The position numbers and the translations under genes were made by a program. Below the pieces are notes generated by a model, which was not told where the DNA came from, ran no database searches, and saw only the letters and a program-made list of their open reading frames with translations. Positions 1 through 64,000 of a DNA stretch of 64,000 nucleotides are shown here, piece after piece (positions within the stretch are counted from its first letter, which is position 1; each line of letters begins with the position of its first letter). Source of the stretch: Verrucomicrobiota bacterium (lineage in GTDB: Bacteria; Verrucomicrobiota; Verrucomicrobiia; JABWAM01). Where the stretch lies: NCBI GenBank assembly GCA_023269615.1, contig JAHFSY010000011.1, forward strand, positions 26,116 through 90,115, given 5' to 3'.

Positions 1-402
1 ATCGAACGTAATGATCGGGATGCCCTGCTCCGCGATCGATTCAATCGTGGAAATGAGAAGGTCGCTGTTCTGCGGGGAGACGATGATCACGTTCACCCGC
101 TCATCAGCGAGCTTCCTCAACAAACGAATCTGTTCCTCAAGATCCCCCTCGTTTGCCGGCCCATGCCAGAGCAATTCGACCTGGGCACCTCCCCTCTCAA
201 GGTCGCGTTCTTCCTGGATGGCACCCGCGTGAAGAACGTCCCAGTACGCGTTGCTTTCCATCTTCGGCACGATGGCGATGCGGAGGCGCGGCGTGTTCGC
301 ACGTGGCTGACAGCCCCCCATGGTCAAAACCGTGACGAGAAATGCGAAGAGCAGCGGCAGGGCTCGACGGATCCCCCTTTGTCCTGTCCGTGGTGAAGTC
401 AT
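1..402 (-). CDS. Sugar ABC transporter substrate-binding lipoprotein (RbsB/Peripla_BP_4-like), runs off window start
   Basis: Not in ORF track; manual translation MTSPRTGQRGIRRALPLLFAFLVTVLTMGGC...RIAIVPKMESNAYWDVLHAGA...LLWHGPANEGDLEEQIRLL...VNVIIVSP...GIPIITFD. Signal peptide with candidate lipobox Cys; ATG overlaps gspD stop (TGATG). Confidence 0.8.
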   Translation of the reverse strand, partial: MTSPRTGQRGIRRALPLLFAFLVTVLTMGGCQPRANTPRLRIAIVPKMESNAYWDVLHAGAIQEERDLERGGAQVELLWHGPANEGDLEEQIRLLRKLADERVNVIIVSPQNSDLLISTIESIAEQGIPIITFD

Positions 403-2648
403 CACTCTGCGGGCTCCGTCACCTCTTCTGGATCAGGCAATTTTTCCACCGGGTCGGCAGGAATCGAGGAAGGCGGTGCATCCAGCATTTTTACCGCCTT
501 CTCACCGATCTTCGTGCGGTCAATCTCGTACTCACTTTGGGCCCCGGCTCCATCCAGCGAAGAAATGACGTTGGGCTGGATCAGGATGATGAGCTCCCTC
601 TTGTCCTTCACAACCACCGTGTCGCTGAAAAGGTAGCCGATGAGCGGAATATCGCTCAGGAACGGAATCCCAATCTGCGTCACCCGTTCCGACTCGGACA
701 TCAGGCCGCCAAGCACCACCGTCTCCCCGTTGCGGACGGTGATCGTGGTGTTGAGAAGCTGCTTGTTGATCGCCGTGGCGGTGACCGATCCGATGGCCAC
801 CTGGTTGCCCAGCGTATCGTTGCTCTGGGCAATCTGGAGCGTGACATCATTGTTCGCGTTGATCAGGGGAACGACAGCCAGCTGGAGGAGGATATCCTTG
901 TATTCGACACTGGTGTTGAGAACCGTCGATGTGCTGTTGGTGCTGGTGCCGCCGCCTACGACATTGGACTGGGTGGTGCCGGGCACGGGCTGCTGGGTAC
1001 CGGAGGCGATGATCGCCTTCTTGTTGTTCGAGGTGTAGATCGAAGGGCGGCTGAGAATTTTAAAGCGGCCGGTGTTCTGGAGGAGTTTCACGTAATAGTT
1101 AAAGAGCTTGCCGACCGTGCCCCAGACCGACCACCCATTCGCAAGGCCGATCAGCGTGCTGCCGTTGACCTGGACACTTCTCGGGTCAGTCGGGCCCGAA
1201 ATGGGGAAAGTGTTCAAGCCCGACGATGCATAGTTATCCTTGGTTCCTCGGGACGCCTGCAAGATGTCGACACCCAACTCCTGCGTGCCGGTATTGGACA
1301 TCTGGCCGATGAGCGTGGCGAGATAAACCTGCTTGGGTGGCTGGTCGAGAATTTTGAGAATCCCCTCAGCCACCTGCCAGCTTTGTGGCGGGCCGACAAC
1401 CACCATGGTGTTGATGCGATTGTCCGCGATCAGCTTGGTCTTGCCCACGACAAGCGACATGGCACGCGACTTTTCTTCAGAAACATGAACCTGGGAGGAA
1501 ACATCCACACTTGAGCCCGATCCGATTCCCGAAGTGGTGTCGCTGGAGCTTGAACCCGTCGCCTGTGATCCCATCGCGCCGGCGGATGATGCCGGCCCGG
1601 TTTTTCCCTGCTCCGAGAGCGCATCGGCCAGGATGGGCAGCAGGTCGGTGGCCCCCACATAACGCAGGCGGTATTCCTTCGGATCGCCCACCATGGCGGC
1701 TTCGTCGAGCTTCTTGACCATCCCAACCAGAAGGGCAAGGCTGTCCTTGCCGGCCGCGACCAGTACGCGGTTGGTGCGCGGATCGGGCAGCAGCCGCTCG
1801 CTGCCATTCATCTTGACGAACCCGGTGGAAGCCGGCTGGCCGGGAGCTCCATCGACAGACATCTTCAAGTTCTCCTTGCTTCCAGTCACGCCAGTCGTGC
1901 CGGTACCCAGCATGTTTTTGACCGTGTCAACCACGTCCGTGGCAGTGGCATTGTGCAGCTGGACGAATTCAATGTTCATCTCGGAGGGCGGAACGTCGAT
2001 CAGCTTTTGAATCTCGATCAGCTGGCGGATGACGTTGACATTTTCAGTGATCAGGAGCGCCTGGGCACCGGGGGCGCTCACGATCGAACCATAAGGCTGG
2101 TTGAGCGCCACCTGCTGGGAAAAAATGAGGAAGGCATCCGCCGCCGGCAGGTTCTTGAACGGCATGAAATAGGTGATGATCTGGCTGTCCTTCGGAAATC
2201 CGGAAGCGGGACCGGTGCAAATGGGCAACCCCACGGCACGGGGGTTTGACGGCCCGACGGGCACAAGCTTCGACCGATTTCCATCACCGGGAACCAGGGC
2301 AAACCCATTGACCAGGAGGGCGGAGCTGATCATCTCGGCTGCTTCAGTGACCGACAGGGGCTCGGGCGCCATCAGGGAAATCTTGCTGGTGGTGGCGATC
2401 GTGGTGGGAATGATCACGCTCTTGCCCGTCAGTTTCTCGTAAATGGCAACGGTATCAAAGATGCCCAGTTCCGGCATGCGCAGGCGGACACGGTTCTGAT
2501 CGTCCATGGGGACAACGACAGCGCCACCCGGCTTGTCCTGAGCCGCAAGATCTGGAATGGGGAATGGCAACATCAGGAGGACGATGCAGCACCACGCAGG
2601 GGAGGGCTGCCTCCATGACCGACGACGGATTTGGATTACTGAAGTCAT
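402..2648 (-). CDS. gspD: Type II secretion secretin GspD
   Basis: Repeated N-domains and C-terminal secretin motifs (ILSRPSIYTSNNKKA, VRNGETVVLGGL, GIPFLSDIPLIGYLF, RELIILIQP); last gene of a pseudopilin operon. Confidence 0.9.
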   Translation of the reverse strand: MTSVIQIRRRSWRQPSPAWCCIVLLMLPFPIPDLAAQDKPGGAVVVPMDDQNRVRLRMPELGIFDTVAIYEKLTGKSVIIPTTIATTSKISLMAPEPLSVTEAAEMISSALLVNGFALVPGDGNRSKLVPVGPSNPRAVGLPICTGPASGFPKDSQIITYFMPFKNLPAADAFLIFSQQVALNQPYGSIVSAPGAQALLITENVNVIRQLIEIQKLIDVPPSEMNIEFVQLHNATATDVVDTVKNMLGTGTTGVTGSKENLKMSVDGAPGQPASTGFVKMNGSERLLPDPRTNRVLVAAGKDSLALLVGMVKKLDEAAMVGDPKEYRLRYVGATDLLPILADALSEQGKTGPASSAGAMGSQATGSSSSDTTSGIGSGSSVDVSSQVHVSEEKSRAMSLVVGKTKLIADNRINTMVVVGPPQSWQVAEGILKILDQPPKQVYLATLIGQMSNTGTQELGVDILQASRGTKDNYASSGLNTFPISGPTDPRSVQVNGSTLIGLANGWSVWGTVGKLFNYYVKLLQNTGRFKILSRPSIYTSNNKKAIIASGTQQPVPGTTQSNVVGGGTSTNSTSTVLNTSVEYKDILLQLAVVPLINANNDVTLQIAQSNDTLGNQVAIGSVTATAINKQLLNTTITVRNGETVVLGGLMSESERVTQIGIPFLSDIPLIGYLFSDTVVVKDKRELIILIQPNVISSLDGAGAQSEYEIDRTKIGEKAVKMLDAPPSSIPADPVEKLPDPEEVTEPAE

Positions 2649-3166
2649 GGGTGAGAGGGGCCGGGAACCGTACCAGATTCCTCAAGCACTTGATATCGTT
2701 TTTTTAGCTCCTCGAGAATGGGAGGCAGGTAGTGGAGCTCGACCGTCTTCTGCTTATGACGCACGGTGACAAACTCCTTTTCCGGGTCCTCGTCGAAATG
2801 CGCCGATTCCACGGAATATTCATCGGGGTTGGGCTTCGGGCCAACATACATGCGGAGTCCTGTTTTCTCCTTTTGGAGGATGGCGAATGTTTCCTCGCGA
2901 ATTTTGATCAGGGCCAGCAACGACCATCCGTCCACGCTGCCGGCCGAAGATGCAACGGAAACAGCAACTGTGGGGTCGGGTGGACGAAATGTCCCCTCCG
3001 TCCAGATGGGGGCGAACTCCTTGATCGGAGGCATGGGGGGCACTTTTGCCGCGCGCTCCAATTCCCCGAGATCCTTTGTGGCGGCAAACGCAAGCGCACC
3101 GGCAAGGGCAAGGCTTCCAACGGCCACTCCCCATTGGAGTCCACATTTGAAGAGGGGCGTTCTCAT
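2645..3166 (-). CDS. T2SS-associated single-TM protein, possibly GspC/PilP-like
   Basis: ATGA overlaps on both sides; N-terminal TM, Pro-rich linker, small beta-rich domain (GWSLLALIKIREETFAIL); position just upstream of the secretin. Confidence 0.45.
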   Translation of the reverse strand: MRTPLFKCGLQWGVAVGSLALAGALAFAATKDLGELERAAKVPPMPPIKEFAPIWTEGTFRPPDPTVAVSVASSAGSVDGWSLLALIKIREETFAILQKEKTGLRMYVGPKPNPDEYSVESAHFDEDPEKEFVTVRHKQKTVELHYLPPILEELKKRYQVLEESGTVPGPSHP

Positions 3167-3690
3167 GCCTTGGGCGAACTGTAGTAGCGGGTCAGCGTGA
3201 TCTCCCACTCCATTTCGGCGGAATCAACTCCCTGGTGGCAGACGAACGCCGTGCATTCAACGAAACTTGACGGCGTCTGGAGGTCATGAAGCCATGCCAC
3301 CATCTGCTCGAGTTGTCCCGACAGCCGCAGGTGAATGGAGAATGTGTGGCAGCCCGTCACGTCCGCGCTCTCCAGCAGATTTTGATCGAGGATCTTGACT
3401 CCATTTGCCTTGGAGAGATCCTGCATCTGTCGGACCAGCGTGGCCGGGGTGATCTCCTTTGTGAATGCCGGGCGCGCCGCCTGCAACCACTGTTCGCGGG
3501 CGCCCCAAAGTGTGCTCTGCGCAAGCCATGCGTCCGCCACCAGTTTCTGCTCATTGAGGGCGGAGCGTTTCGTATTCAAAGTCCGTCCCAAGGCAAGCAT
3601 GTGCGAAATGGCAGCCATGTTTCCCACGATGAAAATCGCGAGCCCCAGAAACGTGGCCAGAAATTGTTCGGATTTATTGAGCTGACGCAT
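3163..3690 (-). CDS. GspM/PilO-like inner-membrane protein
   Basis: MRQLNKSEQFL + TM + coiled coil + ferredoxin-like C-terminus (IHLRLSGQLEQMVAWLHDL); operon position. Confidence 0.65.
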   Translation of the reverse strand: MRQLNKSEQFLATFLGLAIFIVGNMAAISHMLALGRTLNTKRSALNEQKLVADAWLAQSTLWGAREQWLQAARPAFTKEITPATLVRQMQDLSKANGVKILDQNLLESADVTGCHTFSIHLRLSGQLEQMVAWLHDLQTPSSFVECTAFVCHQGVDSAEMEWEITLTRYYSSPKA

Positions 3691-4936
3691 ACGGTAGTTT
3701 TCCCTGGACACGAAATTGAGTGAGATTGTCCGCCTGGATGCTGGGCGTGTCGAAAGCCCAGTCAATTCCACCATCCTGTGCGCCAACGTTGAGCTTTTGT
3801 CGAAACTGGTAAACCAGATCCACCTCGGTGGTGGTGCCGCGCAAATCCACCACTCCGTTCGCAATGCGAAATTCCGTCAGCCAAAGGTCCTTCTCCGGCA
3901 TGGCGCGGCGGATTTCCAGCAGGATCATCAGCGGATAATTGGAAGGGTCAACCGTCGGCTGCGTCTGCTTCCATGCCGTGGCCGCCTTCTGGAGACTCTC
4001 CACCTTCGCACGATTGCCATCCAGTTCTGCTTGAAGCCTCTCGATCCCCAGTTTCCGGGAGAGGAGGACGCCCGCCCACGTGCTGATCACCACCAGATAC
4101 AACGCCGCCACCACGCCCACCAGCCGCCGCCGCCGGGCCCGTGAGCTGCGCTGCAATCTTGCCTGCACGACGGATGAAGGCACCAGTTGTCCCACCCTCG
4201 CCGGCAGGCGGGGTGCGGGACGCGCCGACACCACAACCTTCCCGCCGAAAAGCGGGCCGAGCGCCGCCTCGGCCCCACCCCCCGCATCCGCCCATACCCA
4301 GATCACGGGCGCTTCCGTCATCAATCCCTCCATCTTGAGAATCCGCCCCAGGCCGCGAAGTTCATCGAGCACGGCCGGTGTCAGACGCGCGTCTGCCAGC
4401 GACTGGAAATACACGAGCTCCCCTCCGCGCATGACACCGATCACGAGGCGGCTGTTTTCAAGCCAGAGGGCGCAACCATCCGGTGGCAGGGGCAGCATGC
4501 GCGCGGACGTTTCAAACCGCGAAATTTCCGGACGCCCCAGCTCGGGTGGAATATTGCCGCTCAGCTCCTCCACCATGACCAGCCGCTGCTTCTGGGCGTC
4601 CTCCGGCCCGGCGGGAACTGCGTCGAAAACCGGTGGCTGCCCTTTCTCCGTCGCGAGGGCGCGCTGTTCGCGCTGGAACGAGGCCAGCGCCCGCAATGAA
4701 GATGCATCCGCCGGTGGCGCATGAAACACAAAATTCAGCACCGATCCGACCGGCAGGCCGGCGGCCGCGATCTGGGTTCCCGGCGGAAGCTGGGCCAGCC
4801 CGGTTGAACGAAGCCGCGCCCGGTCCGTGCCCGCGTTCTCCCAGACTTCCCATTCACTCAAGGGTCCGGGGAAAAGAACCACGCCGGATGCAGCCCCGGT
4901 TTTGGGCGTCACTGGCTCGATGGTGGGCTGGCTCAT
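3674..4936 (-). CDS. GspL/PilN-like inner-membrane platform protein
   Basis: Cytoplasmic domain, RRRR + TM, coiled coil, PilN-like C-terminus (DLWLTEF...VDLRG); lies between K and M. Confidence 0.7.
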   Translation of the reverse strand: MSQPTIEPVTPKTGAASGVVLFPGPLSEWEVWENAGTDRARLRSTGLAQLPPGTQIAAAGLPVGSVLNFVFHAPPADASSLRALASFQREQRALATEKGQPPVFDAVPAGPEDAQKQRLVMVEELSGNIPPELGRPEISRFETSARMLPLPPDGCALWLENSRLVIGVMRGGELVYFQSLADARLTPAVLDELRGLGRILKMEGLMTEAPVIWVWADAGGGAEAALGPLFGGKVVVSARPAPRLPARVGQLVPSSVVQARLQRSSRARRRRLVGVVAALYLVVISTWAGVLLSRKLGIERLQAELDGNRAKVESLQKAATAWKQTQPTVDPSNYPLMILLEIRRAMPEKDLWLTEFRIANGVVDLRGTTTEVDLVYQFRQKLNVGAQDGGIDWAFDTPSIQADNLTQFRVQGKLPYASAQ

Positions 4937-5874
4937 AGTTGTTTTTGTTCCAGCAGGGTAAACGGCGTGGTGGCACGGTTGACCACCATGGAAAGACTGG
5001 CCTGGATCGGCCCGCTTTGCCCAATGCTTAGCATGCGGGTCACCGGTGATTCAATGCCCAAGGGCGTCGCCAGGGCACCCCAAACTTCCGGAGAAATCCC
5101 GAGAAACTGACGGGCGTCCTCAAGGTTTGCAAAACGAATGTCATCGCCCGTGTCAGGCACCCCATCCGGTCCGCTGAGATAGGTCACCATTTCCACCGCC
5201 TTGGAGTGGGAGGCGCCCGTCGCCGCCGCCACCATGTCCGCTGAAGCCGAGTTGAGATCCAGGCTGCCGTCAGTCCAGACGGTGAAAAAATTCCGCCAGT
5301 CGGATTTCCGCCGTGTGACCAGGTCAAAGTGAAGGACCTGGGCCATCTGTTCCACCGAGATGAATTCCTTTCCCGTGGGGCCGTATGCCAGCCCGGCCGC
5401 AACGTAATCGTTGGGCCCGGCGCCGTTGAGCCGCCGTCCAGCCAGCGGATCCACCCAGTCCAACATGCAGTCAATCACCGTGTCCGCCTCCACTGAATTC
5501 AACCCCCATCCAAGAAAAAGTTGTTGAAGCACGGTCCGGTTCTGGTGCTTGAGCACCGCGTTGATCTGCAATCGCCCGTTCTCGCCAACCGCGTGTGCTG
5601 TAAAATGTCCGCCGCCGGGCAGCGTCTGCGTCAACACGGGATCTCCGTTTTTAATGCCCGGACAGGACAGGATCGCCAGGCCGGATTCCGCCAGGTATCG
5701 CGCCCCGTCGGACTGCTGAAGCTCGGTCTCGTCCTGGATCGCCGACTGCGTCATCGCCGTCAAACCCACCACGGCGATGCAGATGACGCCGACAGCCCAC
5801 AGCACGAGCAACAGCGCGGCACCTTCCCGTTGCGAGCCCTGTGTTTTGATCGAAGAGTGAACCGGGGTTTTCAT
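4933..5874 (-). CDS. gspK: Minor pseudopilin GspK
   Basis: REG|AALLLVLW N-terminus, ENGRLQIN, DWVD, LDLNSAS and GPDGVPDTGDD motifs; start 5874 overlaps upstream stop. Confidence 0.85.
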   Translation of the reverse strand: MKTPVHSSIKTQGSQREGAALLLVLWAVGVICIAVVGLTAMTQSAIQDETELQQSDGARYLAESGLAILSCPGIKNGDPVLTQTLPGGGHFTAHAVGENGRLQINAVLKHQNRTVLQQLFLGWGLNSVEADTVIDCMLDWVDPLAGRRLNGAGPNDYVAAGLAYGPTGKEFISVEQMAQVLHFDLVTRRKSDWRNFFTVWTDGSLDLNSASADMVAAATGASHSKAVEMVTYLSGPDGVPDTGDDIRFANLEDARQFLGISPEVWGALATPLGIESPVTRMLSIGQSGPIQASLSMVVNRATTPFTLLEQKQL

Positions 5875-6524
5875 GAGGGACTTCCAAAATGCGGCAAGGC
5901 GTTGGTTTGAACCTGCGGGATGTAAAAAACCGTCCGGCTGCCGGCGGCCTCGGTTGGACGCCTCAACCACAGCGCCACGGCCAGTGGACGACGGATGGGA
6001 TCCTTCCATTCATCCTTCCATTCGCCGGAACCTGGATCTTGAAACGACCACTCCATTTCCGAAAAACCACCGGCCAGCGGGAGCCATGGCATCAGCTCGG
6101 CATGCGCCCGGTCATTTGCCATCGGGTTGAATTTCCTCGCGGCGAGCACCCATCGGCCATCCTCCTGCTTTCGCGCCGCCAGCACCACGGTGACCGCCAT
6201 CGGATCCTGCCATCGTTCGCCCCACTGCAACGTCCCCGGTGCCTGCTGAAACTGGACTTCCCGGCTGGAGCTGGACTCAGGACGCTTTTCTGCGCGCACC
6301 ACCGCCGTCACTGGCAACCGGCTGCACGCCTGGCGCAACACGTCCAGGAGCGCATCGGTCTCGCCCTGGGTCCGGATGAGTCCCCTCACCACCATGATGC
6401 TCTCCATGGTGCTCTGAACAATTCCAAAAATGCCGCCGCACAGGACGCTGAAAAGCGTCAGCACCAGCATGACTTCGAGAAGCGTGTAGCCCTCAGCGCG
6501 CCGTGGTTGGATCTTTGAAAACAT
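5871..6524 (-). CDS. Minor pseudopilin GspJ-like
   Basis: EG|YTLLE prepilin motif; C-terminal W..EW....RPLAV typical of GspJ. Confidence 0.75.
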   Translation of the reverse strand: MFSKIQPRRAEGYTLLEVMLVLTLFSVLCGGIFGIVQSTMESIMVVRGLIRTQGETDALLDVLRQACSRLPVTAVVRAEKRPESSSSREVQFQQAPGTLQWGERWQDPMAVTVVLAARKQEDGRWVLAARKFNPMANDRAHAELMPWLPLAGGFSEMEWSFQDPGSGEWKDEWKDPIRRPLAVALWLRRPTEAAGSRTVFYIPQVQTNALPHFGSPS

Positions 6525-7008
6525 ATTCCTCCACTGTCGCGGATTGTGGTCCTTCCGGCCCCACCCATTTCGCCGTCAGTTGCAACCGGTAAAGTGACTG
6601 CAGCTCGTGCCCCTTGCTGTCCCGCAGCTTGAGCGGTTCTGCCACGGTCGTGTAAATGACTCCCCGCCCGTCTGCCGGGCTCGTCGTTGTCCCCTCGGAT
6701 CTCAGCCGCAGCCGCGCTTCGAGAAGACGGCTGTCCAGTTGCTGGCGGACGTAGGCCGACATCGCCACCATCGAGGAGCTGCGAATCGTCTGGTTCATCC
6801 CCGTCACCATTCCCACCACCGTGATGGAAAAGATTGCAATCGCGAGCATCATCTCCAGAAGCGTGAAAGCTCCCGTCGGTTGGTTTCGTCCTGTAGGAGC
6901 CGCTGTCAGCGGCGATCCGGATTCCACCCCTTCCCGGTCGCCGCTGACAGCGGCTCCTACAAGCGAGAAAATATTCCGGCTCCTGACTCCTGTGTCATTC
7001 TCTTTCAT
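6493..7008 (-). CDS. Minor pseudopilin GspI-like with a REP doublet in its leader
   Basis: GA|FTLLEMMLAIAIF motif after a 47-aa leader; ATG overlaps the gspH stop (ATGA). Confidence 0.75.
   Translation of the reverse strand: MKENDTGVRSRNIFSLVGAAVSGDREGVESGSPLTAAPTGRNQPTGAFTLLEMMLAIAIFSITVVGMVTGMNQTIRSSSMVAMSAYVRQQLDSRLLEARLRLRSEGTTTSPADGRGVIYTTVAEPLKLRDSKGHELQSLYRLQLTAKWVGPEGPQSATVEEYVFKDPTTAR
6892..6961. repeat. GTAG-family REP doublet (REPIN-like) TGTAGGAGCCGCTGTCAGCGGCGA
   Basis: 24-bp perfect inverted pair 6892-6915 / 6938-6961; identical arms recur at 54462-54530. Confidence 0.9.
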
Positions 7009-7517
7009 GGCATTGAACTGGTTTCCGAAAGGACGGCGCCGGTCAGGGGACTGAAGGTTTGCTCAATCACCGCCGAACCGCGCTGGAAGCGCAGCGACAG
7101 GGGTTCGCAGAGTCGACCGGCCACGAATTCCCACCGGAAATCACGCACCTCGTGCCACTGTGCCTGGCCCCACGATTTCATCAAAAGACGCTGACCCCGT
7201 GCCAGGTGGGCAACTGCCAGGCTGGGTGGATCGCCCGGCTGGGGTTGGGCCGGTTGCAGCGTAAAATAGTCCAAGTGCAACTCAATCGTGTAGGCCCGAT
7301 GCTCGCGCAGTGCCAGTTCCCGGGCCCGATCAATTTGATCCGCCAGCTTTTCCGTCGGCTCCCGCAGTTGCTTCTGGGCCTGGTAATCCCCCAGCACCGG
7401 CACCGCCACCAGCAGCATGATGGCGCCGATGGCGAGGGCCAGCATGATCTCGAGCAGCGTGTAACCCTCACACGCGCGATGACGGGATGGAGCGGCTGGG
7501 GAAAATAACGGCTTCAA
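7005..7517 (-). CDS. Minor pseudopilin GspH/FimT-like
   Basis: EG|YTLLEIML, ARELAL, C-terminal F.PLTG; TTG start uncertain. Confidence 0.75.
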   Translation of the reverse strand: MKPLFSPAAPSRHRACEGYTLLEIMLALAIGAIMLLVAVPVLGDYQAQKQLREPTEKLADQIDRARELALREHRAYTIELHLDYFTLQPAQPQPGDPPSLAVAHLARGQRLLMKSWGQAQWHEVRDFRWEFVAGRLCEPLSLRFQRGSAVIEQTFSPLTGAVLSETSSMP

Positions 7518-7541
7518 GGCAGACCTCCGGACAGCGTGTCT

Positions 7542-8030
7542 TCAGGAATTGGATGCCGACTTCTGCCAATTGCCAATCAAGCCCTCGGAAGCATTGGGCC
7601 CGTTTGCTCCCCAGGACCAGAGGTCGAACGACCCCGGATTGTGTTTGCCGGGACAAATGTATTGGTAGGGATTTCCCCACGGATCAATGAGCGCTTCCGG
7701 CTTCAGCAATTGGAGCCAGTTCGGCGGGGTGGGCGGAATGGTGGGTTTGCTCACCAATGCCTGAAGCCCCTGTTCGGTGGTCGGGTACTTCAGGTTTTGC
7801 ATCTGGTAGGTCCGCACCTGCGTCCCCAATGCCCCGAGATCCGATTGAACACGCGTCTCCTTGGCCACCGCCACGTTGCCAGACAAGTAGTAAATTCCCG
7901 ATCCCAGCAGCACGGCAATGATCGATAGAACCAGCATGATCTCGATCAGGGTATATCCCGCAGTCCACCGCCTGCCCGCCAATCCGGGATGATTCCTCAC
8001 GTCAAAACCACTTTGCTGTAAGATATTCAC
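7542..8030 (-). CDS. gspG: Major pseudopilin GspG
   Basis: AG|YTLIEIML, YPTTEQGLQALV, DPWGNPYQY..PG, FDLWSWG, IGNW. Start uncertain (GTG 8030 or 8000); the 329-aa track ORF is over-extended. Confidence 0.92.
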   Translation of the reverse strand: MNILQQSGFDVRNHPGLAGRRWTAGYTLIEIMLVLSIIAVLLGSGIYYLSGNVAVAKETRVQSDLGALGTQVRTYQMQNLKYPTTEQGLQALVSKPTIPPTPPNWLQLLKPEALIDPWGNPYQYICPGKHNPGSFDLWSWGANGPNASEGLIGNWQKSASNS

Positions 8031-8147
8031 CGCAAACAGGTTAATCCGCCCTGTTCGGACGAGCAAGCCCAAACTTCCCATGGAAACCGCTTCCCTGTTC
8101 CCTATTTGACTCTGATGCATCCTGCCCTTACATTTCTTCATCCCTGC

Positions 8148-8591
8148 ATGAACCTTCTGACCCACCGCTTTTTCACCTACTTCACCGACGCCCATGCGAG
8201 GTCGCTGGCTGAATATTCGGAGGAAATCCCCTGCAACGCCGATACGCTCCTTTTTGAAGAAGGCGATCCATCCGATTGCCTCTACGTGGTGCTCGAAGGC
8301 CAGGTCGAGCTGACCAAGAAGGCCCCGGACGGCACGAAAGTCCCGCTTGCCACCATCGAGGCCGGTGACTATTTCGGCGAGATGGGCATCATCAGCGACA
8401 AGCCCCGCAGTACCGGCGCCCGCACCACCGTCTTCTCCCGCCTCGGAAAAATTCCGGGGCCTCCCCTCATGCGCATCCTGCAGGAGGAACCTTTCGTCAC
8501 CCTCCACCTTTTTCGAACCATCCTCGACCACCTGCGCAAAGCCAACGATCGCTACGTCGCGGACGTCCCCAAAAAGGGCAAGGGCAAATAA
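8148..8591 (+). CDS. Stand-alone cyclic nucleotide-binding (Crp-type) domain protein
   Basis: LFEEGDPSDCLYVVLEGQVE...GDYFGEMG...PRST; no C-terminal HTH. Confidence 0.85.
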   Translation: MNLLTHRFFTYFTDAHARSLAEYSEEIPCNADTLLFEEGDPSDCLYVVLEGQVELTKKAPDGTKVPLATIEAGDYFGEMGIISDKPRSTGARTTVFSRLGKIPGPPLMRILQEEPFVTLHLFRTILDHLRKANDRYVADVPKKGKGK

Positions 8592-8633
8592 TCCGCAAAT
8601 TCAGAGTCCGGGGCTTTTCAACGCCCTGAAAGA

Positions 8634-9220
8634 TCATGAATTATCCGTATGAAATCCGATGCGCCTTCTCGGCGGATCCGGGGGTGGTACCAGCAGAGGT
8701 TGAAGCTCCGACCAGATGATCTGGAGCGACTTGTCATGCTGAAGCAATGCCTTGTCTATTTCCGCTAATCGCTTGAGAATGGCCGCATTGGCCACGAGTT
8801 GTTCCCGCATCTGGATGAATGCACGCACCACAAATACGCTCATCGCCACGGCCGCGGGACTGTTCAACACCGTCGCCGCCATGATCGCGCCGTGCTCCGT
8901 GAACGCGGTTGGCCGGTAGGCCGATCCCCGATGTCTCTTGGAACTGGTCGCAAATTGCGACCAGTTCAGCACAACGCCTTCTCTTTGCGGGACCTTCACA
9001 TTTGAAGTCACAATTTGTGACTTCAAACGATCCCACTCCCGCACGGTCAATCGAAACATGAAATCTTCCGGGAAACGGTCGCGTTGCGCTTTACCTGTTC
9101 GTTAAACCGCTTCGTGACCACGCCGTAAAGTTCCGCCAGATCCGCATCCAGAATCACCTTCCGGCCACGCAAGTTGAAGATCAGGGAACTGATGGGCTTC
9201 TTTGCTTTCATCGGCTTCAT
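8634..9220 (-). pseudogene. ORF6N-domain DNA-binding protein, frameshifted near 9085
   Basis: N-part LRGRKVILDADLAELYGVVTKRFNEQVKRN and C-part RFPEDFMFRLT...SQFATSS...AFTEHGAIMAATVLNS...RRRIGF are in different frames; one base missing at aac-gcg-acc. Could be a sequencing error. Confidence 0.8.
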
Positions 9221-9423
9221 GTGTGGAAAAAACCAATGGCCCGGATGACGCGGCATTCCCGCTCGGCTTCGAGCCAGTCGAGATGATCCAGAACCTCCTC
9301 GGAAAGAGGAATCCGCGAGCCAAGCAACCGTCGCATTTGCCGTTTGTCTTCGTAACAGCGCCACACCGCCTCGTCTTCATTGAAGCGGCGGGCCAGTTCC
9401 TGGGAATCGTTGAGGGGATTCAT
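9217..9423 (-). CDS. Small hypothetical protein (68 aa)
   Basis: Stop overlaps the ORF6N start (ATGA); AT-rich promoter-like region upstream. Confidence 0.55.
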   Translation of the reverse strand: MNPLNDSQELARRFNEDEAVWRCYEDKRQMRRLLGSRIPLSEEVLDHLDWLEAERECRVIRAIGFFHT

Positions 9424-9455
9424 GATGGTTTGATTTGAATTGTCCTGTCAGTGTT

Positions 9456-9488
9456 GTACGAGGATATACTCATACCACTTCGTATGAG
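9456..9488. promoter_or_regulatory. Candidate operator: three alternating half-sites GTACGAG-N6-CTCATAC-N6-GTATGAG
   Basis: Seen directly in the divergent intergenic region. Confidence 0.5.
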
Positions 9489-9607
9489 AATTACAACTGT
9501 CAAAAGAGGAATGTCACCCCAACCCCCACATCCCCTTGTCGCTGTCGCCCCCATCCTTCCTCACCGCCATTGCAATCCGCCCGCATCGTGCTATGCTCTC
9601 GCCCCTT

Positions 9608-10999
9608 ATGCCGCTGGACATCCAGAGCCTCATTCAAACCCGACTCGGCGAGAACTACGATTTGCATGATCGCCATGTCAATCGCACGCTCGTGAAAGTC
9701 CTTCGCACGATCGGGTTCGACAAAGTGTACGCGCGGGCACAGGGGGCCTACCTGTACGACCGCGACGGGAAGGATTATCTCGACGGACTCGGCGGCTACG
9801 GCGCGGTGAACATCGGGCGCAATCATCCAGCCATCAAAAAGACGCTCTCGGACCTGATGGCGATGGACATGCCCAACATGGTCCAGATGGATTGCTCTCT
9901 CCTCAGCGGGCTGCTCGCCGAGGCGCTCATCAAGCGCTCCCCTCCCCACCTCAACGCCGCGTTCCTCTGCAACTCGGGCACGGAAGCCGTCGAGGCCGCC
10001 ATCAAGTTTGCGCGGTGCGCCACGGGACGTGAAAAAATGCTTTTCTGCAGCCGCGCGTTTCACGGTCTTACCACCGGCGCCCTCGCGCTCAATGGCAGCC
10101 CGATGTTCCGCGAAAGTTTCGGCTCGCTCCTGCCGGGCAACGACATCACGCTCGACGATTTTGAAGCGCTGGAACGCGAACTCGCCACGGGCGAATACGC
10201 CGCCTTCTTCATCGAATGCGTCCAGGGCAAGGGCGTCCACTATCCGAAAAGCGACATGTTCTGGCCGAAGGCGCAGGAGCTTTGCCGCAAGTACGGCACG
10301 CTGCTCGTTGCCGATGAAGTGCAGACGGGACTCGGCCGCACGGGGCGCTTCTACGCGTTCGAACACTGGGCGCTGGAGCCGGATATCGTGACGCTCGCCA
10401 AGAGCCTGAGTGGCGGACTCATTCCATGTGGCGCGATGCTTACGCGCCGGGAAATTTACGACAAGACATTCAGCCGTCTCGACCGCTGCGTGGTGCATTC
10501 CACGACTTTCGGGCGGAACAACATGGCGATGGCGGCCGGGCTGGCCACGCTTCAGGTGATGGATGAGGAGCGCGTGGTCGAAAACGCCGACCGCATGGGC
10601 AAGGCGCTGCTCGAGGGATTGCGCGGGCTTTCCTCCCGCCATGAGTTCATCAAGGAAGTGCGCGGCAAGGGATTGATGATCGCCATTGAATTTGCGGAAC
10701 CCAGATCACTGCGCCTGCGCGCCGCGTGGAAAATCATCCAGGCCGCCGACAAGGGTCTCTTCGCCCAGATGGTCGTGATCCCCATGCTCAAAAATCACCG
10801 CATCCTCACCCAGGTCGCGGGCCACCACATGGACGTCATCAAGATGACCCCCCCCCTGATCATCGGGCAGACGGAGGTGGACCGCATCGTGCGCGCCTTC
10901 GACGAAACCCTGGCCGATTGCTACAAATTTCCCGGCGCCATGTGGGACATGGGGACCAACCTCGTCCGGGCATCCCTTTCATCGAAACGAGCCGCGTGA
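9608..10999 (+). CDS. Class III PLP aminotransferase, HpnO-like (aminohopanoid synthesis)
   Basis: DEVQTGLGRTG, PDIVTLAKSLSGG; N-terminal HVN..LVKVLRTIGFD and C-terminal GLFAQ..PML..HRILTQVAGH...PGAMWDMG recall HpnO. Confidence 0.75.
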   Translation: MPLDIQSLIQTRLGENYDLHDRHVNRTLVKVLRTIGFDKVYARAQGAYLYDRDGKDYLDGLGGYGAVNIGRNHPAIKKTLSDLMAMDMPNMVQMDCSLLSGLLAEALIKRSPPHLNAAFLCNSGTEAVEAAIKFARCATGREKMLFCSRAFHGLTTGALALNGSPMFRESFGSLLPGNDITLDDFEALERELATGEYAAFFIECVQGKGVHYPKSDMFWPKAQELCRKYGTLLVADEVQTGLGRTGRFYAFEHWALEPDIVTLAKSLSGGLIPCGAMLTRREIYDKTFSRLDRCVVHSTTFGRNNMAMAAGLATLQVMDEERVVENADRMGKALLEGLRGLSSRHEFIKEVRGKGLMIAIEFAEPRSLRLRAAWKIIQAADKGLFAQMVVIPMLKNHRILTQVAGHHMDVIKMTPPLIIGQTEVDRIVRAFDETLADCYKFPGAMWDMGTNLVRASLSSKRAA

Positions 11000-11787
11000 T
11001 GCGCCTTCCCTCCCGCATCCCCGTCACCCTCTGGCTTTGTCTGGCGTGCGCGATGACCTCGTTTGCCGCCGATGAATCGATCGCGGCATTGAAAAAGAAA
11101 AGTCTCAAGCTGACGACCGACGTGATGAACGTCGAGGCGTTGAAGCAAGCTGCCACCGTCTGTGAACAAATCCTGGAAAAACAGCCGGAGGAACGCGAAA
11201 CGCTGACGCTCCTCTCCCGCGTCTATTGGTCGCTCGGAAACCACGAGAAGGACCGCGGGGCGCAAAGCGAATGGTTCAAGAAGGGCGAGGATGCCGCCCA
11301 GAAACTCAAGGAGGTTTATTCCGAATCGGCCGATGGCTATTACTGGTACGGGGTCAACTATGGCGAGTGGGTGGACCGCGCCTCCATCTTCGCCAAGATC
11401 GGCGCCAAGGGTGTCATGATGGAAAACATGAACAAGGTGCTCGAGTACAACGACAAGTACGATGCGGGTGGAGCCTACATCGTGATCGGCCGCATCAACT
11501 ACATCGCTCCCGGTGGAAGCTATGCCAAGGCCATTGAGTGTTACGAGAAGGCGATCAAGCTCGGCCCGCGCCGCACCACCGCCTACGTCTATCTCGGCGA
11601 GCTCTACATGCACGAGCATATCTTCGCCAAGGCCGAGGACCTCCTCAAAAAAGTCCTCACCATGGAAGTGGACCCACGCTACGCCATCGAACAGCGCGAC
11701 GACCGCGAACTGGCCAAAAAACTCCTCAAGAAGCTGGACAAGAAAGAAGAGCACTTCCCCGCACAGGAAGAACTCACCGGGCACTGA
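10999..11787 (+). CDS. Exported TPR protein (TatT-like)
   Basis: Signal peptide (..SFA|AD), TPR helices, GYYWYGVNYG and YDAGGAYIVIGR; TGATG-coupled to the upstream gene. Confidence 0.7.
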   Translation: MRLPSRIPVTLWLCLACAMTSFAADESIAALKKKSLKLTTDVMNVEALKQAATVCEQILEKQPEERETLTLLSRVYWSLGNHEKDRGAQSEWFKKGEDAAQKLKEVYSESADGYYWYGVNYGEWVDRASIFAKIGAKGVMMENMNKVLEYNDKYDAGGAYIVIGRINYIAPGGSYAKAIECYEKAIKLGPRRTTAYVYLGELYMHEHIFAKAEDLLKKVLTMEVDPRYAIEQRDDRELAKKLLKKLDKKEEHFPAQEELTGH

Positions 11788-11810
11788 GGGGAAAAGTTGC
11801 TGGAAGAACC

Positions 11811-11836
11811 CGTAGCCGAACTCGCAAGAGTTTGGC
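11811..11836 (+). repeat. Single GTAG REP hairpin (CGTAGCCGAACTC-GCAA-GAGTTTGGC)
   Basis: GTAG followed by a stem-loop just after the TPR gene stop. Confidence 0.6.
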
Positions 11837-11865
11837 CCCTCTGATCCGTGTCTTGCAAAAAAAAC

Positions 11866-12088
11866 GGAGGGACACGCTCCGTCGTGTCCGTTGGTGGGTG
11901 AGTTCGCAACTGCCAAACCAACCTTGAAGCGGGAACACACGGTTTCGTCGCCCTCGAAAAGCATCATTGCTTGAAAATCCATTCGTGACGTGGCTGGACA
12001 CGACGGCCCGCGCTACGCCGCTCGCCGTCGCGACGAAGCGCTTTGGCGTAGTCGGATAGGCTTCGGCGAGGCGAGAGCGTGTCCCTCC
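11866..12088. repeat. GGAG-type REP doublet; right copy interrupted by a nested 69-bp insertion
   Basis: GGAGGGACACGCTCCGTCGTGTCC at 11866-11889; inverse copy 11996-12088 split by 12007-12075. Confidence 0.85.
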
Positions 12089-12147
12089 GTTTTTCCAGCC
12101 CCATATTCCCTGTCCTATCCGATTCGTTTTGTTATCATGCAACAACC

Positions 12148-12789
12148 ATGCTGAAAAACCCTTGGCAGCCGGGAAACAAAGACCTCAGCTTCACGTTGGT
12201 GGAACTGGTCGTCGCAATCTCGGTGATCGCGCTGCTCATCGCATTGGTGATCCCGGTCATGGCGCGGGCGAGAGAACGCCAGGCCAGATCCTACTGTCTT
12301 TCCAACATCCGTCAGATCGGCCTGGCTTTCAAACAATACTCTATCGATGGCCTCGACTTTTTTCCCCCATATCCCTACCCCGTTGGTGTTAATCCCTACG
12401 CCACTTCCTCCTCGGTCTTTCTTGGTCTCACCAACGGCCACTATCTGCACGTCGGTAGCATCTACGTCTGCCCGCTCGATCGCTCTCGAAGACCCGGCAC
12501 GGTCAATGCCTTCGGCATCTCCAATAACTCCTACGCCTGCTCCGTGGCCGACCTGACCGGCCGCACGGGCCTCACGGAAGCAGTCACCTCAGACAACCCC
12601 ATGGTCTTCGACCGCGGGCTCGCCGGCGCACCGGGTTGGATCAAAAACCTCACCAACGCCACATGGCTCGCCAGCTCACCCCACGGCACTGATGGCGGCA
12701 ACATCTTTTACGCAGACGGCCGGTCAGGCTTCAAAAATTTCTTCGACACCGGCAAGGATGGCACCAACGGTTTCGTGCTCGAGCCCTGA
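12148..12789 (+). CDS. Prepilin-type N-terminal cleavage / H-X9-DG domain protein (DUF1559-like)
   Basis: FTLVELVVAISVIALLIALVIP, ARARERQARSYCLSNIRQIG, YVCP.D, HGTDGGNIFYADG. Confidence 0.85.
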   Translation: MLKNPWQPGNKDLSFTLVELVVAISVIALLIALVIPVMARARERQARSYCLSNIRQIGLAFKQYSIDGLDFFPPYPYPVGVNPYATSSSVFLGLTNGHYLHVGSIYVCPLDRSRRPGTVNAFGISNNSYACSVADLTGRTGLTEAVTSDNPMVFDRGLAGAPGWIKNLTNATWLASSPHGTDGGNIFYADGRSGFKNFFDTGKDGTNGFVLEP

Positions 12790-12810
12790 TAAATTTGGAG
12801 GAGGCGATTG

Positions 12811-12934
12811 TCCGCAGATTTTCAGAATGACGAACCTTTTTCACGCAGCACCGCTGCGTGAAAAAGCTTTGCGCCTTCGCGTCTTTGCGCGAACCCCTCC
12901 GAAAATCTGCGTCCGTCTGCGAAATCTGCGGAGA
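12811..12934. repeat. Degenerate gene-less CGCAGAT-repeat element with internal hairpin
   Basis: TCCGCAGATTTTCAG ... AAATCTGCGTCCGTCTGCGAAATCTGCGGAGA; perfect 14-bp-arm hairpin 12836-12866 (possible bidirectional terminator). Confidence 0.7.
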
Positions 12935-13026
12935 ATTTCCGACGGCAACAGGGCTCTGCTCCGCTTGAAAGGCAATCTTGCGCAAAACATTCCTTCAATC
13001 CATAATCCCCAACCCATCGCCCCTCC

Positions 13027-14574
13027 ATGAAGGCCCGTTCTCCATCCCGATCGCGTGCCGCTGCCCGTGGCCGGATGCTCACGTCCCCGCTCTCACCCGC
13101 AACTTCCCCCGGCAAGGATTTCAATGCCATGCGCGATGCCGTCAGCAAGGCCTGCGAGCTCAAGACCAAGATCACCTATGACTTGAAGGGACGGAAGAAA
13201 ACCATGGTCGTCTGCTCGCAGGACACACGTGACGAGGTCCTCCGCAAGTCCGCCGAATATCTCAAGATCATCACGGGCAAGCGGCGCCTCACGCCCAAGG
13301 TCAAGAAGGAGATCGTCCGCCACACCCTTGAGAACTTCGACAACTTCTACAACCGCGGGTTCCTCACGTACCGCAAGAGCGTGGCGGAGGCGAAGGATTT
13401 TGCGGCGCTCGAATGGGAGGGGCGCGGCTCGATCATGCACGACCTGCTCGGGCGCCAGTTCATTGACTGCCTCGGCGGCTACGGCATCTACAACATGGGA
13501 ATGTGCCACCCGAAGATCGTCGAGGCCGTGCGCGCGCAGGCGTTGCGCATGCCGCTTTCCTCGCAGGAACTGCTCGACCCGCTGCGCGGCGCGCTGGCCG
13601 AGTTGCTCGGCGAACTCGCGCCGGGCGATTTGCAGGAATGTTTCTTCATCAACAACGGCACCGACGCCGTCGAGGGCGCTCTCAAGCTGGCGCGGCTGCA
13701 TACGAGGCGCGTGGGCTTCATTTCCTCCGTCGGCGGCTTTCACGGCAAGAGCATGGGATCGCTCTCCGTCATGGGAAAACACACCTACCGCCACCCCTTC
13801 GAGCCGCTGCTTCCCCAGATTCATTTCGTTCCATTCGGAGACAAGAAGGCGCTGGAGGACGAGTTCAAGAAATTAAAGGCCGTGGGCGACGACGCAGCGG
13901 CGCTGATCCTCGAGCCCGTTCAGGGCGAGGCGGGCGCCATCGTTCCCCCCAACGATTACCTGCCTGCGGCGCGCAAACTGTGCGATGAGTACGGAACCTT
14001 GTTGATTCTCGACGAGGTGCAGACGGGGTTTGGGCGGACCGGAAAAATCTTCGCATGCGAACACTGGCACGTGGTGCCGGACATCCTCTGCCTCGGAAAG
14101 AGCATCGGCGGCGGCGTGATGCCGCTCTCGGCATTCATGGGCAATTCCGAAATCTGGAAGGTGCTGGAGGAGAATCCTTTCATCCACAGCTCGACATTCG
14201 GCGGAAACCCGATGGCATGCGCGGCCGGCATCGCGGCCATCCACGTGATGCTTGAGGAAAAACTACCGGAGCAGGCAGCCCAGAAGGGGCATTTCATGCT
14301 CAAGCGATTAAAGACATTGAAGGCACGCTACCCGCATATCCTCACAGACGTTCATGGGATGGGCCTCCTCATCGGCATGGATTTCATCAACGATGAAACC
14401 GGCTACCGCGTGGCCGCGGGCTTGTTCAAGCGCGGCATCCTGGTGGCAGGCACTCTCATCAGCTCCAAAACCATCCGCATCGAACCCGCCCTCAACATCA
14501 GCTACGACCTTCTGCATGTGGTGCTCGACAAGCTCGAAGAGGTGCTGCGGGAAATTGCCCATGGAAAAGCATGA
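13027..14574 (+). CDS. patA: Putrescine aminotransferase (PatA/YgjG-like)
   Basis: N.GFL.YRKSV, ALEW, FIDCLGGYG, SQELLDPLR, FHGKSMGSLS, VPDILCLGK, IRIEPAL. Start uncertain (13027/13129/13204). Confidence 0.8.
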   Translation: MKARSPSRSRAAARGRMLTSPLSPATSPGKDFNAMRDAVSKACELKTKITYDLKGRKKTMVVCSQDTRDEVLRKSAEYLKIITGKRRLTPKVKKEIVRHTLENFDNFYNRGFLTYRKSVAEAKDFAALEWEGRGSIMHDLLGRQFIDCLGGYGIYNMGMCHPKIVEAVRAQALRMPLSSQELLDPLRGALAELLGELAPGDLQECFFINNGTDAVEGALKLARLHTRRVGFISSVGGFHGKSMGSLSVMGKHTYRHPFEPLLPQIHFVPFGDKKALEDEFKKLKAVGDDAAALILEPVQGEAGAIVPPNDYLPAARKLCDEYGTLLILDEVQTGFGRTGKIFACEHWHVVPDILCLGKSIGGGVMPLSAFMGNSEIWKVLEENPFIHSSTFGGNPMACAAGIAAIHVMLEEKLPEQAAQKGHFMLKRLKTLKARYPHILTDVHGMGLLIGMDFINDETGYRVAAGLFKRGILVAGTLISSKTIRIEPALNISYDLLHVVLDKLEEVLREIAHGKA

Positions 14575-14578
14575 AAAC

Positions 14579-14661
14579 AACCACGGATGGGCGCAGATGG
14601 GCACGGATCAAACTGCTCAGGCCCTGGCTTATCCGTGTTTCATCCGTGTACATCCGTGGTT
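14579..14661. repeat. Inverted pair of CACGGAT triplet repeats
   Basis: AACCACGGATGGGCGCAGATGGGCACGGAT ... ATCCGTGTTTCATCCGTGTACATCCGTGGTT. Confidence 0.85.
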
Positions 14662-14701
14662 AAAATTCTGATCTCCCACCTGTAGAATCACTGCATTTTT
14701 T

Positions 14702-15418
14702 ATGAATCCATCATTTGAACTCCCGCCCGATCCGCCTCCTCACCTCTCCCACGTCAACCTGGAGAAACATCTCCAGTCGAAAATTCGCATTGTCACCCTG
14801 GGCGACTCGGTCACGTACTCGCAGGCCGACTTCGAGAAATGCTGGCCGGTGGTCCTCGAACGCCGGCTGAAGGAACTTCTCAAGGAGGACTCCATTTCCG
14901 TGGCCAACGCGGGGATCGGCGGAACCACCAGCGGACAGGCGCTTGCACGATGGGATCGCGACGTGGTTCCTTACAAGCCAACCGTCCTCATTCTGGCATG
15001 CATCCTCAATGACGGTTACCTGCGTGATGGCGTGAAATGCGCCGGGTTCGGAAACAAGTTCACGAAGCACACGCGTCGCGAGGCCACCGCCTGCTGGACG
15101 GAGCTCGTGCAGCGCGCGAAAAAGATCAAGGCAAAAACCGTGCTCTGGACGACGAACCCATGGCTGACCTACTGGGTGAATGAGGCCTCAGACGACTGGG
15201 TCTATGCGCAGGACCGTTCGTATGACCGAATCCGCCGCCGTTACATGAAATTCGCGGCGAACAACAAGCTGCCCCTCGTGGACACCTATCGCGAGTTCAT
15301 GAAGCAACATGACGTTGCAAGCCTGATGGATGACTGGCTGCATCACAGCGCCAAGGGAGCCGAGCTGATCGCCGGGTGCATCGCGAACCAGGTCGCCGGC
15401 ATGATCGGAAAGAAATAA
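14702..15418 (+). CDS. SGNH/GDSL hydrolase
   Basis: LGDSVT, NAGIGG, LND, DWLH blocks. Confidence 0.85.
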   Translation: MNPSFELPPDPPPHLSHVNLEKHLQSKIRIVTLGDSVTYSQADFEKCWPVVLERRLKELLKEDSISVANAGIGGTTSGQALARWDRDVVPYKPTVLILACILNDGYLRDGVKCAGFGNKFTKHTRREATACWTELVQRAKKIKAKTVLWTTNPWLTYWVNEASDDWVYAQDRSYDRIRRRYMKFAANNKLPLVDTYREFMKQHDVASLMDDWLHHSAKGAELIAGCIANQVAGMIGKK

Positions 15419-15424
15419 AACCCG

Positions 15425-15820
15425 TCACCTTTTCCGCACTTCAAGCCAGCGGGCGAGACACTTCAACGTCTTCGGGCTGATGTGATGCTCCATGCCCTCC
15501 GCGTCCGCGTCCGCCGTCCTGGCGTCCACACCCAGCTCGATGAGAAACTTGCGGATGAGACGATGGCGGCGCTGCATGTCGCTGGCCGCCGCGCGGCCCG
15601 TGCGCGTCAGGGTGAGCCCGCGGTATTTCTCATACGTGAGATAGCCGTTGCGCGAGAGCTTCTGGATCATGCGCGTGACGCTCGGCCCCTTCAGCTCCAG
15701 GCGCTGCGCGATCTCCACCGCCTTGGCGTACCCCTTGCTCTCGATCAACTCGTAGATCGCTTCAAGATAGTCCTGCTCCGCGGGGCTGACGCGGTGATTG
15801 TCCCGGGCGTTGCGCTTCAT
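15425..15820 (-). CDS. mntR: DtxR/MntR-family metal-dependent regulator
   Basis: DYLEAIYEL...PSVTRMIQKL...YEKYRG...RRH...DAEGMEHHIS; adjacent to mntH. Confidence 0.9.
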   Translation of the reverse strand: MKRNARDNHRVSPAEQDYLEAIYELIESKGYAKAVEIAQRLELKGPSVTRMIQKLSRNGYLTYEKYRGLTLTRTGRAAASDMQRRHRLIRKFLIELGVDARTADADAEGMEHHISPKTLKCLARWLEVRKR

Positions 15821-15881
15821 CCGCCCTCTTCTATTCACGACCGGACGGCCACGCAAGACAAATAGGTCGTTGCCACAATTG

Positions 15882-15895
15882 TTAGCCACGGCTAA
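15882..15895. promoter_or_regulatory. Candidate MntR box TTAGCC-AC-GGCTAA
   Basis: Perfect palindrome between mntR and the porin; 18 bp upstream of TTGACA (15914). Confidence 0.65.
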
Positions 15896-15948
15896 GATTC
15901 ATGGCAATCATGATTGACACGGCCGCGCGCATGCCTAGGAATGAAAGC

Positions 15949-17298
15949 ATGACCCCTCAAGGGATTTTTCCGGCATTTGCGGTCCTGCTCCTGCTCTCCG
16001 TCCCCTGGCTGAGGGCGCAGGAGCAGACCACCTCCCTTGTGGAGGGGCTGGCGAGGGACATCCACTTCTCCGATCGGATGACGGGCGACTGGGGCGGGGC
16101 GCGGGCAACGCTTGCCGAGCATGGCGTGGACTGCGTGCTCGCCTATACCGGGGAGGCGATGACCGATCTTTCCGGCGGATTGCGACGGGGAACCGCCGCC
16201 GAGGGGCTTTGGGAGATGGGTTTTGTCACCGACCTAGAGAAACTTCTCGGCTGGAAGGGAGGCACGTTTCATGTGTTCAGCTACTGGCTGCATGGAGCGA
16301 GCCCAACCTTCAAGTACGTTGGCGACATCCAGGGTGTAAGCAACATTGATGGCTTTGACACGCTTCGTCTCAATGAGCTCTGGCTCCAGCAGGAATGGCT
16401 GGACAACCGACTTTCGTTGCGATTCGGGCAGCTGGCGGAAGATGAGGAATTCATGATCGGGGAATATTCGTCGCTTTTCATCAATGGTGCGTTTGGCGAT
16501 ACGGTCACCGTGAGCGGCAACCTGCCCGTTCCAACTTATCCGATGAGCGCCCCGGGCATCCGTCTCCGAACCGACCCCGTGGATTTCTTCTATTTCCAGG
16601 CCGCGGTGTACGATGGAGATGTGTCGGCCCAAAACCTGAACGACACCGGCACACGCATCAACATCAACCGTCACGACGGATTCTTTTCGATCTACGAGAT
16701 GGGTTGCCTGGTGAATCATGAAAAGAACTCCAAGTCCCTGCCCGGCTCATACAAGTTTGGCGCCTGGTATCACACGGGTTCGTTTGGCGACCAGCTGGCC
16801 GATGCGGATCATCTGTCCCTGGCAGATCCCGCATCCAGCGGGACACCCGTGTTCCATCAGGGCAATTACGGGCTCTACGGCATGGCCGACCAGATGGTGT
16901 ACCGGGAGGACGCGAAGTCGAAACACCCGCAGGGGCTCGGGCTTTTTTTCACAGGAGGAAGCGCCCCGAACGACCGCAACCTGGTCTCGCTCCAGCTCGC
17001 GGGCGGACTTCATTACACGGGACTTCTGCCGGGCCGCGACGAGGATCTCCTGGGTCTTGCCGTGACGCATGTGGACATCGGCGACAACGCCCGCCAGTTC
17101 GATCGCGATACCAACGCCTTCAATGGCACGGATAACGCGATCCGCGATTATGAAACGACCATGGAATTGACGTATCGCTACGTGGTGAACGAGTGGTGCT
17201 TTCTCCAGCCGGACGTCCAATGGGTCCTGCACCCCGGCGGCTCCCCCGCCGTCGGGGACGCGGTGGTGGCTGGGATGCGATTCCAGGTGCTCTTCTGA
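15949..17298 (+). CDS. OprB-family outer-membrane porin
   Basis: Signal peptide, TGDWGGAR..L, DLEKLLGW.G, LNELW, SLRFGQ, ELTY, LQPDVQW..HPG, C-terminal Phe. Confidence 0.85.
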   Translation: MTPQGIFPAFAVLLLLSVPWLRAQEQTTSLVEGLARDIHFSDRMTGDWGGARATLAEHGVDCVLAYTGEAMTDLSGGLRRGTAAEGLWEMGFVTDLEKLLGWKGGTFHVFSYWLHGASPTFKYVGDIQGVSNIDGFDTLRLNELWLQQEWLDNRLSLRFGQLAEDEEFMIGEYSSLFINGAFGDTVTVSGNLPVPTYPMSAPGIRLRTDPVDFFYFQAAVYDGDVSAQNLNDTGTRININRHDGFFSIYEMGCLVNHEKNSKSLPGSYKFGAWYHTGSFGDQLADADHLSLADPASSGTPVFHQGNYGLYGMADQMVYREDAKSKHPQGLGLFFTGGSAPNDRNLVSLQLAGGLHYTGLLPGRDEDLLGLAVTHVDIGDNARQFDRDTNAFNGTDNAIRDYETTMELTYRYVVNEWCFLQPDVQWVLHPGGSPAVGDAVVAGMRFQVLF

Positions 17299-17327
17299 GC
17301 CGGGAATCGTGGCGCATGCGTATATTA

Positions 17328-17341
17328 TTAGCCTTGGGTAA
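17328..17341. promoter_or_regulatory. Candidate MntR box TTAGCC-TT-GGGTAA
   Basis: One arm mismatch relative to the 15882 box; 18 bp upstream of TTGACA (17360) before mntH. Confidence 0.6.
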
Positions 17342-17394
17342 TATTATTAACCGTGTCTATTGACAGAAGGGCGGCGGTGTGAAAGAATGACGGT

Positions 17395-18774
17395 GTGCTG
17401 CCAGCCATATCCCAACCAGAAACCCCACCCGCGTCCGATTCCCCCGGCTGGCGCAAGGCTGCTGGATCGCCAAGCCTCCCGGAAGTCCATCGCTCGGTCA
17501 CCGTCCCGAAGGAGTACGGCTTCTGGCGGAAGGCGCTGGCTTTCGCCGGCCCCGGCTATCTCGTGGCGGTGGGATACATGGACCCTGGCAACTGGGCGAC
17601 CGACCTGGCCGGCGGCTCCAAGTTCGGATACACGCTCCTGTCGGTCATCCTGCTTTCGAACCTGATGGCCATCCTGCTCCAGTCGCTTTGCGCGCGGCTG
17701 GGCATCGTCACGGGACGCGACCTCGCGCAGGCCTGCCGCGATCATTACCCTGCTCCGGTTTCATTCGGGCTGTGGATCCTGTGCGAGATTGCCATATGCG
17801 CCTGCGACCTGGCGGAGGTGATTGGCTCGGCCATCGCCCTGAACCTTCTCTTCCATATCCCGCTCATCTGGGGTGTGTGCATCACCTCGCTGGACGTGCT
17901 GGCCGTGCTGTATTTGCAAAACAAGGGATTCCGCTACATCGAGGCCCTCGTCATCACACTCATCGTTCTCATCGGCGGATGTTTCGCCATGGAGATCGTC
18001 TTTTCGCGCCCGGATATGAGGGCCGTGCTGGGAGGCTTCGTCCCGCGCCTCGAAATCATCCGCAACCCGGAGATGCTCTACATCGCCATCGGCATCCTCG
18101 GTGCCACCGTGATGCCCCACAACCTCTACCTCCACTCCTCGATCGTGCAAACGCGCAAGTATGAGCAGACATCCGAGGGGAAGGCCGAGGCCATCAAGTT
18201 CGCCACGCTCGATTCCACGGTGGCTCTCATGTTCGCACTCTTCATCAACGCCGCGATCCTCATCGTGGCCGCCGCGACGTTCCACACGCGCGGGCAGACG
18301 GAAGTCGCAGAAATCCAGGAGGCCTACAAGCTGCTCAGCCCGACTCTCGGCGCATCGCTCGCGAGCGTTGCCTTTGCAATCGCCCTGCTCGCATCGGGTC
18401 AAAACTCGACGCTCACGGGAACGCTCGCGGGACAGATCGTGATGGAGGGATTCCTCAACATCCGCCTCCGCCCGTGGTTGCGCCGCCTCATCACGCGCCT
18501 CATCGCCATCGTTCCCGCCGTCATCTGCACGGCGATGTACGGCGAGAGCGGGACCACACGCCTCCTCATCTTGAGCCAGGTGGTGCTTAGCCTCCAGCTG
18601 AGCTTCGCCGTCATCCCCCTCATCCTTTTCACCAGCAGCCGGAAAAAAATGGGTGAGTTCACGAATGCCATGTGGGTTCAAATTCTGGCATGGATTACCG
18701 CCTCGATCATCGTCATCCTCAACGTCAAATACCTGCTCGACTTTTTCGGCATCACCGCGTGGCTTACCCGCTGA
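17395..18774 (+). CDS. mntH: Nramp-family Mn2+ transporter
   Basis: [43 protein letters not shown]. Confidence 0.95.
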
Positions 18775-18778
18775 CCCC

Positions 18779-19198
18779 ATGTACAAGAACATCCTCGTCA
18801 CCCTGAACAACAGCGAACAGGACAAGAACCTGCTCGCGCACGTGTCCGAGCTGGCCCGCCTGACCCGCGCACATCTGCTGCTCGCGCATGTCGCCGACGG
18901 CTGGGCGGCGAGGAATTACGACGCCCTGAAGCTTGCGGAGTCCGAGGAAATGAAAGCTGACCGCGCCTACCTCGAAGGCATCGCCGGACAGATGAAAGGT
19001 GAAGGTCTGCAAGTATCCACACATCTCGCGATGGGCGATCCTCCCGCGGAAATTCTCAAAGTAGCGGAGAGGGAAGGTTGCGACCTGATCGCCATGACCA
19101 CCCACGGCCATCGTCTGCTGGGCGACATCATCCTCGGCAGCACCATCGAAAACGTTCGTCACAAATCCCGGATTCCAATCCTCGTTGTGCGAGGTTGA
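18779..19198 (+). CDS. Universal stress protein
   Basis: MYKNILV...GDP..EI...DLIAMTTHGH...LGS...PILVV. Confidence 0.9.
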   Translation: MYKNILVTLNNSEQDKNLLAHVSELARLTRAHLLLAHVADGWAARNYDALKLAESEEMKADRAYLEGIAGQMKGEGLQVSTHLAMGDPPAEILKVAEREGCDLIAMTTHGHRLLGDIILGSTIENVRHKSRIPILVVRG

Positions 19199-19251
19199 CC
19201 GCGGATGGACGGATCGGTCTGCCCGTTTTGATTTGGAATCGGCTCGTCATT

Positions 19252-19333
19252 CTTGTGCCTCTTGCGCCTTTTTGTGGCCATTTTCCGCGTGCCGAACAGA
19301 CGAATTGGCCGCAAAGAGGCACAAAAAGCACAG
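19252..19333. repeat. Inverted pair of GC(A/G)CAA(A/G)A triplet repeats
   Basis: CTTGTGCCTCTTGCGCCTTTTTGTGGCCA ... TGGCCGCAAAGAGGCACAAAAAGCACAGG. Confidence 0.75.
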
Positions 19334-19475
19334 GGCAACCACCCCGCATCCAGATTTGGAAGAACCTCTGAGTCCAAATGCGTAAGCCATGACTCTCGCT
19401 TGCTCCACCATGCCTTTGTGCTAAACATGCATAAACCATCGCGCAACATTTCCAAATCAACCCAAGGAGTTTCCC

Positions 19476-20297
19476 ATGATCACACGCCGCCAGGCCATCA
19501 AGACCGCCGTCCTCACCACCGCCGCCATCGCCACCCTCCGCCATCTTCCCGGCATCCCCGATCTTTCCGCTGCGACCGTTGACGTTCCACCAACCGGACC
19601 TTTCACGCTTCCGCCCCTCGGCTACGACTACGATGCGCTGGAACCGTTCATTGATGATGAGACCATGCATCTCCACCACGACAAACATCACGCCGCGTAT
19701 GTGGCGAATCTGAACAAGGCCGTGGCGGGCCATCCCAATCTCGAGAAAAAGTCCGTCGAGGAATTGCTCCGCAACCTCGATGCCGTTCCCGAGGCCATCC
19801 GCACCGCGGTGCGCAACCAGGGCGGTGGGCACTACAACCACTCACTTTTTTGGAAGACGCTCTCGAAAAATGAAGGCGGCCAGCCCAAGGGCGAGCTTGC
19901 GAAGGCGATGGACAGGAGTTTCGGTGGCTACGCAAAATTTCAAGAGTCATTCACCAAGGCAGGCACCTCCGTTTTTGGAAGCGGATGGGCATGGCTGAGT
20001 CTGGCGCTGGGCAAGGACCGCGTCATCGAAAAGGAACTCATCATCGAGACCACCCCCAACCAGGACAGCCCCATCATGAAAGGCCATGTGCCGCTGCTGG
20101 GCATGGACGTATGGGAACACGCGTACTACCTGAAATATCAAAATCGCCGCCCCGAATACATCGCGGCGTTTTACAATGTGATCAACTGGGACTACGTCAC
20201 TGAGAGATTTCTCAAGCACAGCGCATTCATTGATGACCGGGACTCTCTCACACTCTATCCCAAGCTCGATGAATCCGGACGCGGCCCCGGGATGTAA
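19476..20297 (+). CDS. sodA: Mn superoxide dismutase with Tat signal peptide
   Basis: MITRRQAIK signal; [26 protein letters not shown] (GGGH and NQD are the Mn-type signature). Confidence 0.9.
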
Positions 20298-20345
20298 AGG
20301 CGCTTTGCAGAAGCGCAGCTACATCAAGCCTGTCGCGACCCCATC

Positions 20346-22271
20346 ATGCCTCTGACCATTGATCCCAACGCGGAATGGCTGGAGGCCGATGGGCTCGGCG
20401 GCTTCGCTTCGGGCACGGTGTCGGGGATCCGCACGAGACGTTACCATGCGCTGTTGCTCGCGGCGCGCAATCCGCCCACGGACCGTTTCGTGCTCGTGAA
20501 CGGCTTCGAGGCGTGGGTGGAAACCCCCGATGGAAAATTCGCGCTGAGCTCGCACCGCTACAATCCGGATGTGACTTATCCGGACGGAGCGACGCGCATC
20601 ACGTCCTTCGAAACCAATCCCTGGCCGCGCTGGCGGTTTGCGCTGGAGGATGGAACCGAGATCGAGCAGGAGATTTTTGTCGCGCACGGCTCGCCCCTCG
20701 TCGTCATCTCCTGGAAATGGATCAGCGGGTCAAAGCAAATCACGCTTTCGGTCCGCCCCCTTCTTTCGGGGCGCGACTATCATTCGCTCCACCATGAAAA
20801 TCCCGGATTCCGATTCGACGCGGCTCAGCAGGAGGGCACGGTGGTGTGGCACCCGTATGACGGCGTCCCGCCCGTCACTGCCATTTCCAACGGCATGTAT
20901 TTTCACCAGCCCGAATGGTATCGCAAATTTCTCTACGAGCAGGAACGCGAACGCGGGCTCGATGACACGGAAGACCTTGCCTCGCCCGGAACCTTTCTCT
21001 GGGATCTCCATGAAAACGAAGCGCTGCTGATCTTCACCACCGCGCCGGCATCCGCCGCTTCCGCCGATCAAAAAATCGGGAGCCTGCGCACCATTGAACT
21101 CCAGCGGCGATCACGCTTTTCCTCTCCCCTGCATCGGGCGGCAGACGCCTACATCGTGCAACGTCATGACAAAAAGACCATCGTCGCGGGCTATCCATGG
21201 TTCACCGACTGGGGGCGTGACACCTTCATTGCCATGCGCGGCTTATGCATCGTCACCGGTCGCCTCTTGGAAGCAAAACAAATCCTGCTCGCGTGGGCGG
21301 AGGAGGTTTCGGAGGGGATGACGCCCAACCGTTTTCCCGACCATGGCGGACGCCCTGAATTCAATTCCGTAGATTCATCGCTCTGGTACATTATCGCGGC
21401 GGATGAATTGATGCAGGCGGCAGCCGCAAACAAACAACCACTCTCGACTGAGGAGCAGGAAACACTCGATCGTGCCATTGAATCCATCCTCTCGGGCTAC
21501 GCGCGCGGAACCCGATATGGCATCCGTCTCGACACCGACGGTCTTCTCGCCTCCGGGCAACCCGGCGTGCAACTCACATGGATGGATGCACGCGTGGGCG
21601 ACTGGGCCGTCACCGCGCGAATCGGCAAGCCCGTCGAAATCCAGGCTCTCTGGCTCAACGCGGTCCACATCGGCCGGCGGTTTTCACAGCGCTGGGAAAA
21701 TCTGTTCGCGCAGGGAAGCGAAAGTTTTCTCAAGCGCTTCTGGAATGAAAAAGACAAATGCCTGTACGACGTGGTGGATGTGGATCATCAGGGTGGAACC
21801 GTGGACGCGTCGTTTCGTCCGAACCAGATTTTCGCCGTAGGCGGGTTGCCGCTTGCGCTTCTCGAAGGCGAACATGCTGCGACGGTTGTCCAGGCGGTGG
21901 AAGCGCGTCTCTGGACGCCGATGGGTTTGCGATCGCTCGCCCCGGGCTCGCAGGGATACCGTCCGCATTACGAGGGAGGACCGCGCGACCGCGACGGCGC
22001 GTATCACCAGGGGACCGTGTGGCCGTGGCTGATCGGTCCCTTCATCGAGGCATGGCTGAGAGTGAATGGAAACACTCCCATGAGGCGCGAGGAAGCGCGC
22101 AAAAAGTTTCTCGCACCCATCCTGAAACATCTCGATGAAGCCGGCCTCGGCCACATCTCGGAAATCGCTGACGCCGATGCCCCGCACACGCCGAGAGGAT
22201 GTCCATTTCAGGCGTGGTCCATGGGAGAGCTGCTGCGCATTGGATCCTATTTTCGTGCGAAGGAATCCTAA
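20346..22271 (+). CDS. Amylo-alpha-1,6-glucosidase / glycogen debranching enzyme
   Basis: EWLEADGLGGFASG, TRRYH, AGYPWFTDWGRD, LTWMDA, RPNQ, YHQGTVWPWL, GCPFQAWS. Confidence 0.92.
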   Translation: MPLTIDPNAEWLEADGLGGFASGTVSGIRTRRYHALLLAARNPPTDRFVLVNGFEAWVETPDGKFALSSHRYNPDVTYPDGATRITSFETNPWPRWRFALEDGTEIEQEIFVAHGSPLVVISWKWISGSKQITLSVRPLLSGRDYHSLHHENPGFRFDAAQQEGTVVWHPYDGVPPVTAISNGMYFHQPEWYRKFLYEQERERGLDDTEDLASPGTFLWDLHENEALLIFTTAPASAASADQKIGSLRTIELQRRSRFSSPLHRAADAYIVQRHDKKTIVAGYPWFTDWGRDTFIAMRGLCIVTGRLLEAKQILLAWAEEVSEGMTPNRFPDHGGRPEFNSVDSSLWYIIAADELMQAAAANKQPLSTEEQETLDRAIESILSGYARGTRYGIRLDTDGLLASGQPGVQLTWMDARVGDWAVTARIGKPVEIQALWLNAVHIGRRFSQRWENLFAQGSESFLKRFWNEKDKCLYDVVDVDHQGGTVDASFRPNQIFAVGGLPLALLEGEHAATVVQAVEARLWTPMGLRSLAPGSQGYRPHYEGGPRDRDGAYHQGTVWPWLIGPFIEAWLRVNGNTPMRREEARKKFLAPILKHLDEAGLGHISEIADADAPHTPRGCPFQAWSMGELLRIGSYFRAKES

Positions 22272-22534
22272 GCCTTCTTGGTCGGTTCCGTGTCGCGAGA
22301 ATTGAAATAGTCTTTAAGCTCCTGTTCAGTACGGACCTTGTGCGGCTCGGAAGGAGCCATGAGCCAGTACAAGATCATGCCAACCACGTTGAGCGTACAG
22401 ACGACGATGGTCCAAACAATCTTGTCTGTGTCCTTCATGTCTTCACGGCCAAGCAACGAAATCAAAGTCCACAGCCAGAGGGCGACACCGAGGATCAGAC
22501 CAATGAGAACACTGTTGCTCATTTCGATTTGCAT
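22268..22534 (-). CDS. Small membrane protein (PLDc_N-like)
   Basis: Two TM helices, K.VW.......VVG.ILY pattern. Confidence 0.65.
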   Translation of the reverse strand: MQIEMSNSVLIGLILGVALWLWTLISLLGREDMKDTDKIVWTIVVCTLNVVGMILYWLMAPSEPHKVRTEQELKDYFNSRDTEPTKKA

Positions 22535-22591
22535 GCGTCTCTGTATGACAAATTTATAATAAAATTGCCACGCCAATAAAAGCAGGGCAAT

Positions 22592-23230
22592 CGCATTAAA
22601 ATTCCAGCGAAGCTCAAGGTCTTTCCAGGCGGTTGTCCAGTGCCTCCGCCGCTTATGTTGCGCAACGCAACAGGGCGGCTGCGGCACTGGACAACCTCAA
22701 TTTTCCACGGTTGCGAATGGGTTAAAAAGTCGCGCATTTAACTTCTGGAGAGTTACCGGATGGTATTCAAACTTGGAACACTGCCATCCCACAGGAAAAG
22801 AGGGAAAACAACCACGGATGACACGGATGGGCACGGATGATGCTGTTTTTGCTGTGCCAAAACAGCGTCTTCGCTCTGAATTATCACCTGCAGGGACAGT
22901 GTCCGCAACAGCGGACGCTGGCCCATCCGTGTTCAATCCGTGTTATCCGTGGTTCCAATGCTTAATCTCAATTTTCTGCCGACCGAAGGGTTTCCCTCGT
23001 GGACATGAACAAGGAAGCCCAGTTATTGGCGACCGTGGTGTTCCGGTTCACTCTTTAAATTGTAGCACTTGTCTGAAACGGAGCGGTTGTCGAGGGCCGT
23101 AGCCGCCCTGTTGCGTTGCGCAACATAAGCGGCGAAGGCCCTCGGCAACCGCGTGAATCCCTTGCGCAACGCTTGAGACCGGGAAAGCCTCCGAACCGCA
23201 TTTCCAGCGTTCAGATTGAATTTTAATGCG
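22592..23230. repeat. Non-coding nested inverted-repeat structure
   Basis: 13-bp IR 22592-22604/23218-23230; 66-bp hairpin elements 22631-22696 and 23085-23150 (inverted); CACGGAT pair 22810-22954. Confidence 0.8.
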
Positions 23231-23304
23231 TTTACCACGCCAATAGAAACGATGCCTGCCGTCATCCCATTCGCCGATAACATCGGCTCCTGCATTTCAG
23301 GGTC

Positions 23305-26300
23305 TCAATCCGAAAACAGGAACTGCAGATCGTCTTTCGTGAGATTCCGCGCGAAGCCTTCCTCACCCAGGATATCCTTCACGACGGCGGCTTTTTTCTG
23401 CTGGAGCTGGAAGATTTTGTCTTCAACCGTGTTTTTAGCGACCAATCGGTAGGTGATCACCGTGCGGTCCTGGCCGATGCGGTGGGTGCGGTCAATGGCC
23501 TGCGCTTCCACGGCGGGATTCCACCACGGGTCGTAGAGCACCACGTAGCTTGCAGCTGTGAGATTCAACCCCGTTCCGGCGGCGCGCAGCGAGAGCAGGA
23601 AGACAGACGCACGCTTGTCATTTTGGAACGCCTCGACCACTTCCTCGCGGCGGGCGGTGCGGCCGGTCAGCATGTGATACGGGATGGCGCTCGTCGTGAG
23701 TTCTCCTTCGAGCAGTTTCAACATGCCGACGAACTGGCTGAAGACGAGCACCTTGTGTCCTTCGGCGATCAGCGGTTCCACAAGTTCCATGAGGGCGGCG
23801 GTTTTTCCGGAGCCCAGCTCCGGACTCCCGCCCACCAGCGTGGGGTGACAGCATATCTGGCGCAGGCGCGTGAGCGCGGCGAGCACATGAAGTTTTTTCT
23901 GCGGGAACGATTCCTCTGCTTGCAGATCGGAAACGACCTTTCTCGCCCTCTGCAATTCGGCGAGATAAAGTTGTCCCTGTCCCTTGGTGAGTTCGCAATC
24001 GAGGCGTTCCTCGATGCGGTCAGGAAGGTCGGGCGCCACTTCGCGCTTGATCCTGCGCAGGAGCATCGGCCGCAGGCGCGACGCAAGCTGGCGCCGCTGG
24101 TGCGGCTTGTCCGGCACGTCATACATCTCGGTGAAGCGCGTGCGCGTTCCCAGGTAACCGGGCGTTGCAAAATCGGCGATGCTCCACAAATCGAGAAGGC
24201 GGTTTTCGAGCGGGGTTCCTGTGAGCGCGAGGCGGTGCGTCGCCCTCAACTGCTTGGCGGCGCGGGCGACCAGTGAATCGGGATTCTTGATATTTTGAGC
24301 CTCGTCGAGGACCACCGCGCGGAACTCGAACTGCCGCAACTCGTCAAGATCGCGCCGCAGCAGGGCGTAGTTGGTGACGATCAGGTCGTGCTTCGGAATT
24401 TCCCGTCGCAAACTGTGCCTCGCCTCGCCGCTGGTGAGGAGCAGCACGCTGGCCTTGGACACAAATTTTTCCGCCTCGCGCTGCCAGTTGTACACCACGC
24501 TGGCCGGGCAGATTACGAGACAGGGAGACGGGCCCTCGGTATCGCGCAGGTGTTCCATCCATGCGAGCGCCTGGAGCGTCTTGCCCAGGCCCATGTCATC
24601 GGCAAGAATCGCGCCGAGCCGCAACGACGAACAATATGTCAAAAATTTGAGCCCCTCGACCTGGTAAGCGCGCATGTCAGCCCTCAAACGATTCGGGATC
24701 GCAATTTCAGGCAGTGACTTGAATCCGGTGACCCGCTTGCGAAGATCTTCCAGCGCCGCAATCGTCTCGTCATCGCCCTCTGTCTCAAACAAGGTGGAGA
24801 GCTTCTGGATGGATTCGCGACTCGCACCGGTGAGCTGCCAGACCGTCAGCCTCTGCGGTGAATCCAACGACGCATCCAGGCCAAGGTCGGACATCACATC
24901 CAACACGGCCTTGATCTGCCCGGCCTGCTCCTTGGAAGCCCATTGGCCGCTGGAAAGCTTGATGAATTTCTCGGTGCTCGCGGTTAAATTCTCCATGTCC
25001 GCAGCCGTCAACTGCCGCGCCATCGTCGCCCATTCCGTCGAGAGGCTGAACCAGTCCATGCCGCTGGAGCGAACTTTGAGACGCGGCAGCGATTTGCGCG
25101 ATGGCGTGATCAAGGCTCGAAACGAGGGGTTGGCCCAGTAATCCGCTTTCGGAGGACGCATCGCCCATTGCTCGAGGAAAAAATCAATCCCCCGGCTCGT
25201 CAGATGAGTCACCCACCCTTTCCCTTCTTCAAGCCCCGCATCCTCGGCCTCCTCGTAATCGAGCCCTTCAAACCATTGCTGGGCCGCGTGGGTTTCACGG
25301 GGGTCCGGCAAAACCTCAAGCTCATCCACCGGATGCTTCGCTTGGGGCTGAACCGGCTCGCCCGCGTCTTCCGTCAATGAAAGCGGCTTCAGATCGCGAT
25401 CCACCCCCAACCTGCCGCTTTGGGTCCAGCCATGACTCGTGAATTCCCATTTGCGGCCGTCCTCGCGCGATGTCGCAAACAGCCTCACGCAAAGCCAGTC
25501 ATCCGCCTGCAGGGCGAATGAAAAGGATGGCTGCACTGCGTGATAGCGAATGAGCCCGCGCGAACTTTCGGCCAGGCCCGGAAAACGCCGCAGCAATCCG
25601 GCGATCATCCGCGCGCGCTGCCCTTCCATGAGCGGCAGGCGCACCCCGTCCAGGAAAAGCTTCAGCACCGCGATCGGCGGGGCGTGAAGCACGGGGTGAA
25701 ACACGCCTTGACGGCAGACAAAAATGGGTTCGTCGCCGCCCCCTTTCCCTTCCTGCGGGAGAATCATCTGCGCCTGTGAAAGCAGAATGCGTTCGCCGCC
25801 GGGAAATTGAACCACCAGGTCCAGGCAGGGCTGGCCGCCCTCCTGCTCCTGGGCAGCCGCATTCACGATTTCAGGCTCGATGCGCGCGGGTTCATCCTCG
25901 TAGCGAACGGCGGAGCCATCCGCCCAGACGCAACGCTGGGTGCGGCCCCAGACTGTCAGCCACGCCTTGAGGGCATTGCCGCGCATCTCGATCTCCAAGG
26001 CGTCACGATGAACCGGTGCCAGGCGCTCGGATGCAGAATCGAGCCAGAAGAGAAAATCTGCGTCACCCTGCCCGAACAGGTGTTCGTCGCGAATTGCCTC
26101 GGACGCAAATTGGCAAACCTGCTGGAAGGAGCGCGACGCATCCTTCAATTTTTTGCTCGTCATCAAAAACCCGATCCGGGGCCCCGATCCCTTGGGCGCC
26201 GCAGGATCCCAGGACCAGACAATGCGGATGGAGCGGTCTGGCTTCGGCTCCTTCCATGCGAGCCCATCCACCCATTCCTCGATGGACGAGGCAAGCTCCT

Positions 26301-26994
26301 CCTCGCGCTCCAACACTTCTTCCCGATCGAAGTCCTCGTTGTGACGGAACGCCTCGAGTTCGACGGGCAGCGGAACCCCATGCTTCAGCAATTCGCGCGC
26401 AAAAAGCCACGCCCGCTTCCCGCGATTTTCCGTCTTCAGAAACGAAAGCCAGGAATCGTGCGGCGCCTGGGTCTTCAATCCGAGTTGCGACAGAAATGCG
26501 GGAATGAGCTGCAAGGCGTCCCACGCGTTGCGCGATTCCAGGATGCGCGTGATGAGCGGTTTGACGCGGGTCTCGCGATGCTGGGCGTGCGCTTTGGGCG
26601 ATCCCGAGACAAGGTTCAGGAGGCGGTCAATTTTTTCGTCCATGGAACCTTCACCCTCGTCCGCATCGACCTCACCCGCCTCATGCAACGTTCCATGCTG
26701 CAGCGCGTACTGGGCGACCGCGTAGGCATGATGGCAGTTTCCGCTGGGCCGGCAGGCGCATTCATTGGACCAGGCGCCGGACTGATGGCGCCAGACAACG
26801 CGATGAACCAGCGATTCCCTCACCGAGCCTTCGAGCGATCCTGCATCCATGCGAACATCCTCCACCCGGCCGTTGACGAGGCAATCCGCACCGCGCTTGC
26901 GAGCGGAGAGGGCGAAGGCCTGCACCGCATTCATCAGGGCCTTGCGCCGTGAGGGCGACAGGGAAATCGGATGTGTTTTGGTTGAAATCGGCAC
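23305..26994 (-). CDS. SWIM-zinc-finger SNF2/SWI2 helicase
   Basis: CAC.....CHH; ILADDMGLGKT, VVLDEAQ, LTGTPLEN, FSQF, YDPWWNPAVEAQAIDRTHRIGQ. Confidence 0.93.
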   Translation of the reverse strand: MPISTKTHPISLSPSRRKALMNAVQAFALSARKRGADCLVNGRVEDVRMDAGSLEGSVRESLVHRVVWRHQSGAWSNECACRPSGNCHHAYAVAQYALQHGTLHEAGEVDADEGEGSMDEKIDRLLNLVSGSPKAHAQHRETRVKPLITRILESRNAWDALQLIPAFLSQLGLKTQAPHDSWLSFLKTENRGKRAWLFARELLKHGVPLPVELEAFRHNEDFDREEVLEREEELASSIEEWVDGLAWKEPKPDRSIRIVWSWDPAAPKGSGPRIGFLMTSKKLKDASRSFQQVCQFASEAIRDEHLFGQGDADFLFWLDSASERLAPVHRDALEIEMRGNALKAWLTVWGRTQRCVWADGSAVRYEDEPARIEPEIVNAAAQEQEGGQPCLDLVVQFPGGERILLSQAQMILPQEGKGGGDEPIFVCRQGVFHPVLHAPPIAVLKLFLDGVRLPLMEGQRARMIAGLLRRFPGLAESSRGLIRYHAVQPSFSFALQADDWLCVRLFATSREDGRKWEFTSHGWTQSGRLGVDRDLKPLSLTEDAGEPVQPQAKHPVDELEVLPDPRETHAAQQWFEGLDYEEAEDAGLEEGKGWVTHLTSRGIDFFLEQWAMRPPKADYWANPSFRALITPSRKSLPRLKVRSSGMDWFSLSTEWATMARQLTAADMENLTASTEKFIKLSSGQWASKEQAGQIKAVLDVMSDLGLDASLDSPQRLTVWQLTGASRESIQKLSTLFETEGDDETIAALEDLRKRVTGFKSLPEIAIPNRLRADMRAYQVEGLKFLTYCSSLRLGAILADDMGLGKTLQALAWMEHLRDTEGPSPCLVICPASVVYNWQREAEKFVSKASVLLLTSGEARHSLRREIPKHDLIVTNYALLRRDLDELRQFEFRAVVLDEAQNIKNPDSLVARAAKQLRATHRLALTGTPLENRLLDLWSIADFATPGYLGTRTRFTEMYDVPDKPHQRRQLASRLRPMLLRRIKREVAPDLPDRIEERLDCELTKGQGQLYLAELQRARKVVSDLQAEESFPQKKLHVLAALTRLRQICCHPTLVGGSPELGSGKTAALMELVEPLIAEGHKVLVFSQFVGMLKLLEGELTTSAIPYHMLTGRTARREEVVEAFQNDKRASVFLLSLRAAGTGLNLTAASYVVLYDPWWNPAVEAQAIDRTHRIGQDRTVITYRLVAKNTVEDKIFQLQQKKAAVVKDILGEEGFARNLTKDDLQFLFSD

Positions 26995-27103
26995 AATCGA
27001 TCAGCTTGACAGGGCACGAGGCGGGAATCAATGGAGATCTGAATGGATTTCGGAACAGCCCCGGGAAAGGGAGGAGGACTGCTGCTGGCGGCGATCCCGC
27101 CCC

Positions 27104-27204
27104 TGTGGCTGGGCGTGCGGCTACGAAGTCTTATGCCACCCAACCCTTTTACCCTGGAAAACAAGTGTCGGTGGCAGGGCCTTCTACGCCGCACGCCCAG
27201 CCAC
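27104..27204. repeat. 101-nt hairpin (REP-doublet-like)
   Basis: 17-bp perfect IR GTGGCTGGGCGTGCGGC / GCCGCACGCCCAGCCAC with inner TGCCACC/GGTGGCA stem. Confidence 0.7.
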
Positions 27205-27290
27205 CCTCCCAGCCGAAAAAAAGCAGACAACGGGGTCTCACAACAAGTGAAATCGACGGATGCAAAACCTCCTCTTAGGCGCTCCATGTG

Positions 27291-27668
27291 TCATGCGTCG
27301 TAGAACTGTCTCCAAATATCCGGCATAACCCGAGGAGGCTCAGGCGAAGGCTGAGTTGGAAGCCTCTCAATCCGATCCGAGGTGAGCGCCAATCCCCGCA
27401 CCTCCAGTGAATCAATCCTCGGTGAAACATCAATAACTCGCACTCTCCAAACTTCGTCACCATGCGTCATCGCTCCACAAATGCCGGCTCGGATGTCTGA
27501 TGCCGGAGTGCGAAATGAAATATCACAGATCGAGAGGAAATGGCGGTGGTACACGCGACCGTGCGGACTTGATCCAGAAACGGAGAATGACTCGTGGCGT
27601 GCCTTGCTCAATACGATGTCCGCCACCGTGTAAGTAGCGCCCGTTTTGACTGCCAACGCTTCAGTCAT
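27291..27668 (-). CDS. Hypothetical protein (cassette-like)
   Basis: ORF co-directional with neighbours; no family recognised. Confidence 0.55.
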   Translation of the reverse strand: MTEALAVKTGATYTVADIVLSKARHESFSVSGSSPHGRVYHRHFLSICDISFRTPASDIRAGICGAMTHGDEVWRVRVIDVSPRIDSLEVRGLALTSDRIERLPTQPSPEPPRVMPDIWRQFYDA

Positions 27669-27678
27669 TGAATCACGC

Positions 27679-28197
27679 CTAAACAAAGAGGTTGGGATTG
27701 TACTTTTTAGCATACGCGATCAGGCACTCCTGCGTCTCGTCGGAAAGAGCCCACATCTTGCAGTTGAGGTCGTCAAAATGCTGTTTCCTTTGGTCGATGA
27801 AGTCCAGTCTTTCCGTGAAATCACCATGGGGCTCGCCGTTCGGAAACTCGTCAAAAGCAGCCCGCAAGATGGCAGTGGTTTGAGGCATGCCAATGGCTTC
27901 GTAAGAAGCGATGATCGGCTCTTTGTCCACCTTATGCTGAAAGAGGAACTTGAAACCACCGTTACCCAGCGAGCCCTCTGTGCTATAGACAAGAATAAGC
28001 GTCCTTTCAGGCTCGTCAAGATTCTCCATTCCAACTGCATCCTTTCTGCCTTGAGCCGCATCGACTGCGAAACTCAACTGCAATTCATCCTGTCTGGCTT
28101 GAATCTGCTCAGGGCTCATGAGCTTAAGCTGGGACTTCAGACGGCGAAGGTGAAGGAACAGGCGCCATCGAAACAAGATTTTTTTAAAGAACTCCAT
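27679..28197 (-). CDS. DUF4375/DMP19-like protein
   Basis: EG.LGNGGF..LF, YEAIGM..TA.IL, FDDL pattern. Confidence 0.65.
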   Translation of the reverse strand: MEFFKKILFRWRLFLHLRRLKSQLKLMSPEQIQARQDELQLSFAVDAAQGRKDAVGMENLDEPERTLILVYSTEGSLGNGGFKFLFQHKVDKEPIIASYEAIGMPQTTAILRAAFDEFPNGEPHGDFTERLDFIDQRKQHFDDLNCKMWALSDETQECLIAYAKKYNPNLFV

Positions 28198-28267
28198 GTC
28201 TATAAAAGCCAACGACCGTGTGTCAGGCCACTTTTTGTTGATTTCATCTTGAGCATGCCGTGAATCG

Positions 28268-28477
28268 CTATCTCCTGGAGATCAAGTCAATGAGTTGTCC
28301 CACCACGCATATTGCGATGAGGGCGGCAAAAATAAGATTCAACACTTTTGTGCCGAGCAACACAGACTTTCTTGGCTGTGATGCTAATTTCTCCCTTGCC
28401 TGCATGCGGCTCATGATAAAAATACCGACGGCGCTGACGCCAACAAGGCAGATGCGTGTGATCAAGAATGAGTGCAT
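28268..28477 (-). CDS. Small two-TM hypothetical protein
   Basis: AAGGA RBS upstream; two hydrophobic helices. Confidence 0.5.
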   Translation of the reverse strand: MHSFLITRICLVGVSAVGIFIMSRMQAREKLASQPRKSVLLGTKVLNLIFAALIAICVVGQLIDLISRR

Positions 28478-28579
28478 GATTGTTTCCTTCGTATTCCATT
28501 CCCCCAACGCAACATAAGGCGTCGGAGGCGCCCGGCAAACACTTCGCTCCTCGATCGACCCGAGCAGGCACCATTTTCG

Positions 28580-29995
<1,416 letters not shown>

Positions 29996-30032
29996 GCGCA
30001 ACAGGGACAACCGCGAACGCGCCAAGAATCCG

Positions 30033-31262
30033 TTATTGGACCAATTCGTGGAGTTTGAAGATCGGCATGAACATGGCCAGCACAATGCCACCGATCACGA
30101 TTCCCAAGCCGGCAATCAGCAAAGGCTCGATCAAGGCGGTCAAGCCGGACAGGGTCGTCTCAATTTCCGTGTCATAGAAATCCGCGATCTTCTCAAGCAT
30201 CACATCCACCTTGCCCGTCGATTCGCCGGCGGCGATCATACGGATGATCATGGGCGGGAAAATGGGATGCTTGGCCAGCGAGGGGCCGATCGTCTCACCC
30301 TTTTCAATGGCCGCCGCCGCATCCAGCGTGGCCACTTCCACCAGCCAGTTGCCACTCGACTGCGCCACGATGTTCAGGGTTTCGATGATGGGCACGCCGC
30401 TGCGGATGAGCTGGGCAAACGTCCGCGCAAAACGGGATATGGAAACCTTCTGCAACAACGGGCCGAAGACGGGAATCTTGAGCTTGATGCCATCCCACTT
30501 CTTGCGCCCGTCCTCGGTCTTGATCCACTTCAGGAAGGCAAAGATCACGCCGATGATGGCCAGACCGACCACGATGCCCTTGGCCGAACGCAGCAGGTCG
30601 CTGACAGCAATCAGCGCCGCGGTGGGCGCCGGCAGCTTGGCGTGGAAATCCGCATAGATGCCCGCGAACACGGGAATCACCTTGATCAGCAGGAAGACCA
30701 CGATGATGAACGCCATGCTCATGACGATCACGGGATAGGACATCGCCGACTTGACCTTTTTCTTCAGGCGGGAAGACGCTTCCATGTAGGAGGCCAGACG
30801 GTCGAGAATCTCTGCAAGCGCACCACCCGATTCACCCGCGCGCACCATGTTCACGTAAAGCCGGTCAAACACCGTCGGATACTTCATCAGCGTGGTCGAA
30901 AGCTGCTCTCCCGTCTCGATGATGGATGTCAGCTGCGTGAGGACCGCCTTGAAACTCTTGTTGGTTGTCTGCTCCGTCAAGGCCGAAAGGCTTTGCACCA
31001 GGGGAAGGCCTGCGTCAATCATCGTGGCCAGCTGGCGCGTGAACATCACCATTTCCGTCTCGGGAATTGCGCCGATCTTCTGGCCTCCGATCGACCCCGC
31101 ACCCTTGCTCTTGCGCTTGACGGCGACGCTTTCGCTGATGGAGACCACCACCATGCCCTTCTGGGAAAGAGCGGACGCGGCGGACGTCTGGTCCGTCGCC
31201 TCGAGCGTTCCCTTTTTGGTCGCTCCTTTTTCGTCCCTGGCTTGATACGCGAAGACTGGCAT
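30033..31262 (-). CDS. pilC: Type II secretion F / type IV pilus PilC platform protein
   Basis: MPVFAYQA, FTRQLATMIDAGLP, AGESGG.L, AMSYP, GESTG, LIEP, MFMPIF. Confidence 0.9.
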   Translation of the reverse strand: MPVFAYQARDEKGATKKGTLEATDQTSAASALSQKGMVVVSISESVAVKRKSKGAGSIGGQKIGAIPETEMVMFTRQLATMIDAGLPLVQSLSALTEQTTNKSFKAVLTQLTSIIETGEQLSTTLMKYPTVFDRLYVNMVRAGESGGALAEILDRLASYMEASSRLKKKVKSAMSYPVIVMSMAFIIVVFLLIKVIPVFAGIYADFHAKLPAPTAALIAVSDLLRSAKGIVVGLAIIGVIFAFLKWIKTEDGRKKWDGIKLKIPVFGPLLQKVSISRFARTFAQLIRSGVPIIETLNIVAQSSGNWLVEVATLDAAAAIEKGETIGPSLAKHPIFPPMIIRMIAAGESTGKVDVMLEKIADFYDTEIETTLSGLTALIEPLLIAGLGIVIGGIVLAMFMPIFKLHELVQ

Positions 31263-31338
31263 CGTCACTTTCACATACACCTGAAAGCGCCAAAGCGCCA
31301 GCAGAATTTCATCAAGAACTGAATCGAATGCCCTGTCT

Positions 31339-34300
31339 TCAAGCGTTTGATCCCAACAGCTTCCGCGCCTGTTCGGCCTCACGCAGGAGACCACAATCGG
31401 AGGCAGCAGCCAGGGCACGTTTCAGTGGCTCCACAGATCCTTCACGATCCCCCCGCCCCAATCGAGCCGCCCCCTGCGCCAGCACGGAGCGGGCCAGGTC
31501 AAATCTGGCCCCGATCCCCTCCAGCAACGACACGCTTCGGGCAAGGCGCGCCTCGGCTTCATCATGCCTCGGCGGAAGACTCGCAGTGAGGGCCCTCCCG
31601 ATCGCCCGCTCCGCCAACCCCTCGGCAATGGCGCTACCCGCCGCTTTCGCCAGCACCAGAGCCTCCTCCCCACGCTTCAACGCGGCGGTTGCATCGCCGG
31701 ACGCAAGCAACGTCTCGCTCTCGATTGCCGCAAGCCATTCACCGAGAAGAAGACGGCCGCCCAGGGGCTTTGCCGCCTCATGCGCCGCGTTCCAGTGCTT
31801 GAGGGCGCTCGCGTGGTCGTCCAGGCCGGTCAACCCCCACGCAATGAACGAATTGCTGGAATATCGAAACATGGCATCCCCGCTTTGTTCCGCCACCGCA
31901 AGCGCCTCCCGCGCCGAGTCAATCGCCTCCGCATGCTTTCCCGCCACCAATTGAACCAGTGCCGTGGCGGTGTGCGCCATGGTCTCGGCATTCTGGTTGC
32001 GGCTGGCCTTCGCCGTTTTCAGCACATTCCCCATGATCGCAGTGCCCGCGGCACAATCGCCCAGGCAGATGCGCGCCGCTCCGCGATAGAGGTGGGCAAA
32101 GAGCAATTCATGCCAGTTTTTTGCCGCCTCGAGAAGCGGTGCTGCATGGTCCAGCAGTTGAATGGACCGGGCGAACTGCCCCTGCAGAAAAAGGGCCCGG
32201 CCGATCACCGCGCCCGGGAGCGCCATCAGTTCCGCATCGCCCAGCTGGGGAGCCACCGCCAGCACTTTTTGAAAATAGCCGATCGCCTCCCGCGTGCGCC
32301 CCGCAAGATAATGGGTGCGGCCGATCCAGAGATGGACCCGGGCCAGCCGCGCGGGGTCGCCAAGCGATTGCGCCACCGTCTCCGCCTCCATCAGGATCGC
32401 CATGTTCTTTTCCGGTGACTCCGCCTGGAGCGACACATTCACCAGCCGCACGCTCGAATCCACGCGCTTCTGGCGATGCACCTGCGCGTCCGGCAACTGC
32501 TTCAGCGTTTCGAGCGTCCGCTGGTAATGCCCCCTCGCCTCCGCATAGGCATAGAGCTGCACCGCCGCATCCGCCGCCCTCATGGAATATTCCAGCGCCT
32601 TCGCCCAGGTTTCCCCTCGAAAATAATGGTATGCCAGCAGGCCCGTGAATTCCTCGATCCGCTCCTCAAACACAGCCTCCATCGCCTCGCCCACTTTCTG
32701 GTGCAGCACCTTCCTCGCAGGACCAAGCAGGGTCTGGTACGCCACCTCCTGCGTCAGCGCGTGATGAAAAATATACTCGATCTCCGGATGCCGCGCCCGC
32801 TCGCGCACCAGGTCCGCTTCCTCCAGCAATGAAATCTGGTCGTCCAACCCCTTCTCGTCGCGCGCCATGTGGTCCAGCACGCGATAAAGAAAGACCCGCC
32901 CGATCACCGCCGCCTTCTGGATCACCCGCCGTGTCTCATCGGGCAGACGGTCGAGGCGCGACAACAACACCGCCTGCAGCGTATCCGGAACCTGGATCGT
33001 CTCCACCAACTCCGTGACCTTCCATTCCGCACTCTCGCGCACCAGCGCGCCGCGCTCGATGAGCGAACGCAGCACCTCCTCGACAAAAAAAGGATTGCCC
33101 TCGGCCTTTCCAATGATCGTCGCCGTCAATTTCTCCGGCAGCGAACTTCCCTCCAGCAGCCCGCCCACGAGTTCACGGTTCGATTTCTCCGACAGGGGCT
33201 TCAACTGCAGCTCCACACACGGATCGCCAAGGGCCGCAAGGACCGGTTCCAGCCTCTCCCAATTCCCGGCCGCATCCTGCTTCGGACGTCCCATCACCAC
33301 GATCGCCACCGGCGCCCGGGCCGTCACCGAGAAAAGATGGGCGATCAAATCCATCGAGGTGACGTCCGCCCAATGCAGGTCCTCGAACACCATCACCACC
33401 GGTTTCTGGCGTGCCAGCAAAAGCAGAAATTCCTCCATCACCGCAAAGAGCCGTGTCCGAAACCCCTCCCCGGTCATCGCGCCCACCGCGGCCGCCTCGC
33501 CGGCCTCCAGTTTCAATGACAACAAGTGGGCCAGCACCGCATACGCATCCTTTTCATCCGTGAAAATCTCCTTCAGCTTGCTGCGCAAACTCGCGCGCGC
33601 CTCCGCCTCGCCATCCTCATCCGCAATCCCCGCATATCGCCGCAGCAAATCCAAAAAGGGCGCGTAACTCAACGAACGGCTGAACGCAAAGCAGCGCCCC
33701 TCGAGCCATGTCATCTCCTTCCCCTCGCGACCGCGAATCTCCGCAAGCAGGCGGCTCTTCCCGATCCCCGCCTCGCCCATGATCCTCACGATCCGCCCCT
33801 TCCCGCGCTGCAAATCCTCGAGGCATTTCGCCAGCACCCCGCGCTCATGGTCGCGGCCCACCAGCGGTGACGAAAGCCCTTCAAGCCCTCGCGCCTTCTC
33901 GGGCTGGAGCTTCGCATGAAGCAGCTCGTACACGTGCAGCGGGTCCTTCTTCCCCTTCACCTTCACCGGGTCCATCTCCTGGAAACCAAACGCGCCGCGT
34001 GTCAGGCGGTACGTGTTCCGGCTCACAAAAATCTGACCGCGCTTCGCCGCGTCCTGCAGCCGCGCCGCCACGTTCACCGTGTCCCCCATCACGGTGTAAC
34101 TCATCCGCAAGTCGTTCCCCATGTTTCCAGCGATCACGATCCCGGTGTTCACGCCAATGTGAACATCCAGCGGCTGCCCCAGCTTTTCAATCCACCGACG
34201 ATTGAACCCCTGCAGCTTCTCGCGCATTAACAGAGCCGACCGCAGCGCATTCTCCGCGTCATCCTCAAGCGCCACCGGCGCACCGAACACCGCCATCACG

Positions 34301-34728
34301 CAGTCGCCTACAAACTTGTCAACCATCCCCTCGTACTGATACACCGCATGGACAAGCTCCTTGAGGCAGTCATTGACGAGCGAAGCCACGTCCTCCGCGT
34401 CAAGCCGTTCCGAGAGGGCGGTGAAGCCGGAGATGTCCGCGAAAAGAACCGTCACCTGGCGCCGTTCCCCCTCGATGTGGCCGGAAGCCCGCATCTTGTC
34501 CGCGAGCTGCTTGGGCACATAACTCTGCATCTGCGCCAGCAGCGCGTCGGGCGAGGAGCCCGCCTTGGGAAGTTTCGCCGCCTTCAGCTCCGCACGCATC
34601 GCCTCGATCTGCGCCCGCAGCGCGGTGATCGTCATGTCCACCACGGCATTCCCCAGCGCCGGTCTCAACGCCTCCTGCGCTGCAATGGCAGATTCAATCT
34701 GCGCAACCTTTTCTTCAACCGAAGCCAT
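31339..34728 (-). CDS. Class III adenylate/guanylate cyclase - STAND/AAA ATPase - TPR protein
   Basis: VLFADISGFT, DKFVGD, YTVMGDTVNVAARL; Walker A GEAGIGKS, Walker B FEDLHW, GNPFF; long TPR tail. Confidence 0.92.
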   Translation of the reverse strand: MASVEEKVAQIESAIAAQEALRPALGNAVVDMTITALRAQIEAMRAELKAAKLPKAGSSPDALLAQMQSYVPKQLADKMRASGHIEGERRQVTVLFADISGFTALSERLDAEDVASLVNDCLKELVHAVYQYEGMVDKFVGDCVMAVFGAPVALEDDAENALRSALLMREKLQGFNRRWIEKLGQPLDVHIGVNTGIVIAGNMGNDLRMSYTVMGDTVNVAARLQDAAKRGQIFVSRNTYRLTRGAFGFQEMDPVKVKGKKDPLHVYELLHAKLQPEKARGLEGLSSPLVGRDHERGVLAKCLEDLQRGKGRIVRIMGEAGIGKSRLLAEIRGREGKEMTWLEGRCFAFSRSLSYAPFLDLLRRYAGIADEDGEAEARASLRSKLKEIFTDEKDAYAVLAHLLSLKLEAGEAAAVGAMTGEGFRTRLFAVMEEFLLLLARQKPVVMVFEDLHWADVTSMDLIAHLFSVTARAPVAIVVMGRPKQDAAGNWERLEPVLAALGDPCVELQLKPLSEKSNRELVGGLLEGSSLPEKLTATIIGKAEGNPFFVEEVLRSLIERGALVRESAEWKVTELVETIQVPDTLQAVLLSRLDRLPDETRRVIQKAAVIGRVFLYRVLDHMARDEKGLDDQISLLEEADLVRERARHPEIEYIFHHALTQEVAYQTLLGPARKVLHQKVGEAMEAVFEERIEEFTGLLAYHYFRGETWAKALEYSMRAADAAVQLYAYAEARGHYQRTLETLKQLPDAQVHRQKRVDSSVRLVNVSLQAESPEKNMAILMEAETVAQSLGDPARLARVHLWIGRTHYLAGRTREAIGYFQKVLAVAPQLGDAELMALPGAVIGRALFLQGQFARSIQLLDHAAPLLEAAKNWHELLFAHLYRGAARICLGDCAAGTAIMGNVLKTAKASRNQNAETMAHTATALVQLVAGKHAEAIDSAREALAVAEQSGDAMFRYSSNSFIAWGLTGLDDHASALKHWNAAHEAAKPLGGRLLLGEWLAAIESETLLASGDATAALKRGEEALVLAKAAGSAIAEGLAERAIGRALTASLPPRHDEAEARLARSVSLLEGIGARFDLARSVLAQGAARLGRGDREGSVEPLKRALAAASDCGLLREAEQARKLLGSNA

Positions 34729-34956
34729 GAACGCTCATCCTCCATAAACCGCCCGCCGCGAGTAAAGGAGAATCCGAAATGCACCGAACCCGTCATTGAC
34801 CATTCATGTTGCAGGAGCCGCTGCCTCTCGCGACCAATCTGTTCCGACGTGAGGCAATTCGGGCGGAGTCGAATCACAAAAATTGGAGTGGAGGAAGCTG
34901 TGGCGTTGCGTTATTTTCAAATCGCACGGTTTTCATCATTTATACCCTTCCAGCCT

Positions 34957-35499
34957 GTGATCCTGCAACTCCTCGAACGCATGACCCGGGAAGCCGTCTC
35001 CCGCGGGCTGGACTTCCTCCTGATCGGCGGCCACGCCGTCAATGCCTACGGTTACGCCCGCACGACTTTCGATGTGGACCTGCTCATCACTGACAAGCAG
35101 CGTTCCTCATGGAAGACCTTGTTCATGGAGCAGGGCTACACCGTGCGGCATGAGGCAGATGCTTTCATCCAATTCAACGCTCCCTCCCCGTCGGAGTTTG
35201 ACTTCGACCTGATGGTTGTGGATGAAACCACGTACACCAAACTGCGCGGGAGCAGTGTGCGAAAAACCCTCGGTTCCATGGAATTTTCCGTTCCCGCTCC
35301 ACTTCACCTGGTTGCCCTGAAACTCCATGCCCTGCGCGAGGAACAGCGCGTCAGACGGGGAAAAGATTATCAGGACGTTCTTGAAATCATCCGCCTGACG
35401 GGTATCAATACCAAGGGTCAGGAATTCCAACAGATCCTCGATCGTTATGCCACCGAATCCATCCGCAACCGACTCATTCACGACCTCGAAGAAGGTTGA
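34957..35499 (+). CDS. Pol-beta-superfamily nucleotidyltransferase (AbiEii/MenT-like)
   Basis: IGGHAV..YG..R.T.DVD, LKL.A, KDYQD. Likely start GTG 34957. Confidence 0.75.
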   Translation: MILQLLERMTREAVSRGLDFLLIGGHAVNAYGYARTTFDVDLLITDKQRSSWKTLFMEQGYTVRHEADAFIQFNAPSPSEFDFDLMVVDETTYTKLRGSSVRKTLGSMEFSVPAPLHLVALKLHALREEQRVRRGKDYQDVLEIIRLTGINTKGQEFQQILDRYATESIRNRLIHDLEEG

Positions 35500-35692
35500 A
35501 AGTGACTGGCTTGATTTGAACCTGCCCGAGGTGAAGCCCGGGGAGGAGCCTCTCCCGCATCGTGAGCCCTCTTTCGAAGCCATCATGTCCCACGCCCACA
35601 TGCTCCTCCCTTGGTGGCGCCAGACACCCCCCATTCCCAAAAATTCGGAGCCCTTTCGAATGGAGGCTGACTTCCCAAAGTCAAGCGGATGA
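35447..35692 (+). CDS. Small protein overlapping the nucleotidyltransferase (putative partner/antitoxin)
   Basis: 81-aa ORF starting inside the NTase 3' end; LDLNLP...W...EPFRM. Confidence 0.5.
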   Translation: MPPNPSATDSFTTSKKVESDWLDLNLPEVKPGEEPLPHREPSFEAIMSHAHMLLPWWRQTPPIPKNSEPFRMEADFPKSSG

Positions 35693-35731
35693 CACCATCG
35701 CGCCGCCCAGCCACAAAAGCAGCGCCTGAAA

Positions 35732-36415
35732 TTATAACTTTGAGAACGGAATATCGAGGTTTTGATATTCCCCGGCGTCCTTCCACGTGTAATGCCACCA
35801 TTCCAGCTCACAGCGGAAAAATCCCTCGGACTCCATTTCGTCCCGCAGCAAATCACGGAGGCGACGCGACTCTTTCGTTCCACCTCCATACCCGATCGCC
35901 GAACGCTCCGACCATTCATCGTACGCGCCCGGCATGGCCGCCGGCTTCCCCGTCTTCGCATCGCAAAGCGTCAGGTCCACCGCACATCCGCGGCTGTGCC
36001 CCGAGCCGCGACCAGGATCCGCCACGAACTGTTTGTGGCGCATGGGAGTCTCATCCCAGAAAATCTTCACCACGGACCACGGGCGATACGCATCGTAAAT
36101 CACAAGCCCAAATCCCTTTTCGCGAAGCGCCTTGTGCACACGCCTCAGCGCCTCGGCCGCGGGACGCTGCAAGAATGCGCGCGGCTCCCTGTAAACGGCG
36201 CGGCCGATGAAGTTGTTCGTCGTCGCATAACGAATGTCGAGACGCAGCAACGGATCAATCTTCACCAACTCAACCAGGTCGGGTTCGCCAAAATCGCCCC
36301 TCTCTTCAGGCGGCCCCTCCGCAAGACATACCCAGGGGGAAAGGAAAGCCAAGGCAATGAGGCCCATCCGAAAACCAGGATTGGTTGCGCCTTTATCCTC
36401 GAATGCCGACTTCAT
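35732..36415 (-). CDS. ddpX: D-Ala-D-Ala dipeptidase (M15D, VanX/DdpX)
   Basis: DIRYAT.NNF, YDAYRP, SGHSRG.AVD, EWWHY; probable signal peptide. Confidence 0.88.
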   Translation of the reverse strand: MKSAFEDKGATNPGFRMGLIALAFLSPWVCLAEGPPEERGDFGEPDLVELVKIDPLLRLDIRYATTNNFIGRAVYREPRAFLQRPAAEALRRVHKALREKGFGLVIYDAYRPWSVVKIFWDETPMRHKQFVADPGRGSGHSRGCAVDLTLCDAKTGKPAAMPGAYDEWSERSAIGYGGGTKESRRLRDLLRDEMESEGFFRCELEWWHYTWKDAGEYQNLDIPFSKL

Positions 36416-37190
36416 GAATGGAAACGGAAACCCGGCTCCGCAAAACCTTCGCGTTACTTTGCTGTGAGGAATCCTTCGTTTTTCCAAAACGCGTCAACAC
36501 CAACGCGATGCAGCCCTGCCGCCCCGCCGCCTCCAGCGTGAGCAGCGTGTGGTTCAAGACGCCCAGACGGTCGCGCGCCACGATCACCATCGGGCCGCCC
36601 AGTGCCTTTGCCAGATCGCGCATCGTGTGTTTGCGCGCAATTGGGCAAAGCAACCCGCCCGCGCCCTCCACCAGCACGATGCGGATGTTTCGTTTGCGAA
36701 TTTCGAACAATGCACCGCGTATTTTCCGCAGCAACGTCGACCAGGATGGACACTTCTGCGCAACCGGCGCCACCGGATGACGGAGGTGGATCGGGTTCAC
36801 CATGTCCAGAGTTAATCCGCCCCCGGAAAGTTTCCAGAGACGTTGCGCATCCTCCCGGTCGCCGCAGCAGATGGGCTTGAAGCCGGCGGCGGAAATTCCA
36901 CGACGGCGAAATTCTACAAGCAGGGCGCACGTCAGCCAGGTTTTTCCAACCCCGGTATCAGTGCCCGTGATGAAAAAGAGTCCCCCACCCCGTCGGCTTC
37001 GGCGCATGAGAAGCTCGACCAGCTTTCCAATCCCATCCTTGCTCTCTCTCCGTGATCTCCGTGCCTCCGTGGTTTTATTTCCGCCGCTTCCTCTGGGCTG
37101 GGAACGAAGATTAAACCACGGAGGCACGGAGGGCACGGAGTTCGGAGAGATGGCGCCGGGCCTGCGACGGGATTTTGTCGGCGTTTTCAT
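36393..37190 (-). CDS. bioD: Dethiobiotin synthetase
   Basis: FITGTDTGVGKT, FKP, VEGAGG, LG.LNH. Start either 37190 (ATGA-coupled to bioA) or 37007. Confidence 0.88.
   Translation of the reverse strand: MKTPTKSRRRPGAISPNSVPSVPPWFNLRSQPRGSGGNKTTEARRSRRESKDGIGKLVELLMRRSRRGGGLFFITGTDTGVGKTWLTCALLVEFRRRGISAAGFKPICCGDREDAQRLWKLSGGGLTLDMVNPIHLRHPVAPVAQKCPSWSTLLRKIRGALFEIRKRNIRIVLVEGAGGLLCPIARKHTMRDLAKALGGPMVIVARDRLGVLNHTLLTLEAAGRQGCIALVLTRFGKTKDSSQQSNAKVLRSRVSVSIHEVGIRG
37048..37140. repeat. Inverted pair of CACGGAG triplet repeats at the bioA-bioD junction
   Basis: CTCCGTGATCTCCGTGCCTCCGTGGTTT ... AAACCACGGAGGCACGGAGGGCACGGAG; a half copy lies at about 41577-41595. Confidence 0.85.
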
Positions 37191-38545
37191 CGGCAGATTT
37201 TTTGAATGCTGCGTTGCAGCACGTTGACGATTTTCTCCAACTGCCCCGTCGTGATGCAATACGGGGGCATGATCACGAGGACGTTTCCAATCGGCCTCGT
37301 GAGCACTCCCAGTTTCTTTGCCTCCTCGCACACGCGCACGCCTACGCGATCTTTCCATCGATACGGCTCGCGCGTTTTCCAGTTTTTCACCAGCTCGATT
37401 CCCGCAATCAACCCCACCTGTCGCACATCGCCCACGTGCGGCAGCTTCCAGAATTCCTGCAGCATCACGCCCAGCTCCAGGCTGCGCGCGAGCACCGTCT
37501 GCAGCGTGCGTTCCTTCTCGAAAATTTCCAAATTGGCCAGCGCCGCCGCGCAGCCGAGCTGGTTTCCCGTGTAGCTGTGGCCGTGGAAAAATGTTTTCAA
37601 CTCGGCGTACTCGCCAAGAAACGAGTCAAAAATCTTCCGGCTCGTCAGCGTGGCCGCCAGCGGCAGATAACCTCCGGTCAATCCCTTCGCCAGGCATAGA
37701 AAATCCGGGGAAACTTTTTCCTGCTCGCATGCAAACATCGTCCCCGTGCGTCCGAATCCCGTCATCACCTCATCGGCAATCAACGGCACACCCTGCCCGC
37801 GGCACAACGCGGCGAATTGTTTCAGATATCCGTGCGGATGGGCGATCATGCCCGCCGCCCCCTGGATCAAGGGCTCGATCACCGCCCCGGCGCATCCTTT
37901 CGTCAGGGCTTTTTCTGCGAGCGAAACACACTCCCAGTTGCAGCGGCGATACGTCCGCGCGTCGGCGCGCTCCGGCTTCGCGCGATTGTACGGGCAGCGG
38001 TAGCAATAGGGCGCCATCACCTTGCGGGTGCGAAACATCAACGGCTGATACGCCTTGTGAAATACACCCATCCCGCCAAGGCTCATCGCGCCCACGGTGT
38101 CGCCGTGATACCCATGTTCGAGGGTGACAAATGATTTTTTGGACTTCGAACTTTGAAACGCCATCTTGAGCGCCACTTCAAGCGCAGTGGAGCCGTCGTC
38201 GGAATAAAAAACCTTCTTCAGCGATTTGGGAGCCACGCGCACGAGTTTTTCCGCAAGCAACGAGGCCGGTTCATTGGCCAGCCCAAGATAACTGGAATGC
38301 GCAATCCGCTGGAGTTGCCGCTGGATCGCACGCGTGAGTCGCGGATGACGATGTCCATGCAGGTTGGTCCAGATGGAAGAGTTGGCGTCGAGATAACTCC
38401 GACCCCGTGCGTCCACGACATTCGCCCCCTTGCCGCTCACGATCACCGTCGGATCGGAACGCACCCACTCGCGCATCTGGGTGAACGGATGCCAGACATG
38501 CTTCCGGTCAAGCGCCGCAAGTTTCAAGTGTGAGGGCGTTTTCAC
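37187..38545 (-). CDS. bioA: Adenosylmethionine-8-amino-7-oxononanoate aminotransferase
   Basis: VWHPFTQM, YHGDT.G, EPLIQGAAGM, DEVMTGFGRTG, AKGLTGGYLPL, FFHGHSYTGN. Confidence 0.93.
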   Translation of the reverse strand: MKTPSHLKLAALDRKHVWHPFTQMREWVRSDPTVIVSGKGANVVDARGRSYLDANSSIWTNLHGHRHPRLTRAIQRQLQRIAHSSYLGLANEPASLLAEKLVRVAPKSLKKVFYSDDGSTALEVALKMAFQSSKSKKSFVTLEHGYHGDTVGAMSLGGMGVFHKAYQPLMFRTRKVMAPYCYRCPYNRAKPERADARTYRRCNWECVSLAEKALTKGCAGAVIEPLIQGAAGMIAHPHGYLKQFAALCRGQGVPLIADEVMTGFGRTGTMFACEQEKVSPDFLCLAKGLTGGYLPLAATLTSRKIFDSFLGEYAELKTFFHGHSYTGNQLGCAAALANLEIFEKERTLQTVLARSLELGVMLQEFWKLPHVGDVRQVGLIAGIELVKNWKTREPYRWKDRVGVRVCEEAKKLGVLTRPIGNVLVIMPPYCITTGQLEKIVNVLQRSIQKICR

Positions 38546-38552
38546 TGGAGTC

Positions 38553-38608
38553 GTAGCTGCGTTCGCAAGAACGCGGCCCGGAGGCCAAACGCTTGCGCGT
38601 TCGGCTAC
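38553..38608. repeat. GTAG REP doublet (GTAGCYGCGTTCGCAAGAACGCGG family)
   Basis: Related copies at 49824-49883 and 61656-61680; supplies the dedA TAG stop. Confidence 0.75.
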
Positions 38609-39249
38609 GCTTTCCTTTCGTGTGCCGTCAGTTTCATCACAACAAAATAAAGGGCGCACAGGATCGCGACAAACCCACCAAGCCACATGGATTTCATTTT
38701 CATGAAGGCATACAGCTTGTCCGGGTCATCCATCAAGTGCGGTTCCGATCCGATCACATACCATCCGAACCATGCCAGCACGCAGCACCAGATGAACGAT
38801 CCCACGATGGTCATCAGGCTGAACGTGTGAAACCGCATGCGGATGATGCCGGCGGGGATTGAAATGAGATGGCGGATCACCGGCAACAGGCGCGCAAAGA
38901 AAATGCCACCTGCCTCGTATCGGAGGAGCCAGCGCTCCGATCGCAGAAGTTTCTCCTCGCTGACCATGAAATACCGCCCGTATTTCACGAGCAACGGCCG
39001 CCCCATCCACAAAGCCACCCAGTACGTGATGGACGCCCCGATCCAGGAACCCAGCGTCCCCGCAAGAATCACCCCCCAGATGTTCAGCTTTCCCTGAGAA
39101 GCCAGAAAAGCCGCCGGCGGAATCACCACCTCGCTCGGCACGGGAAAAATGGAGCTCTCCATCGCCATCAGGACAACGACCCCGAAATACCCCCAATCAT
39201 GGACCCATCCAAACCAAGTCATCAACCACGAGTGGAACAAAGCATGCAT
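38605..39249 (-). CDS. DedA-family membrane protein
   Basis: ESSIFPVPSEVV, GS.IGA...YW, GR, FARLLPVIRHLISIPAG. Confidence 0.92.
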   Translation of the reverse strand: MHALFHSWLMTWFGWVHDWGYFGVVVLMAMESSIFPVPSEVVIPPAAFLASQGKLNIWGVILAGTLGSWIGASITYWVALWMGRPLLVKYGRYFMVSEEKLLRSERWLLRYEAGGIFFARLLPVIRHLISIPAGIIRMRFHTFSLMTIVGSFIWCCVLAWFGWYVIGSEPHLMDDPDKLYAFMKMKSMWLGGFVAILCALYFVVMKLTAHERKA

Positions 39250-39313
39250 CCCGAGTGAGGTAGCAGGAAAAATCCGAAAGTCCAATTTCCCTTTTTGTCC
39301 TCTCCCGCTCGAG

Positions 39314-39412
39314 GCAGGGCGTGCTCGCCGAGCGCGCCGTGGTTCTCCATCAAAATCTCACATTTACTTTCCACGACCCACCGCATCGGCGCGCTCGGCG
39401 AGCACGCCCTAC
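39314..39412. repeat. REPIN-like doublet G(T/C)AGGGCGTGCTCGCCGAGCGCGCC
   Basis: Inverted arms; second copy at 51467-51564 with a homologous spacer. Confidence 0.88.
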
Positions 39413-39433
39413 CTCGGAATTCTGAATGCTGTC

Positions 39434-41278
39434 TTACAGCTTCTTCCCTGCCGCCTGCGCCAGCGCGACGTCCATCATGATGTTCGCCAGTCCTTGCGTG
39501 GCGGCATCCAGACCGGCATTCGCCGCTTTCAATTTTGGAATGTCGCCGATCTTTGTTTTTGAATTTTCTGTCGTGAGAGCGTCCTCGATGGATTTCATGG
39601 CTGACTGGATTTTTGCATCTTCGTCGGGCGGAAGGCGGGTGCCCACTTCCGCCAGTGCGTGACGCGTCGCCTTCAACATTTCCCCGGCCTTGATCTTGGC
39701 GTCAATCCACTGGCGCTGGTTCAGGTCGTCGAACGCGTGCTCGACGGATTCGGAAATCATTTTTTCCACAGCCTCGTCCGAGACGTCCACGGCGGATTTC
39801 ATTTCCACGGTTTTTTCGCGGCCGGTTTTCACGTCGCGCGCAAGCACGTGCAGGATTCCGTTGGCGTCAATTTCGAATTGCACACCGACGCGTGGCACGC
39901 CCTTGGGCGCGGGATCGAATTCCAGGTCGAAACGCCCCAGCGACCAGTTGTCCTTCGAAAGCTCACGCTCGCCCTGCAACACATGAATGAGCATGGATTT
40001 CTGGCGGTCCACCGCCGTGGTGAACATCTCGCCGGCCTTGATCGGGATGGTCGAGTTGCGCGGAATGATCACGTTCATCAGCCCGCCAAAGGTCTCTATC
40101 CCGAGCGAAAGCGGGGTGATGTCCAGCAGAAGCATGTTTTGAAATCCGCCCGAAAGGATTTCGCCCTGCACCGCCGCACCGAGCGCGACAGCTTCATCGG
40201 GGTTGACGCTCGTGTTGGGCTCGCGTCCGAATATCTCCCGCACGAGATTGTGAACGAGCGGCATGCGGGTCTGCCCGCCGACGAGAATGACTTCCGCGAG
40301 GTCCTTCGGCTCGAGCTTCGCGTCAGAGAGCGAGCGCAGGCAGTTGGCGCGCGTCCGCTCCACAATGTCGCGCGTGATCTCCTCCACCTTCGCACGCGTA
40401 AGCTTGTGGGAAAAACTGAAGCTTGGCGTCAGAAAGGGCAGCGAGACTTCCACCACCTCCTTTTCCGAGAGTTCGCACTTGGCCTTTTCGGCGGCTTCGC
40501 GAATGCGTGAAAGCATCGGCATGTCGTCGTGCAGCTTTTTGGGTCCGCCTGCAGCGGCCTCGATGAGGGAGATGAGATGGTCGGTGATCCGCTTGTCGAG
40601 ATCGTCGCCACCGAGGCGGGTGTTACCGTTGGTGGCGAGGACCTGGAACGTGCCCTCGTTGAGTTCGAGGATGGAGATGTCGAACGTGCCGCCGCCGAGG
40701 TCGTACACGGCGATCTTCGATTTCGACTGGAGCTTGTCGAGCCCGTAGGCCAGGGCGGCCGCCGTGGGTTCGTTGATGATCCGCTCGACGGTAAGTCCCG
40801 CGAGTTCGCCGGCCCGCTTGGTGGCGTTGCGCTGCGCGTCATTGAAATACGCGGGCACCGTGATCACAGCGCGTGTCACCTCCTCGCCGAGTGCTTTCTC
40901 GGCATCCTTCCTCAATTTTTTCAGCACGAATGCCGAGATGTCCTCGGGGTGGTACGTCTTGTCATTGATCACGATTTCCACCGGCCCTCCGCCCTTGCCC
41001 TGGACGGGATAGGTGACGAGCATTTCCTCGCGAGAGATTTCCGCGCCGCGGCGCCCCATGAAGCGCTTGACGGAATAGGCCGTCTGGTGCGGTTTCAACG
41101 CGCGGATGCGATTGGCGGGCGCGCCCACAAGGGGTTCGCCGGAGGCGGTCGGAAAGTGTACCACGGAAGGCGTAAGGCGATGCCCGTCCGAATCGGCCAT
41201 CACATAGGGAAGTCCCATGTCCACCGCAGCCACGAGCGAGTTTGTGGTTCCAAGGTCAATGCCAACGATTTTCGACAT
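39434..41278 (-). CDS. Hsp70-family chaperone, HscA-like
   Basis: GIDLGTTNS, TVPAYFND, YDLGGGTFD, ETFGGL...IPRNSTIP....FTT....Q..M.IHVLQGERE; no acidic DnaK tail. Confidence 0.85.
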   Translation of the reverse strand: MSKIVGIDLGTTNSLVAAVDMGLPYVMADSDGHRLTPSVVHFPTASGEPLVGAPANRIRALKPHQTAYSVKRFMGRRGAEISREEMLVTYPVQGKGGGPVEIVINDKTYHPEDISAFVLKKLRKDAEKALGEEVTRAVITVPAYFNDAQRNATKRAGELAGLTVERIINEPTAAALAYGLDKLQSKSKIAVYDLGGGTFDISILELNEGTFQVLATNGNTRLGGDDLDKRITDHLISLIEAAAGGPKKLHDDMPMLSRIREAAEKAKCELSEKEVVEVSLPFLTPSFSFSHKLTRAKVEEITRDIVERTRANCLRSLSDAKLEPKDLAEVILVGGQTRMPLVHNLVREIFGREPNTSVNPDEAVALGAAVQGEILSGGFQNMLLLDITPLSLGIETFGGLMNVIIPRNSTIPIKAGEMFTTAVDRQKSMLIHVLQGERELSKDNWSLGRFDLEFDPAPKGVPRVGVQFEIDANGILHVLARDVKTGREKTVEMKSAVDVSDEAVEKMISESVEHAFDDLNQRQWIDAKIKAGEMLKATRHALAEVGTRLPPDEDAKIQSAMKSIEDALTTENSKTKIGDIPKLKAANAGLDAATQGLANIMMDVALAQAAGKKL

Positions 41279-41341
41279 AAACCATTCACTGCAACGGAGC
41301 GGAGAAGCAAAGTCAAGAACCGGGGGCGGAAACACGGCAGG

Positions 41342-41706
41342 AACTTCCAACGTCGAACTTCGAACATCGAACATCCAACAATCGAGCTGCGTAGAAACGC
41401 GTATTCCGAAATGGAGGGACACGCTGCCTCCTACGCCGACCCGCGCTACGCCGTAGGCTTCGGCGAGGCGAGAGCAGCATTGGCTGCGAAGGCCGAGTCG
41501 TCGTGTCCACGGGATCCAGGGGGTGAGCGGAAAGGCAAAAGTTGAAGTGTGGGGGATTTAGAAGACGGAACATACAAACCACGGAGGCACGGAGGAGGAA
41601 AGGAAAATGGTGTTTAGAATCAGAAAGCCGAAGGCTGCCCGCGCTACGCCGCTCGCCGTCGCGACGAAGCGCTTTGGCGTAGTCGGATAGGCTTCGGCGA
41701 GGCGAG
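41342..41706. repeat. Repeat pile-up: TCGAAC(A/T) heptamers, triple-nested GGAG REP, CACGGAG repeat, 69-bp composite element
   Basis: 41342-41379; 41413-41508; 41577-41595; 41638-41706. Confidence 0.85.
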
Positions 41707-41780
41707 AACGCTGGCAGCTGATGGCTCCCCCGTGCGATTTTGTTTGCAACCGAGGGACATACGCGAAAACATGCAGCGCT

Positions 41781-42638
41781 ATGGCGCAAGACAACGGTGC
41801 GGCACGAAGCAGCGACGACGGTGGCAGCCTGAAGATCTATCTCCGGGAAATCGCCGAGGTGCCCCTCTTGTCACGCGAGGAGGAGGCGGATCTCGCCCGC
41901 CGCATCAAGAAGGGTGACGCCAAGGCGCGCACGCACATGATCCGCGCCAACCTTCGTCTCGTCGTGAAAATCGCCCACGATTATTCCAACATCGGCCTTC
42001 CCATCCAGGACCTCATCTCCGAGGGAAACATCGGCCTCATGAAGGCGGTGGAGCGCTTCGATCCCAAGCACGGCGTGAAGCTTTCGACGTACGCGGCCTG
42101 GTGGATCAAGCAATCCATCAAGCGCTCGCTCGCCAACCAGGCCAAGACGATCCGCCTGCCGGTTCACGTGGTGGACAAGCTTTCGCGGATGCGGCGGGTT
42201 TCCAACCAGCTCTCGGAAGTCCTCGGCCGTGAACCCACCGATGATGAACTCGCCGAGGAGATGGGAATCCCGGTCCACAAGATTTCCCAGCTGAAAACCG
42301 TGTCGCTGCGGCCATCGTCCCTCGATGCCCCGATGGGAGACGAGGACAAGGCGTCGTTCGGCGACATCGTCGCCGATGAAGCCATGCTGGATCCCTCCGA
42401 GATGTTTCGAGACAAGGCGCTGCGCAAGGACATCGTCGATTTGATGGATGAGCTCGACGAGCGCGAACGGGCCATCATCAGCAACCGCTTCGGGATGGAC
42501 GGGTCAAAGCCGGTGACGCTCGAGGAGATCGGCGCAAAATTCCATGTGACGCGGGAACGCGTCCGCCAGATCCAGAACATCGCACTGCGCAAGCTGCGCG
42601 CGATGATGCGGAAGCAGGACCCTGATGACAAAAAGTGA
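41781..42638 (+). CDS. Sigma-70 factor, RpoD/RpoS-like (no region 1.1)
   Basis: YLREI, ANLRLVVKIA, DLISEGNIGL, STYAAWWIKQ, TRERVRQIQ. Confidence 0.93.
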   Translation: MAQDNGAARSSDDGGSLKIYLREIAEVPLLSREEEADLARRIKKGDAKARTHMIRANLRLVVKIAHDYSNIGLPIQDLISEGNIGLMKAVERFDPKHGVKLSTYAAWWIKQSIKRSLANQAKTIRLPVHVVDKLSRMRRVSNQLSEVLGREPTDDELAEEMGIPVHKISQLKTVSLRPSSLDAPMGDEDKASFGDIVADEAMLDPSEMFRDKALRKDIVDLMDELDERERAIISNRFGMDGSKPVTLEEIGAKFHVTRERVRQIQNIALRKLRAMMRKQDPDDKK

Positions 42639-42644
42639 AACCCC

Positions 42645-43175
42645 ATGACGAACAACCCCACGCAAAATCTCAAGACCGCCGTCCGCGATGTGCTCGACTT
42701 TCCAAAGAAGGGCATAGTCTTCAAGGACATCACACCCATCCTGGCCGACGGCGATCTGTTTCGCCAGGCGGTGGACTGGCTGGCGGAGCTTCATCGCGGC
42801 GAGAAGCTCGACGCCGTGGTGGGCATTGACGCTCGCGGATTCATTTTTGCGGGCGCCGTGGCCTGCGCGCTGGGGATCGGCTTCATTCCCGTCCGCAAAA
42901 AAGGCAAGCTGCCGTTCGAGACCCAGTCCGTTGCCTACGATCTCGAATATGGAAAAGGCGAGCTGGAGATCCATGTGGATGCGTTGCGCGGGCAAAAGCG
43001 CGTGGCGATTGTGGATGACCTTCTTGCAACCGGCGGCACCGCGCTGGCTGCGGCGAAATTGATCGAAAAAATTGGCGGCAAAGTGTCAGGCGTTGATTTC
43101 GTGATCGAACTCGGATTCCTGAAAGGACGGGACCGTCTGAACGGTTACCGCGTCACGTCCGCCATCGTATACTGA
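42645..43175 (+). CDS. apt: Adenine phosphoribosyltransferase
   Basis: DFPKKGIVFKDIT, ARGF, RKKGKLP, YDLEYG, VDDLLATGGT. Confidence 0.96.
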   Translation: MTNNPTQNLKTAVRDVLDFPKKGIVFKDITPILADGDLFRQAVDWLAELHRGEKLDAVVGIDARGFIFAGAVACALGIGFIPVRKKGKLPFETQSVAYDLEYGKGELEIHVDALRGQKRVAIVDDLLATGGTALAAAKLIEKIGGKVSGVDFVIELGFLKGRDRLNGYRVTSAIVY

Positions 43176-43178
43176 GAA

Positions 43179-43331
43179 AGCTGCTAGCTACTAGCTTCTA
43201 GCCGAATTTTTCATGAACCCCGCCAAACCTGCATGCAAACACGGGATGCCAAAAGCCTGATCATGAATTCAAGAATCCGCAAACAGGTTTCTGCTTCTGG
43301 AACTAGCGGCCAGCAGCTAGAAGCCAGCAGC
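43179..43331. repeat. Inverted pair of CTAGC-type heptamer repeats
   Basis: GCTGCTAGCTACTAGCTTCTAGC ... CTAGCGGCCAGCAGCTAGAAGCCAGCAGC. Confidence 0.7.
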
Positions 43332-43347
43332 CTCCCCGTCTGATTCC

Positions 43348-43983
43348 ATGGCCGTCACTTCATTGATCCTCTGCGCCATGATGGAGTTGCCGCCCGAGCT
43401 TCCCGCCAAACTCGAAAAACTCGGCGTTCCCGCGACCACGCGAGTGCTGGTGGTGAGCGTGAAAGAGCAACGGATGACGCTCTTTGAAAATGGAAAACCG
43501 AAAAACGAGTACACCGTGTCCACTTCGCGACATGGCACGGGACAAAAAAAGGACACATTTCAGACGCCGCTCGGCCTGCATCGCATCAAGCACAAGATCG
43601 GGAAGGACGTTCCCAAGGGCGCGATTTTCGAGGAGCGGGTGTTCAAGGGCCAGATCTGGATTCCATCCGCAAAGGATGCCGCGCCCGCCAACACATCCAC
43701 CAATGCGGAAACACATGCAAAGGCCGACGAGCCGTTGGAGTCCGACCTGATCACCAGCCGGATTCTCTGGCTCGATGGACTGGAAGCCGGCCACAACTCC
43801 GGCAATCATCCCGACGGCACCCTGGTGGATTCGCACCAGCGCTTCATCTACATCCACGGAACGAACCACGAGACCGACATCGGAAAACCCGCATCCCACG
43901 GCTGCATCCGGATGCACAACAAGGAAGTCATCGCGCTTTTCGAGCTGGTGGAAGAAGGCGATCTGGTTTGGATTCAGGAGTGA
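43348..43983 (+). CDS. L,D-transpeptidase (YkuD)
   Basis: TPLG.H, IYIHGT, SHGCIRM.N. Confidence 0.9.
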   Translation: MAVTSLILCAMMELPPELPAKLEKLGVPATTRVLVVSVKEQRMTLFENGKPKNEYTVSTSRHGTGQKKDTFQTPLGLHRIKHKIGKDVPKGAIFEERVFKGQIWIPSAKDAAPANTSTNAETHAKADEPLESDLITSRILWLDGLEAGHNSGNHPDGTLVDSHQRFIYIHGTNHETDIGKPASHGCIRMHNKEVIALFELVEEGDLVWIQE

Positions 43984-44650
43984 GCTCATCCGCAAACCGC
44001 ACGTTCACATTGTGATTCGCGCCATCCGAAAAATCGTGGAGCAGCCACGTCTTGACGAATTCCTCAATCTGCTTGCGCCCCTGCTCGCGCACCAGCGGGA
44101 TGTTTTGTTTCGCGCGCTGGATCGAAAACCCTGTAAGCGATTCCTTCAAGTCCTGCATCACCGGACCCTCGCGCCTCCACACGCTGGATTTCACTTCGCG
44201 GTATTCGATGCGTGAGGCGTCAATCGCCGGCTTGTTGAACTGGATCGGGGGCGCGATGACATTCACTTCCCCACCCTGCACCGTAAACTTCCACGTTCCC
44301 TTCAAATCCACAAAGTACGTGTAATCCACTGGAGCCTTGGCCTCGACGACGACCTCGGGCAGCGGGATGCCCATGACAAGGCGTTCATCGTGACGCTCGA
44401 AGATTTCGGTTTGCGAGAGCGTGGTGAACTGCAGGCGACTGGTGGGTTGGATTTGCGTGGTGTAGCTTTGGAAGAGTGTGGTGATGGTTCCCGAGTTGAA
44501 TGCTTTTGCGAGTGTGGAAGCAGTTTCAGCGGATTTTCGTACAACTTCGCGGACGGTCCACGCGAGGATGAGCGCGACGGCAATGACCATCACCGCCTTC
44601 GCCCATGCGGTATGCGGGGAAGGTTGCGCGGGAGACGGCGAAGAATCCAT
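43928..44650 (-). CDS. Single-TM hypothetical protein (DUF4230-like)
   Basis: N-terminal TM, Y.Y.VDL..W, V.APP motifs. Confidence 0.6.
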   Translation of the reverse strand: MDSSPSPAQPSPHTAWAKAVMVIAVALILAWTVREVVRKSAETASTLAKAFNSGTITTLFQSYTTQIQPTSRLQFTTLSQTEIFERHDERLVMGIPLPEVVVEAKAPVDYTYFVDLKGTWKFTVQGGEVNVIAPPIQFNKPAIDASRIEYREVKSSVWRREGPVMQDLKESLTGFSIQRAKQNIPLVREQGRKQIEEFVKTWLLHDFSDGANHNVNVRFADELTPESKPDRLLPPARKAR

Positions 44651-44756
44651 GACTTCAATTTGCGGCAAAGGCGGCAATTCCGCAAGCCCGCGCCCTCACG
44701 CCCGATTTCTCCGCAGATTACGCAGACAGACGCAGATTTCCGGACCCTTGATCCCG

Positions 44757-44884
44757 ATCTGAGGCAGCGGTTGGGTTGGTGGATGATCGCTTGCATGATG
44801 ATGCTGTTGAGCATAGATATGTCCATTCGTGAACAGCCAAACCCAACAAGATTTGCATCCACCAACCCAACCGCTGCCTCAGAT
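44757..44884. repeat. 128-bp MITE-like unit with 29-bp perfect inverted arms
   Basis: ATCTGAGGCAGCGGTTGGGTTGGTGGATG (44757-44785) / 44856-44884. Confidence 0.85.
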
Positions 44885-45293
44885 GGTTGTGCCTGTTCGG
44901 AATGAGAAGGATCAAGAAACCCATGCGATTATCGGTGCGGCGATGGAGGTGCATCGCACGCTCGGACATGGATTCCTGGAAGCGGTTTATCAGGAGGCCA
45001 TGGCGGAGGAGATGGCCATTCGTGAGATTCCGTTCAACAGGGAGGTCGAGATCGAAGTTCATTACAAAGCCCGAAGGCTCGGCACGACGTACAAGGCGGA
45101 TTTTGTCTGCCATGGCTCCATCATCGTCGAATTGAAGGCGATCGGCCTTTTGTCAGCGAAGGATGTGGGACAGGTGATCAATTACTTGAAAGCGAGCCGT
45201 CTGCAACGCGCCCTCCTTTTCAATTTTGGCACACCCAGTTTGCAATTTGAGCGCGTCGTTTCAAACTACGACACCCGATCTGCGAAATCGTGA
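44883..45293 (+). CDS. GxxExxY protein (PD-(D/E)XK nuclease family)
   Basis: IIGAAMEVH..LG.GFLEAVY, ADF, IIVELK, QVINYLKA, LLFNFG. Confidence 0.92.
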   Translation: MVVPVRNEKDQETHAIIGAAMEVHRTLGHGFLEAVYQEAMAEEMAIREIPFNREVEIEVHYKARRLGTTYKADFVCHGSIIVELKAIGLLSAKDVGQVINYLKASRLQRALLFNFGTPSLQFERVVSNYDTRSAKS

Positions 45294-45380
45294 GATTTCG
45301 CAGATCTGGATCAAGGGTCCGGAAATCTGCGTTCGTCTGCGTAATCTGCGGAGAAATCAGGACCAAGGGCCGTTCCGCGT

Positions 45381-46583
45381 TCAATGCCTCCGTCGAACCA
45401 CGTCCTTTTGCTGGACCGTGCTCGCATTGTATTCGGCAGCCTCCTTCGCATCGAAGCGATCGGGGGAGAACGCGCGGATATCAATGCTCGTTTTTCCATC
45501 GACCACATATTCCGCCAAAAGCAGTCCTGCCACGGGGTTGTACGCGAATCCTCCGGAATGAAACGCCACGCCCACGTAAAAACCGGGGATCTTCCCGATC
45601 GGTCCCAGGATCGGCTCACCGTCCATCGCAAACGTGAGGAGTCCGATTTTTTCAATTTCCCATGTCGTGTTCGCCATGGCAGGCGCAAGGGTCGTGAATG
45701 TCTTTTTGTGATTGTCCTTGAGCACGGGATCCACCGTGAGCGAGGACATGTGGAAGTCCGAAGATGTCACGCGATATTCCTCGCGCTCGGCAGTTTCGTA
45801 CCCCATCAGCATGCGCCCGTCGTGCGCGGGACGGATGTAGCCGCCCAGCGGATTCGCGTTGATCGCCGGAATCCGCAAGGGCGGCGTCATGGGATGGGTG
45901 ACGTATCTCTGATGCACGAACGCCTTGACGGGAAGCTGCAAGCCGACCTTCCCGATCAATGTGTGCGTCCACGCATACACCGTGCAGATCACGGCGTCGG
46001 CTTCGATGACGCCCTTTGGTGTTTTCACGCCCGTCACGCAGTCACCTTTCATGATGAAGTCGGTGACCGTTTCATTTTCACGGATCTCAACACCCATTTC
46101 CCGGATTTTTTGCGTGATGGCCGGAATGTATTCGTTCGGCTCGCTGTAACCGCCCAGCGGGTCGAGGAGCCCAATGAAGTCCTCCCGTGGTGTGAGATCG
46201 GGCCAGCGCTTGCGGATTTCAGCGGAAGTCAGGATTTCGAATGGCGCACCGAGCCGCTTGTACAGGGGAAGCAGGACTTCACGATCCTTCCATGACTGGG
46301 GATCGAACAGGTTGAGGCATTGCACGTCGTTGAAACGATAACCGTACGGGGAAAGCTCCTCGGAGAGTTCACGATAGAGCGACAGACTTTTCTTGCGTGC
46401 AAGCACCCCGGGTTCGCTCCAGAGCAAACCGGTGATGATCCCGGCGGCACGGCTGCTGGAGCCGTCGCCGACAGGCCCTTTGTCCACAAGGATGACCTTG
46501 CCGAATTTCTTGCGCGCAAGGTGGTAGGCCGTGCTGAGGCCGGTCACGCCGCCGCCGAGAATGAGTGCTGTGGATGATTGCAT
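45381..46583 (-). CDS. FAD-dependent oxidoreductase (DAO/sarcosine oxidase beta-like)
   Basis: ILGGGVTGLSTAYHLA, GSS.RAAG, D..PILG, C-terminal FSPDRF. Confidence 0.85.
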   Translation of the reverse strand: MQSSTALILGGGVTGLSTAYHLARKKFGKVILVDKGPVGDGSSSRAAGIITGLLWSEPGVLARKKSLSLYRELSEELSPYGYRFNDVQCLNLFDPQSWKDREVLLPLYKRLGAPFEILTSAEIRKRWPDLTPREDFIGLLDPLGGYSEPNEYIPAITQKIREMGVEIRENETVTDFIMKGDCVTGVKTPKGVIEADAVICTVYAWTHTLIGKVGLQLPVKAFVHQRYVTHPMTPPLRIPAINANPLGGYIRPAHDGRMLMGYETAEREEYRVTSSDFHMSSLTVDPVLKDNHKKTFTTLAPAMANTTWEIEKIGLLTFAMDGEPILGPIGKIPGFYVGVAFHSGGFAYNPVAGLLLAEYVVDGKTSIDIRAFSPDRFDAKEAAEYNASTVQQKDVVRRRH

Positions 46584-46766
46584 ATTTGCGTGAATGAATA
46601 ATTCAGCGGTTGGGACCCGAGGCGATTTGTTGGGCGAGTGGGGGCGATTTGCAAGTGAAATGCAGTTTCGCGTTTGCACTCTTATGAGACCTCAGCAACC
46701 TACAGCCGAAACCCCACATTTCTGCCGCGCTTGCCATGCCCTCCCCGCCTCTGGCAGTGTCCCCTC

Positions 46767-47729
46767 ATGCGAATTTTATCGGGGATCCAGCCTTCCGGGA
46801 CGCTGCACATCGGAAATTATTTTGGGATGATGCGGCCGTCCATCGAACTCCAGCAGAAGGGGGAGGCGTTTTATTTCATTGCCGACTACCACGCGCTCAC
46901 ATCGATCCATGACGCGAAGTTGCTGAGGGAATATTCGAGAGATGTGGCCCTGGATTTTCTTGCCTGCGGGCTGGACCCAGCGCGGGCGATTTTATTTCGC
47001 CAGTCGGATGTTCCCGAGGTGACGGAGCTGGCGTGGCTGCTTTCGGTGGTGACGCCCATGAGCCTTCTGGAGAAGTGCCATTCGTACAAGGACAAGACGG
47101 CGAAGGGTATTGCGCCGACGCACGGGCTGTTTGCGTATCCCGTGCTGATGGCGGCGGACATTTTGATCTACCAGTCGGACGTGGTGCCGGTGGGGCGCGA
47201 CCAGAAGCAGCATGTGGAGGTGACGCGCGACATTGCGGTGAAGTTCAACGCGCAATTCGGCGAGGTGTTCAAGCTGCCCGAGCCCCAGATCCGCGAGGCG
47301 GTGGCCCTGGTGCCGGGGAGCGACGGGCAGAAGATGTCGAAGAGCTACAACAATACGATCGAAATTTTCGGGGACGAGAAGGCGTTGAGAAAGAAAGTCA
47401 TGGGCATCCAAACTGACAGCCAGCCGCTGGAGGTTCCCAAGACGGATTTGGAGAAAAACCCGGCATGGCTGTTATTGAAATTGCTCGCGTCCGAGCCGGC
47501 ATTCGCGGAGATGGACCGGAAGCTGCGCGCGGGCGGGACAGGATATGGAGATTTGAAGAAAGCGGTGTTTGAGAACTACTGGGCGTATTTCGCGGAGGCG
47601 CGGAAACGGCGGGAGGGATTCCTGAAAGATCCGTCCGTCATTGACCGGGTGTTGAAGGAAGGCGCGGAAAAGGCGCGGCCGGTGGCAAGGGCGACACTGG
47701 ACCGGGCGAGGAAGGCCGTGGGGTTGTGA
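46767..47729 (+). CDS. trpS: Tryptophanyl-tRNA synthetase
   Basis: SGIQPSG.LHIGNY, YPVLMAADIL, VPVG.DQ, KMSKS. Confidence 0.96.
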   Translation: MRILSGIQPSGTLHIGNYFGMMRPSIELQQKGEAFYFIADYHALTSIHDAKLLREYSRDVALDFLACGLDPARAILFRQSDVPEVTELAWLLSVVTPMSLLEKCHSYKDKTAKGIAPTHGLFAYPVLMAADILIYQSDVVPVGRDQKQHVEVTRDIAVKFNAQFGEVFKLPEPQIREAVALVPGSDGQKMSKSYNNTIEIFGDEKALRKKVMGIQTDSQPLEVPKTDLEKNPAWLLLKLLASEPAFAEMDRKLRAGGTGYGDLKKAVFENYWAYFAEARKRREGFLKDPSVIDRVLKEGAEKARPVARATLDRARKAVGL

Positions 47730-47742
47730 GCGGCGGCGGCGA

Positions 47743-48092
47743 GTTTCGCGCAAAGACGCAAAGGCGCAAAGCCTTCCCTTGGTCCCGATTTCTCCGCAGA
47801 TTTCGCAGATGGACGCAGATTTCTGAACGGCAAACAACCGTGCCATTCTGATTGAAAGCCAAGCTTTCAATCAGAATGGCACGGTGGGATCACGGGCTCC
47901 GCCGGCAGCAGGAAAACTTGGCGCCTTTGCGTCTTCTCGCCTCGCCAAAGCCTACGGCGTAGCGCGGGTGCGCGAAACCTTCCGAAAATCTGCGTCGCTC
48001 TGCGTTAATCGGCGGAGAAATCGGGCGTGAGGGCAGGCCCGGATTTATGGATTCACTTTCTTCTGGATTCTGACTCCTGACTCCTGAATTCT
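47743..48092. mobile_element. Gene-less derivative of the GxxExxY element interleaved with other repeats
   Basis: Ends 47776-47823 and 47986-48034; 23-bp-arm hairpin 47837-47885; CGCAAAG pair 47743-47771/47917-47978; 33-bp insert 47936-47968; CTCCTGA heptamers 48061-48092. Confidence 0.7.
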
Positions 48093-48099
48093 TCCCACC

Positions 48100-48915
48100 A
48101 TGTCCGACTACAAGGTTCAACTTGACGAAGTGTTTGAAGGCCCGATGGACCTGCTGCTTTACCTCATCAAGAAGAACGAGGTGGACATCTACCGCATCCC
48201 GATCTCAAAGATCACGTCGCAGTACATGGAGTATCTCGACCTGATGAAGATGATCGTTCCCGACGTGGCGGGGGAGTTCGTGGTGATGGGAGCGACGCTG
48301 ATGTACATCAAGAGCCGCATGTTGCTTCCCGAGGACCAGCAGGTGGCGGACCCCGAGGCTGTCGCGGACGAGATGGACCCGCGCTGGGATTTGATCCGCC
48401 AGCTCGTCGAATACAAAAAATTCAAGGAAGCTGCAGAAGACTTGCAGCAACGCGAACTTTTCCAGGAGAGCGTGTACTCGCGCCAGCAACAGGGCTTGGG
48501 GTTCGACACGCCGACGGAGGACGGTCCCTCGCTGGGCGACTTGAGCGTGTTCGACCTGCTCAACGCGTTCAACCGGGTGCTCAAGCGTTCCGACGCAGCG
48601 GACGATTTGCGCGATATTTTTGAGGACCGGTTCACGGTCAGCGACAAGATTGATTTCATCCTGAAGCTGACGGCGGTCGAGGAGCGCACCTCGTTTTCAC
48701 GGCTGTTCGACGGCATGGCGTCGAAGACGGAAATCATCGTCACGTTCCTGGCGTTGCTGGAGCTGATACGCCTCCGGCAGTTGCGTGTGGCGCAATCGGA
48801 ATCATTTGGCGAGATTGACATTGTGCGCGTGAAGCAGGAGGAGGCCGCAGCGCCCGCACAAACCGAGGGCGGCGAAACAGAACCGGGCTCGACAAGCGGG
48901 CCGACGAACCCTTGA
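48100..48915 (+). CDS. scpA: Segregation and condensation protein A
   Basis: FEGPMDLLLYLI, IKSRMLLP, TFLALLEL. Confidence 0.93.
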   Translation: MSDYKVQLDEVFEGPMDLLLYLIKKNEVDIYRIPISKITSQYMEYLDLMKMIVPDVAGEFVVMGATLMYIKSRMLLPEDQQVADPEAVADEMDPRWDLIRQLVEYKKFKEAAEDLQQRELFQESVYSRQQQGLGFDTPTEDGPSLGDLSVFDLLNAFNRVLKRSDAADDLRDIFEDRFTVSDKIDFILKLTAVEERTSFSRLFDGMASKTEIIVTFLALLELIRLRQLRVAQSESFGEIDIVRVKQEEAAAPAQTEGGETEPGSTSGPTNP

Positions 48916-48926
48916 ATTGATCGGAC

Positions 48927-49577
48927 ATGGAACTGAAATCGCTCATCGAAGCCATCCTTTTTGCGGCACAGAAGCCGCTGCCTTTGAAGGAGATCAAGGC
49001 CATTTTGGCGCGTCCCGATGAATCGGGTAACTCCGAAATCACGCGCGCCTTCAAGAAGGCGAAGGAGTCGGAGATTTCCGAGGCAATTGAACGGCTCAAG
49101 GTGGACTACACGCAGCAGGGGCGCAGTTTTCAGATCCAGGAGGTCGCAGGCGCATTTCACCTGATCAGCCAGCCGCAATTTGCCCCGTGGCTGAAACAGC
49201 TTTTCGAGGAGCGCCGTTCAGGCCGTCTTTCATTGCCCGCGCTGGAAACGCTGGCGATCATCGCCTACCGACAACCGATCACACGAGCCGACATCGAGGG
49301 AGTCCGCGGCGTGGCGGTGGACGGCGTGATGCAAACACTGCTTGAGCGCGGGCTGGTGACGATCACCGGGCGTGCCGAGGTGCCGGGACGTCCGATGCTG
49401 TATGGCACGACAAAATCCTTCCTCGAACATTTTGGATTGAGCAACATCAACGAGCTGCCTGCCGTGGAGGAATTGCGGAGGGTGAACCTGAATCTCCCCG
49501 AATCCACCGCGCCCGCAACCCCTGAAACCCCGACCCCGACCGATGCCCAACCTGCCACAACTCCGGAAGCAAGTTGA
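48927..49577 (+). CDS. scpB: Segregation and condensation protein B
   Basis: IEAILFA, ALETLAIIAYRQPITR, PGRP.LYGTT..FL.HFGL. Confidence 0.94.
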   Translation: MELKSLIEAILFAAQKPLPLKEIKAILARPDESGNSEITRAFKKAKESEISEAIERLKVDYTQQGRSFQIQEVAGAFHLISQPQFAPWLKQLFEERRSGRLSLPALETLAIIAYRQPITRADIEGVRGVAVDGVMQTLLERGLVTITGRAEVPGRPMLYGTTKSFLEHFGLSNINELPAVEELRRVNLNLPESTAPATPETPTPTDAQPATTPEAS

Positions 49578-49827
49578 TCTGCTCGACAACCAGATCGTCG
49601 CCCTGCTCAACCACCGGCTCAAGCTGGCGGAAAAGATCGGCGGCGTGAAGCTCCACAACGGGGACAAGGTGTACAACCCCTCGCGCGAGCGGGAGCTGCT
49701 CTCGCGACTCTGCGGACGCCTGAAAGGGCCGCTGATCGAGAAGGAGTTGCGGGCGATCTATCAGCGCATCCTGCAGGCATCCCGCGCCCACCAGAAGCGC
49801 ATGTTTCAGAAGTCGAAACGAAAGTAG
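49543..49827 (+). CDS. Chorismate mutase (AroQ type)
   Basis: LR..VD.LD.QIV.LLN.R...A..IG..K, RE, I...SR..Q. Confidence 0.85.
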   Translation: MPNLPQLRKQVDLLDNQIVALLNHRLKLAEKIGGVKLHNGDKVYNPSRERELLSRLCGRLKGPLIEKELRAIYQRILQASRAHQKRMFQKSKRK

Positions 49828-49883
49828 CCGCGTTCGCCAGAACGCGGATCCGTGGGGTTCCACGCTCTGGCGAGCGTGGCTAC
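49824..49883. repeat. GTAG REP doublet between convergent genes
   Basis: GTAGCCGCGTTCGCCAGAACGCGG ... CCACGCTCTGGCGAGCGTGGCTAC; contains the chorismate mutase TAG. Confidence 0.8.
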
Positions 49884-49893
49884 AGGGTGCGAA

Positions 49894-50532
49894 TCATGGA
49901 GACAACCGCTCGATTTTCCACGAGCCATTTTTTTGCCTTGAATAGCGGAAGCGGTCGTGGAGGCGGTTGGGTCGTCCCTGCCAGAATTCGATGCTGGATG
50001 GCTTCACGCAATAGCCGCCCCACCATGGCGGCAGCGGGATTTTCCTGCCCCGATATTTGATCTCCATCCGCTTCAGCCCATCGTCGAGCGTCTCGCGATC
50101 GGGGATGACCTCGCTTTGATGCGAAACCCACGCGGCGAGCTGGTTTCCATGCGGTCGGGTTTTAAAATAAACCACGGAGTCCTCACGTGAAATTCTGGCG
50201 GCACTTCCAGCAATGCATACCTGGCGCTCGAGCATGGGCCAGAAAAATGAAAGTGCAGCATGGGGATTTTTTGCAAGCTGGGATGCCTTCCGGCTTTCGT
50301 AGTTGGTGTAGAAAACGAAGCCATTCTCGTCGTAGGAGCGCAGCAGGACGATCCGCGACGAAGGACGCCCTTTCGCGTCGGCCGTGGCGAGCGTCATCGC
50401 GTGGGCTTCGTCCTTCTGTGAATCGAGCGCCTGCTGGAACCAGCGGTCAAACTGGCGGAAGGGGTCCGCGTGGAGGTCCTTGCGGCGGAGACCCGAGAGC
50501 CTGTAATCCTTGCGAAGGTCGATGGTGGCCAT
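49894..50532 (-). CDS. pdxH: Pyridoxine/pyridoxamine 5'-phosphate oxidase
   Basis: LRKDY, PS.RIVLL, FYTNYESRK, WGGY, EFWQGR.NRLHDR, RLSP. Confidence 0.95.
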   Translation of the reverse strand: MATIDLRKDYRLSGLRRKDLHADPFRQFDRWFQQALDSQKDEAHAMTLATADAKGRPSSRIVLLRSYDENGFVFYTNYESRKASQLAKNPHAALSFFWPMLERQVCIAGSAARISREDSVVYFKTRPHGNQLAAWVSHQSEVIPDRETLDDGLKRMEIKYRGRKIPLPPWWGGYCVKPSSIEFWQGRPNRLHDRFRYSRQKNGSWKIERLSP

Positions 50533-50618
50533 GTCTGGAAATTACCATAAAGGGAGGGCACGCTTCCATGTCCCATTTTTGATTTGTGAGAGGCGACGCT
50601 GTCGGCGACCATCTGCAC

Positions 50619-51461
50619 GTGACCATTCTCGACCTGATCCAGAAGACCACGTCCTATTTCGAAAAATGCGGCGTGCCGAACGCGCGCCTGGACGTGGAGC
50701 TGTTGCTTGGGCACGTTTTAAAACTCCGAAGGATGGAGCTTTACCTGCAGTTCGAGCGGGTGCTGACCGAAAAGGAGCTTGATGAGTTGCGGCCGATGGT
50801 GAAGCGGCGGTCCTCGCGTGAACCGCTCCAGCACATTCTGGGCTCGGTGGATTTCTGTGGTTTGGAATTGATGGTTTCACCCCAGGCGCTGATTCCGCGG
50901 CCCGAGACGGAAATCCTTGTGCAGAATTGCATCACGATTTTGGAGAAGGAAAACGGCACGGTGCTGGATGTCGGGACCGGCAGCGGGGCGATCGCGCTGG
51001 CCGTTGCACACGCGTGCCCTAGAATTCGTTGCGTGGCCGTGGATGTCTCGGAGGATGCGTTGACACTTGCGAGATCGAACGCGGAGAAATCGGGATTGAA
51101 AGAGCGTGTTGATTTTCGTGCCGGCGATCTGTTCGGGCCGGTCGGCAAGGATGAAATGTTTGACCTGATTGTTTCCAATCCCCCTTACATTTCCACAGGA
51201 GAGATTTCAAACCTGCAACCCGAAGTCCAGCGGGATCCCCGCGCCGCACTGGACGGGGGCGTGGACGGCCTTGATGTGATTCGCAAACTCATTTCCGGCT
51301 CAGCGTCCCATCTCAAGCCGGGAGGCTGGCTCCTCATGGAAATCGGACACGACCAGTTGTCGCGCGTGAAGCAACTGCTGGAGGAGAATGGCTGGGGCGG
51401 AATTCGTTTCGTGAATGACCTGCAGGGAGTCGCACGGGTTGTGCTGGCTGGAAGGCCTTGA
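50619..51461 (+). CDS. prmC: Release factor glutamine methyltransferase
   Basis: EPLQHILG, LIPRPETE, DVGTGSG, SNPPY. Confidence 0.94.
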   Translation: MTILDLIQKTTSYFEKCGVPNARLDVELLLGHVLKLRRMELYLQFERVLTEKELDELRPMVKRRSSREPLQHILGSVDFCGLELMVSPQALIPRPETEILVQNCITILEKENGTVLDVGTGSGAIALAVAHACPRIRCVAVDVSEDALTLARSNAEKSGLKERVDFRAGDLFGPVGKDEMFDLIVSNPPYISTGEISNLQPEVQRDPRAALDGGVDGLDVIRKLISGSASHLKPGGWLLMEIGHDQLSRVKQLLEENGWGGIRFVNDLQGVARVVLAGRP

Positions 51462-51466
51462 TGAAG

Positions 51467-51564
51467 GTAGGGCGTGCTCGCCGAGCGCGCCGTCGTTTTC
51501 ATTCGATGTCCATATTCACATTCCACGGGCCACCGCTTCGGCGCGTTCGGCGAACACGCCCTAC
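51467..51564. repeat. REPIN-like doublet (second copy of 39314-39412)
   Basis: GTAGGGCGTGCTCGCCGAGCGCGCC ... GGCGCGTTCGGCGAACACGCCCTAC. Confidence 0.88.
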
Positions 51565-51571
51565 CTCGTAC

Positions 51572-51736
51572 TCACTGGAAATATTCGCGGTCGATCCACC
51601 ATCCGGCCCAGACGCCAAGGAGGGTTCCAATTCCACTGACGATGAAAGCTGTCATGGTGCCTACAAATTCCCCGAGCCACCAGCCAACTCCGCCGCCCAC
51701 GGTGGTGGTGATGGTGAACAGTAGAAAATTTTTCAT
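51572..51736 (-). CDS. Small Gly-rich membrane protein
   Basis: 54 aa, two Gly-rich hydrophobic helices. Confidence 0.6.
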   Translation of the reverse strand: MKNFLLFTITTTVGGGVGWWLGEFVGTMTAFIVSGIGTLLGVWAGWWIDREYFQ

Positions 51737-51793
51737 GGCGAAGCAGGGATGCGGGCGGAAGTCCTGCAATTCGATGAAACGGGCAGAACTCCG

Positions 51794-52462
51794 TTACGTT
51801 TCCGGCGGTGGCAGACTCGGAGGAGGAGGGGTGCTTTCGGGGGCGGGTTGATTGGCTCCCGGAGAGGTTTCGGATCCGGCAGCAGGCTGTCCTGCCTGGG
51901 GCGGCCCATTGCCATTTTTTGGCTGTCGCCCTCGCCCGCCCCGACGGAATCGCGGCTGGCGGCGCGCACGCCGACGCTGGGTTGTTGGTCCATCTGCCTG
52001 TGATTGCGGCTGGGAAAAGGCTGCGACATCGGGGGCGTTTTCCGGGCCGATCAGCGTGATGATGTCCTCGATGGAGGCGATCTGCTCGCCAGAAAAATCG
52101 TAGAGTCCGAAATCCATGTTGTCGGTAAGCCTTCCCGAAAAAGTGTTGGCCTCGGCGTTGAGGATATCCTCCGCCGGTTTGCCATGGTGGACCTTCACGC
52201 CAACATGGCCCTCGACCACCCCGACGGCCGCAAGCGCATCGTCGCCTTCCGGCCTGGCTGCATCACCAAGCGATGGACTGGAAAACGGAAGCTCCGTGTC
52301 GAACACACGCCCATCCTCGCACACGACCTTGATGGAATCCGTGCCCATGTGGGGAAAGATGCGGGTCAGTCGTTCCATGAGCATGGGCATGGTGTCACCA
52401 GGCTGGACCATGCCCGAGCGGACGAGGCAGCCGTCAATGATGCATATCCAGATGTGTCGCAT
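51794..52462 (-). CDS. Hypothetical protein with basic/Pro-rich disordered tail
   Basis: Follows typA; globular N-part plus RRRRARRQPR low-complexity tail. Confidence 0.6.
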   Translation of the reverse strand: MRHIWICIIDGCLVRSGMVQPGDTMPMLMERLTRIFPHMGTDSIKVVCEDGRVFDTELPFSSPSLGDAARPEGDDALAAVGVVEGHVGVKVHHGKPAEDILNAEANTFSGRLTDNMDFGLYDFSGEQIASIEDIITLIGPENAPDVAAFSQPQSQADGPTTQRRRARRQPRFRRGGRGRQPKNGNGPPQAGQPAAGSETSPGANQPAPESTPPPPSLPPPET

Positions 52463-52522
52463 GCGCTGTAGGTGGGTGGAGTCGGCGCATGCTATCATGC
52501 CTCCGACGCGCGGATCAATGGA

Positions 52523-54361
52523 TTACGTGCCGGAGCGTTTGCGAACACCCGGATCGAGAATGCGTTTGCGCAGGCGGAGGGATTTCGGCGTAACCTCCAC
52601 GTATTCGTCAGGCGCGATGTACTCGATGGCGCGTTCCAGGGACATCTTTAGTGGAGGCTCCAGCATGATGGCCTTGCCGTCACCCTTGCTTCGCATGTTG
52701 GTGAGGTGCTTGATCTTGCAGGGATTCACATTCAGATCCTCCGCTCGCGGGCATTCCCCGACGACCATGCCCACATAGATGGGATCTCCAGCATCCACAA
52801 AAAGACGTCCGCGCTCTTGAAGTCCGTCAAGCGCATGAGACGTGGATACACCGGCTTCCATGGACACCAGGGTGCCGGTGAGGCGCATCGAGATTTCTCC
52901 GGCAAACGGACGGTATTCCTTGAAAAGATGGCTCATGATTCCTGCGCCGCTGGTCAAATTCACGAGTTCGGTTTCAAACCCGATGAGTCCGCGGGTCGGG
53001 ATTTCGGCCTGGATCGTGACATTGTTCCCATGATGGGACATGTTGCTCACCTGACCCTTGCGTCCCGCGATGGATTGGAGAACAGAGCCGAGCACATCGT
53101 TTGAAACATCCACGCTCAGCTCCTCGAACGGTTCCATCGTCTGGCCGTTCTCCTTGTGAAAAATGACTTCAGGACGTGAAACGATCAGCTCAAATCCCTC
53201 GCGTCGCATCTGTTCGACCAGGATGGCGATCTGCAGTTCGCCGCGCGCGCTGACCGAGAACACATTGCCCGAGTCGGTGTCGCTGACTGCGAGACTCACG
53301 TTGGTTCGCGTCTCCCGAACGAGCCGATCGCGGATGTTTCGGGCGGTGACGAGTTTGCCTTCCCGGCCGGAGAGGGGTCCATCATTGACCCCGATGGTCA
53401 TGGTGATCGTCGGTGGATCAATATCCACGAATGGAAGTGCGGGGGTTGTTTCAGTTGCCACAAAGCTTTCGCCGATCGCAATTTCCTCAAAGCCGGTGAG
53501 CCCCACCAAATTTCCCGCGTGCGCCTCCTCGATGCGTTGCTGGGTCAGGCCCGCAAACGTGTAAAACATGGAAATCTTCCCCGACACGCGCGTGCCATCC
53601 TTGTGCACGGCAAACACCTGGTCGCCGACATTCGCATGACCGCTCATGATCTTGCCGTAGGCGATCCGACCAAGGTGATCATCGTAGCCGAGATTACAGA
53701 CAAGAAACTGGAAGGGCCCATGTTCATCGGCCTGCGGGGGAGGAACGTGACTGAGGATGGTTTCGAAGAGCGGCTTGAGGCCGAGCTTGCGCTTCTCGGG
53801 ATCCATGCAATCCTCAAAATGGTGAAGGATGAAGCCATCGCGGCCACTTCCGAACAGGGTGGGGAAATCAAGCTGCTTGTCGGTTGCATGAAGTTCCACG
53901 AAAAGATCGAACACCTTGTCATGCGCGAGACGGGGCTCGCAATGTTCCCGGTCCACCTTGTTCACGACGACGATGGGACAGAGCCCCTGCGCAAGCGCTT
54001 TTTTCAGCACGAATTTTGTCTGCGCCTGAGGGCCCTCATAGGCGTCCACAACCAGGAGCACGCAATCCACCATGCGCATGATGCGTTCCACTTCACCGCC
54101 GAAATCCGCATGGCCCGGAGTGTCAATGATGTTGATGAGGACGGGCTCGGTGGCGCCGGGCGCCATCCAGGTCACGGAGGCGTTTTTGGATTTGATGGTG
54201 ATGCCCTTCTCGCGCTCGAGATCCATCGAGTCCATCACGCAATCCACGAGAGTCTGATTGGAGCGGAACACGCCGCCTTGACGGAGAAGCTGGTCCACCA
54301 AGGTGGTCTTGCCATGATCTACATGGGCGATGATGGCGATGTTGCGAATGGGGATGGGCAT
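52523..54361 (-). CDS. typA: Translational GTPase TypA/BipA
   Basis: [43 protein letters not shown]. Confidence 0.96.
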
Positions 54362-54461
54362 AAAGGGCGTGGAGGCATACCAGATGGCCCAAGGCTTGTC
54401 GAGCACGGCCGCTGGATTTGACGCAACAGTTTGGTTCGATTTCCTGTCCTGCTCTTTCTCT

Positions 54462-54530
54462 TGTAGGAGCCGCTGTCAGCGGCGACCGGGAATGGGGGCT
54501 CGGGAATCGCCGCTGACAGCGGCTCCTACA
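54462..54530. repeat. GTAG REP doublet (same arms as 6892-6961)
   Basis: 24-bp perfect inverted arms with a different spacer. Confidence 0.9.
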
Positions 54531-54567
54531 GCACCAAACTGCTACGATTTGACGATGGGGCGGAAAG

Positions 54568-55743
54568 TCAGCGCGCCCGTTTCATCTGTGCGAACCAGCT
54601 CAGGGCGAGGAAATTGAAGAGGAGCGGAAGACCCACGATGGTCCACTGCGCTCCGAACAGGCCGCCGCCAAGCCAGGCGACGAGCGCCGCCAGGAGCGGT
54701 CCTGAAAAAATCCCGATGCCAAGAATGGCTTCGTGAAGTCCACCGTGCTCGCCCTTGTTGTCTCCGTAATCCAGGGAGTAATACAGCGACCCCGAGTAGG
54801 AAAGCCCATGGGCGAGTCCGAACAGGGCCAGGGCCGCGAACACGACAACAGTGTTGTTGATGAAAAAAGCCATCGCGATGGAAACGGGCGCGATCCAAAG
54901 CGCCCAGAGCGACCAGCCCCGATGATAATGCCATGCCTCCCATTTCCAGCAGATGGCGAACGAGGCGGCCCGGGCAAATAGCTGGGTGCTTGAGAGCCAG
55001 ATGGTGGCCGTGGCGGAGAGCCCGAGTTTTTCCCCAAGCTGCGGATTCAACGCGGTGGTTCCGGCCACCAGCAAAAACCCGAGCGCGTTGGCAAGCCAGG
55101 CCGTATGCATGAAGCGCCGTTTCACCTCGCGCGGAACCGCTGTTCCACTGTGGGGTATGTCCATCGCGATCCCCTCCCCCTGCCCGTGATGACTCGGCCC
55201 CAGTTTCAACCAAGCCGACTGGACGAGGTAGAAGATTCCCGCGGCCCAGAGGATGGAGTCTGGATTCCAGTTGAAGAAAAATGCGCTAAACGCAAAACCC
55301 AGCGCATCGCCCGTTCCCCAAGTAATGTTGTAAAAACCGAGACGGTTCGGCATCGAGGTCTTTCCGGGGCAGTGCAGCACCGCGGCTTCAAGGGAAGGCC
55401 AGATGGGGCCGATGAAAATCGTGAACAGCACAACCACAACGAACGGAGTCCATCGCCAGTCGGGGATCCATCCGACAAGCAGGGTGGCGGCAATTCCGAG
55501 GCTGCAAAAGAAAAGCGTCCGGTCGTATCCAAACCGGTCGGCAATTTTCCCCCCGTATTTTGAGGAAAAAATATAGGTGAACCCATGCGTGGCGGTGAGC
55601 AGCAGGTTTTCAGTCGCGGAATAGCCGAATTTTTTCCCGGTCCAGAAAAAAGCGCAGTAGAGGAAGAGGATGCCCGCAAACGCGCAAATCCCCTCAACGA
55701 CAAAGTAGTTGAACAGTTTGAGACGGGGAGGATTTGAAACCAT
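54568..55743 (-). CDS. MFS transporter
   Basis: About 12 TM helices, GKIADRFG motif A. Confidence 0.85.
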   Translation of the reverse strand: MVSNPPRLKLFNYFVVEGICAFAGILFLYCAFFWTGKKFGYSATENLLLTATHGFTYIFSSKYGGKIADRFGYDRTLFFCSLGIAATLLVGWIPDWRWTPFVVVVLFTIFIGPIWPSLEAAVLHCPGKTSMPNRLGFYNITWGTGDALGFAFSAFFFNWNPDSILWAAGIFYLVQSAWLKLGPSHHGQGEGIAMDIPHSGTAVPREVKRRFMHTAWLANALGFLLVAGTTALNPQLGEKLGLSATATIWLSSTQLFARAASFAICWKWEAWHYHRGWSLWALWIAPVSIAMAFFINNTVVVFAALALFGLAHGLSYSGSLYYSLDYGDNKGEHGGLHEAILGIGIFSGPLLAALVAWLGGGLFGAQWTIVGLPLLFNFLALSWFAQMKRAR

Positions 55744-55825
55744 GAAGCCGCAGAGACTATGCCGGAATCGGCAGCTTGTAAATCCATCCCGCAGACTTGC
55801 GCTGGGCTTACGCAGCTAAGAACAG

Positions 55826-55977
55826 AAAGCCACGGATGAACACGGATGAAACACGGATAAGCCAGTGCTTGGCACACCAAGCACTGGCAGAACCAGCAAT
55901 CATGGAGGGCTTATCCCTCTATTTTGGCTGTGCCAAAATAGAGTATCCGTGACAATCCGTGTTTCATCTGTGGCTTT
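55826..55977. repeat. Inverted pair of CACGGAT triplet repeats with two internal palindromes
   Basis: AAAGCCACGGATGAACACGGATGAAACACGGAT ... ATCCGTGACAATCCGTGTTTCATCTGTGGCTTT; hairpins at about 55861-55888 and 55917-55943. Confidence 0.85.
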
Positions 55978-56094
55978 CCCCCTCTTTTTCCATGGGATCA
56001 TTGTTGAAAATTTCAAATGCGTAAGCCCTGCAGACTTGCGCCCCATCGCATAAATTTCGTGACGCGTCGCGCATCATCGTTTATTCGTAGGGGC

Positions 56095-57291
56095 GTGACA
56101 GCCATCCTCGCATTGGAAGACGGAACCGTGTTTCACGGAGCGGGCTTCGGAGCCCAGGGCTCCGTGCTTGGCGAGGTCTGTTTCAACACCTCGATGACAG
56201 GCTATCAGGAAATCCTCACCGATCCCTCGTACAAGGGGCAGATCGTGACGATGACCTATCCGCTCATCGGCAATTACGGGATCAACGCGCTCGATGTGGA
56301 GAGCACCCGACCGCATGTGTCGGGCTTCGTGATCCGCGAACTCTCCCGCGTCGTTTCGAGCTGGCGCTCCGAAAAATCACTCGACCAGTATTTGCGCGAG
56401 AACAACATCCCCGGCATCCAGGGGATTGACACCCGCGCCCTGACCAAGCACCTGCGCAGCCGCGGCGCGATGAAGGGCATTCTCACCACCGAATCCATTT
56501 CCGACAAGGAGGCTGTCGAGCGGGCCAACAAATGGCACGGGCTTATTGGCGTGGACTACGTGAAGGAAGTCACCTGCCGCTCGGAATATGATTGGGATCC
56601 GGAAGACAGCGACAGCCGACGCTGGAGAATTCCCGGCACCAGCAACTCCGTGGGCGGCGCTCCTCACTCTGACGGCGTGGATAACGGCAAGGGCGCAGAA
56701 ACCTATCGCTGGAGCCTGCCGCCTGTCCGTCATCGAATTGTTGCCTACGATTTCGGCATCAAGCACAACATCCTCCGCCGCCTGCGCCAGAATGGCTTCA
56801 AGGTGAAGGTTGTGCCCGCGACCACGCCGTCGGAAACCGTCCTGAAAATGAATCCCGAAGGAATTTTCCTCTCCAATGGCCCCGGCGATCCCTCCGCACT
56901 CGATTACGCGGCGAAGTCGGTGAAAGGACTCATCGGCAAAAAACCGATCTTTGGCATCTGCCTCGGCCATCAGATTCTTGGGCTCGCGCTCGGTGGGAAG
57001 ACGTTCAAGTTGAAATTCGGCCATCGCGGCGGCAACCAGCCGGTGAAGGATCTTTCAACAGGAAAAATCTCCATCACATCGCAGAACCACGGTTTCGCCG
57101 TGGATGCAAAATCGCTGCCGAAGGATGTGGAGCAGACAAAAATCAATCTCAACGACCAGACATGCGAAGGTTTCCGTCATCGCGAGCTCCCCGTCTTCTG
57201 TGTGCAGTATCATCCCGAAGCCTCCCCCGGCCCGCATGATGCGAATGATTTGTTTGCGGAGTTTGCGAAGTTGATCGAGGGGAAGAGATAA
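56095..57291 (+). CDS. carA: Carbamoyl-phosphate synthase small subunit
   Basis: [42 protein letters not shown]. Confidence 0.96.
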
Positions 57292-57292
57292 C

Positions 57293-57349
57293 GGAGGGAC
57301 ACGCTCTCGCCTCGCCGAAGCCTACGGCGTAGCGCGGGCCGTCGTGTCC
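57293..57349. repeat. GGAG REP interrupted by a 33-bp element, adjacent to RAYT
   Basis: GGAGGGACACGCT[57306-57338]CCGTCGTGTCC. Confidence 0.85.
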
Positions 57350-57378
57350 ATCAACGCACCAAAACATCCGGTACGTTC

Positions 57379-57885
57379 CTACCACGCAAGAGAGCAGAGC
57401 TCCCCCTGAAACGCCCATTCCTCCGCTCTGCTGCACAGCCCGGCCCGCACCGGGTTCTGAACCACATATTCCCATTTCCGCTGATAACTCTCCCCACGGC
57501 GCAACTGGGTGTCCCAACACGATCGCTGCCAGATCGGGTGTTCATCAGGCCTTGGCCACTGCCGGGCCGCTTGAGATTTCCAGAATGAAATCCATGCCGC
57601 CAGATCTGATGATTTTTTTGCGGCGGGAGAGCAGAACAGGTGGATGTGGTCCGGCATGATGACGTATCGCCCGACAATCCAATGGCTCGCTCTTTCCCAT
57701 GTCATTTTGAGCAGGCCATGGATGTCGTGTTGGGCGAGAATCCGTTTCTTCTGGTGAGTGCACACGGTCACGAAGACGATGACCGGAGATGCGGACGATT
57801 CGTTTGGATGCAGGTGAATGGGAGTCTTGCGCGATGTGGGGGTGCTCGACACGACCATGGAAAAAAGGTTTTTGGAGAGAGCCAT
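57379..57885 (-). mobile_element. REP-associated tyrosine transposase (RAYT, Y1 HUH family)
   Basis: FVTVCT, YVIMPDHIHL (HUH), WQ...D..LR, YVVQNPVRAGL, W; REP copy 30 bp downstream. Confidence 0.88.
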
Positions 57886-58025
57886 TCAGGCGAAAGGAAT
57901 GAGGGGATCAAGAAACTTCTCTGCAAATCACATGCTTTCCAACGACGCCGGAAATGTGAGGAAAATTATTCGTGGGTGTCAGAGGCAGAAGGAACCGACC
58001 CTGCCGATGTTTCCCCCTAACGTTG

Positions 58026-59969
58026 CTACGGTGAAACCTTGCGGACTTCAGGATATTTTTTGAAATACGCTTCCTTACCTTCGCGCTTCCACCATAAAAT
58101 CCATCGGTCAATCGTAACAAAACGTTTCTCCTGTGGATCACCGGGGCCATAACCTTCATCATGCTCTATGAGCCGAATCAACGCCCCCATGCAGCTATCG
58201 GCGCAACTGAATCCAACGCCACCCCTTCCATCGCTAATCCAACGTGAACCTGTGATTTCGCGCCGGTCAAGCAAATCGACCAAAATGGGCGCTGCCAGCG
58301 GATTCTTGCTGTTTTCGATTTCAGCCACTACCGAACCGAATATCCGCGACGTACCAAGGCTTCCACCTGCTTCAATGTCCTTGAGGGTTGCTTCACGCAA
58401 GAACCGGTAATCGTCCGTACTGCCATATTTGAGCAGGAACGACACACACTCGTATGGAATTTCCTTTTCTGTTGCTTTCGCCATTTCCCGCATTGCAGGT
58501 AGGAATGAAAGATCACCACGCTTGCCAAGTTCTAGGGCGATTTTGGCCTGGTCTTCATCATCTGCACCCACCGCCCACTTCTTCAGGATAGCGATGGAAT
58601 CCACGGCCTTTTTGTCAATTCCTTCAATTTTCACCAAAACATCCACCCGCTCATAAAGCCTGCCCTGCTCCAACCGGGCCTGATAACCCTGAAGAGGTGA
58701 TTTGTCGCTGTTTTCTTTCCACCAAGCCTTGAGGTCCGCAATGACTTTTTCTCGAACTTCTGGCTTTTCATTTGAGAGGTAGGAACTCGATGTGGATGGA
58801 TGATAAAACCGGATGTCTACAATCTTCTCGATGCATTGCACGGCGACATCCTGCACCCGAAGAACGGTTCGATTGGGGTCGAAGTTGCGCCTAAATCCGA
58901 TGGATCGGGTAAGCCTCTTGTCCCCAAGATGTTCAATGAGTGCAGGCACAGCAGACCGCCCAATTTTTACAACCGTGTCACTGATCAAAGTATCCTTTGA
59001 TGTGCTATCGGGAAAAAAGCTTATGGTCATGCAGTGACCTGGCTGACTCATCTGAAAACCATGAACATCCGGAAACCGTGCGATGCAATAGGCAATGCGT
59101 TCCTTTTCAGACAGTGCCCCTAATTCATTGACCACACCCGTCCCTAGTTTCTTATCTTCTTCGACTTGCTCCTTGAGCATTTGAACGTAATCCAGCAACT
59201 GTTCCCGGTATTCACTTTTTCCATAAAATGTCAGAGTGCTTTCCCATTGTTCCAAAACATCCTTACGCAAATCTCCATTTTCAAGCATCTGGGTGCCTTT
59301 GAAGAAGGATTGCCACGCGCCTTCGTTGTAAACGTGCTCGAAGGAAAGGCCACGCTGATTCAAGGCTTCATTGATGATCGCTTTAGCCTCTTCGTTCTTC
59401 CCCAAGAAAGCCGCAGCGTATGCATGATGCAGCAGAAAAACCCCACCGTAAAACGGAAGTCCACCTGCCCCAAAATCCTGAACAAACGTGAAGTCCCATG
59501 GACGTTTGCTGCCGGGATCGCGTTCCTTGAGGAATTTTATCAATTTCGGCAATTCATCGGCATAGTCGGAGGCCTCTACCTTTGAAAAGATACCGCGTGA
59601 AATCTTCCGCTCCGTAAAATCCGGCGACAGCAAGACAAGCTCTCTGCCTTCACCTGCCAACCGCCATGCATTCAAAAACTGGGTTGGGCTTTTTGCATCG
59701 TAGAGACGGACACGCTCCAACTTGCTGAAATTTGGCCACGGAATCGACCGCAAATTTTCGAGTGCTTTGAGATTCCTTTCCCGCCAGTCTTGGCGACTCC
59801 CATCTGCAGGTTGGAATTTATCAACTGCCTCACGCAGGATTCGATAAACCTTATCGGGCATTTCCGTGCGTGGAATGACGTTCTCATTCTGCTCCGCCAC
59901 GGCAACCCCCGCCGTGATACAAACCGCGCCCAAAAGGATGGCACTTTGTAATTTCACCGCGTCCATCAT
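58026..59969 (-). CDS. Large exported hypothetical protein with HEAT-like repeats
   Basis: Signal peptide (AVA|E), AVPALIEHLGDKRLTR...LRVQDVA, APILVDLLD; visibly more AT-rich than its neighbours. Confidence 0.7.
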   Translation of the reverse strand: MMDAVKLQSAILLGAVCITAGVAVAEQNENVIPRTEMPDKVYRILREAVDKFQPADGSRQDWRERNLKALENLRSIPWPNFSKLERVRLYDAKSPTQFLNAWRLAGEGRELVLLSPDFTERKISRGIFSKVEASDYADELPKLIKFLKERDPGSKRPWDFTFVQDFGAGGLPFYGGVFLLHHAYAAAFLGKNEEAKAIINEALNQRGLSFEHVYNEGAWQSFFKGTQMLENGDLRKDVLEQWESTLTFYGKSEYREQLLDYVQMLKEQVEEDKKLGTGVVNELGALSEKERIAYCIARFPDVHGFQMSQPGHCMTISFFPDSTSKDTLISDTVVKIGRSAVPALIEHLGDKRLTRSIGFRRNFDPNRTVLRVQDVAVQCIEKIVDIRFYHPSTSSSYLSNEKPEVREKVIADLKAWWKENSDKSPLQGYQARLEQGRLYERVDVLVKIEGIDKKAVDSIAILKKWAVGADDEDQAKIALELGKRGDLSFLPAMREMAKATEKEIPYECVSFLLKYGSTDDYRFLREATLKDIEAGGSLGTSRIFGSVVAEIENSKNPLAAPILVDLLDRREITGSRWISDGRGGVGFSCADSCMGALIRLIEHDEGYGPGDPQEKRFVTIDRWILWWKREGKEAYFKKYPEVRKVSP

Positions 59970-60185
59970 AGCATCAGGACAAGGCGTAAATCCAATTTTT
60001 AAAAAAACGAATCTGACACATCAGAGAACCGATTTTATTGATTTCTCCAGTGATCCGATTTGGGAAGCGCGAAACACAGGATGAGGTTCCCGTCTTGATG
60101 ATTAGCGATCCCGCGAGTGTCTTTTGTATCATCAAACAGCCCCACGAAGTCCACCGCCCAGTGTTTTAATCCCCAAGCCCAGAAC

Positions 60186-60209
60186 GGACACGACGGAGCG
60201 TGTCCCTCC
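60186..60209 (-). repeat. Intact GGAG REP
   Basis: GGACACGACGGAGCGTGTCCCTCC, identical to 62703-62726 and the inverse of 11866-11889. Confidence 0.85.
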
Positions 60210-60272
60210 GTTTGAGCAGAAAGGAAAATTTCCGCTTTCAGCATTCCTCCGGTTGGGGCATAAGCTTGGGGC

Positions 60273-61595
60273 ATGTTTGAGTATCAGAAAACCTTGAAGA
60301 AGGCGGCGACGGTTTCGGGGCTGGGGCTCCATACGGGCGCGACGGCCACGCTGACCTTTCAGCCCTCACCCGCCAATTTTGGAATTCGTTTTTCCCGCAC
60401 CGATCTGCCGGGGCGTCCCACGGTGAATGCCCTCGTTGAGAACGTGAAGGAGACTCAGCGCGGGACCACGCTCGAACAGGACTCGGTGATGGTGCACACG
60501 GTGGAACACGTGCTCGCGGCGCTTGCAGGCGCGGGGATTGACAACTGCCTCGTCGAACTCGAAGGCCCTGAGCCTCCCATTCTTGATGGAAGCGCCCGAG
60601 AATTTTCCGCGGCGCTTGCCTCGGCTGGCACTGAGAATCTCAAGGCCAAGCGCAATTTCTTCGCGCCTGAGGCCCCGGTCTTTTATCAGCACGACGGCAC
60701 CTCCATCGTGATCCTACCCTCGGACAAGCTTCGCATCTCCTGCACCATCCAGTTCCCCAACCAGCGCCTCGAAAGCCAGCATCTCTCCCTCGACCTGGAT
60801 GAGGGCGTGTTTGAACGGGAACTTGCCCCGGCCCGCACATTTTGTTTCTACGAGGAGGTCAAGCCGCTCATGGACGCCGGGCTCATCAAGGGGGGCAGCC
60901 TCGAATGCGCCGTGGTGATCAAGGATGACGAAATTCTCAGCAAGGAGGCGCTGCGTTTCCGCGATGAATTTGTGCGCCACAAGATTCTCGACATCCTCGG
61001 CGATGTGACCTTGCTCGGCCAGCCGGTCCAGGGTCACATCATTGCCGTGCGCCCGGGCCACGCCGCCAATGTGGCGCTGACGAAAAAGCTTTTTGCCATC
61101 GTGAGGAAGCGGCGCGGCGCGAAAAAGTATCTCGCCGAGGGCGCAACGTACGAGCAGATGGACATCGTGGAATTGCTCAACACGCTGCCGCACCGTTATC
61201 CATTCCTCATGGTGGACCGCATTCTCAAGATCCAGGACAATACCATTGTGGGGTTGAAAAACGTGACGATCAACGAGCCGTTTTTCCAGGGGCATTTCCC
61301 GGGTCATCCCGTGATGCCCGGCGTGCTGCAAGTCGAGGCGATGGCACAGGTGGCGGGGATCCTGATGCTCAAGAAGGGCGAGAACACGGGCAAGATCGCG
61401 TACTTCATGAGCGCCGACAAGGTGAAGTTCCGGAAGCCGGTGGTGCCGGGCGACACGCTTTTCATCGAGGTGGAACTGACCAAGGCGCGCGCCAACAAGA
61501 TCGGCAAGGCACAGGGGCGGATCCTTGTGGAAAATGAAATTGTCAGCGAAGCCGAGCTCATGTTTTCCATCATGGATCGGAGTGCGGAGGCGTGA
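60273..61595 (+). CDS. lpxC: Bifunctional LpxC/FabZ
   Basis: G.GLHTG, TVEHVL, PILDGS, HKILD..GD; LPHRYPFL.VD, FFQGHFP, PGVLQVEAMAQ. Confidence 0.95.
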   Translation: MFEYQKTLKKAATVSGLGLHTGATATLTFQPSPANFGIRFSRTDLPGRPTVNALVENVKETQRGTTLEQDSVMVHTVEHVLAALAGAGIDNCLVELEGPEPPILDGSAREFSAALASAGTENLKAKRNFFAPEAPVFYQHDGTSIVILPSDKLRISCTIQFPNQRLESQHLSLDLDEGVFERELAPARTFCFYEEVKPLMDAGLIKGGSLECAVVIKDDEILSKEALRFRDEFVRHKILDILGDVTLLGQPVQGHIIAVRPGHAANVALTKKLFAIVRKRRGAKKYLAEGATYEQMDIVELLNTLPHRYPFLMVDRILKIQDNTIVGLKNVTINEPFFQGHFPGHPVMPGVLQVEAMAQVAGILMLKKGENTGKIAYFMSADKVKFRKPVVPGDTLFIEVELTKARANKIGKAQGRILVENEIVSEAELMFSIMDRSAEA

Positions 61596-61617
61596 TTTTT
61601 AAACTTTAACTTCCAAC

Positions 61618-61680
61618 ATAGCCGACCCCGACCTTGGCCGGGGTTGGTTTCCGGACCGCGTTCTTGCGAACGCGGCTACA
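61618..61680. repeat. GTAG REP doublet (degenerate)
   Basis: Right arm CCGCGTTCTTGCGAACGCGGCTACA is the inverse of the 38553/49824 family. Confidence 0.7.
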
Positions 61681-61687
61681 AATTCAC

Positions 61688-62458
61688 ATGATCCACAAGA
61701 CCGCCATCATTCATCGCGATGCAGAGGTCCCGCAAGATTGCGACATCGGGCCTTATTGCGTGCTGGGTGCTGGCGTGGTTTTGGGCGCAGGGTGTCGCCT
61801 GCATTCGCACGTGGTGCTGGAGGGGCCGACGCGGATCGGAAAAGGGAACCAATTTTTTCCATTCTGCTCGGTCGGACAGAAGACACAGGACCTCAAATAC
61901 AGGAGCGAGCCGACGCACTTGATCATTGGCGACCAGAATGTGTTCCGTGAATTTGTAACGGTGAACCGCGCGACGGGCAAGGGGGACAAGACGGTGGTGG
62001 GGAGTCACAACACGGTGCTTGCCTACTCTCACATCGCGCATGATTGCGTGCTGGGCAATCACATCGTGATGTCCAACTGTGGGACGCTTGCAGGGCACGT
62101 GACCGTGGAGGACCACGCGGTGATCGGCGGACTGACGGCGGTGCATCAATTTTGCCGGATCGGGAAGATGGCGATCACAGGCGGGTGCTCGAAGGTGGTG
62201 CAGGACGTGCCGCCGTTCATGATGGCGGACGGAAACCCGGCCGAGGTGCGCACGATCAACAAGGTGGGGCTGGAGCGCAACGGCGTGTCGGAAGCGGGCC
62301 AGAAGCATTTGCGCGCCGCGTTCAAACTTCTGTATCGCGAGAGTGGATTGAACATTGGCGACGCGGTGGCGAAAATCCGGAAGGAGATTCCCGATTGTCC
62401 CGAGATCGCGCATCTCTGCAATTTCGTGGACAAGAGCGAGCGTGGGATCAGCCGGTGA
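61688..62458 (+). CDS. lpxA: UDP-N-acetylglucosamine acyltransferase
   Basis: Hexapeptide repeats, QDLKY, HIAHDC, LAGHV, HQFCRIG, DVPP. Confidence 0.95.
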   Translation: MIHKTAIIHRDAEVPQDCDIGPYCVLGAGVVLGAGCRLHSHVVLEGPTRIGKGNQFFPFCSVGQKTQDLKYRSEPTHLIIGDQNVFREFVTVNRATGKGDKTVVGSHNTVLAYSHIAHDCVLGNHIVMSNCGTLAGHVTVEDHAVIGGLTAVHQFCRIGKMAITGGCSKVVQDVPPFMMADGNPAEVRTINKVGLERNGVSEAGQKHLRAAFKLLYRESGLNIGDAVAKIRKEIPDCPEIAHLCNFVDKSERGISR

Positions 62459-62471
62459 GAAGAAAAGGATG

Positions 62472-62504
62472 CCCGCGCTACGCCGGAGGCTTTGGCGAGG
62501 CGAG
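62472..62504 (+). mobile_element. 33-bp micro-insertion inside a GGATGAA-type heptamer run
   Basis: AAGGATG[CCCGCGCTACGCCGGAGGCTTTGGCGAGGCGAG]AAGGCGGAGGGATGAGGGATGAA. Confidence 0.75.
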
Positions 62505-62692
62505 AAGGCGGAGGGATGAGGGATGAAAAGGGGGCGGGAACTTCCAACGTCGACCATTGAACGTCCAACTTTGAAGGCAGCGGAGCGGGGGAAAAGCACG
62601 AACTTCGGTTGGTCACACCGCCACAGCTGCGAACGCAGTTCGCAACTGTTTGGGAAGAGGGCTTTGCGTCTTTGCGCGAGGCCTTCCGAATC

Positions 62693-63115
62693 CTACACCG
62701 ACGGACACGACGGAGCGTGTCCCTCCGTTTCTTTTTTGAGAGCTTCGAAGAGGCCGGTTGGCATTTTTGTGGGGCGCTCTTCCATGGTGGTGGCAGCGTG
62801 ACGTGTGCTTGCGGTCACGAGTAGTACGTCGCCGCGTTTTACCTCGTAGCCGAGGGTGAACTGGACGCGTCCGAGATTCGTGACGCTCGTTTCGATGTCC
62901 AACAGGTCGTCGTAGCGCGCGGCGGCGTGACAGCGGAGGGAGCATTCGACCACGGGGAAGATGATGCCTTGTTCCTGCAGCTGGAGGAGCGGATGGCCGA
63001 GGGTTCGGAAGAATTCGTTGCGGACGATTTCCAGGAGGTCGAGGTAGCGGGCATAATAAACGTGGTTGCCCACGGTGACGTCCCTGTAGGCTATGCGGAT
63101 TTGGTGCTTGAACAT
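62693..63115 (-). CDS. Acyl-CoA thioesterase (YbgC/4HBT hot-dog fold)
   Basis: Y.D....HVYYARYL..LE..R, ARYDD; the last residues (EGHAPSCP) are encoded by a GGAG REP. Confidence 0.85.
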   Translation of the reverse strand: MFKHQIRIAYRDVTVGNHVYYARYLDLLEIVRNEFFRTLGHPLLQLQEQGIIFPVVECSLRCHAAARYDDLLDIETSVTNLGRVQFTLGYEVKRGDVLLVTASTRHAATTMEERPTKMPTGLFEALKKETEGHAPSCPSV

Positions 63116-63212
63116 GGCCGAAAAGTGCCAAAAATGGGGGCTTCTGAGAATAGAAAAGAGAATGATACGTCCAAGGGATGTTTTCCCGCGAAACCTGTTT
63201 TGATCAAATTTC

Positions 63213-63716
63213 ATGGATAAGGCCAATTCAGGCATACTGGTGGCGGAGGAGAAGGAGGTGATCCTGCTTCGCGTGGACGGCAAGGGGACGCACCTGACGA
63301 GCCACCTTTTCAAACGGTACGTGCTCCAATGTCTCACGGAAAACCGGAAACATTTCCACGTGGACCTTTCGCAGTGCAGCTACATGGACAGCACGTTCCT
63401 GGGAATGATGGCCGGGATCGGGATCAAGATGAAGCAGCAGTCGCTGCCCGCGATCAAGCTCGTGAACATCAATGACCGCGTTCGCGGCATGTTCGAATCG
63501 CTGGGGATTGACCATCTTTTTGAAATGATCCAGCAGGCCAACGTGGCCGCAAACTTCAGCGAGGTGCAGGGTGGCGGTGACAGCAAGGATGGCAAGACAC
63601 GCGAAATGCTTGAGGCCCATGAGAAACTCGTCGAGGTTTCAAAGGCCAATGAGGCCAAGTTTCGCGACGTGATCGCGCTCCTGCGCGAGGAAGTCCGCAA
63701 GACAGGGGGATCGTGA
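63213..63716 (+). CDS. STAS-domain anti-sigma-factor antagonist
   Basis: VDLSQCSYMDSTFLG motif. Confidence 0.88.
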   Translation: MDKANSGILVAEEKEVILLRVDGKGTHLTSHLFKRYVLQCLTENRKHFHVDLSQCSYMDSTFLGMMAGIGIKMKQQSLPAIKLVNINDRVRGMFESLGIDHLFEMIQQANVAANFSEVQGGGDSKDGKTREMLEAHEKLVEVSKANEAKFRDVIALLREEVRKTGGS

Positions 63717-64000
63717 ACCTCATCCTTCCATTGCTCCTGGTCGTGGTCGCGGGCGGGCTCGGCTACGCCCTCTGGAAACAAATCCAGCGGGCGGACGTGC
63801 TCCAGGCCAGCCGCTATCACCTCATCCAGGAACGCCAGCGCGTTTTCTCCTTCCTCCATGATGTCGGCGAGGCCTTCACGGAAAAGCTGAAGGTGGAGGA
63901 CATCCTCAAGCTCATCATCCAATGCTCCGTGCGCACCGCCGAGGCAAAATCAGGCGCCATCTTCCTGCTCGATGCCTCGGCGCACAATCTTGAGGCCGTT
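63713..64000 (+). CDS. GAF-domain protein, probably a SpoIIE/PP2C phosphatase; runs off window end
   Basis: Manual translation from GTG 63713: TM, then FLHDVGEAF...L..II.......AKSGAIFLLD (GAF start); GTGA-coupled to the STAS gene. Phosphatase inferred from context only. Confidence 0.6.
   Translation, partial: MNLILPLLLVVVAGGLGYALWKQIQRADVLQASRYHLIQERQRVFSFLHDVGEAFTEKLKVEDILKLIIQCSVRTAEAKSGAIFLLDASAHNLEAV

Follow-up and report, generated by a model that had tools for sequence, protein, structure and literature searches.

How a DNA unit of only 33 nt could spread through a genome is the question raised by a 64,000-nucleotide stretch (the window) of a Verrucomicrobiota metagenome-assembled genome, in which such units sit inside hairpins, repeat arrays and each other. 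To our knowledge, how very small dispersed repeats (SDRs, single REPs) are moved has gone unexplained ever since they were first described. A reading of the window from its sequence alone had proposed that the 33-, 36- and 39-nt units are very small non-autonomous insertion elements of one family, cleanly ended, able to nest and potentially able to enter genes in frame. Our analysis supports this core, and the interpretation as a whole in part. The features concerned are as follows, with a vertical bar marking the point of insertion:

11870..11889, minus strand: empty REP copy (GGACACGACGG|AGCGTGTCC), overlooked by the sequence-only reading
11996..12084, plus strand: REP hairpin (arms 11996-12006 and 12076-12084), loop with a 69-nt composite
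12007-12020 and 12057-12075 (33-mer halves) with 12021-12056 (36-mer, reverse): type-A composite within the REP at 11996..12084
41413..41508, minus strand: REP with a 39-mer with a 33-mer, a three-deep nest
41426-41439 plus 41473-41497, plus strand: 39-mer in the REP at 41413..41508
41440-41472, plus strand: 33-mer in that 39-mer, junction CTACGCCGA|AGCAGC
41638..41706, plus strand: 69-nt type-A composite in a short GGCTGAR heptamer context (36-mer at 41652-41687, reverse)
47742..47769, plus strand: octamer-repeat target without an insertion (TTTCGCGCA|AAGACGCAAAGGCGCAAAG), forming the left arm of the inverted pair
47936..47968, minus strand: 33-mer in the same octamer-repeat pair, filling its inverted right arm, whereas the left arm (47742..47769) is empty
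57297..57349, minus strand: REP whose loop carries a solo 33-mer (57306-57338), 28 nt past the RAYT stop
57382..57885, minus strand: RAYT (Y1 HUH), 168 aa, NCBIfam NF047646 at 89.5 bits (cut-off 80)
60186..60205, plus strand: empty REP copy
62472..62504, plus strand: 33-mer, loop variant GGA..TT, at a unit boundary of an ARGGATG heptamer array
62703..62722, plus strand: empty REP copy

All 33-mer coordinates first given for the window hold, and it contains four exact matches where 100 shuffles gave an expectation of zero. Searching the whole genome found 84 copies (58 solo and 26 with a 36-mer), along with both filled and empty sites. The ends are as clean as had been claimed: a filled site minus an empty one leaves the exact unit with no target duplication, and 73 empty REPs are available for the comparison. 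Unit lengths are 33 nt (57 copies), 69 nt (25), 32 nt (one) and 70 nt (one), so the statement that all lengths are multiples of three is right for nearly all units, the exceptions being the 32- and 70-nt units and one of 37 nt.

The families follow a common plan within a size range of 30-39 nt. A 5' tail of 5-6 nt that is specific to the family leads into CTAC and GCC; next is an inner stem-loop, which varies, and after it GGC and (C)GAG. Inner loops include GC-TTCG-GC and GC-GAAA-GC, and the 39-mer has symmetric GAA/GAA internal loops. The dominant loop variant differs from genome to genome, which fits the expectation from proliferation within each genome. Inverted similarity within the 33-mer is limited to CTACGCC versus CTCGCC, and its 33 nt hold one central stem, with no distinct left and right subterminal hairpins. 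The hairpin character attributed to the units is weak by energy: the 33-mer folds with a 5-bp stem plus extension (-9 kcal/mol), but z is -1.0 to -1.3 for the 33-mer and -0.06 for the 36-mer, and all fold z values (-1.3 to 0) are unexceptional.

In the window genome the 33-mer is hosted by REP loops, by arrays of octamers or heptamers, by the 39-mer and by a single gene; there are at least seven target classes in all. REP loops are entered at one shared bond; 73 are empty, and others hold a 33-mer (3), a 33-mer with a 36-mer (17), a member of the 39-mer family (6) or a 39-mer with a 33-mer (4). The genome also has 109 period-7 arrays, most of them empty. For the copy within a gene (contig C38), all six aligned paralogues are empty.

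Nesting is confirmed by the three-deep arrangement of REP, 39-mer and 33-mer at 41413-41508, by 36-mers within 33-mers and, in metagenomes, by a 33-mer within a 36-mer (L156) and 33-mers within inverted 33-mers (L110, L174). The 36-mer lies within the 33-mer on either strand (type A, 14 copies; type B, 12) and at a strict site, T|CGGCG, while type-B composites include four different 33-mer loop variants. The 69-nt composite had been thought to move as a unit. Because the 36-mer has its own strict site and has joined four loop variants, it is no less likely that nesting happened repeatedly and independently, and the earlier claim is not borne out.

Composites outnumber solo 33-mers by 17 to 3 in REP loops, and solos outnumber composites by 29 to 5 in octamer repeats, so some of the copy number may stem from amplification of hosts that were already filled. 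Taken further, this would mean that there is no dedicated transposition: a few ancient insertions multiplied with their host repeats (REPs, arrays) and were spread or homogenised by gene conversion, template switching at hairpins or the uptake of foreign DNA. The longer flanking boxes common to REPs are compatible with such passive spread, as are a palindromic chimaera and the 37-nt unit (a hybrid of 33-type tail and 36-type body), both of which show recombination between boxes. However, empty and filled members are mixed in both REP sub-families (13 empty and 8 filled; 11 empty and 3 filled), and single-copy gene sites show clean ends and have empty homologues. Passive spread also fits poorly with a 4-nt target motif that replicates over unrelated unique sites, and overall we consider it unlikely.

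That motif emerged from the target-site logo proposed as a check, and it was seen in two data sets. To the left of the 33-mer, 61 contexts have C at -4 (60%), C at -3 (63%), G at -2 (57%) and a purine at -1 (87%), i.e., CCGR|, and 65 metagenome contexts gave 66/61/56/90% at the same positions. The sequence-only reading had described every junction as R|AR; this holds in the window genome, where +1 is A in 88% of 36 contexts, but elsewhere +1 is A in only 22-38% and the consistent signal is the left CCGR. The motif of the 36-mer and of a second 33-nt family is T|CGGCG or T|CGCC. Targeting of hairpins and repeats had also been claimed, and it is supported statistically but is only moderate: the junction falls in a predicted hairpin loop at 31/61 insertion sites versus 196/606 control CCGR sites (Fisher p 0.0046), with mean fold energies of -6.9 and -5.4 kcal/mol, respectively.

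Beyond the window genome, 67 stretches of species-representative genomes, the majority Patescibacteria, contain the 33-mer, as do at least 120 contigs from metagenomes. It is near-identical between phyla at 28 specified positions, and its occurrence is patchy (8/151 genomes in a sample of one Patescibacteria class, 5/41 relatives of the window genome). Since the unit is so alike in two phyla with groundwater habitats in common, its sequence suggests that the 33-nt entity, or its mobiliser, has spread horizontally. All carriers are metagenome-assembled genomes, and one ‘Bathyarchaeia’ carrier contig is bacterial judging by its genes, both of which would be in keeping with an artefact of assembly, binning or sequencing. 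We give that explanation almost no credence, because the unit recurs in assemblies from many projects, lies in frame in long genes and is accompanied by a target motif, by loop variants and by nested copies, whereas a reversed control pattern had no matches in the relatives or in the Patescibacteria class sample.

Insertion into genes with the frame kept had been anticipated, and Patescibacteria provide it: in-frame 33-mer copies lie within Pfam-confirmed genes, and proteins with in-frame insertions include RsmH, Mur ligase, DNA polymerase X, SMC, cyclophilin and a PLP-dependent (Orn/DAP/Arg) decarboxylase. Outside the window genome, 82 copies are in open frames of at least 200 aa, five of which are confirmed genes. 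These copies favour the sense strand (60 versus 22, p 0.009 against the 60% expected from open frames), a bias that was weak in a second data set (24 versus 12, p 0.26) and that could come from selection on the encoded peptide. Near-identity between phyla might even mean that the whole 33-mer is a conserved functional module under selection, such as a protein-binding site, regulatory RNA or useful peptide. Such a module would hardly be expected to sit in non-coding repeats, inside sister elements and, in three sense and two antisense frames, in genes unrelated to one another, and its patchy distribution is a further difficulty.

Empty/filled polymorphism at homologous loci, which the sequence-only reading had made a test of its proposal, is seen in a Zn-ribbon protein family in which four distant orthologues carry an identical copy (33/33) at one codon. 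Their proteins share 45-52% identity over the last 150 residues and their flanking DNA 54-70%, so it is hard to see how passive spread would leave the unit itself 100% identical. Complete identity in four diverged orthologues could again be ascribed to function. However, the site is empty in 119 of the 120 closest homologues, which therefore work without the 33-mer, and a homologue 93% identical (139/150) to one carrier is also empty; we regard a functional module as very improbable. Two further filled copies occur at this site in metagenomes (L130, L151), and the codon appears from these sequences to be a place of recurrent, recent insertion.

The explanation we favour, to which we give about an even chance as a whole, is that the superfamily integrates as discrete units, likely single-stranded, through a trans-acting Y1 HUH nuclease. 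Several of its steps are shown. Each family enters at an exact phosphodiester bond, without target duplication and in a fixed orientation to a short motif. It favours tandem arrays of heptamers or octamers and small hairpins with exposed loops, and these sites include a box conserved in the sister elements, GCC-GA|A-GC, where insertion gives rise to nests. Copies landing in genes persist as insertions of 10-13 residues, because the units come in multiples of three nt and the majority of frames are open. As to the rest, a 33-bp duplex is too rigid for a paired-end double-stranded transposon, so we infer that the intermediate is most likely a single strand, excised and rejoined in peel-and-paste style by a Y1 HUH enzyme (RAYT or IS200-like), with the CTAC before the stem acting as the 5' tag does in REPs.

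Single-strand specificity and the missing target duplication would also follow if the spread were RNA-mediated, i.e., if the unit were transcribed, folded and then copied back into DNA or reverse-spliced into single-stranded targets by a reverse transcriptase or an RNA-guided activity. The GC-TTCG-GC, GC-GAAA-GC and GAA/GAA loops are of kinds that are stable in RNA, gene copies favour the sense strand, and the REP hosts resemble terminators (a T-run follows 36 of the 73 empty REPs), which implies that they are transcribed. We nevertheless think an RNA route improbable, given that no Rfam family matches anywhere in the 64-kb window and that the near-equal use of both 33-mer strands by the 36-mer (14 versus 12) is a poor fit to transcript orientation.

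For the Y1 HUH explanation, the enzyme assignment is the weakest step. The window genome has four Y1 genes, one of which is the RAYT at 57382..57885, a candidate for the trans-acting mobiliser. Its stop is 28 nt from a filled REP, there is none upstream, and its match to Pfam Y1_Tnp is below the cut-off (18.1 versus 23 bits). The other three have no REP or element within 1.5 kb. Nuclease or transposase genes flanked by the unit had been proposed as something to look for, and what we found is one Y1 gene of four with a REP within 1.5 kb and none (0/4) with a REP or element on both sides. All five of the element-bearing genomes examined have Y1_Tnp matches (3-6 each), and a 328-aa Y1 protein is present in 22/41 relatives, including 5/5 with the 33-mer and 17/36 without it. 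Across the Patescibacteria class sample, Y1_Tnp occurs in 6/8 carriers of the element and 88/143 non-carriers, none of five element-bearing Patescibacteria genomes has a RAYT above the NCBIfam cut-off, and a comparison of one Patescibacteria Y1 protein with that of the window genome gave just 28% identity. The HUH-like mobiliser of the sequence-only reading thus has Y1 genes to draw on, yet they lack a specific association with the elements. Orientation relative to replication, judged by local GC skew on fragmented contigs, is 23 versus 39 copies (p 0.056), a non-significant trend which runs opposite to the peel-and-paste expectation. The fragmented contigs showed no excision products, circles or within-population polymorphism.

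Taken jointly, the observations would describe a new class of 30-39-nt frame-preserving ‘micro-transposons’ common to Verrucomicrobiota and Patescibacteria: single strands which home 3' of a 4-nt motif into hairpin loops, hit the same codon repeatedly in diverged orthologues, diversify through exchange of 5' tails and inner stems, and actively extend essential proteins of bacteria with small genomes by loops of 10-13 residues, with either no linked transposase or a domesticated host Y1 nuclease. We advance this joint reading tentatively, judging it slightly more likely to fail than to hold in full. If the domesticated Y1 version is true, the natural substrate of that nuclease would have been identified. 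The system suits direct biochemical testing, as its ends are exact, its 4-nt target has been replicated, its family-specific tails go with different targets, empty/filled pairs are plentiful and a RAYT gene adjoins a filled site. In Patescibacteria, core proteins have repeatedly gained in-frame insertions from such units, which matters for the annotation, alignments and phylogenies of this group and for understanding how proteins gain short peptides.

The units have more precedent than the sequence-only reading implied; the family is real, but cyanobacterial SDRs, Rickettsia RPEs and intragenic REPs are precedents. SDR1-8 of Nostoc and its relatives, reportedly described by Elhai and colleagues in 2008, are said to nest in themselves and each other and to sit in tandem heptamer arrays; they are reportedly 21-27 nt long and limited to a cyanobacterial subgroup. 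Going by that description, our units resemble SDRs in their very small size, precise insertion, self- and cross-nesting and heptamer arrays, and differ in being 30-39 nt, with lengths almost always divisible by three, occurring in Verrucomicrobiota and Patescibacteria, often being intragenic and having a CCGR| target.

REPs usually have the layout 5'-GTAG-stem. All of our families instead have CTAC 5' of the stem, with GTAG only 3' of it on the complementary strand, the mirror image of that layout. They also differ from REPINs in being singlets which insert into the loops of other REPs and which, outside the window genome, are often intragenic. According to Di Nocera et al. 2013 (PMC3733652), GTAG- and CGTC-tagged REPs are 20-40-bp repeats with a stem and a conserved tetranucleotide tag that stays unpaired; Y1 HUH enzymes (RAYT) are regarded as their mobilisers, and intragenic REPs are found mostly in the verrucomicrobium Opitutus terrae. 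The paper does not use the word ‘nested’. Our units likewise combine a short stem with a tetranucleotide tag, and a RAYT adjoins a filled REP in the window.

IS200/IS605 elements insert without target duplication, 3' of a short specific sequence and in a strand-specific manner, using single-stranded targets and a Y1 HUH enzyme in trans; they require a pair of dissimilar subterminal hairpins and measure about 100 nt or more. The micro-elements share the absence of target-site duplication and the insertion 3' of a tetranucleotide (CCGR, 61 + 65 contexts) but have a single central stem within their 33 nt, and no tnpA is linked to them. RPEs are several-fold longer than our units. They are palindromic selfish DNA lying in frame in protein genes that still function, and unlike the micro-elements they are confined to Rickettsia, with nesting and cross-phylum sequence sharing unreported in the available part of that paper (PMC3733652). 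Finally, like MITEs, the micro-elements are non-autonomous and multicopy, but they have neither terminal inverted repeats nor target duplications. The window genome also has a 142-bp MITE, with an apparent 5-bp duplication, in the REP loop that the micro-elements use.

Four intact copies of the 33-mer lie in the window, at 41440, 47936 (minus strand), 57306 (minus strand) and 62472, and none occurred in 100 shuffles. Two 69-nt units (composites) each consist of a 33-mer split by a 36-mer, and in one case the nesting runs three deep, with a 33-mer inside a 39-mer inside a REP, the hairpin repeat that hosts many units. Empty copies of the REP hairpin and of an octamer repeat are present in the same window as filled ones, and subtracting empty from filled leaves exactly the unit, with zero duplicated bases. 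The units are thus discrete, with exact ends and no target duplication, as the sequence-only reading had described, and every coordinate it gave was confirmed on re-check. We consider it very probable that they are insertion elements. No Rfam family reached its gathering score anywhere in the window. The stretch was also found in four groundwater DNA runs from one study, as short contigs only, broken at repeats; the apparent joints in these read contigs have sides of 20-50 nt that derive from other copies and are therefore no sign of polymorphism or circles. No RNA run is listed as containing the stretch.

The genome as a whole (G000; 4.48 Mb, 131 contigs, 58% G+C, with the window on contig C18) contains 102 matches to the left end of the 33-mer, and the right end is also present in 84 of these, giving lengths of 33 nt (57 units), 32 nt (one), 69 nt (25) and 70 nt (one). 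The remaining 18 matches are partial or due to chance. Targets are family-specific, and the dominant variant is particular to each genome.

Host sites of units in G000
REP loops: 20 units (3 solo, 17 composite)
Octamer RCGCAAAG repeats, forward: 34 units (29 solo, 5 composite)
Octamer RCGCAAAG repeats, reversed: 2 units
39-mer: 5 units
Heptamer arrays, three kinds: 14 units
Another small hairpin element: 2 units
Other sites: 7 units (one within a 1363-aa open frame)

A fourth family (33 nt, CCCCG tail, seven copies) is hosted by yet another small element. The genome has 109 period-7 tandem arrays (ARGGATG, AATCCGC, AAATCTC, AACGCGG and others; 62450-62540 is an example in the window), and the idea that such arrays are a product of the elements was rejected, because an element lies near only four of them. 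An autonomous parent, sought in G000 as pairs of left and right ends separated by 0.1-15 kb, was likewise rejected: the sole candidate, 9.2 kb on contig C8, consists of a left end cut down to 13 nt next to long open frames, and the copy further along is rearranged and unrelated. At 47735-47990 of the window, two octamer-repeat arms in inverted orientation (RCGCAAAG three times) enclose about 150 bp with a long perfect palindrome (ccgtgccattctgattgaaag..ctttcaatcagaatggcacgg) and repeats resembling GCAGATT, and this structure is possibly a separate MITE-like unit.

The REP loop is a target shared by several elements, all of which use one identical bond. The sequence-only reading had named filled and empty sites across the genome as a check, and 73 empty REPs (GGACACGACGG/AGCGTGTCC, the slash marking the insertion bond here and below) exist in G000 alongside the filled ones. 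Longer flanks divide the REPs into two sub-families, each with empty and filled members.

Occupants of the REP bond in G000
33-mer: 3 copies
33-mer with 36-mer: 17 copies
39-mer family, opposite orientation: 6 copies (lengths 33, 36 and 39)
39-mer with 33-mer: 4 copies
37-nt hybrid: 1 copy
142-bp MITE: 14 copies (apparent 5-bp duplication)

The MITE, which is bounded by terminal inverted repeats (AGGCYGTCTCAGAAC) with CGGAG apparently duplicated, occurs in both orientations; its 14 filled loops (e.g., on contigs C4, C9, C14 and C22) all lie outside the window. In all REP copies, the one at 60186-60215 of the window among them, the loop ACGGAG is complementary to a CTCCGT 3' of the stem, before a T-run, so two mutually exclusive hairpins are possible. 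A unit inserted at ACGG/AG interrupts the second of these, which is terminator-like, within its 5' arm.

The 33-mer has a left-flank target motif, CCGR, and enters directly after the R. In 61 distinct contexts outside G000, the four left-flank positions are C in 60%, C in 63%, G in 57% and purine in 87%, and in 65 metagenome contexts, which overlap slightly with that set, the values are 66, 61, 56 and 90%. An R/A junction rule had been proposed from the window; it holds within G000, where 88% of 36 contexts have A at +1, but outside G000 (the 61 contexts) the right flank carries only a weak signal. Loops and repeats are preferred: of 61 reconstructed empty sites, 31 have the junction in a predicted hairpin loop, vs 196 of 606 control CCGR sites of the same loci (p 0.0046), and these empty sites fold more stably than the controls (p 0.0016), both with RNA energy parameters and sites that are not fully independent.

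In Patescibacteria, the 33-mer also occupies hairpin loops in which a CCTCCTT- or CTCCCTT-type arm pairs with an AAGGAGG- or AAGGGAG-type arm (carrier contigs L104, L112, L122, L131, L152, L154, L157 and L172; L051, L062 and L073). In these loops the junction is T/T, unlike the CCGR motif, and it is possible that these are anti-Shine-Dalgarno/Shine-Dalgarno hairpins upstream of genes. The elements themselves had been called hairpins, which is only partly borne out: folded as single-stranded DNA, the 33-mer does have a 5-bp stem plus an extension, yet its stability does not exceed that of shuffles, and by the same measure the 36-mer has no stability at all. Conservation across families lies in the sequence of the tail, CTAC-GCC and GGC-(C)GAG; the inner part is variable between families and self-complementary in each.

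Within G000, the 36-mer is nested in the 33-mer in two ways (14 type A, 12 type B). When read on the strand of the 36-mer, the two are one event, with entry between a T or A and the CGGCG that follows it, and they differ in which strand of the 33-mer receives the 36-mer. Five 36-mer copies outside 33-mers follow a T and precede CGCC, CCGG or CCGC. The 69-bp composite was previously thought to have moved as a unit, but the type-B composites contain four loop variants of the 33-mer (GTA in eight, GGA in two, GCA in one, AGA in one), which argues for several independent nestings. Metagenome contigs hold the reverse nest, a 33-mer in a 36-mer (L156), and self-nesting, a 33-mer in an inverted 33-mer (L110 and L174). 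Within sister elements, the favourite site of the 33-mer is a box common to them all, GCC-GA/A-GC. The overall pattern of conserved boxes has 308 matches in the sequence examined vs 31 for its reversed control, and relatives that share these boxes but have other inner stems (e.g., GC-GAAA-GC and ATGGC-TAT-GCCAT) also occur in Patescibacteria genomes.

Frame-preserving entry into genes, which had been anticipated from unit lengths, is borne out: outside G000, many 33-mer copies lie within long open frames, and Pfam-confirmed host genes include cyclophilin, Orn/DAP/Arg decarboxylase, RsmH/MraW, family-X DNA polymerase, Mur ligase and SMC. In open frames of at least 200 aa, 60 copies are sense and 22 antisense (p 0.009 against the 60% sense that stop-free frames would predict); in the second data set by itself the counts are 24 vs 12. 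On contig C38 of G000, the 33-mer interrupts one member of a family of approximately 1400-aa proteins, and the six paralogues that were aligned with it, found at 77-82% identity, are all without exactly those 11 codons. This family has at least 12 paralogues in G000 (on C38, C68, C33, C104, C120, C28, C32, C66 and others), and a variable linker is where the 33-mer has landed in that member.

The strongest in-gene case is a Zn-ribbon protein of Patescibacteria, in which four genomes carry the 33-mer at one codon (..SPD/RPE..). Over their last 150 residues the four filled proteins share only 45-52% identity, and their flanking DNA shares 54-70%, yet every pairwise comparison of the 33-mer gives 33/33 matches. 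An empty homologue matches one of the filled proteins at 93% identity, and 119 of the best 120 of 2952 homologues (E <= 0.001) are empty. The remaining one (P0002, a homologue of the L047 protein) has a different 10-residue insert, SPRSSSDEAG, at exactly the same codon. Several micro-element families may share this codon as a hot spot. In metagenomes, two more copies of the 33-mer occupy this site. Insertion here is recurrent, site-specific and, at least in part, recent.

The records of G000's relatives at family level carry the label Verrucomicrobia, and three of them (G001, G002 and G003) correspond to the coordinates of JAQUAF01, CAYYYL01 and JACQHZ01. Among 40 relatives, the 33-mer (up to two mismatches) occurs in four of nine same-family genomes and in none of 31 outside the family, and the 36-mer has the same counts. 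A scan of one genome per species found the 33-mer in 67 stretches, mostly from many lineages of Patescibacteria and a few from Verrucomicrobia, with host G+C of 30% to 59%. A sample of 151 genomes from one Patescibacteria class includes 8 that carry it, mostly in one or two copies, with 20 in one genome. Metagenomes gave at least 120 stretches. A single carrier contig (L050) is labelled 'Gammaproteobacteria'. Carriage by phage was rejected on zero matches among viral contigs. Spread across domains was also rejected: a carrier contig labelled 'Bathyarchaeia' (L018) holds bacterial marker genes by Pfam (tRNA_m1G_MT (TrmD), ribosomal protein S16, FtsW/RodA and SMC), so its place in an archaeal MAG is probably a mis-binning of bacterial sequence.

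Elhai reportedly described, in 2008, very small nested repeats in heptamer arrays of cyanobacteria. Intragenic REPs, mostly in Opitutus terrae, and Rickettsia RPEs are treated in PMC3733652, whose lists of the former (Additional file 3) may be relevant to whether the family has been described before. Such small nested repeats and intragenic REPs are already known, but the relevant passages of PMC3733652 contain no word of nesting, of Patescibacteria, of a unit common to two phyla or of recurrent insertion at one codon. Literature searches on the unit's ends or peptide gave nothing relevant (the matches were to the 11-mer alone, and those listed were on unrelated subjects), and the main texts on Patescibacteria REPs, CPR palindromic or in-frame repeats, mobile in-frame palindromes and Verrucomicrobia RAYT/REPIN do not describe the family.

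Y1 HUH transposases (IS200/IS605, RAYTs) insert DNA without duplicating the target, on the 3' side of a tetranucleotide and in a fixed orientation, and the micro-elements resemble the products of these enzymes in all three respects. A 33-nt unit would most plausibly, on physical grounds, move as a single-stranded intermediate. G000 encodes four Y1-type proteins, and two of those tested pass the NCBIfam RAYT model, one of them in the window:

57382-57885, minus strand: RAYT, 168 aa (NCBIfam NF047646, 89.5 bits vs a cut-off of 80)

A REP filled with a 33-mer lies downstream of this gene, 28 nt past the stop codon. The sequence-only reading had suggested an HUH-like mobiliser acting in trans; Y1 genes are indeed present, but four tests of their association with the elements gave no specific link and singled out no protein. 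Since, in addition, the Y1 proteins of Patescibacteria are distant from those of G000 and replication-strand bias from GC-skew was not significant, we hold mobilisation by a Y1 HUH enzyme only tentatively, at somewhat below an even chance. In genome G164, a Y1 gene and an element are 0.6 kb apart, but the gene proved to be a neighbour, the element lying within a different open frame. In the Patescibacteria class of genome G041, 94 of 151 genomes (approximately 1 Mb) have Y1_Tnp hits, often as 3-10 paralogues of approximately 220-260 aa, a load that is unusual for such small genomes.

What the first reader, a model, noticed from the sequence alone, without database searches (positions are those of the whole stretch)
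44692..48034. GxxExxY nuclease gene behaves as the core of a mobile element with defined, asymmetric ends and a gene-less derivative
Seen: the gene lies between 58-bp inverted repeats (55/58 identical) built from CGCAGA(T/C) triplets. Beyond them the tips differ: left GCCCTCACGCCC-GATTTCTCC, right GGAGAAATC-AGGACCAAGGG. At 47776-48034 both tips recur in the opposite orientation (CCCTTGGTCCC-GATTTCTCC … GGAGAAATC-GGGCGTGAGGGC) around a roughly 160-bp non-coding interior, and a more decayed copy lies at 12811-12934. No target duplication is evident. Known: GxxExxY proteins are small PD-(D/E)XK-fold proteins of unassigned function, not recognised transposases. Inference: an autonomous/non-autonomous pair of an undescribed element class mobilised by a restriction-like nuclease that recognises the triplet repeats. 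This is the best candidate for a new system in the window.
Basis: partly seen in the sequence, partly recalled or inferred. Interest (0 to 1): 0.82.

Follow-up and report, generated by a model that had tools for sequence, protein, structure and literature searches.

The report
Nuclease gene framed by heptamer-repeat arrays
A small nuclease gene sits between mirrored arrays of a 7-base word that also litter the genome without the gene, and the same gene-word pairing recurs across many bacterial phyla, pointing to an undescribed repeat-and-nuclease system.

Summary
A GxxExxY (PF13366/TIGR04256) gene at 44883-45293 lies between 58-nt inverted arms (55/58), each made of three CGCAGAT heptamers. 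The gene-less element at 47776-48034 and the decayed copy near 12808-12938 are both real.

This is one case of a general pattern:
- The genome holds about 100 CGCAGAT arrays, and 535 triplet-array loci of all families against 12 positions in a shuffled genome.
- Six of its 7 GxxExxY genes (the seventh is cut by a contig end) and at least 4 of its 5 PF05635 (23S-IVS protein) genes are framed by arrays, each of another word except one paralogue pair.
- In relatives, the heptamer type follows the protein clade.
- Of the 80 closest homologues, from many phyla and 57 genomic contexts, 75 carry C[AG]CAGAT repeats beside the gene. Other heptamer types reach 0-7 of 80.
- One operon spacer (gltB-gltD) is empty, array-only or gene-bearing in different relatives.

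The "asymmetric tips" are variants of one motif (CCCTNNNNCCC). The gene-less element is a mosaic, not a deletion derivative. No recent transposition or target duplication was seen.

Best reading: a minimal RecB/Cas4-like nuclease acts on its own heptamer arrays, comparable to REPIN-RAYT or homing. Binding and cleavage are inferred, not shown.

The parts
44692..44703 (+). Left outer tip of element A, GCCCTCACGCCC. It is a unique CACG variant of the family tip motif CCCTNNNNCCC.
   Evidence: In the genome this exact form occurs only here, at the right end of B as its reverse complement, and at one unrelated site.
44704..44744 (+). Left array of A: GATTTCTC followed by three heptamers, CGCAGAT (44712), CGCAGAC (44721) and CGCAGAT (44731), then TTCCGGA.
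44745..44755 (+). Inner tip-like motif CCCTTGATCCC. Its partner GGATCAAGGG lies at 45308-45317.
   Evidence: part of inverted-repeat pair I1.
44757..44884 (+). Perfect 29-bp hairpin (arms 44757-44785 and 44856-44884, 70-nt loop). It ends at the start codon and is unique to this locus.
   Evidence: pair I3, 100% complementary. One search found no other genomic copy.
44883..45293 (+). GxxExxY protein gene, 136 aa: a minimal RecB/Cas4-like PD-(D/E)XK nuclease with E32, D72, E82-x-K84 and Q96xxxY100.
   Evidence: AlphaFold2 model with pLDDT 90.9. Best Foldseek matches are Cas4 SSO0001 and lambda exonuclease, TM about 0.5.
45274..45309 (+). 16-nt hairpin spanning the stop codon (arms 45274-45289 and 45294-45309).
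   Evidence: pair I13, 94%.
45325..45358 (-). Right array of A, the reverse complement of the left array: ATCTGCG (45325), GTCTGCG (45335), ATCTGCG (45344), then GAGAAATC.
   Evidence: 55/58 with the left arm.
45359..45370 (-). Right outer tip of A, AGGACCAAGGGC, which is the family-consensus tip.
47749..47771 (+). CGCAAAG x3 array of another family, cognate to the GxxExxY gene on G000 contig C33. It abuts B. Its inverted partner lies inside B at about 47911-47940, so the two pairs interleave with the CGCAGAT pair.
   Evidence: (pair I6).
47776..48034 (.). Gene-less mosaic element B, in order: tip CCCTTGGTCCC; CGCAGAT x3 (47795, 47804, 47814); perfect 23-bp hairpin 47837-47885; reversed CGCAAAG array; GCGCACCCGCGCTACG module; reversed CGCAGAT array 47986-48022; tip GGGCGTGAGGGC.
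   Evidence: The corresponding trpS-scpA spacers in 7 family relatives are 38-159 nt, against about 370 nt here.
12808..12938 (.). Third, decayed element: one heptamer on the left, a TTCACGCAGC hairpin, a reversed CGCAAAG array and three heptamers on the right. It has no CCCTTGGTCCC tips.

Best explanation
Element A is one member of a widespread class of cassettes that I could not find described. The cassette is a minimal RecB/Cas4-like PD-(D/E)XK nuclease gene (GxxExxY) carried next to, and usually between, inverted arrays of three about-7-nt iterons spaced roughly one helical turn apart. The iteron word (general form C-R-C-N-R-R-K) is specific to the protein's clade. In some genomes the same arrays are amplified to dozens of gene-less, palindromic, mosaic intergenic repeats, as REP/BIME elements are.

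Most likely mechanism: the protein recognises its own heptamer array, with several protomers side by side, and cuts at or near it. That activity would keep gene and arrays together and let array-bounded units spread into short intergenic spacers and across lineages. This could work by REPIN-RAYT-like mobilisation or by homing of the gene into array pairs.

**Shown**
- Gene and arrays occur together.
- The heptamer type follows the protein clade across phyla.
- The heptamers are conserved while the spacers between them are free to vary.
- The catalytic residues are conserved.
- The cassettes sit in many different genomic contexts, and one spacer is occupied in different ways in different relatives.
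- High array copy number occurs only in genomes that carry the matching gene type.

**Inferred**
- Binding of the protein to the arrays.
- Cleavage.
- That this protein, and not another factor, spreads the gene-less copies.
For: **1. Within this genome**
- Six of the 7 TIGR04256 genes are framed by inverted triplet arrays. The seventh (C2) is cut by a contig end and shows the repeat only downstream. Each gene has its own word, except the paralogue pair C2/C98, which share one.
- The words are CGCAGAT, CGCAAAG, CACGGAT, CACGGAGG, ACAGGAT and AGAGGCAC.
- These are among the commonest triplet families genome-wide (CACGGA 85, CGCAGA 76, CGCAAA 66, ACGGAG 38, CAGGAT 29). In total there are 535 loci, against 12 positions in a shuffled genome.

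**2. Sequence is conserved, not pairing.** In 101 full arrays, heptamers 1 and 3 are kept in 99 and 94 arrays and heptamer 2 in 78. The spacers between them vary freely. The two arms of one element share spacer 2 in 2 of 18 cases, against 1.9 expected by shuffling.

**3. Relatives**
- 48 of 64 GxxExxY loci from 25 genomes of the class have flanking inverted repeats. Four more showed.
- On a 63-protein tree, the heptamer label changes 29 times, against a mean of 43 (minimum 39) in 300 shuffles. The last base (G or T) changes 4 times against 16.9.
- Flanks within same-word clades are unrelated, except for one pair.

**4. Across phyla.** The 80 closest homologues (52-64% identity) come from Planctomycetota, Chloroflexota, Acidobacteriota, Bacteroidota, Proteobacteria and others.
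- 75 of 80 carry at least 2 C[AG]CAGAT within 260 nt. Seven other heptamer types reach 0-7 of 80.
- Density is 11.4 per kb near the gene against 1.3 per kb farther away.
- The loci fall into 57 distinct genomic contexts.

**5. Co-occurrence**
- CACGGA x3 arrays are numerous only in G035 (78), G008 (56), G000 (49) and G022 (31). All four encode a CACGGAT-type gene.
- The 16 genomes without a TIGR04256 hit have 0 such arrays, except one genome with 1.
- G000 has no CACAGAG-type gene and 0 CACAGAG arrays.

**6. Active site.** E32, D72 and K84 are invariant; E82, Q96 and Y100 are nearly so. The fold is closest to Cas4 and lambda exonuclease.

**7. Mobility.** The gltB-gltD spacer is empty, holds gene-less array pairs, or holds gene-bearing cassettes of different words and cargos in different relatives. 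B is an insertion relative to the family relatives compared.
Against: - No binding or cleavage data exist. All evidence for specificity is comparative, and co-inheritance of gene and flank as one unit would by itself make labels cluster on a tree.
- PF05635 genes, which encode a four-helix bundle and no nuclease, have the same frame and also have amplified arrays (GGATGA 68, AATGAA 24). Amplification therefore does not require a nuclease cargo.
- The gene-less elements are composites of several array families. CGCAGAT arrays are followed by CGCAAAG arrays in 19 of 101 cases. What multiplies may be the composite, not one family under its own protein.
- Copies are old. B's best full-length match is 80%.
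- No target duplication was found.
- No clear empty-site variant appeared in the two metagenome runs that hold the locus.
- Only 29 of the 80 cross-phylum loci have the full bracket. Many have only an upstream array or an upstream hairpin. That would also fit an operator or an RNA leader.
- Some genomes encode the gene type with only its own two arrays (G029, G002).
Confidence: 0.55

Rival explanations
1. IVS-like RNA element. The cassette works at the RNA level. When read through from the neighbouring genes, the inverted arrays pair into a long stem that RNase III cuts, as in 23S rRNA intervening sequences that carry an S23p ORF. This releases or silences the small ORF. The heptamers would be an RNA-binding or autoregulatory site for the protein, or only stem material.
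For: - Element A folds into a terminal stem of about 60 bp (-342.9 kcal/mol, z -17.8).
- Cassettes fill spacers inside operons: cysD-cysN, atpA-atpG and gltB-gltD.
- PF05635, the protein encoded in 23S intervening sequences, shares the frame.
- The Coxiella IVS is an S23p ORF between terminal inverted repeats that RNase III cuts (PMC4990558; abstract and passages read).
- The upstream array is nearly always in the sense orientation.
Against: - In gene-less elements the heptamer words are conserved but pairing between the arms is not. Spacers do not match beyond chance and differ in length.
- A stem alone does not need a clade-specific word kept across phyla.
- Many loci have no downstream arm.
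- The gene in A is antisense to both neighbouring genes.
- The protein keeps a full DNA-nuclease active site.
Confidence: 0.2
2. Homing-type parasite of a host repeat. The arrays and mosaic elements are REP/BIME-like host repeats, spread or maintained by other means. GxxExxY would be a free-standing homing endonuclease whose target is an inverted array pair. The gene sits in the middle of its split target and spreads only into such pairs.
For: - The gene lies between the two halves of a palindromic site, and gene-less pairs of the same word exist.
- The same spacer holds gene-less pairs in some relatives and gene-bearing pairs in others.
- There is one gene per word in G000.
- PD-(D/E)XK homing endonucleases exist (I-Ssp6803I; recalled from memory, not checked here).
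Against: - A's interior does not resemble a gene-less element with a gene dropped in. It has no hairpin module and no CGCAAAG array.
- High-copy arrays occur only where the cognate gene is present. That fits dependence of the repeats on the gene better than the reverse.
- It does not explain the PF05635 cassettes.
Confidence: 0.15
3. A would be an autonomous transposon with fixed, asymmetric ends, and B its internally deleted non-autonomous derivative, moved by cut-and-paste or copy-and-paste transposition.
For: A and B share terminal inverted repeats, and they have reciprocal tips.
Against: - The tips are variants of one symmetric motif, and the CACG form is unique to this pair. A simpler reading is local gene conversion between inverted arms 3.3 kb apart.
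- B's interior is unrelated to A and is built from other dispersed modules.
- No target duplication was found.
- No near-identical copies exist.
Confidence: 0.07

Closest known systems
REPIN-RAYT systems (REP doublets and their REP-associated tyrosine transposase)
   Same: - A usually single-copy gene is flanked by its own repeat in inverted orientation.
- The same repeat is present in tens of gene-less inverted doublets in intergenic DNA.
- There is one gene per repeat family.
- The copies are old and diverged, not fresh.

What I saw of the literature: abstracts of PMC3116915, PMC3337134 and PMC5581495 in the listing.
   Different: - The protein is a PD-(D/E)XK RecB/Cas4-like nuclease, not a Y1 HUH transposase.
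- The repeat is an array of three direct heptamers, not a short hairpin.
- The cassettes appear in many phyla with signs of horizontal spread.
- The genome has its own RAYT-like gene flanked by a different REP.
23S rRNA intervening sequences carrying an S23p (PF05635) ORF
   Same: - A small ORF lies between terminal inverted repeats that can form a long stem.
- Distribution is sporadic, and horizontal transfer is suspected.
- Origin and function are unknown (PMC4990558).
- PF05635 genes in this genome and its relatives have the same array frame.
   Different: - The element is not in rRNA.
- The cargo here is a nuclease.
- The arms are built from clade-specific tandem words.
- Many gene-less copies exist.
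IS elements with MITE derivatives
   Same: Terminal inverted repeats, gene-less short copies and intergenic location.
   Different: - No known transposase family is present.
- No target duplication was seen.
- The short copies are mosaics, not deletion derivatives.
- The copies are diverged.
Free-standing homing endonuclease genes
   Same: A nuclease gene sits inside what looks like its own split palindromic site. Gene-less versions of the site exist.
   Different: - The site is a multi-copy dispersed repeat.
- The arrays stay intact on both sides of the gene.
- No intron or intein is involved.

Membership tests
GxxExxY / PDDEXK_3 (TIGR04256, PF13366) | Profile match above the curated cut-off | tested here: met
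   PF13366 scores 129 bits (cut-off 22). TIGR04256 scores 135.2 bits (cut-off 35).
GxxExxY / PDDEXK_3 (TIGR04256, PF13366) | PD-(D/E)XK catalytic residues (E, D, E-x-K) and the QxxxY motif | tested here: met
   E32, D72 and K84 are invariant. E82, Q96 and Y100 are kept in at least 90% of the 18 aligned sequences.
REPIN-RAYT | The gene encodes a Y1 HUH transposase (PF01797) | tested here: not met
   The gene is PF13366. The genome's two PF01797 hits lie elsewhere and are flanked by other repeats.
REPIN-RAYT | The gene is flanked by its own repeat in inverted orientation | tested here: met
REPIN-RAYT | The repeat is also present as many gene-less inverted doublets | tested here: met
   101 full arrays are present, and 18 clean pairs were found with a strict pattern. 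Examples are shown.
REPIN-RAYT | The repeat unit is a short imperfect palindrome (REP hairpin) | tested here: not met
   The unit is three direct heptamers with free spacers.
IS / MITE pair | Target-site duplication at the ends | tested here: inconclusive
   None was seen at A or B. The ends cannot be placed to the base, and the empty sites in relatives are too diverged to align.
IS / MITE pair | The short element is an internal deletion of the long one | tested here: not met
   B shares only the arrays and tips with A. Its interior matches other dispersed modules.
IS / MITE pair | Near-identical copies, as a sign of recent activity | tested here: not met
   The best full-length match of B is 80% over 287 nt.
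23S rRNA intervening sequence (IVS) | Inserted in a 23S rRNA helix | tested here: not met
   The element lies between protein-coding genes. Rfam gave no rRNA match in 44000-48600.
23S rRNA intervening sequence (IVS) | Terminal inverted repeats able to form a long stem | tested here: met
23S rRNA intervening sequence (IVS) | Excision of the stem by RNase III | not testable with these tools
   The only RNA run offered laid nothing on the stretch.
Homing endonuclease gene | The protein cleaves the gene-less form of its own insertion site | not testable with these tools
   Gene-less array pairs exist. Cleavage is untested.

The most novel reading that the evidence does not exclude
GxxExxY proteins would be a cross-phylum family of minimal, sequence-specific nucleases. 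Their clade would set a simple readable word (C-R-C-N-R-R-K) that is read three times in a row. Together with the parallel PF05635 cassettes, they would define a new class of selfish or domesticated repeat systems. This class would seed REP-like mosaic repeats in Verrucomicrobiota and many other phyla, and it would explain where ORF-bearing rRNA intervening sequences came from.
Probability: 0.35. Interest if true: 0.88.

Novelty: new variant of a known kind. Interest (0 to 1): 0.78.

Why it matters
- PF13366 is a large family found in many phyla, and its function is listed as unknown (PMC3424549, passage read). Tying each clade to a specific 7-nt word gives it a concrete substrate that can be tested.
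- The result offers an origin for a large share of the intergenic repeats in this genome: 535 triplet-array loci.
- It adds a second enzyme type to the REPIN-RAYT idea of a repeat family that lives alongside one cognate gene.
- The parallel with PF05635 cassettes connects to the old, open question of what ORF-bearing 23S rRNA intervening sequences are.
- If protein clade really sets the word, these 120-aa nucleases could become small, retargetable DNA-recognition modules.
- I found no paper linking GxxExxY, PF13366 or TIGR04256 to flanking repeats in the searches. Those searches cover open-access PMC and bioRxiv only. Supplementary files were not seen.

Tried and rejected
- **Rfam scan of 44000-48600:** only two sub-threshold miRNA-like hits on the hairpins.
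- **PDB sequence search:** no hit.
- **PADLOC and PHROGs:** no family matched.
- **Promoter and terminator scan of A:** one weak minus-strand promoter-like site and no terminator.
- **Sequencing runs:** two groundwater DNA runs hold the stretch, and no RNA holder is listed. Laying their contigs gave repeat-driven joints only. One X2 joint skips 47772-48066, but it has only 26 letters on its shorter side, so I did not count it as an empty site. The RNA run laid nothing.
- **Complex prediction, two copies of the protein:** no support and no verdict.
- **Synteny on the A side:** the FAD-dependent oxidoreductase was not found in 9 family relatives at E <= 1e-40. Upstream of trpS the gene order breaks. 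No orthologous empty site for A could therefore be examined.
- **Test of whether arrays avoid coding DNA:** using open frames of at least 200 codons, 354 of 535 array loci lie inside such frames, against 91% of the genome. Shadow frames in a 58% GC genome make this uninformative.
- **The search for related loci with the 18-sequence alignment:** I repeated it with a 3-sequence alignment.
- **Inversion or reciprocal-recombination models for the shared CACG tip:** worked through by hand. None reproduces the observed arrangement from two ordinary elements. Gene conversion between the inverted arms is the simplest remaining reading, and it is untested.


Full report
**What is there**

The window is G000:C18:26116-90115. 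The genome has 4.48 Mb in 131 contigs, 58% G+C.

The ORF at 44883-45293 (+) is a GxxExxY protein: PF13366 at 1.4e-37 and TIGR04256 at 1.2e-39. It is framed by arms at 44692-44761 and 45301-45370 (70 nt, 89% complementary). The 58-nt core matches at 55 of 58 positions.

Each arm reads outward to inward as follows:
1. An 11-12-nt tip.
2. GATTTCTC.
3. Three CGCAGA(T/C) heptamers, starting 9 and 10 nt apart.
4. TTCCGGA.
5. A second, tip-like CCCTTGATCCC.

Inside the frame, a perfect 29-bp hairpin (44757-44884) ends at the start codon, and a 16-nt hairpin spans the stop codon. The element fills almost the whole 703-nt spacer between two minus-strand genes.

**It is a genome-wide family, and one of many**

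- TTCTCCGCAGAT, allowing one mismatch, occurs 152 times.
- 101 full three-heptamer arrays are present.
- A blind search for any 6-mer repeated three times at 7-12-nt spacing gives 535 loci (1339 positions), against 12 positions in a shuffled genome. The leading words are CACGGA 85, CGCAGA 76, GGATGA 68, CGCAAA 66, ATTTGA 39, ACGGAG 38, CAGGAT 29, CGCGGA 25 and AATGAA 24.

The genome has 7 GxxExxY genes. Six lie between inverted triplet arrays. The seventh (C2) is cut by a contig end and shows the repeat only downstream. Each gene has its own word, except the paralogue pair C2/C98, which share one. The words are CGCAGAT, CGCAAAG, CACGGAT, CACGGAGG, ACAGGAT and AGAGGCAC.

The genome also has 5 PF05635 (23S-IVS protein) genes. 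Four are framed in the same way by tandem 7-9-mers (GGATGAG, GAATGAA, CTGTAGG, GCTAGCAGC). The fifth (AACGCGG) has a clear array only upstream.

Nearly every abundant family therefore has one gene-bearing copy. The exception is (GATTTGA)n, a different, period-7 single-array repeat. A search for inverted array pairs 400-715 bp apart found only these two cargos.

**Word or stem?**

In the 101 CGCAGAT arrays, the heptamers are kept in 99, 78 and 94 arrays respectively. The spacers between them vary: spacer 2 is NNGA, with more than 20 forms. The two arms of one gene-less element share spacer 2 in 2 of 18 cases, against 1.9 expected, and spacer 1 in 9 of 18, against 4.8. What is conserved is the word, not the pairing. 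That is the signature of a site read by a protein.

**The tips and element B**

An outward CCCTNNNN[CT]CC motif lies within 25 nt of 49 of 101 arrays, against 9 of 5000 random 25-mers. Its consensus is CCCTTGGTCCC. The left tip of A (CCCTCACGCCC) is a unique variant. It occurs elsewhere only as its reverse complement at the right end of B. The "asymmetric ends" are therefore not a family property. Gene conversion between these two inverted arms, 3.3 kb apart (29 nt, 97%), is the simplest reading.

B is a mosaic. After the array comes a GAACGGCA hairpin module (seen in 22 of 101 arrays). Then follow a reversed CGCAAAG array and a GCGCACCCGCGCTACG module. A CGCAAAG array sits just outside B's left tip.

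B's best full-length match elsewhere in the genome is 80% over 287 nt, while sub-modules reach 95% over 103 nt. B is not a deletion derivative of A, and nothing suggests recent bursts of copying.

**Relatives**

TIGR04256 matches 25 of 41 genomes of the class. Of 64 loci examined, 48 have a flanking inverted repeat scoring at least 13. One of these, L022, is not a heptamer array. Four more loci (L002, L003, L018, L021) showed arrays with other anchors. The words share the form C-R-C-N-R-R-K.

On a quick maximum-likelihood tree of 63 proteins (one truncated row dropped; 54 rows labelled by me):
- The word changes 29 times, against a mean of 43 and a minimum of 39 in 300 label shuffles.
- The last base (G or T) changes 4 times, against 16.9.

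Kin share labels, so this shows that gene and word travel together. It does not prove binding. However, the flanking DNA within same-word clades is unrelated in all but one pair, L010/L048. The units have therefore moved.

**Across phyla**

The 80 closest homologues of the window protein (52-64% identity) come from Planctomycetota, Acidobacteriota, Chloroflexota, Bacteroidota, Proteobacteria, Gemmatimonadota, Nitrospirota and others. The best same-family relative is only 51% identical.

- 75 of 80 have at least 2 C[AG]CAGAT within 260 nt of the gene. Seven other heptamer types reach 0-7 of 80.
- 77 of 80 have at least 2 of the 6-mer on at least one side.
- 29 have the full bracket, and 4 only a flipped one.
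- Many have only an upstream sense array or a complete upstream hairpin.
- Heptamer density is 11.4 per kb near the gene and 1.3 per kb farther away.
- The loci fall into 57 genomic contexts. The largest group, of 14, is the gltB-gltD spacer.

A non-coding word kept at this protein distance, while spacers and flanks are not kept, argues for selection tied to the protein.

**Co-occurrence**

| Pattern | Counts per genome |
|---|---|
| CGCAGA x3 | G000 76, G033 15, G006 12 (55% complete; no gene found), all others 0-4; backwards control 0 everywhere |
| CACGGA x3 | G035 78, G008 56, G000 49, G022 31, all others 10 or fewer |
| CACAGAG x3 | G000 0; 2-4 in four relatives, mostly the genes' own flanks |

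All four genomes with many CACGGA arrays encode a CACGGAT-type gene. The 16 genomes without a TIGR04256 hit have 0 CACGGA arrays, except G018 with 1. G000 lacks a CACAGAG-type gene and has no CACAGAG arrays. Amplification is therefore optional, but it was seen only where the cognate gene type is present. G006 is the open exception.

**Mobility and empty sites**

trpS-scpA-scpB synteny holds in the family relatives. Among the 8 relatives with a trpS match, 7 show the junction. Their trpS-scpA spacers are 38-159 nt, against about 370 nt here. The closest relative (80% TrpS identity) shares the promoter-proximal part. B, together with the CGCAAAG array, is therefore an insertion relative to them.

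The gltB-gltD spacer could be read in 21 of 25 relatives. It takes several forms:
- **Empty or short** (0-71 nt without arrays): 10 genomes.
- **Short single arrays:** 4 genomes.
- **Gene-less inverted array pairs:** 3 genomes. One is G000 itself, with the GCTAGCAGC word of one of its PF05635 genes.
- **CGCAGAG cassette with a decayed GxxExxY gene:** G024.
- **AGTTAGA cassette with PF05635:** G025.
- **Other:** 2 genomes (182 nt without arrays; 896 nt with another ORF).

The same spacer has been occupied repeatedly and independently.

**The protein**

- E32, D72 and K84 are invariant. E82, Q96 and Y100 are nearly invariant. Together these are the RecB-type motifs, including QxxxY.
- The AlphaFold2 model is confident (pLDDT 90.9).
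- The nearest solved folds are Cas4 SSO0001, lambda exonuclease, RecE, AddAB nuclease domains and MGME1, at TM about 0.5. No close structure exists.
- Literature: the function of PF13366 is listed as unknown (PMC3424549, passage). One paper notes a cas4 gene called as a GxxExxY domain (PMC8934634, passage).

**Alternatives**

The genome's two Y1-transposase hits are flanked by other repeats. One looks like a RAYT with its own REP. The arrays are therefore not ordinary REPs.

An RNA-level, IVS-like role stays open. The element would fold into a terminal stem of about 60 bp. The PF05635 cassettes link it to 23S intervening sequences, whose stems RNase III cuts (PMC4990558).

**Verdict**

The sequence facts are confirmed. 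The specific transposon/MITE model with asymmetric ends is not supported. Binding, cleavage and the agent that spreads the repeats remain to be shown.

Noticed in passing
L160:1501-1818 (G000:C77:27571-27888); also G000:C124:16180-16491, C103:113926-114237, C103:43873-44160, C109:28842-29150: Four of the five PF05635 (23S rRNA IVS protein, Avd-like four-helix bundle) genes of this genome lie between inverted tandem arrays of their own 7-9-nt word. The fifth (C109) has a clear array only upstream. One sits between atpA and atpG. In relatives, 23 of 30 PF05635 loci show such inverted repeats. It is the same frame with a non-nuclease cargo.
   Followed up: partly
L183-L207 (gltB-gltD spacers of relatives); L187 is G000:C103: The gltB-gltD spacer is a recurrent landing place. 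In different genomes it is empty, holds single arrays, holds gene-less array pairs, or holds GxxExxY or PF05635 cassettes of different words. Of the 80 cross-phylum homologues of the window protein, 14 sit there.
   Followed up: yes
window 14632-14658, 22813-22951, 55831-55857: CACGGAT x3 arrays lie elsewhere in the window. This is the word of another GxxExxY gene, on contig C109. The arrays at 22813-22951 form an inverted pair.
   Followed up: no
window 45381-46583 (-): The FAD-dependent oxidoreductase between elements A and B was not found in any of 9 family relatives at E <= 1e-40, whereas its neighbour trpS is conserved and syntenic. The gene may be an acquisition bounded by repeat elements.
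   Followed up: partly
G000:C5:13615-13800 (not in the window): A weak Y1-transposase (PF01797) hit is flanked on both sides by a GGCGCGCTCGCCGAGCGCGCC palindrome. This looks like a separate, ordinary REP-RAYT pair. Copies of that REP sit inside some heptamer-array elements.
   Followed up: partly
G000:C77:35743-35790 and about 25 other loci (none in the window): (GATTTGA)n runs, period 7 with 3-5 units, follow small G+C-rich hairpins. They form a different repeat family with no inverted partner and no cargo gene found.
   Followed up: partly
window 48059-48090: TTCTGGATTCTGACTCCTGACTCCTGAATTC, just upstream of scpA, is conserved with the closest relative (G002). It is itself a short CTGACTC repeat.
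   Followed up: no
L073-L152: The closest homologues of the window protein are in other phyla (62% identity in a Sedimentisphaerales MAG, 61% in a Solibacter MAG). The best match in a genome of the same family is 51%. This points to horizontal spread of the cassette.
   Followed up: partly
alignment A1, around residue 120 of the window protein: Proteins whose word ends in G (CACAGAG, CACGAAG, CGCAAAG and similar) share a two-residue insertion (K-D-G) near the C-terminus. Proteins whose word ends in T lack it. This marks one clade, so it is a lead to the reading surface and not evidence for it.
   Followed up: no
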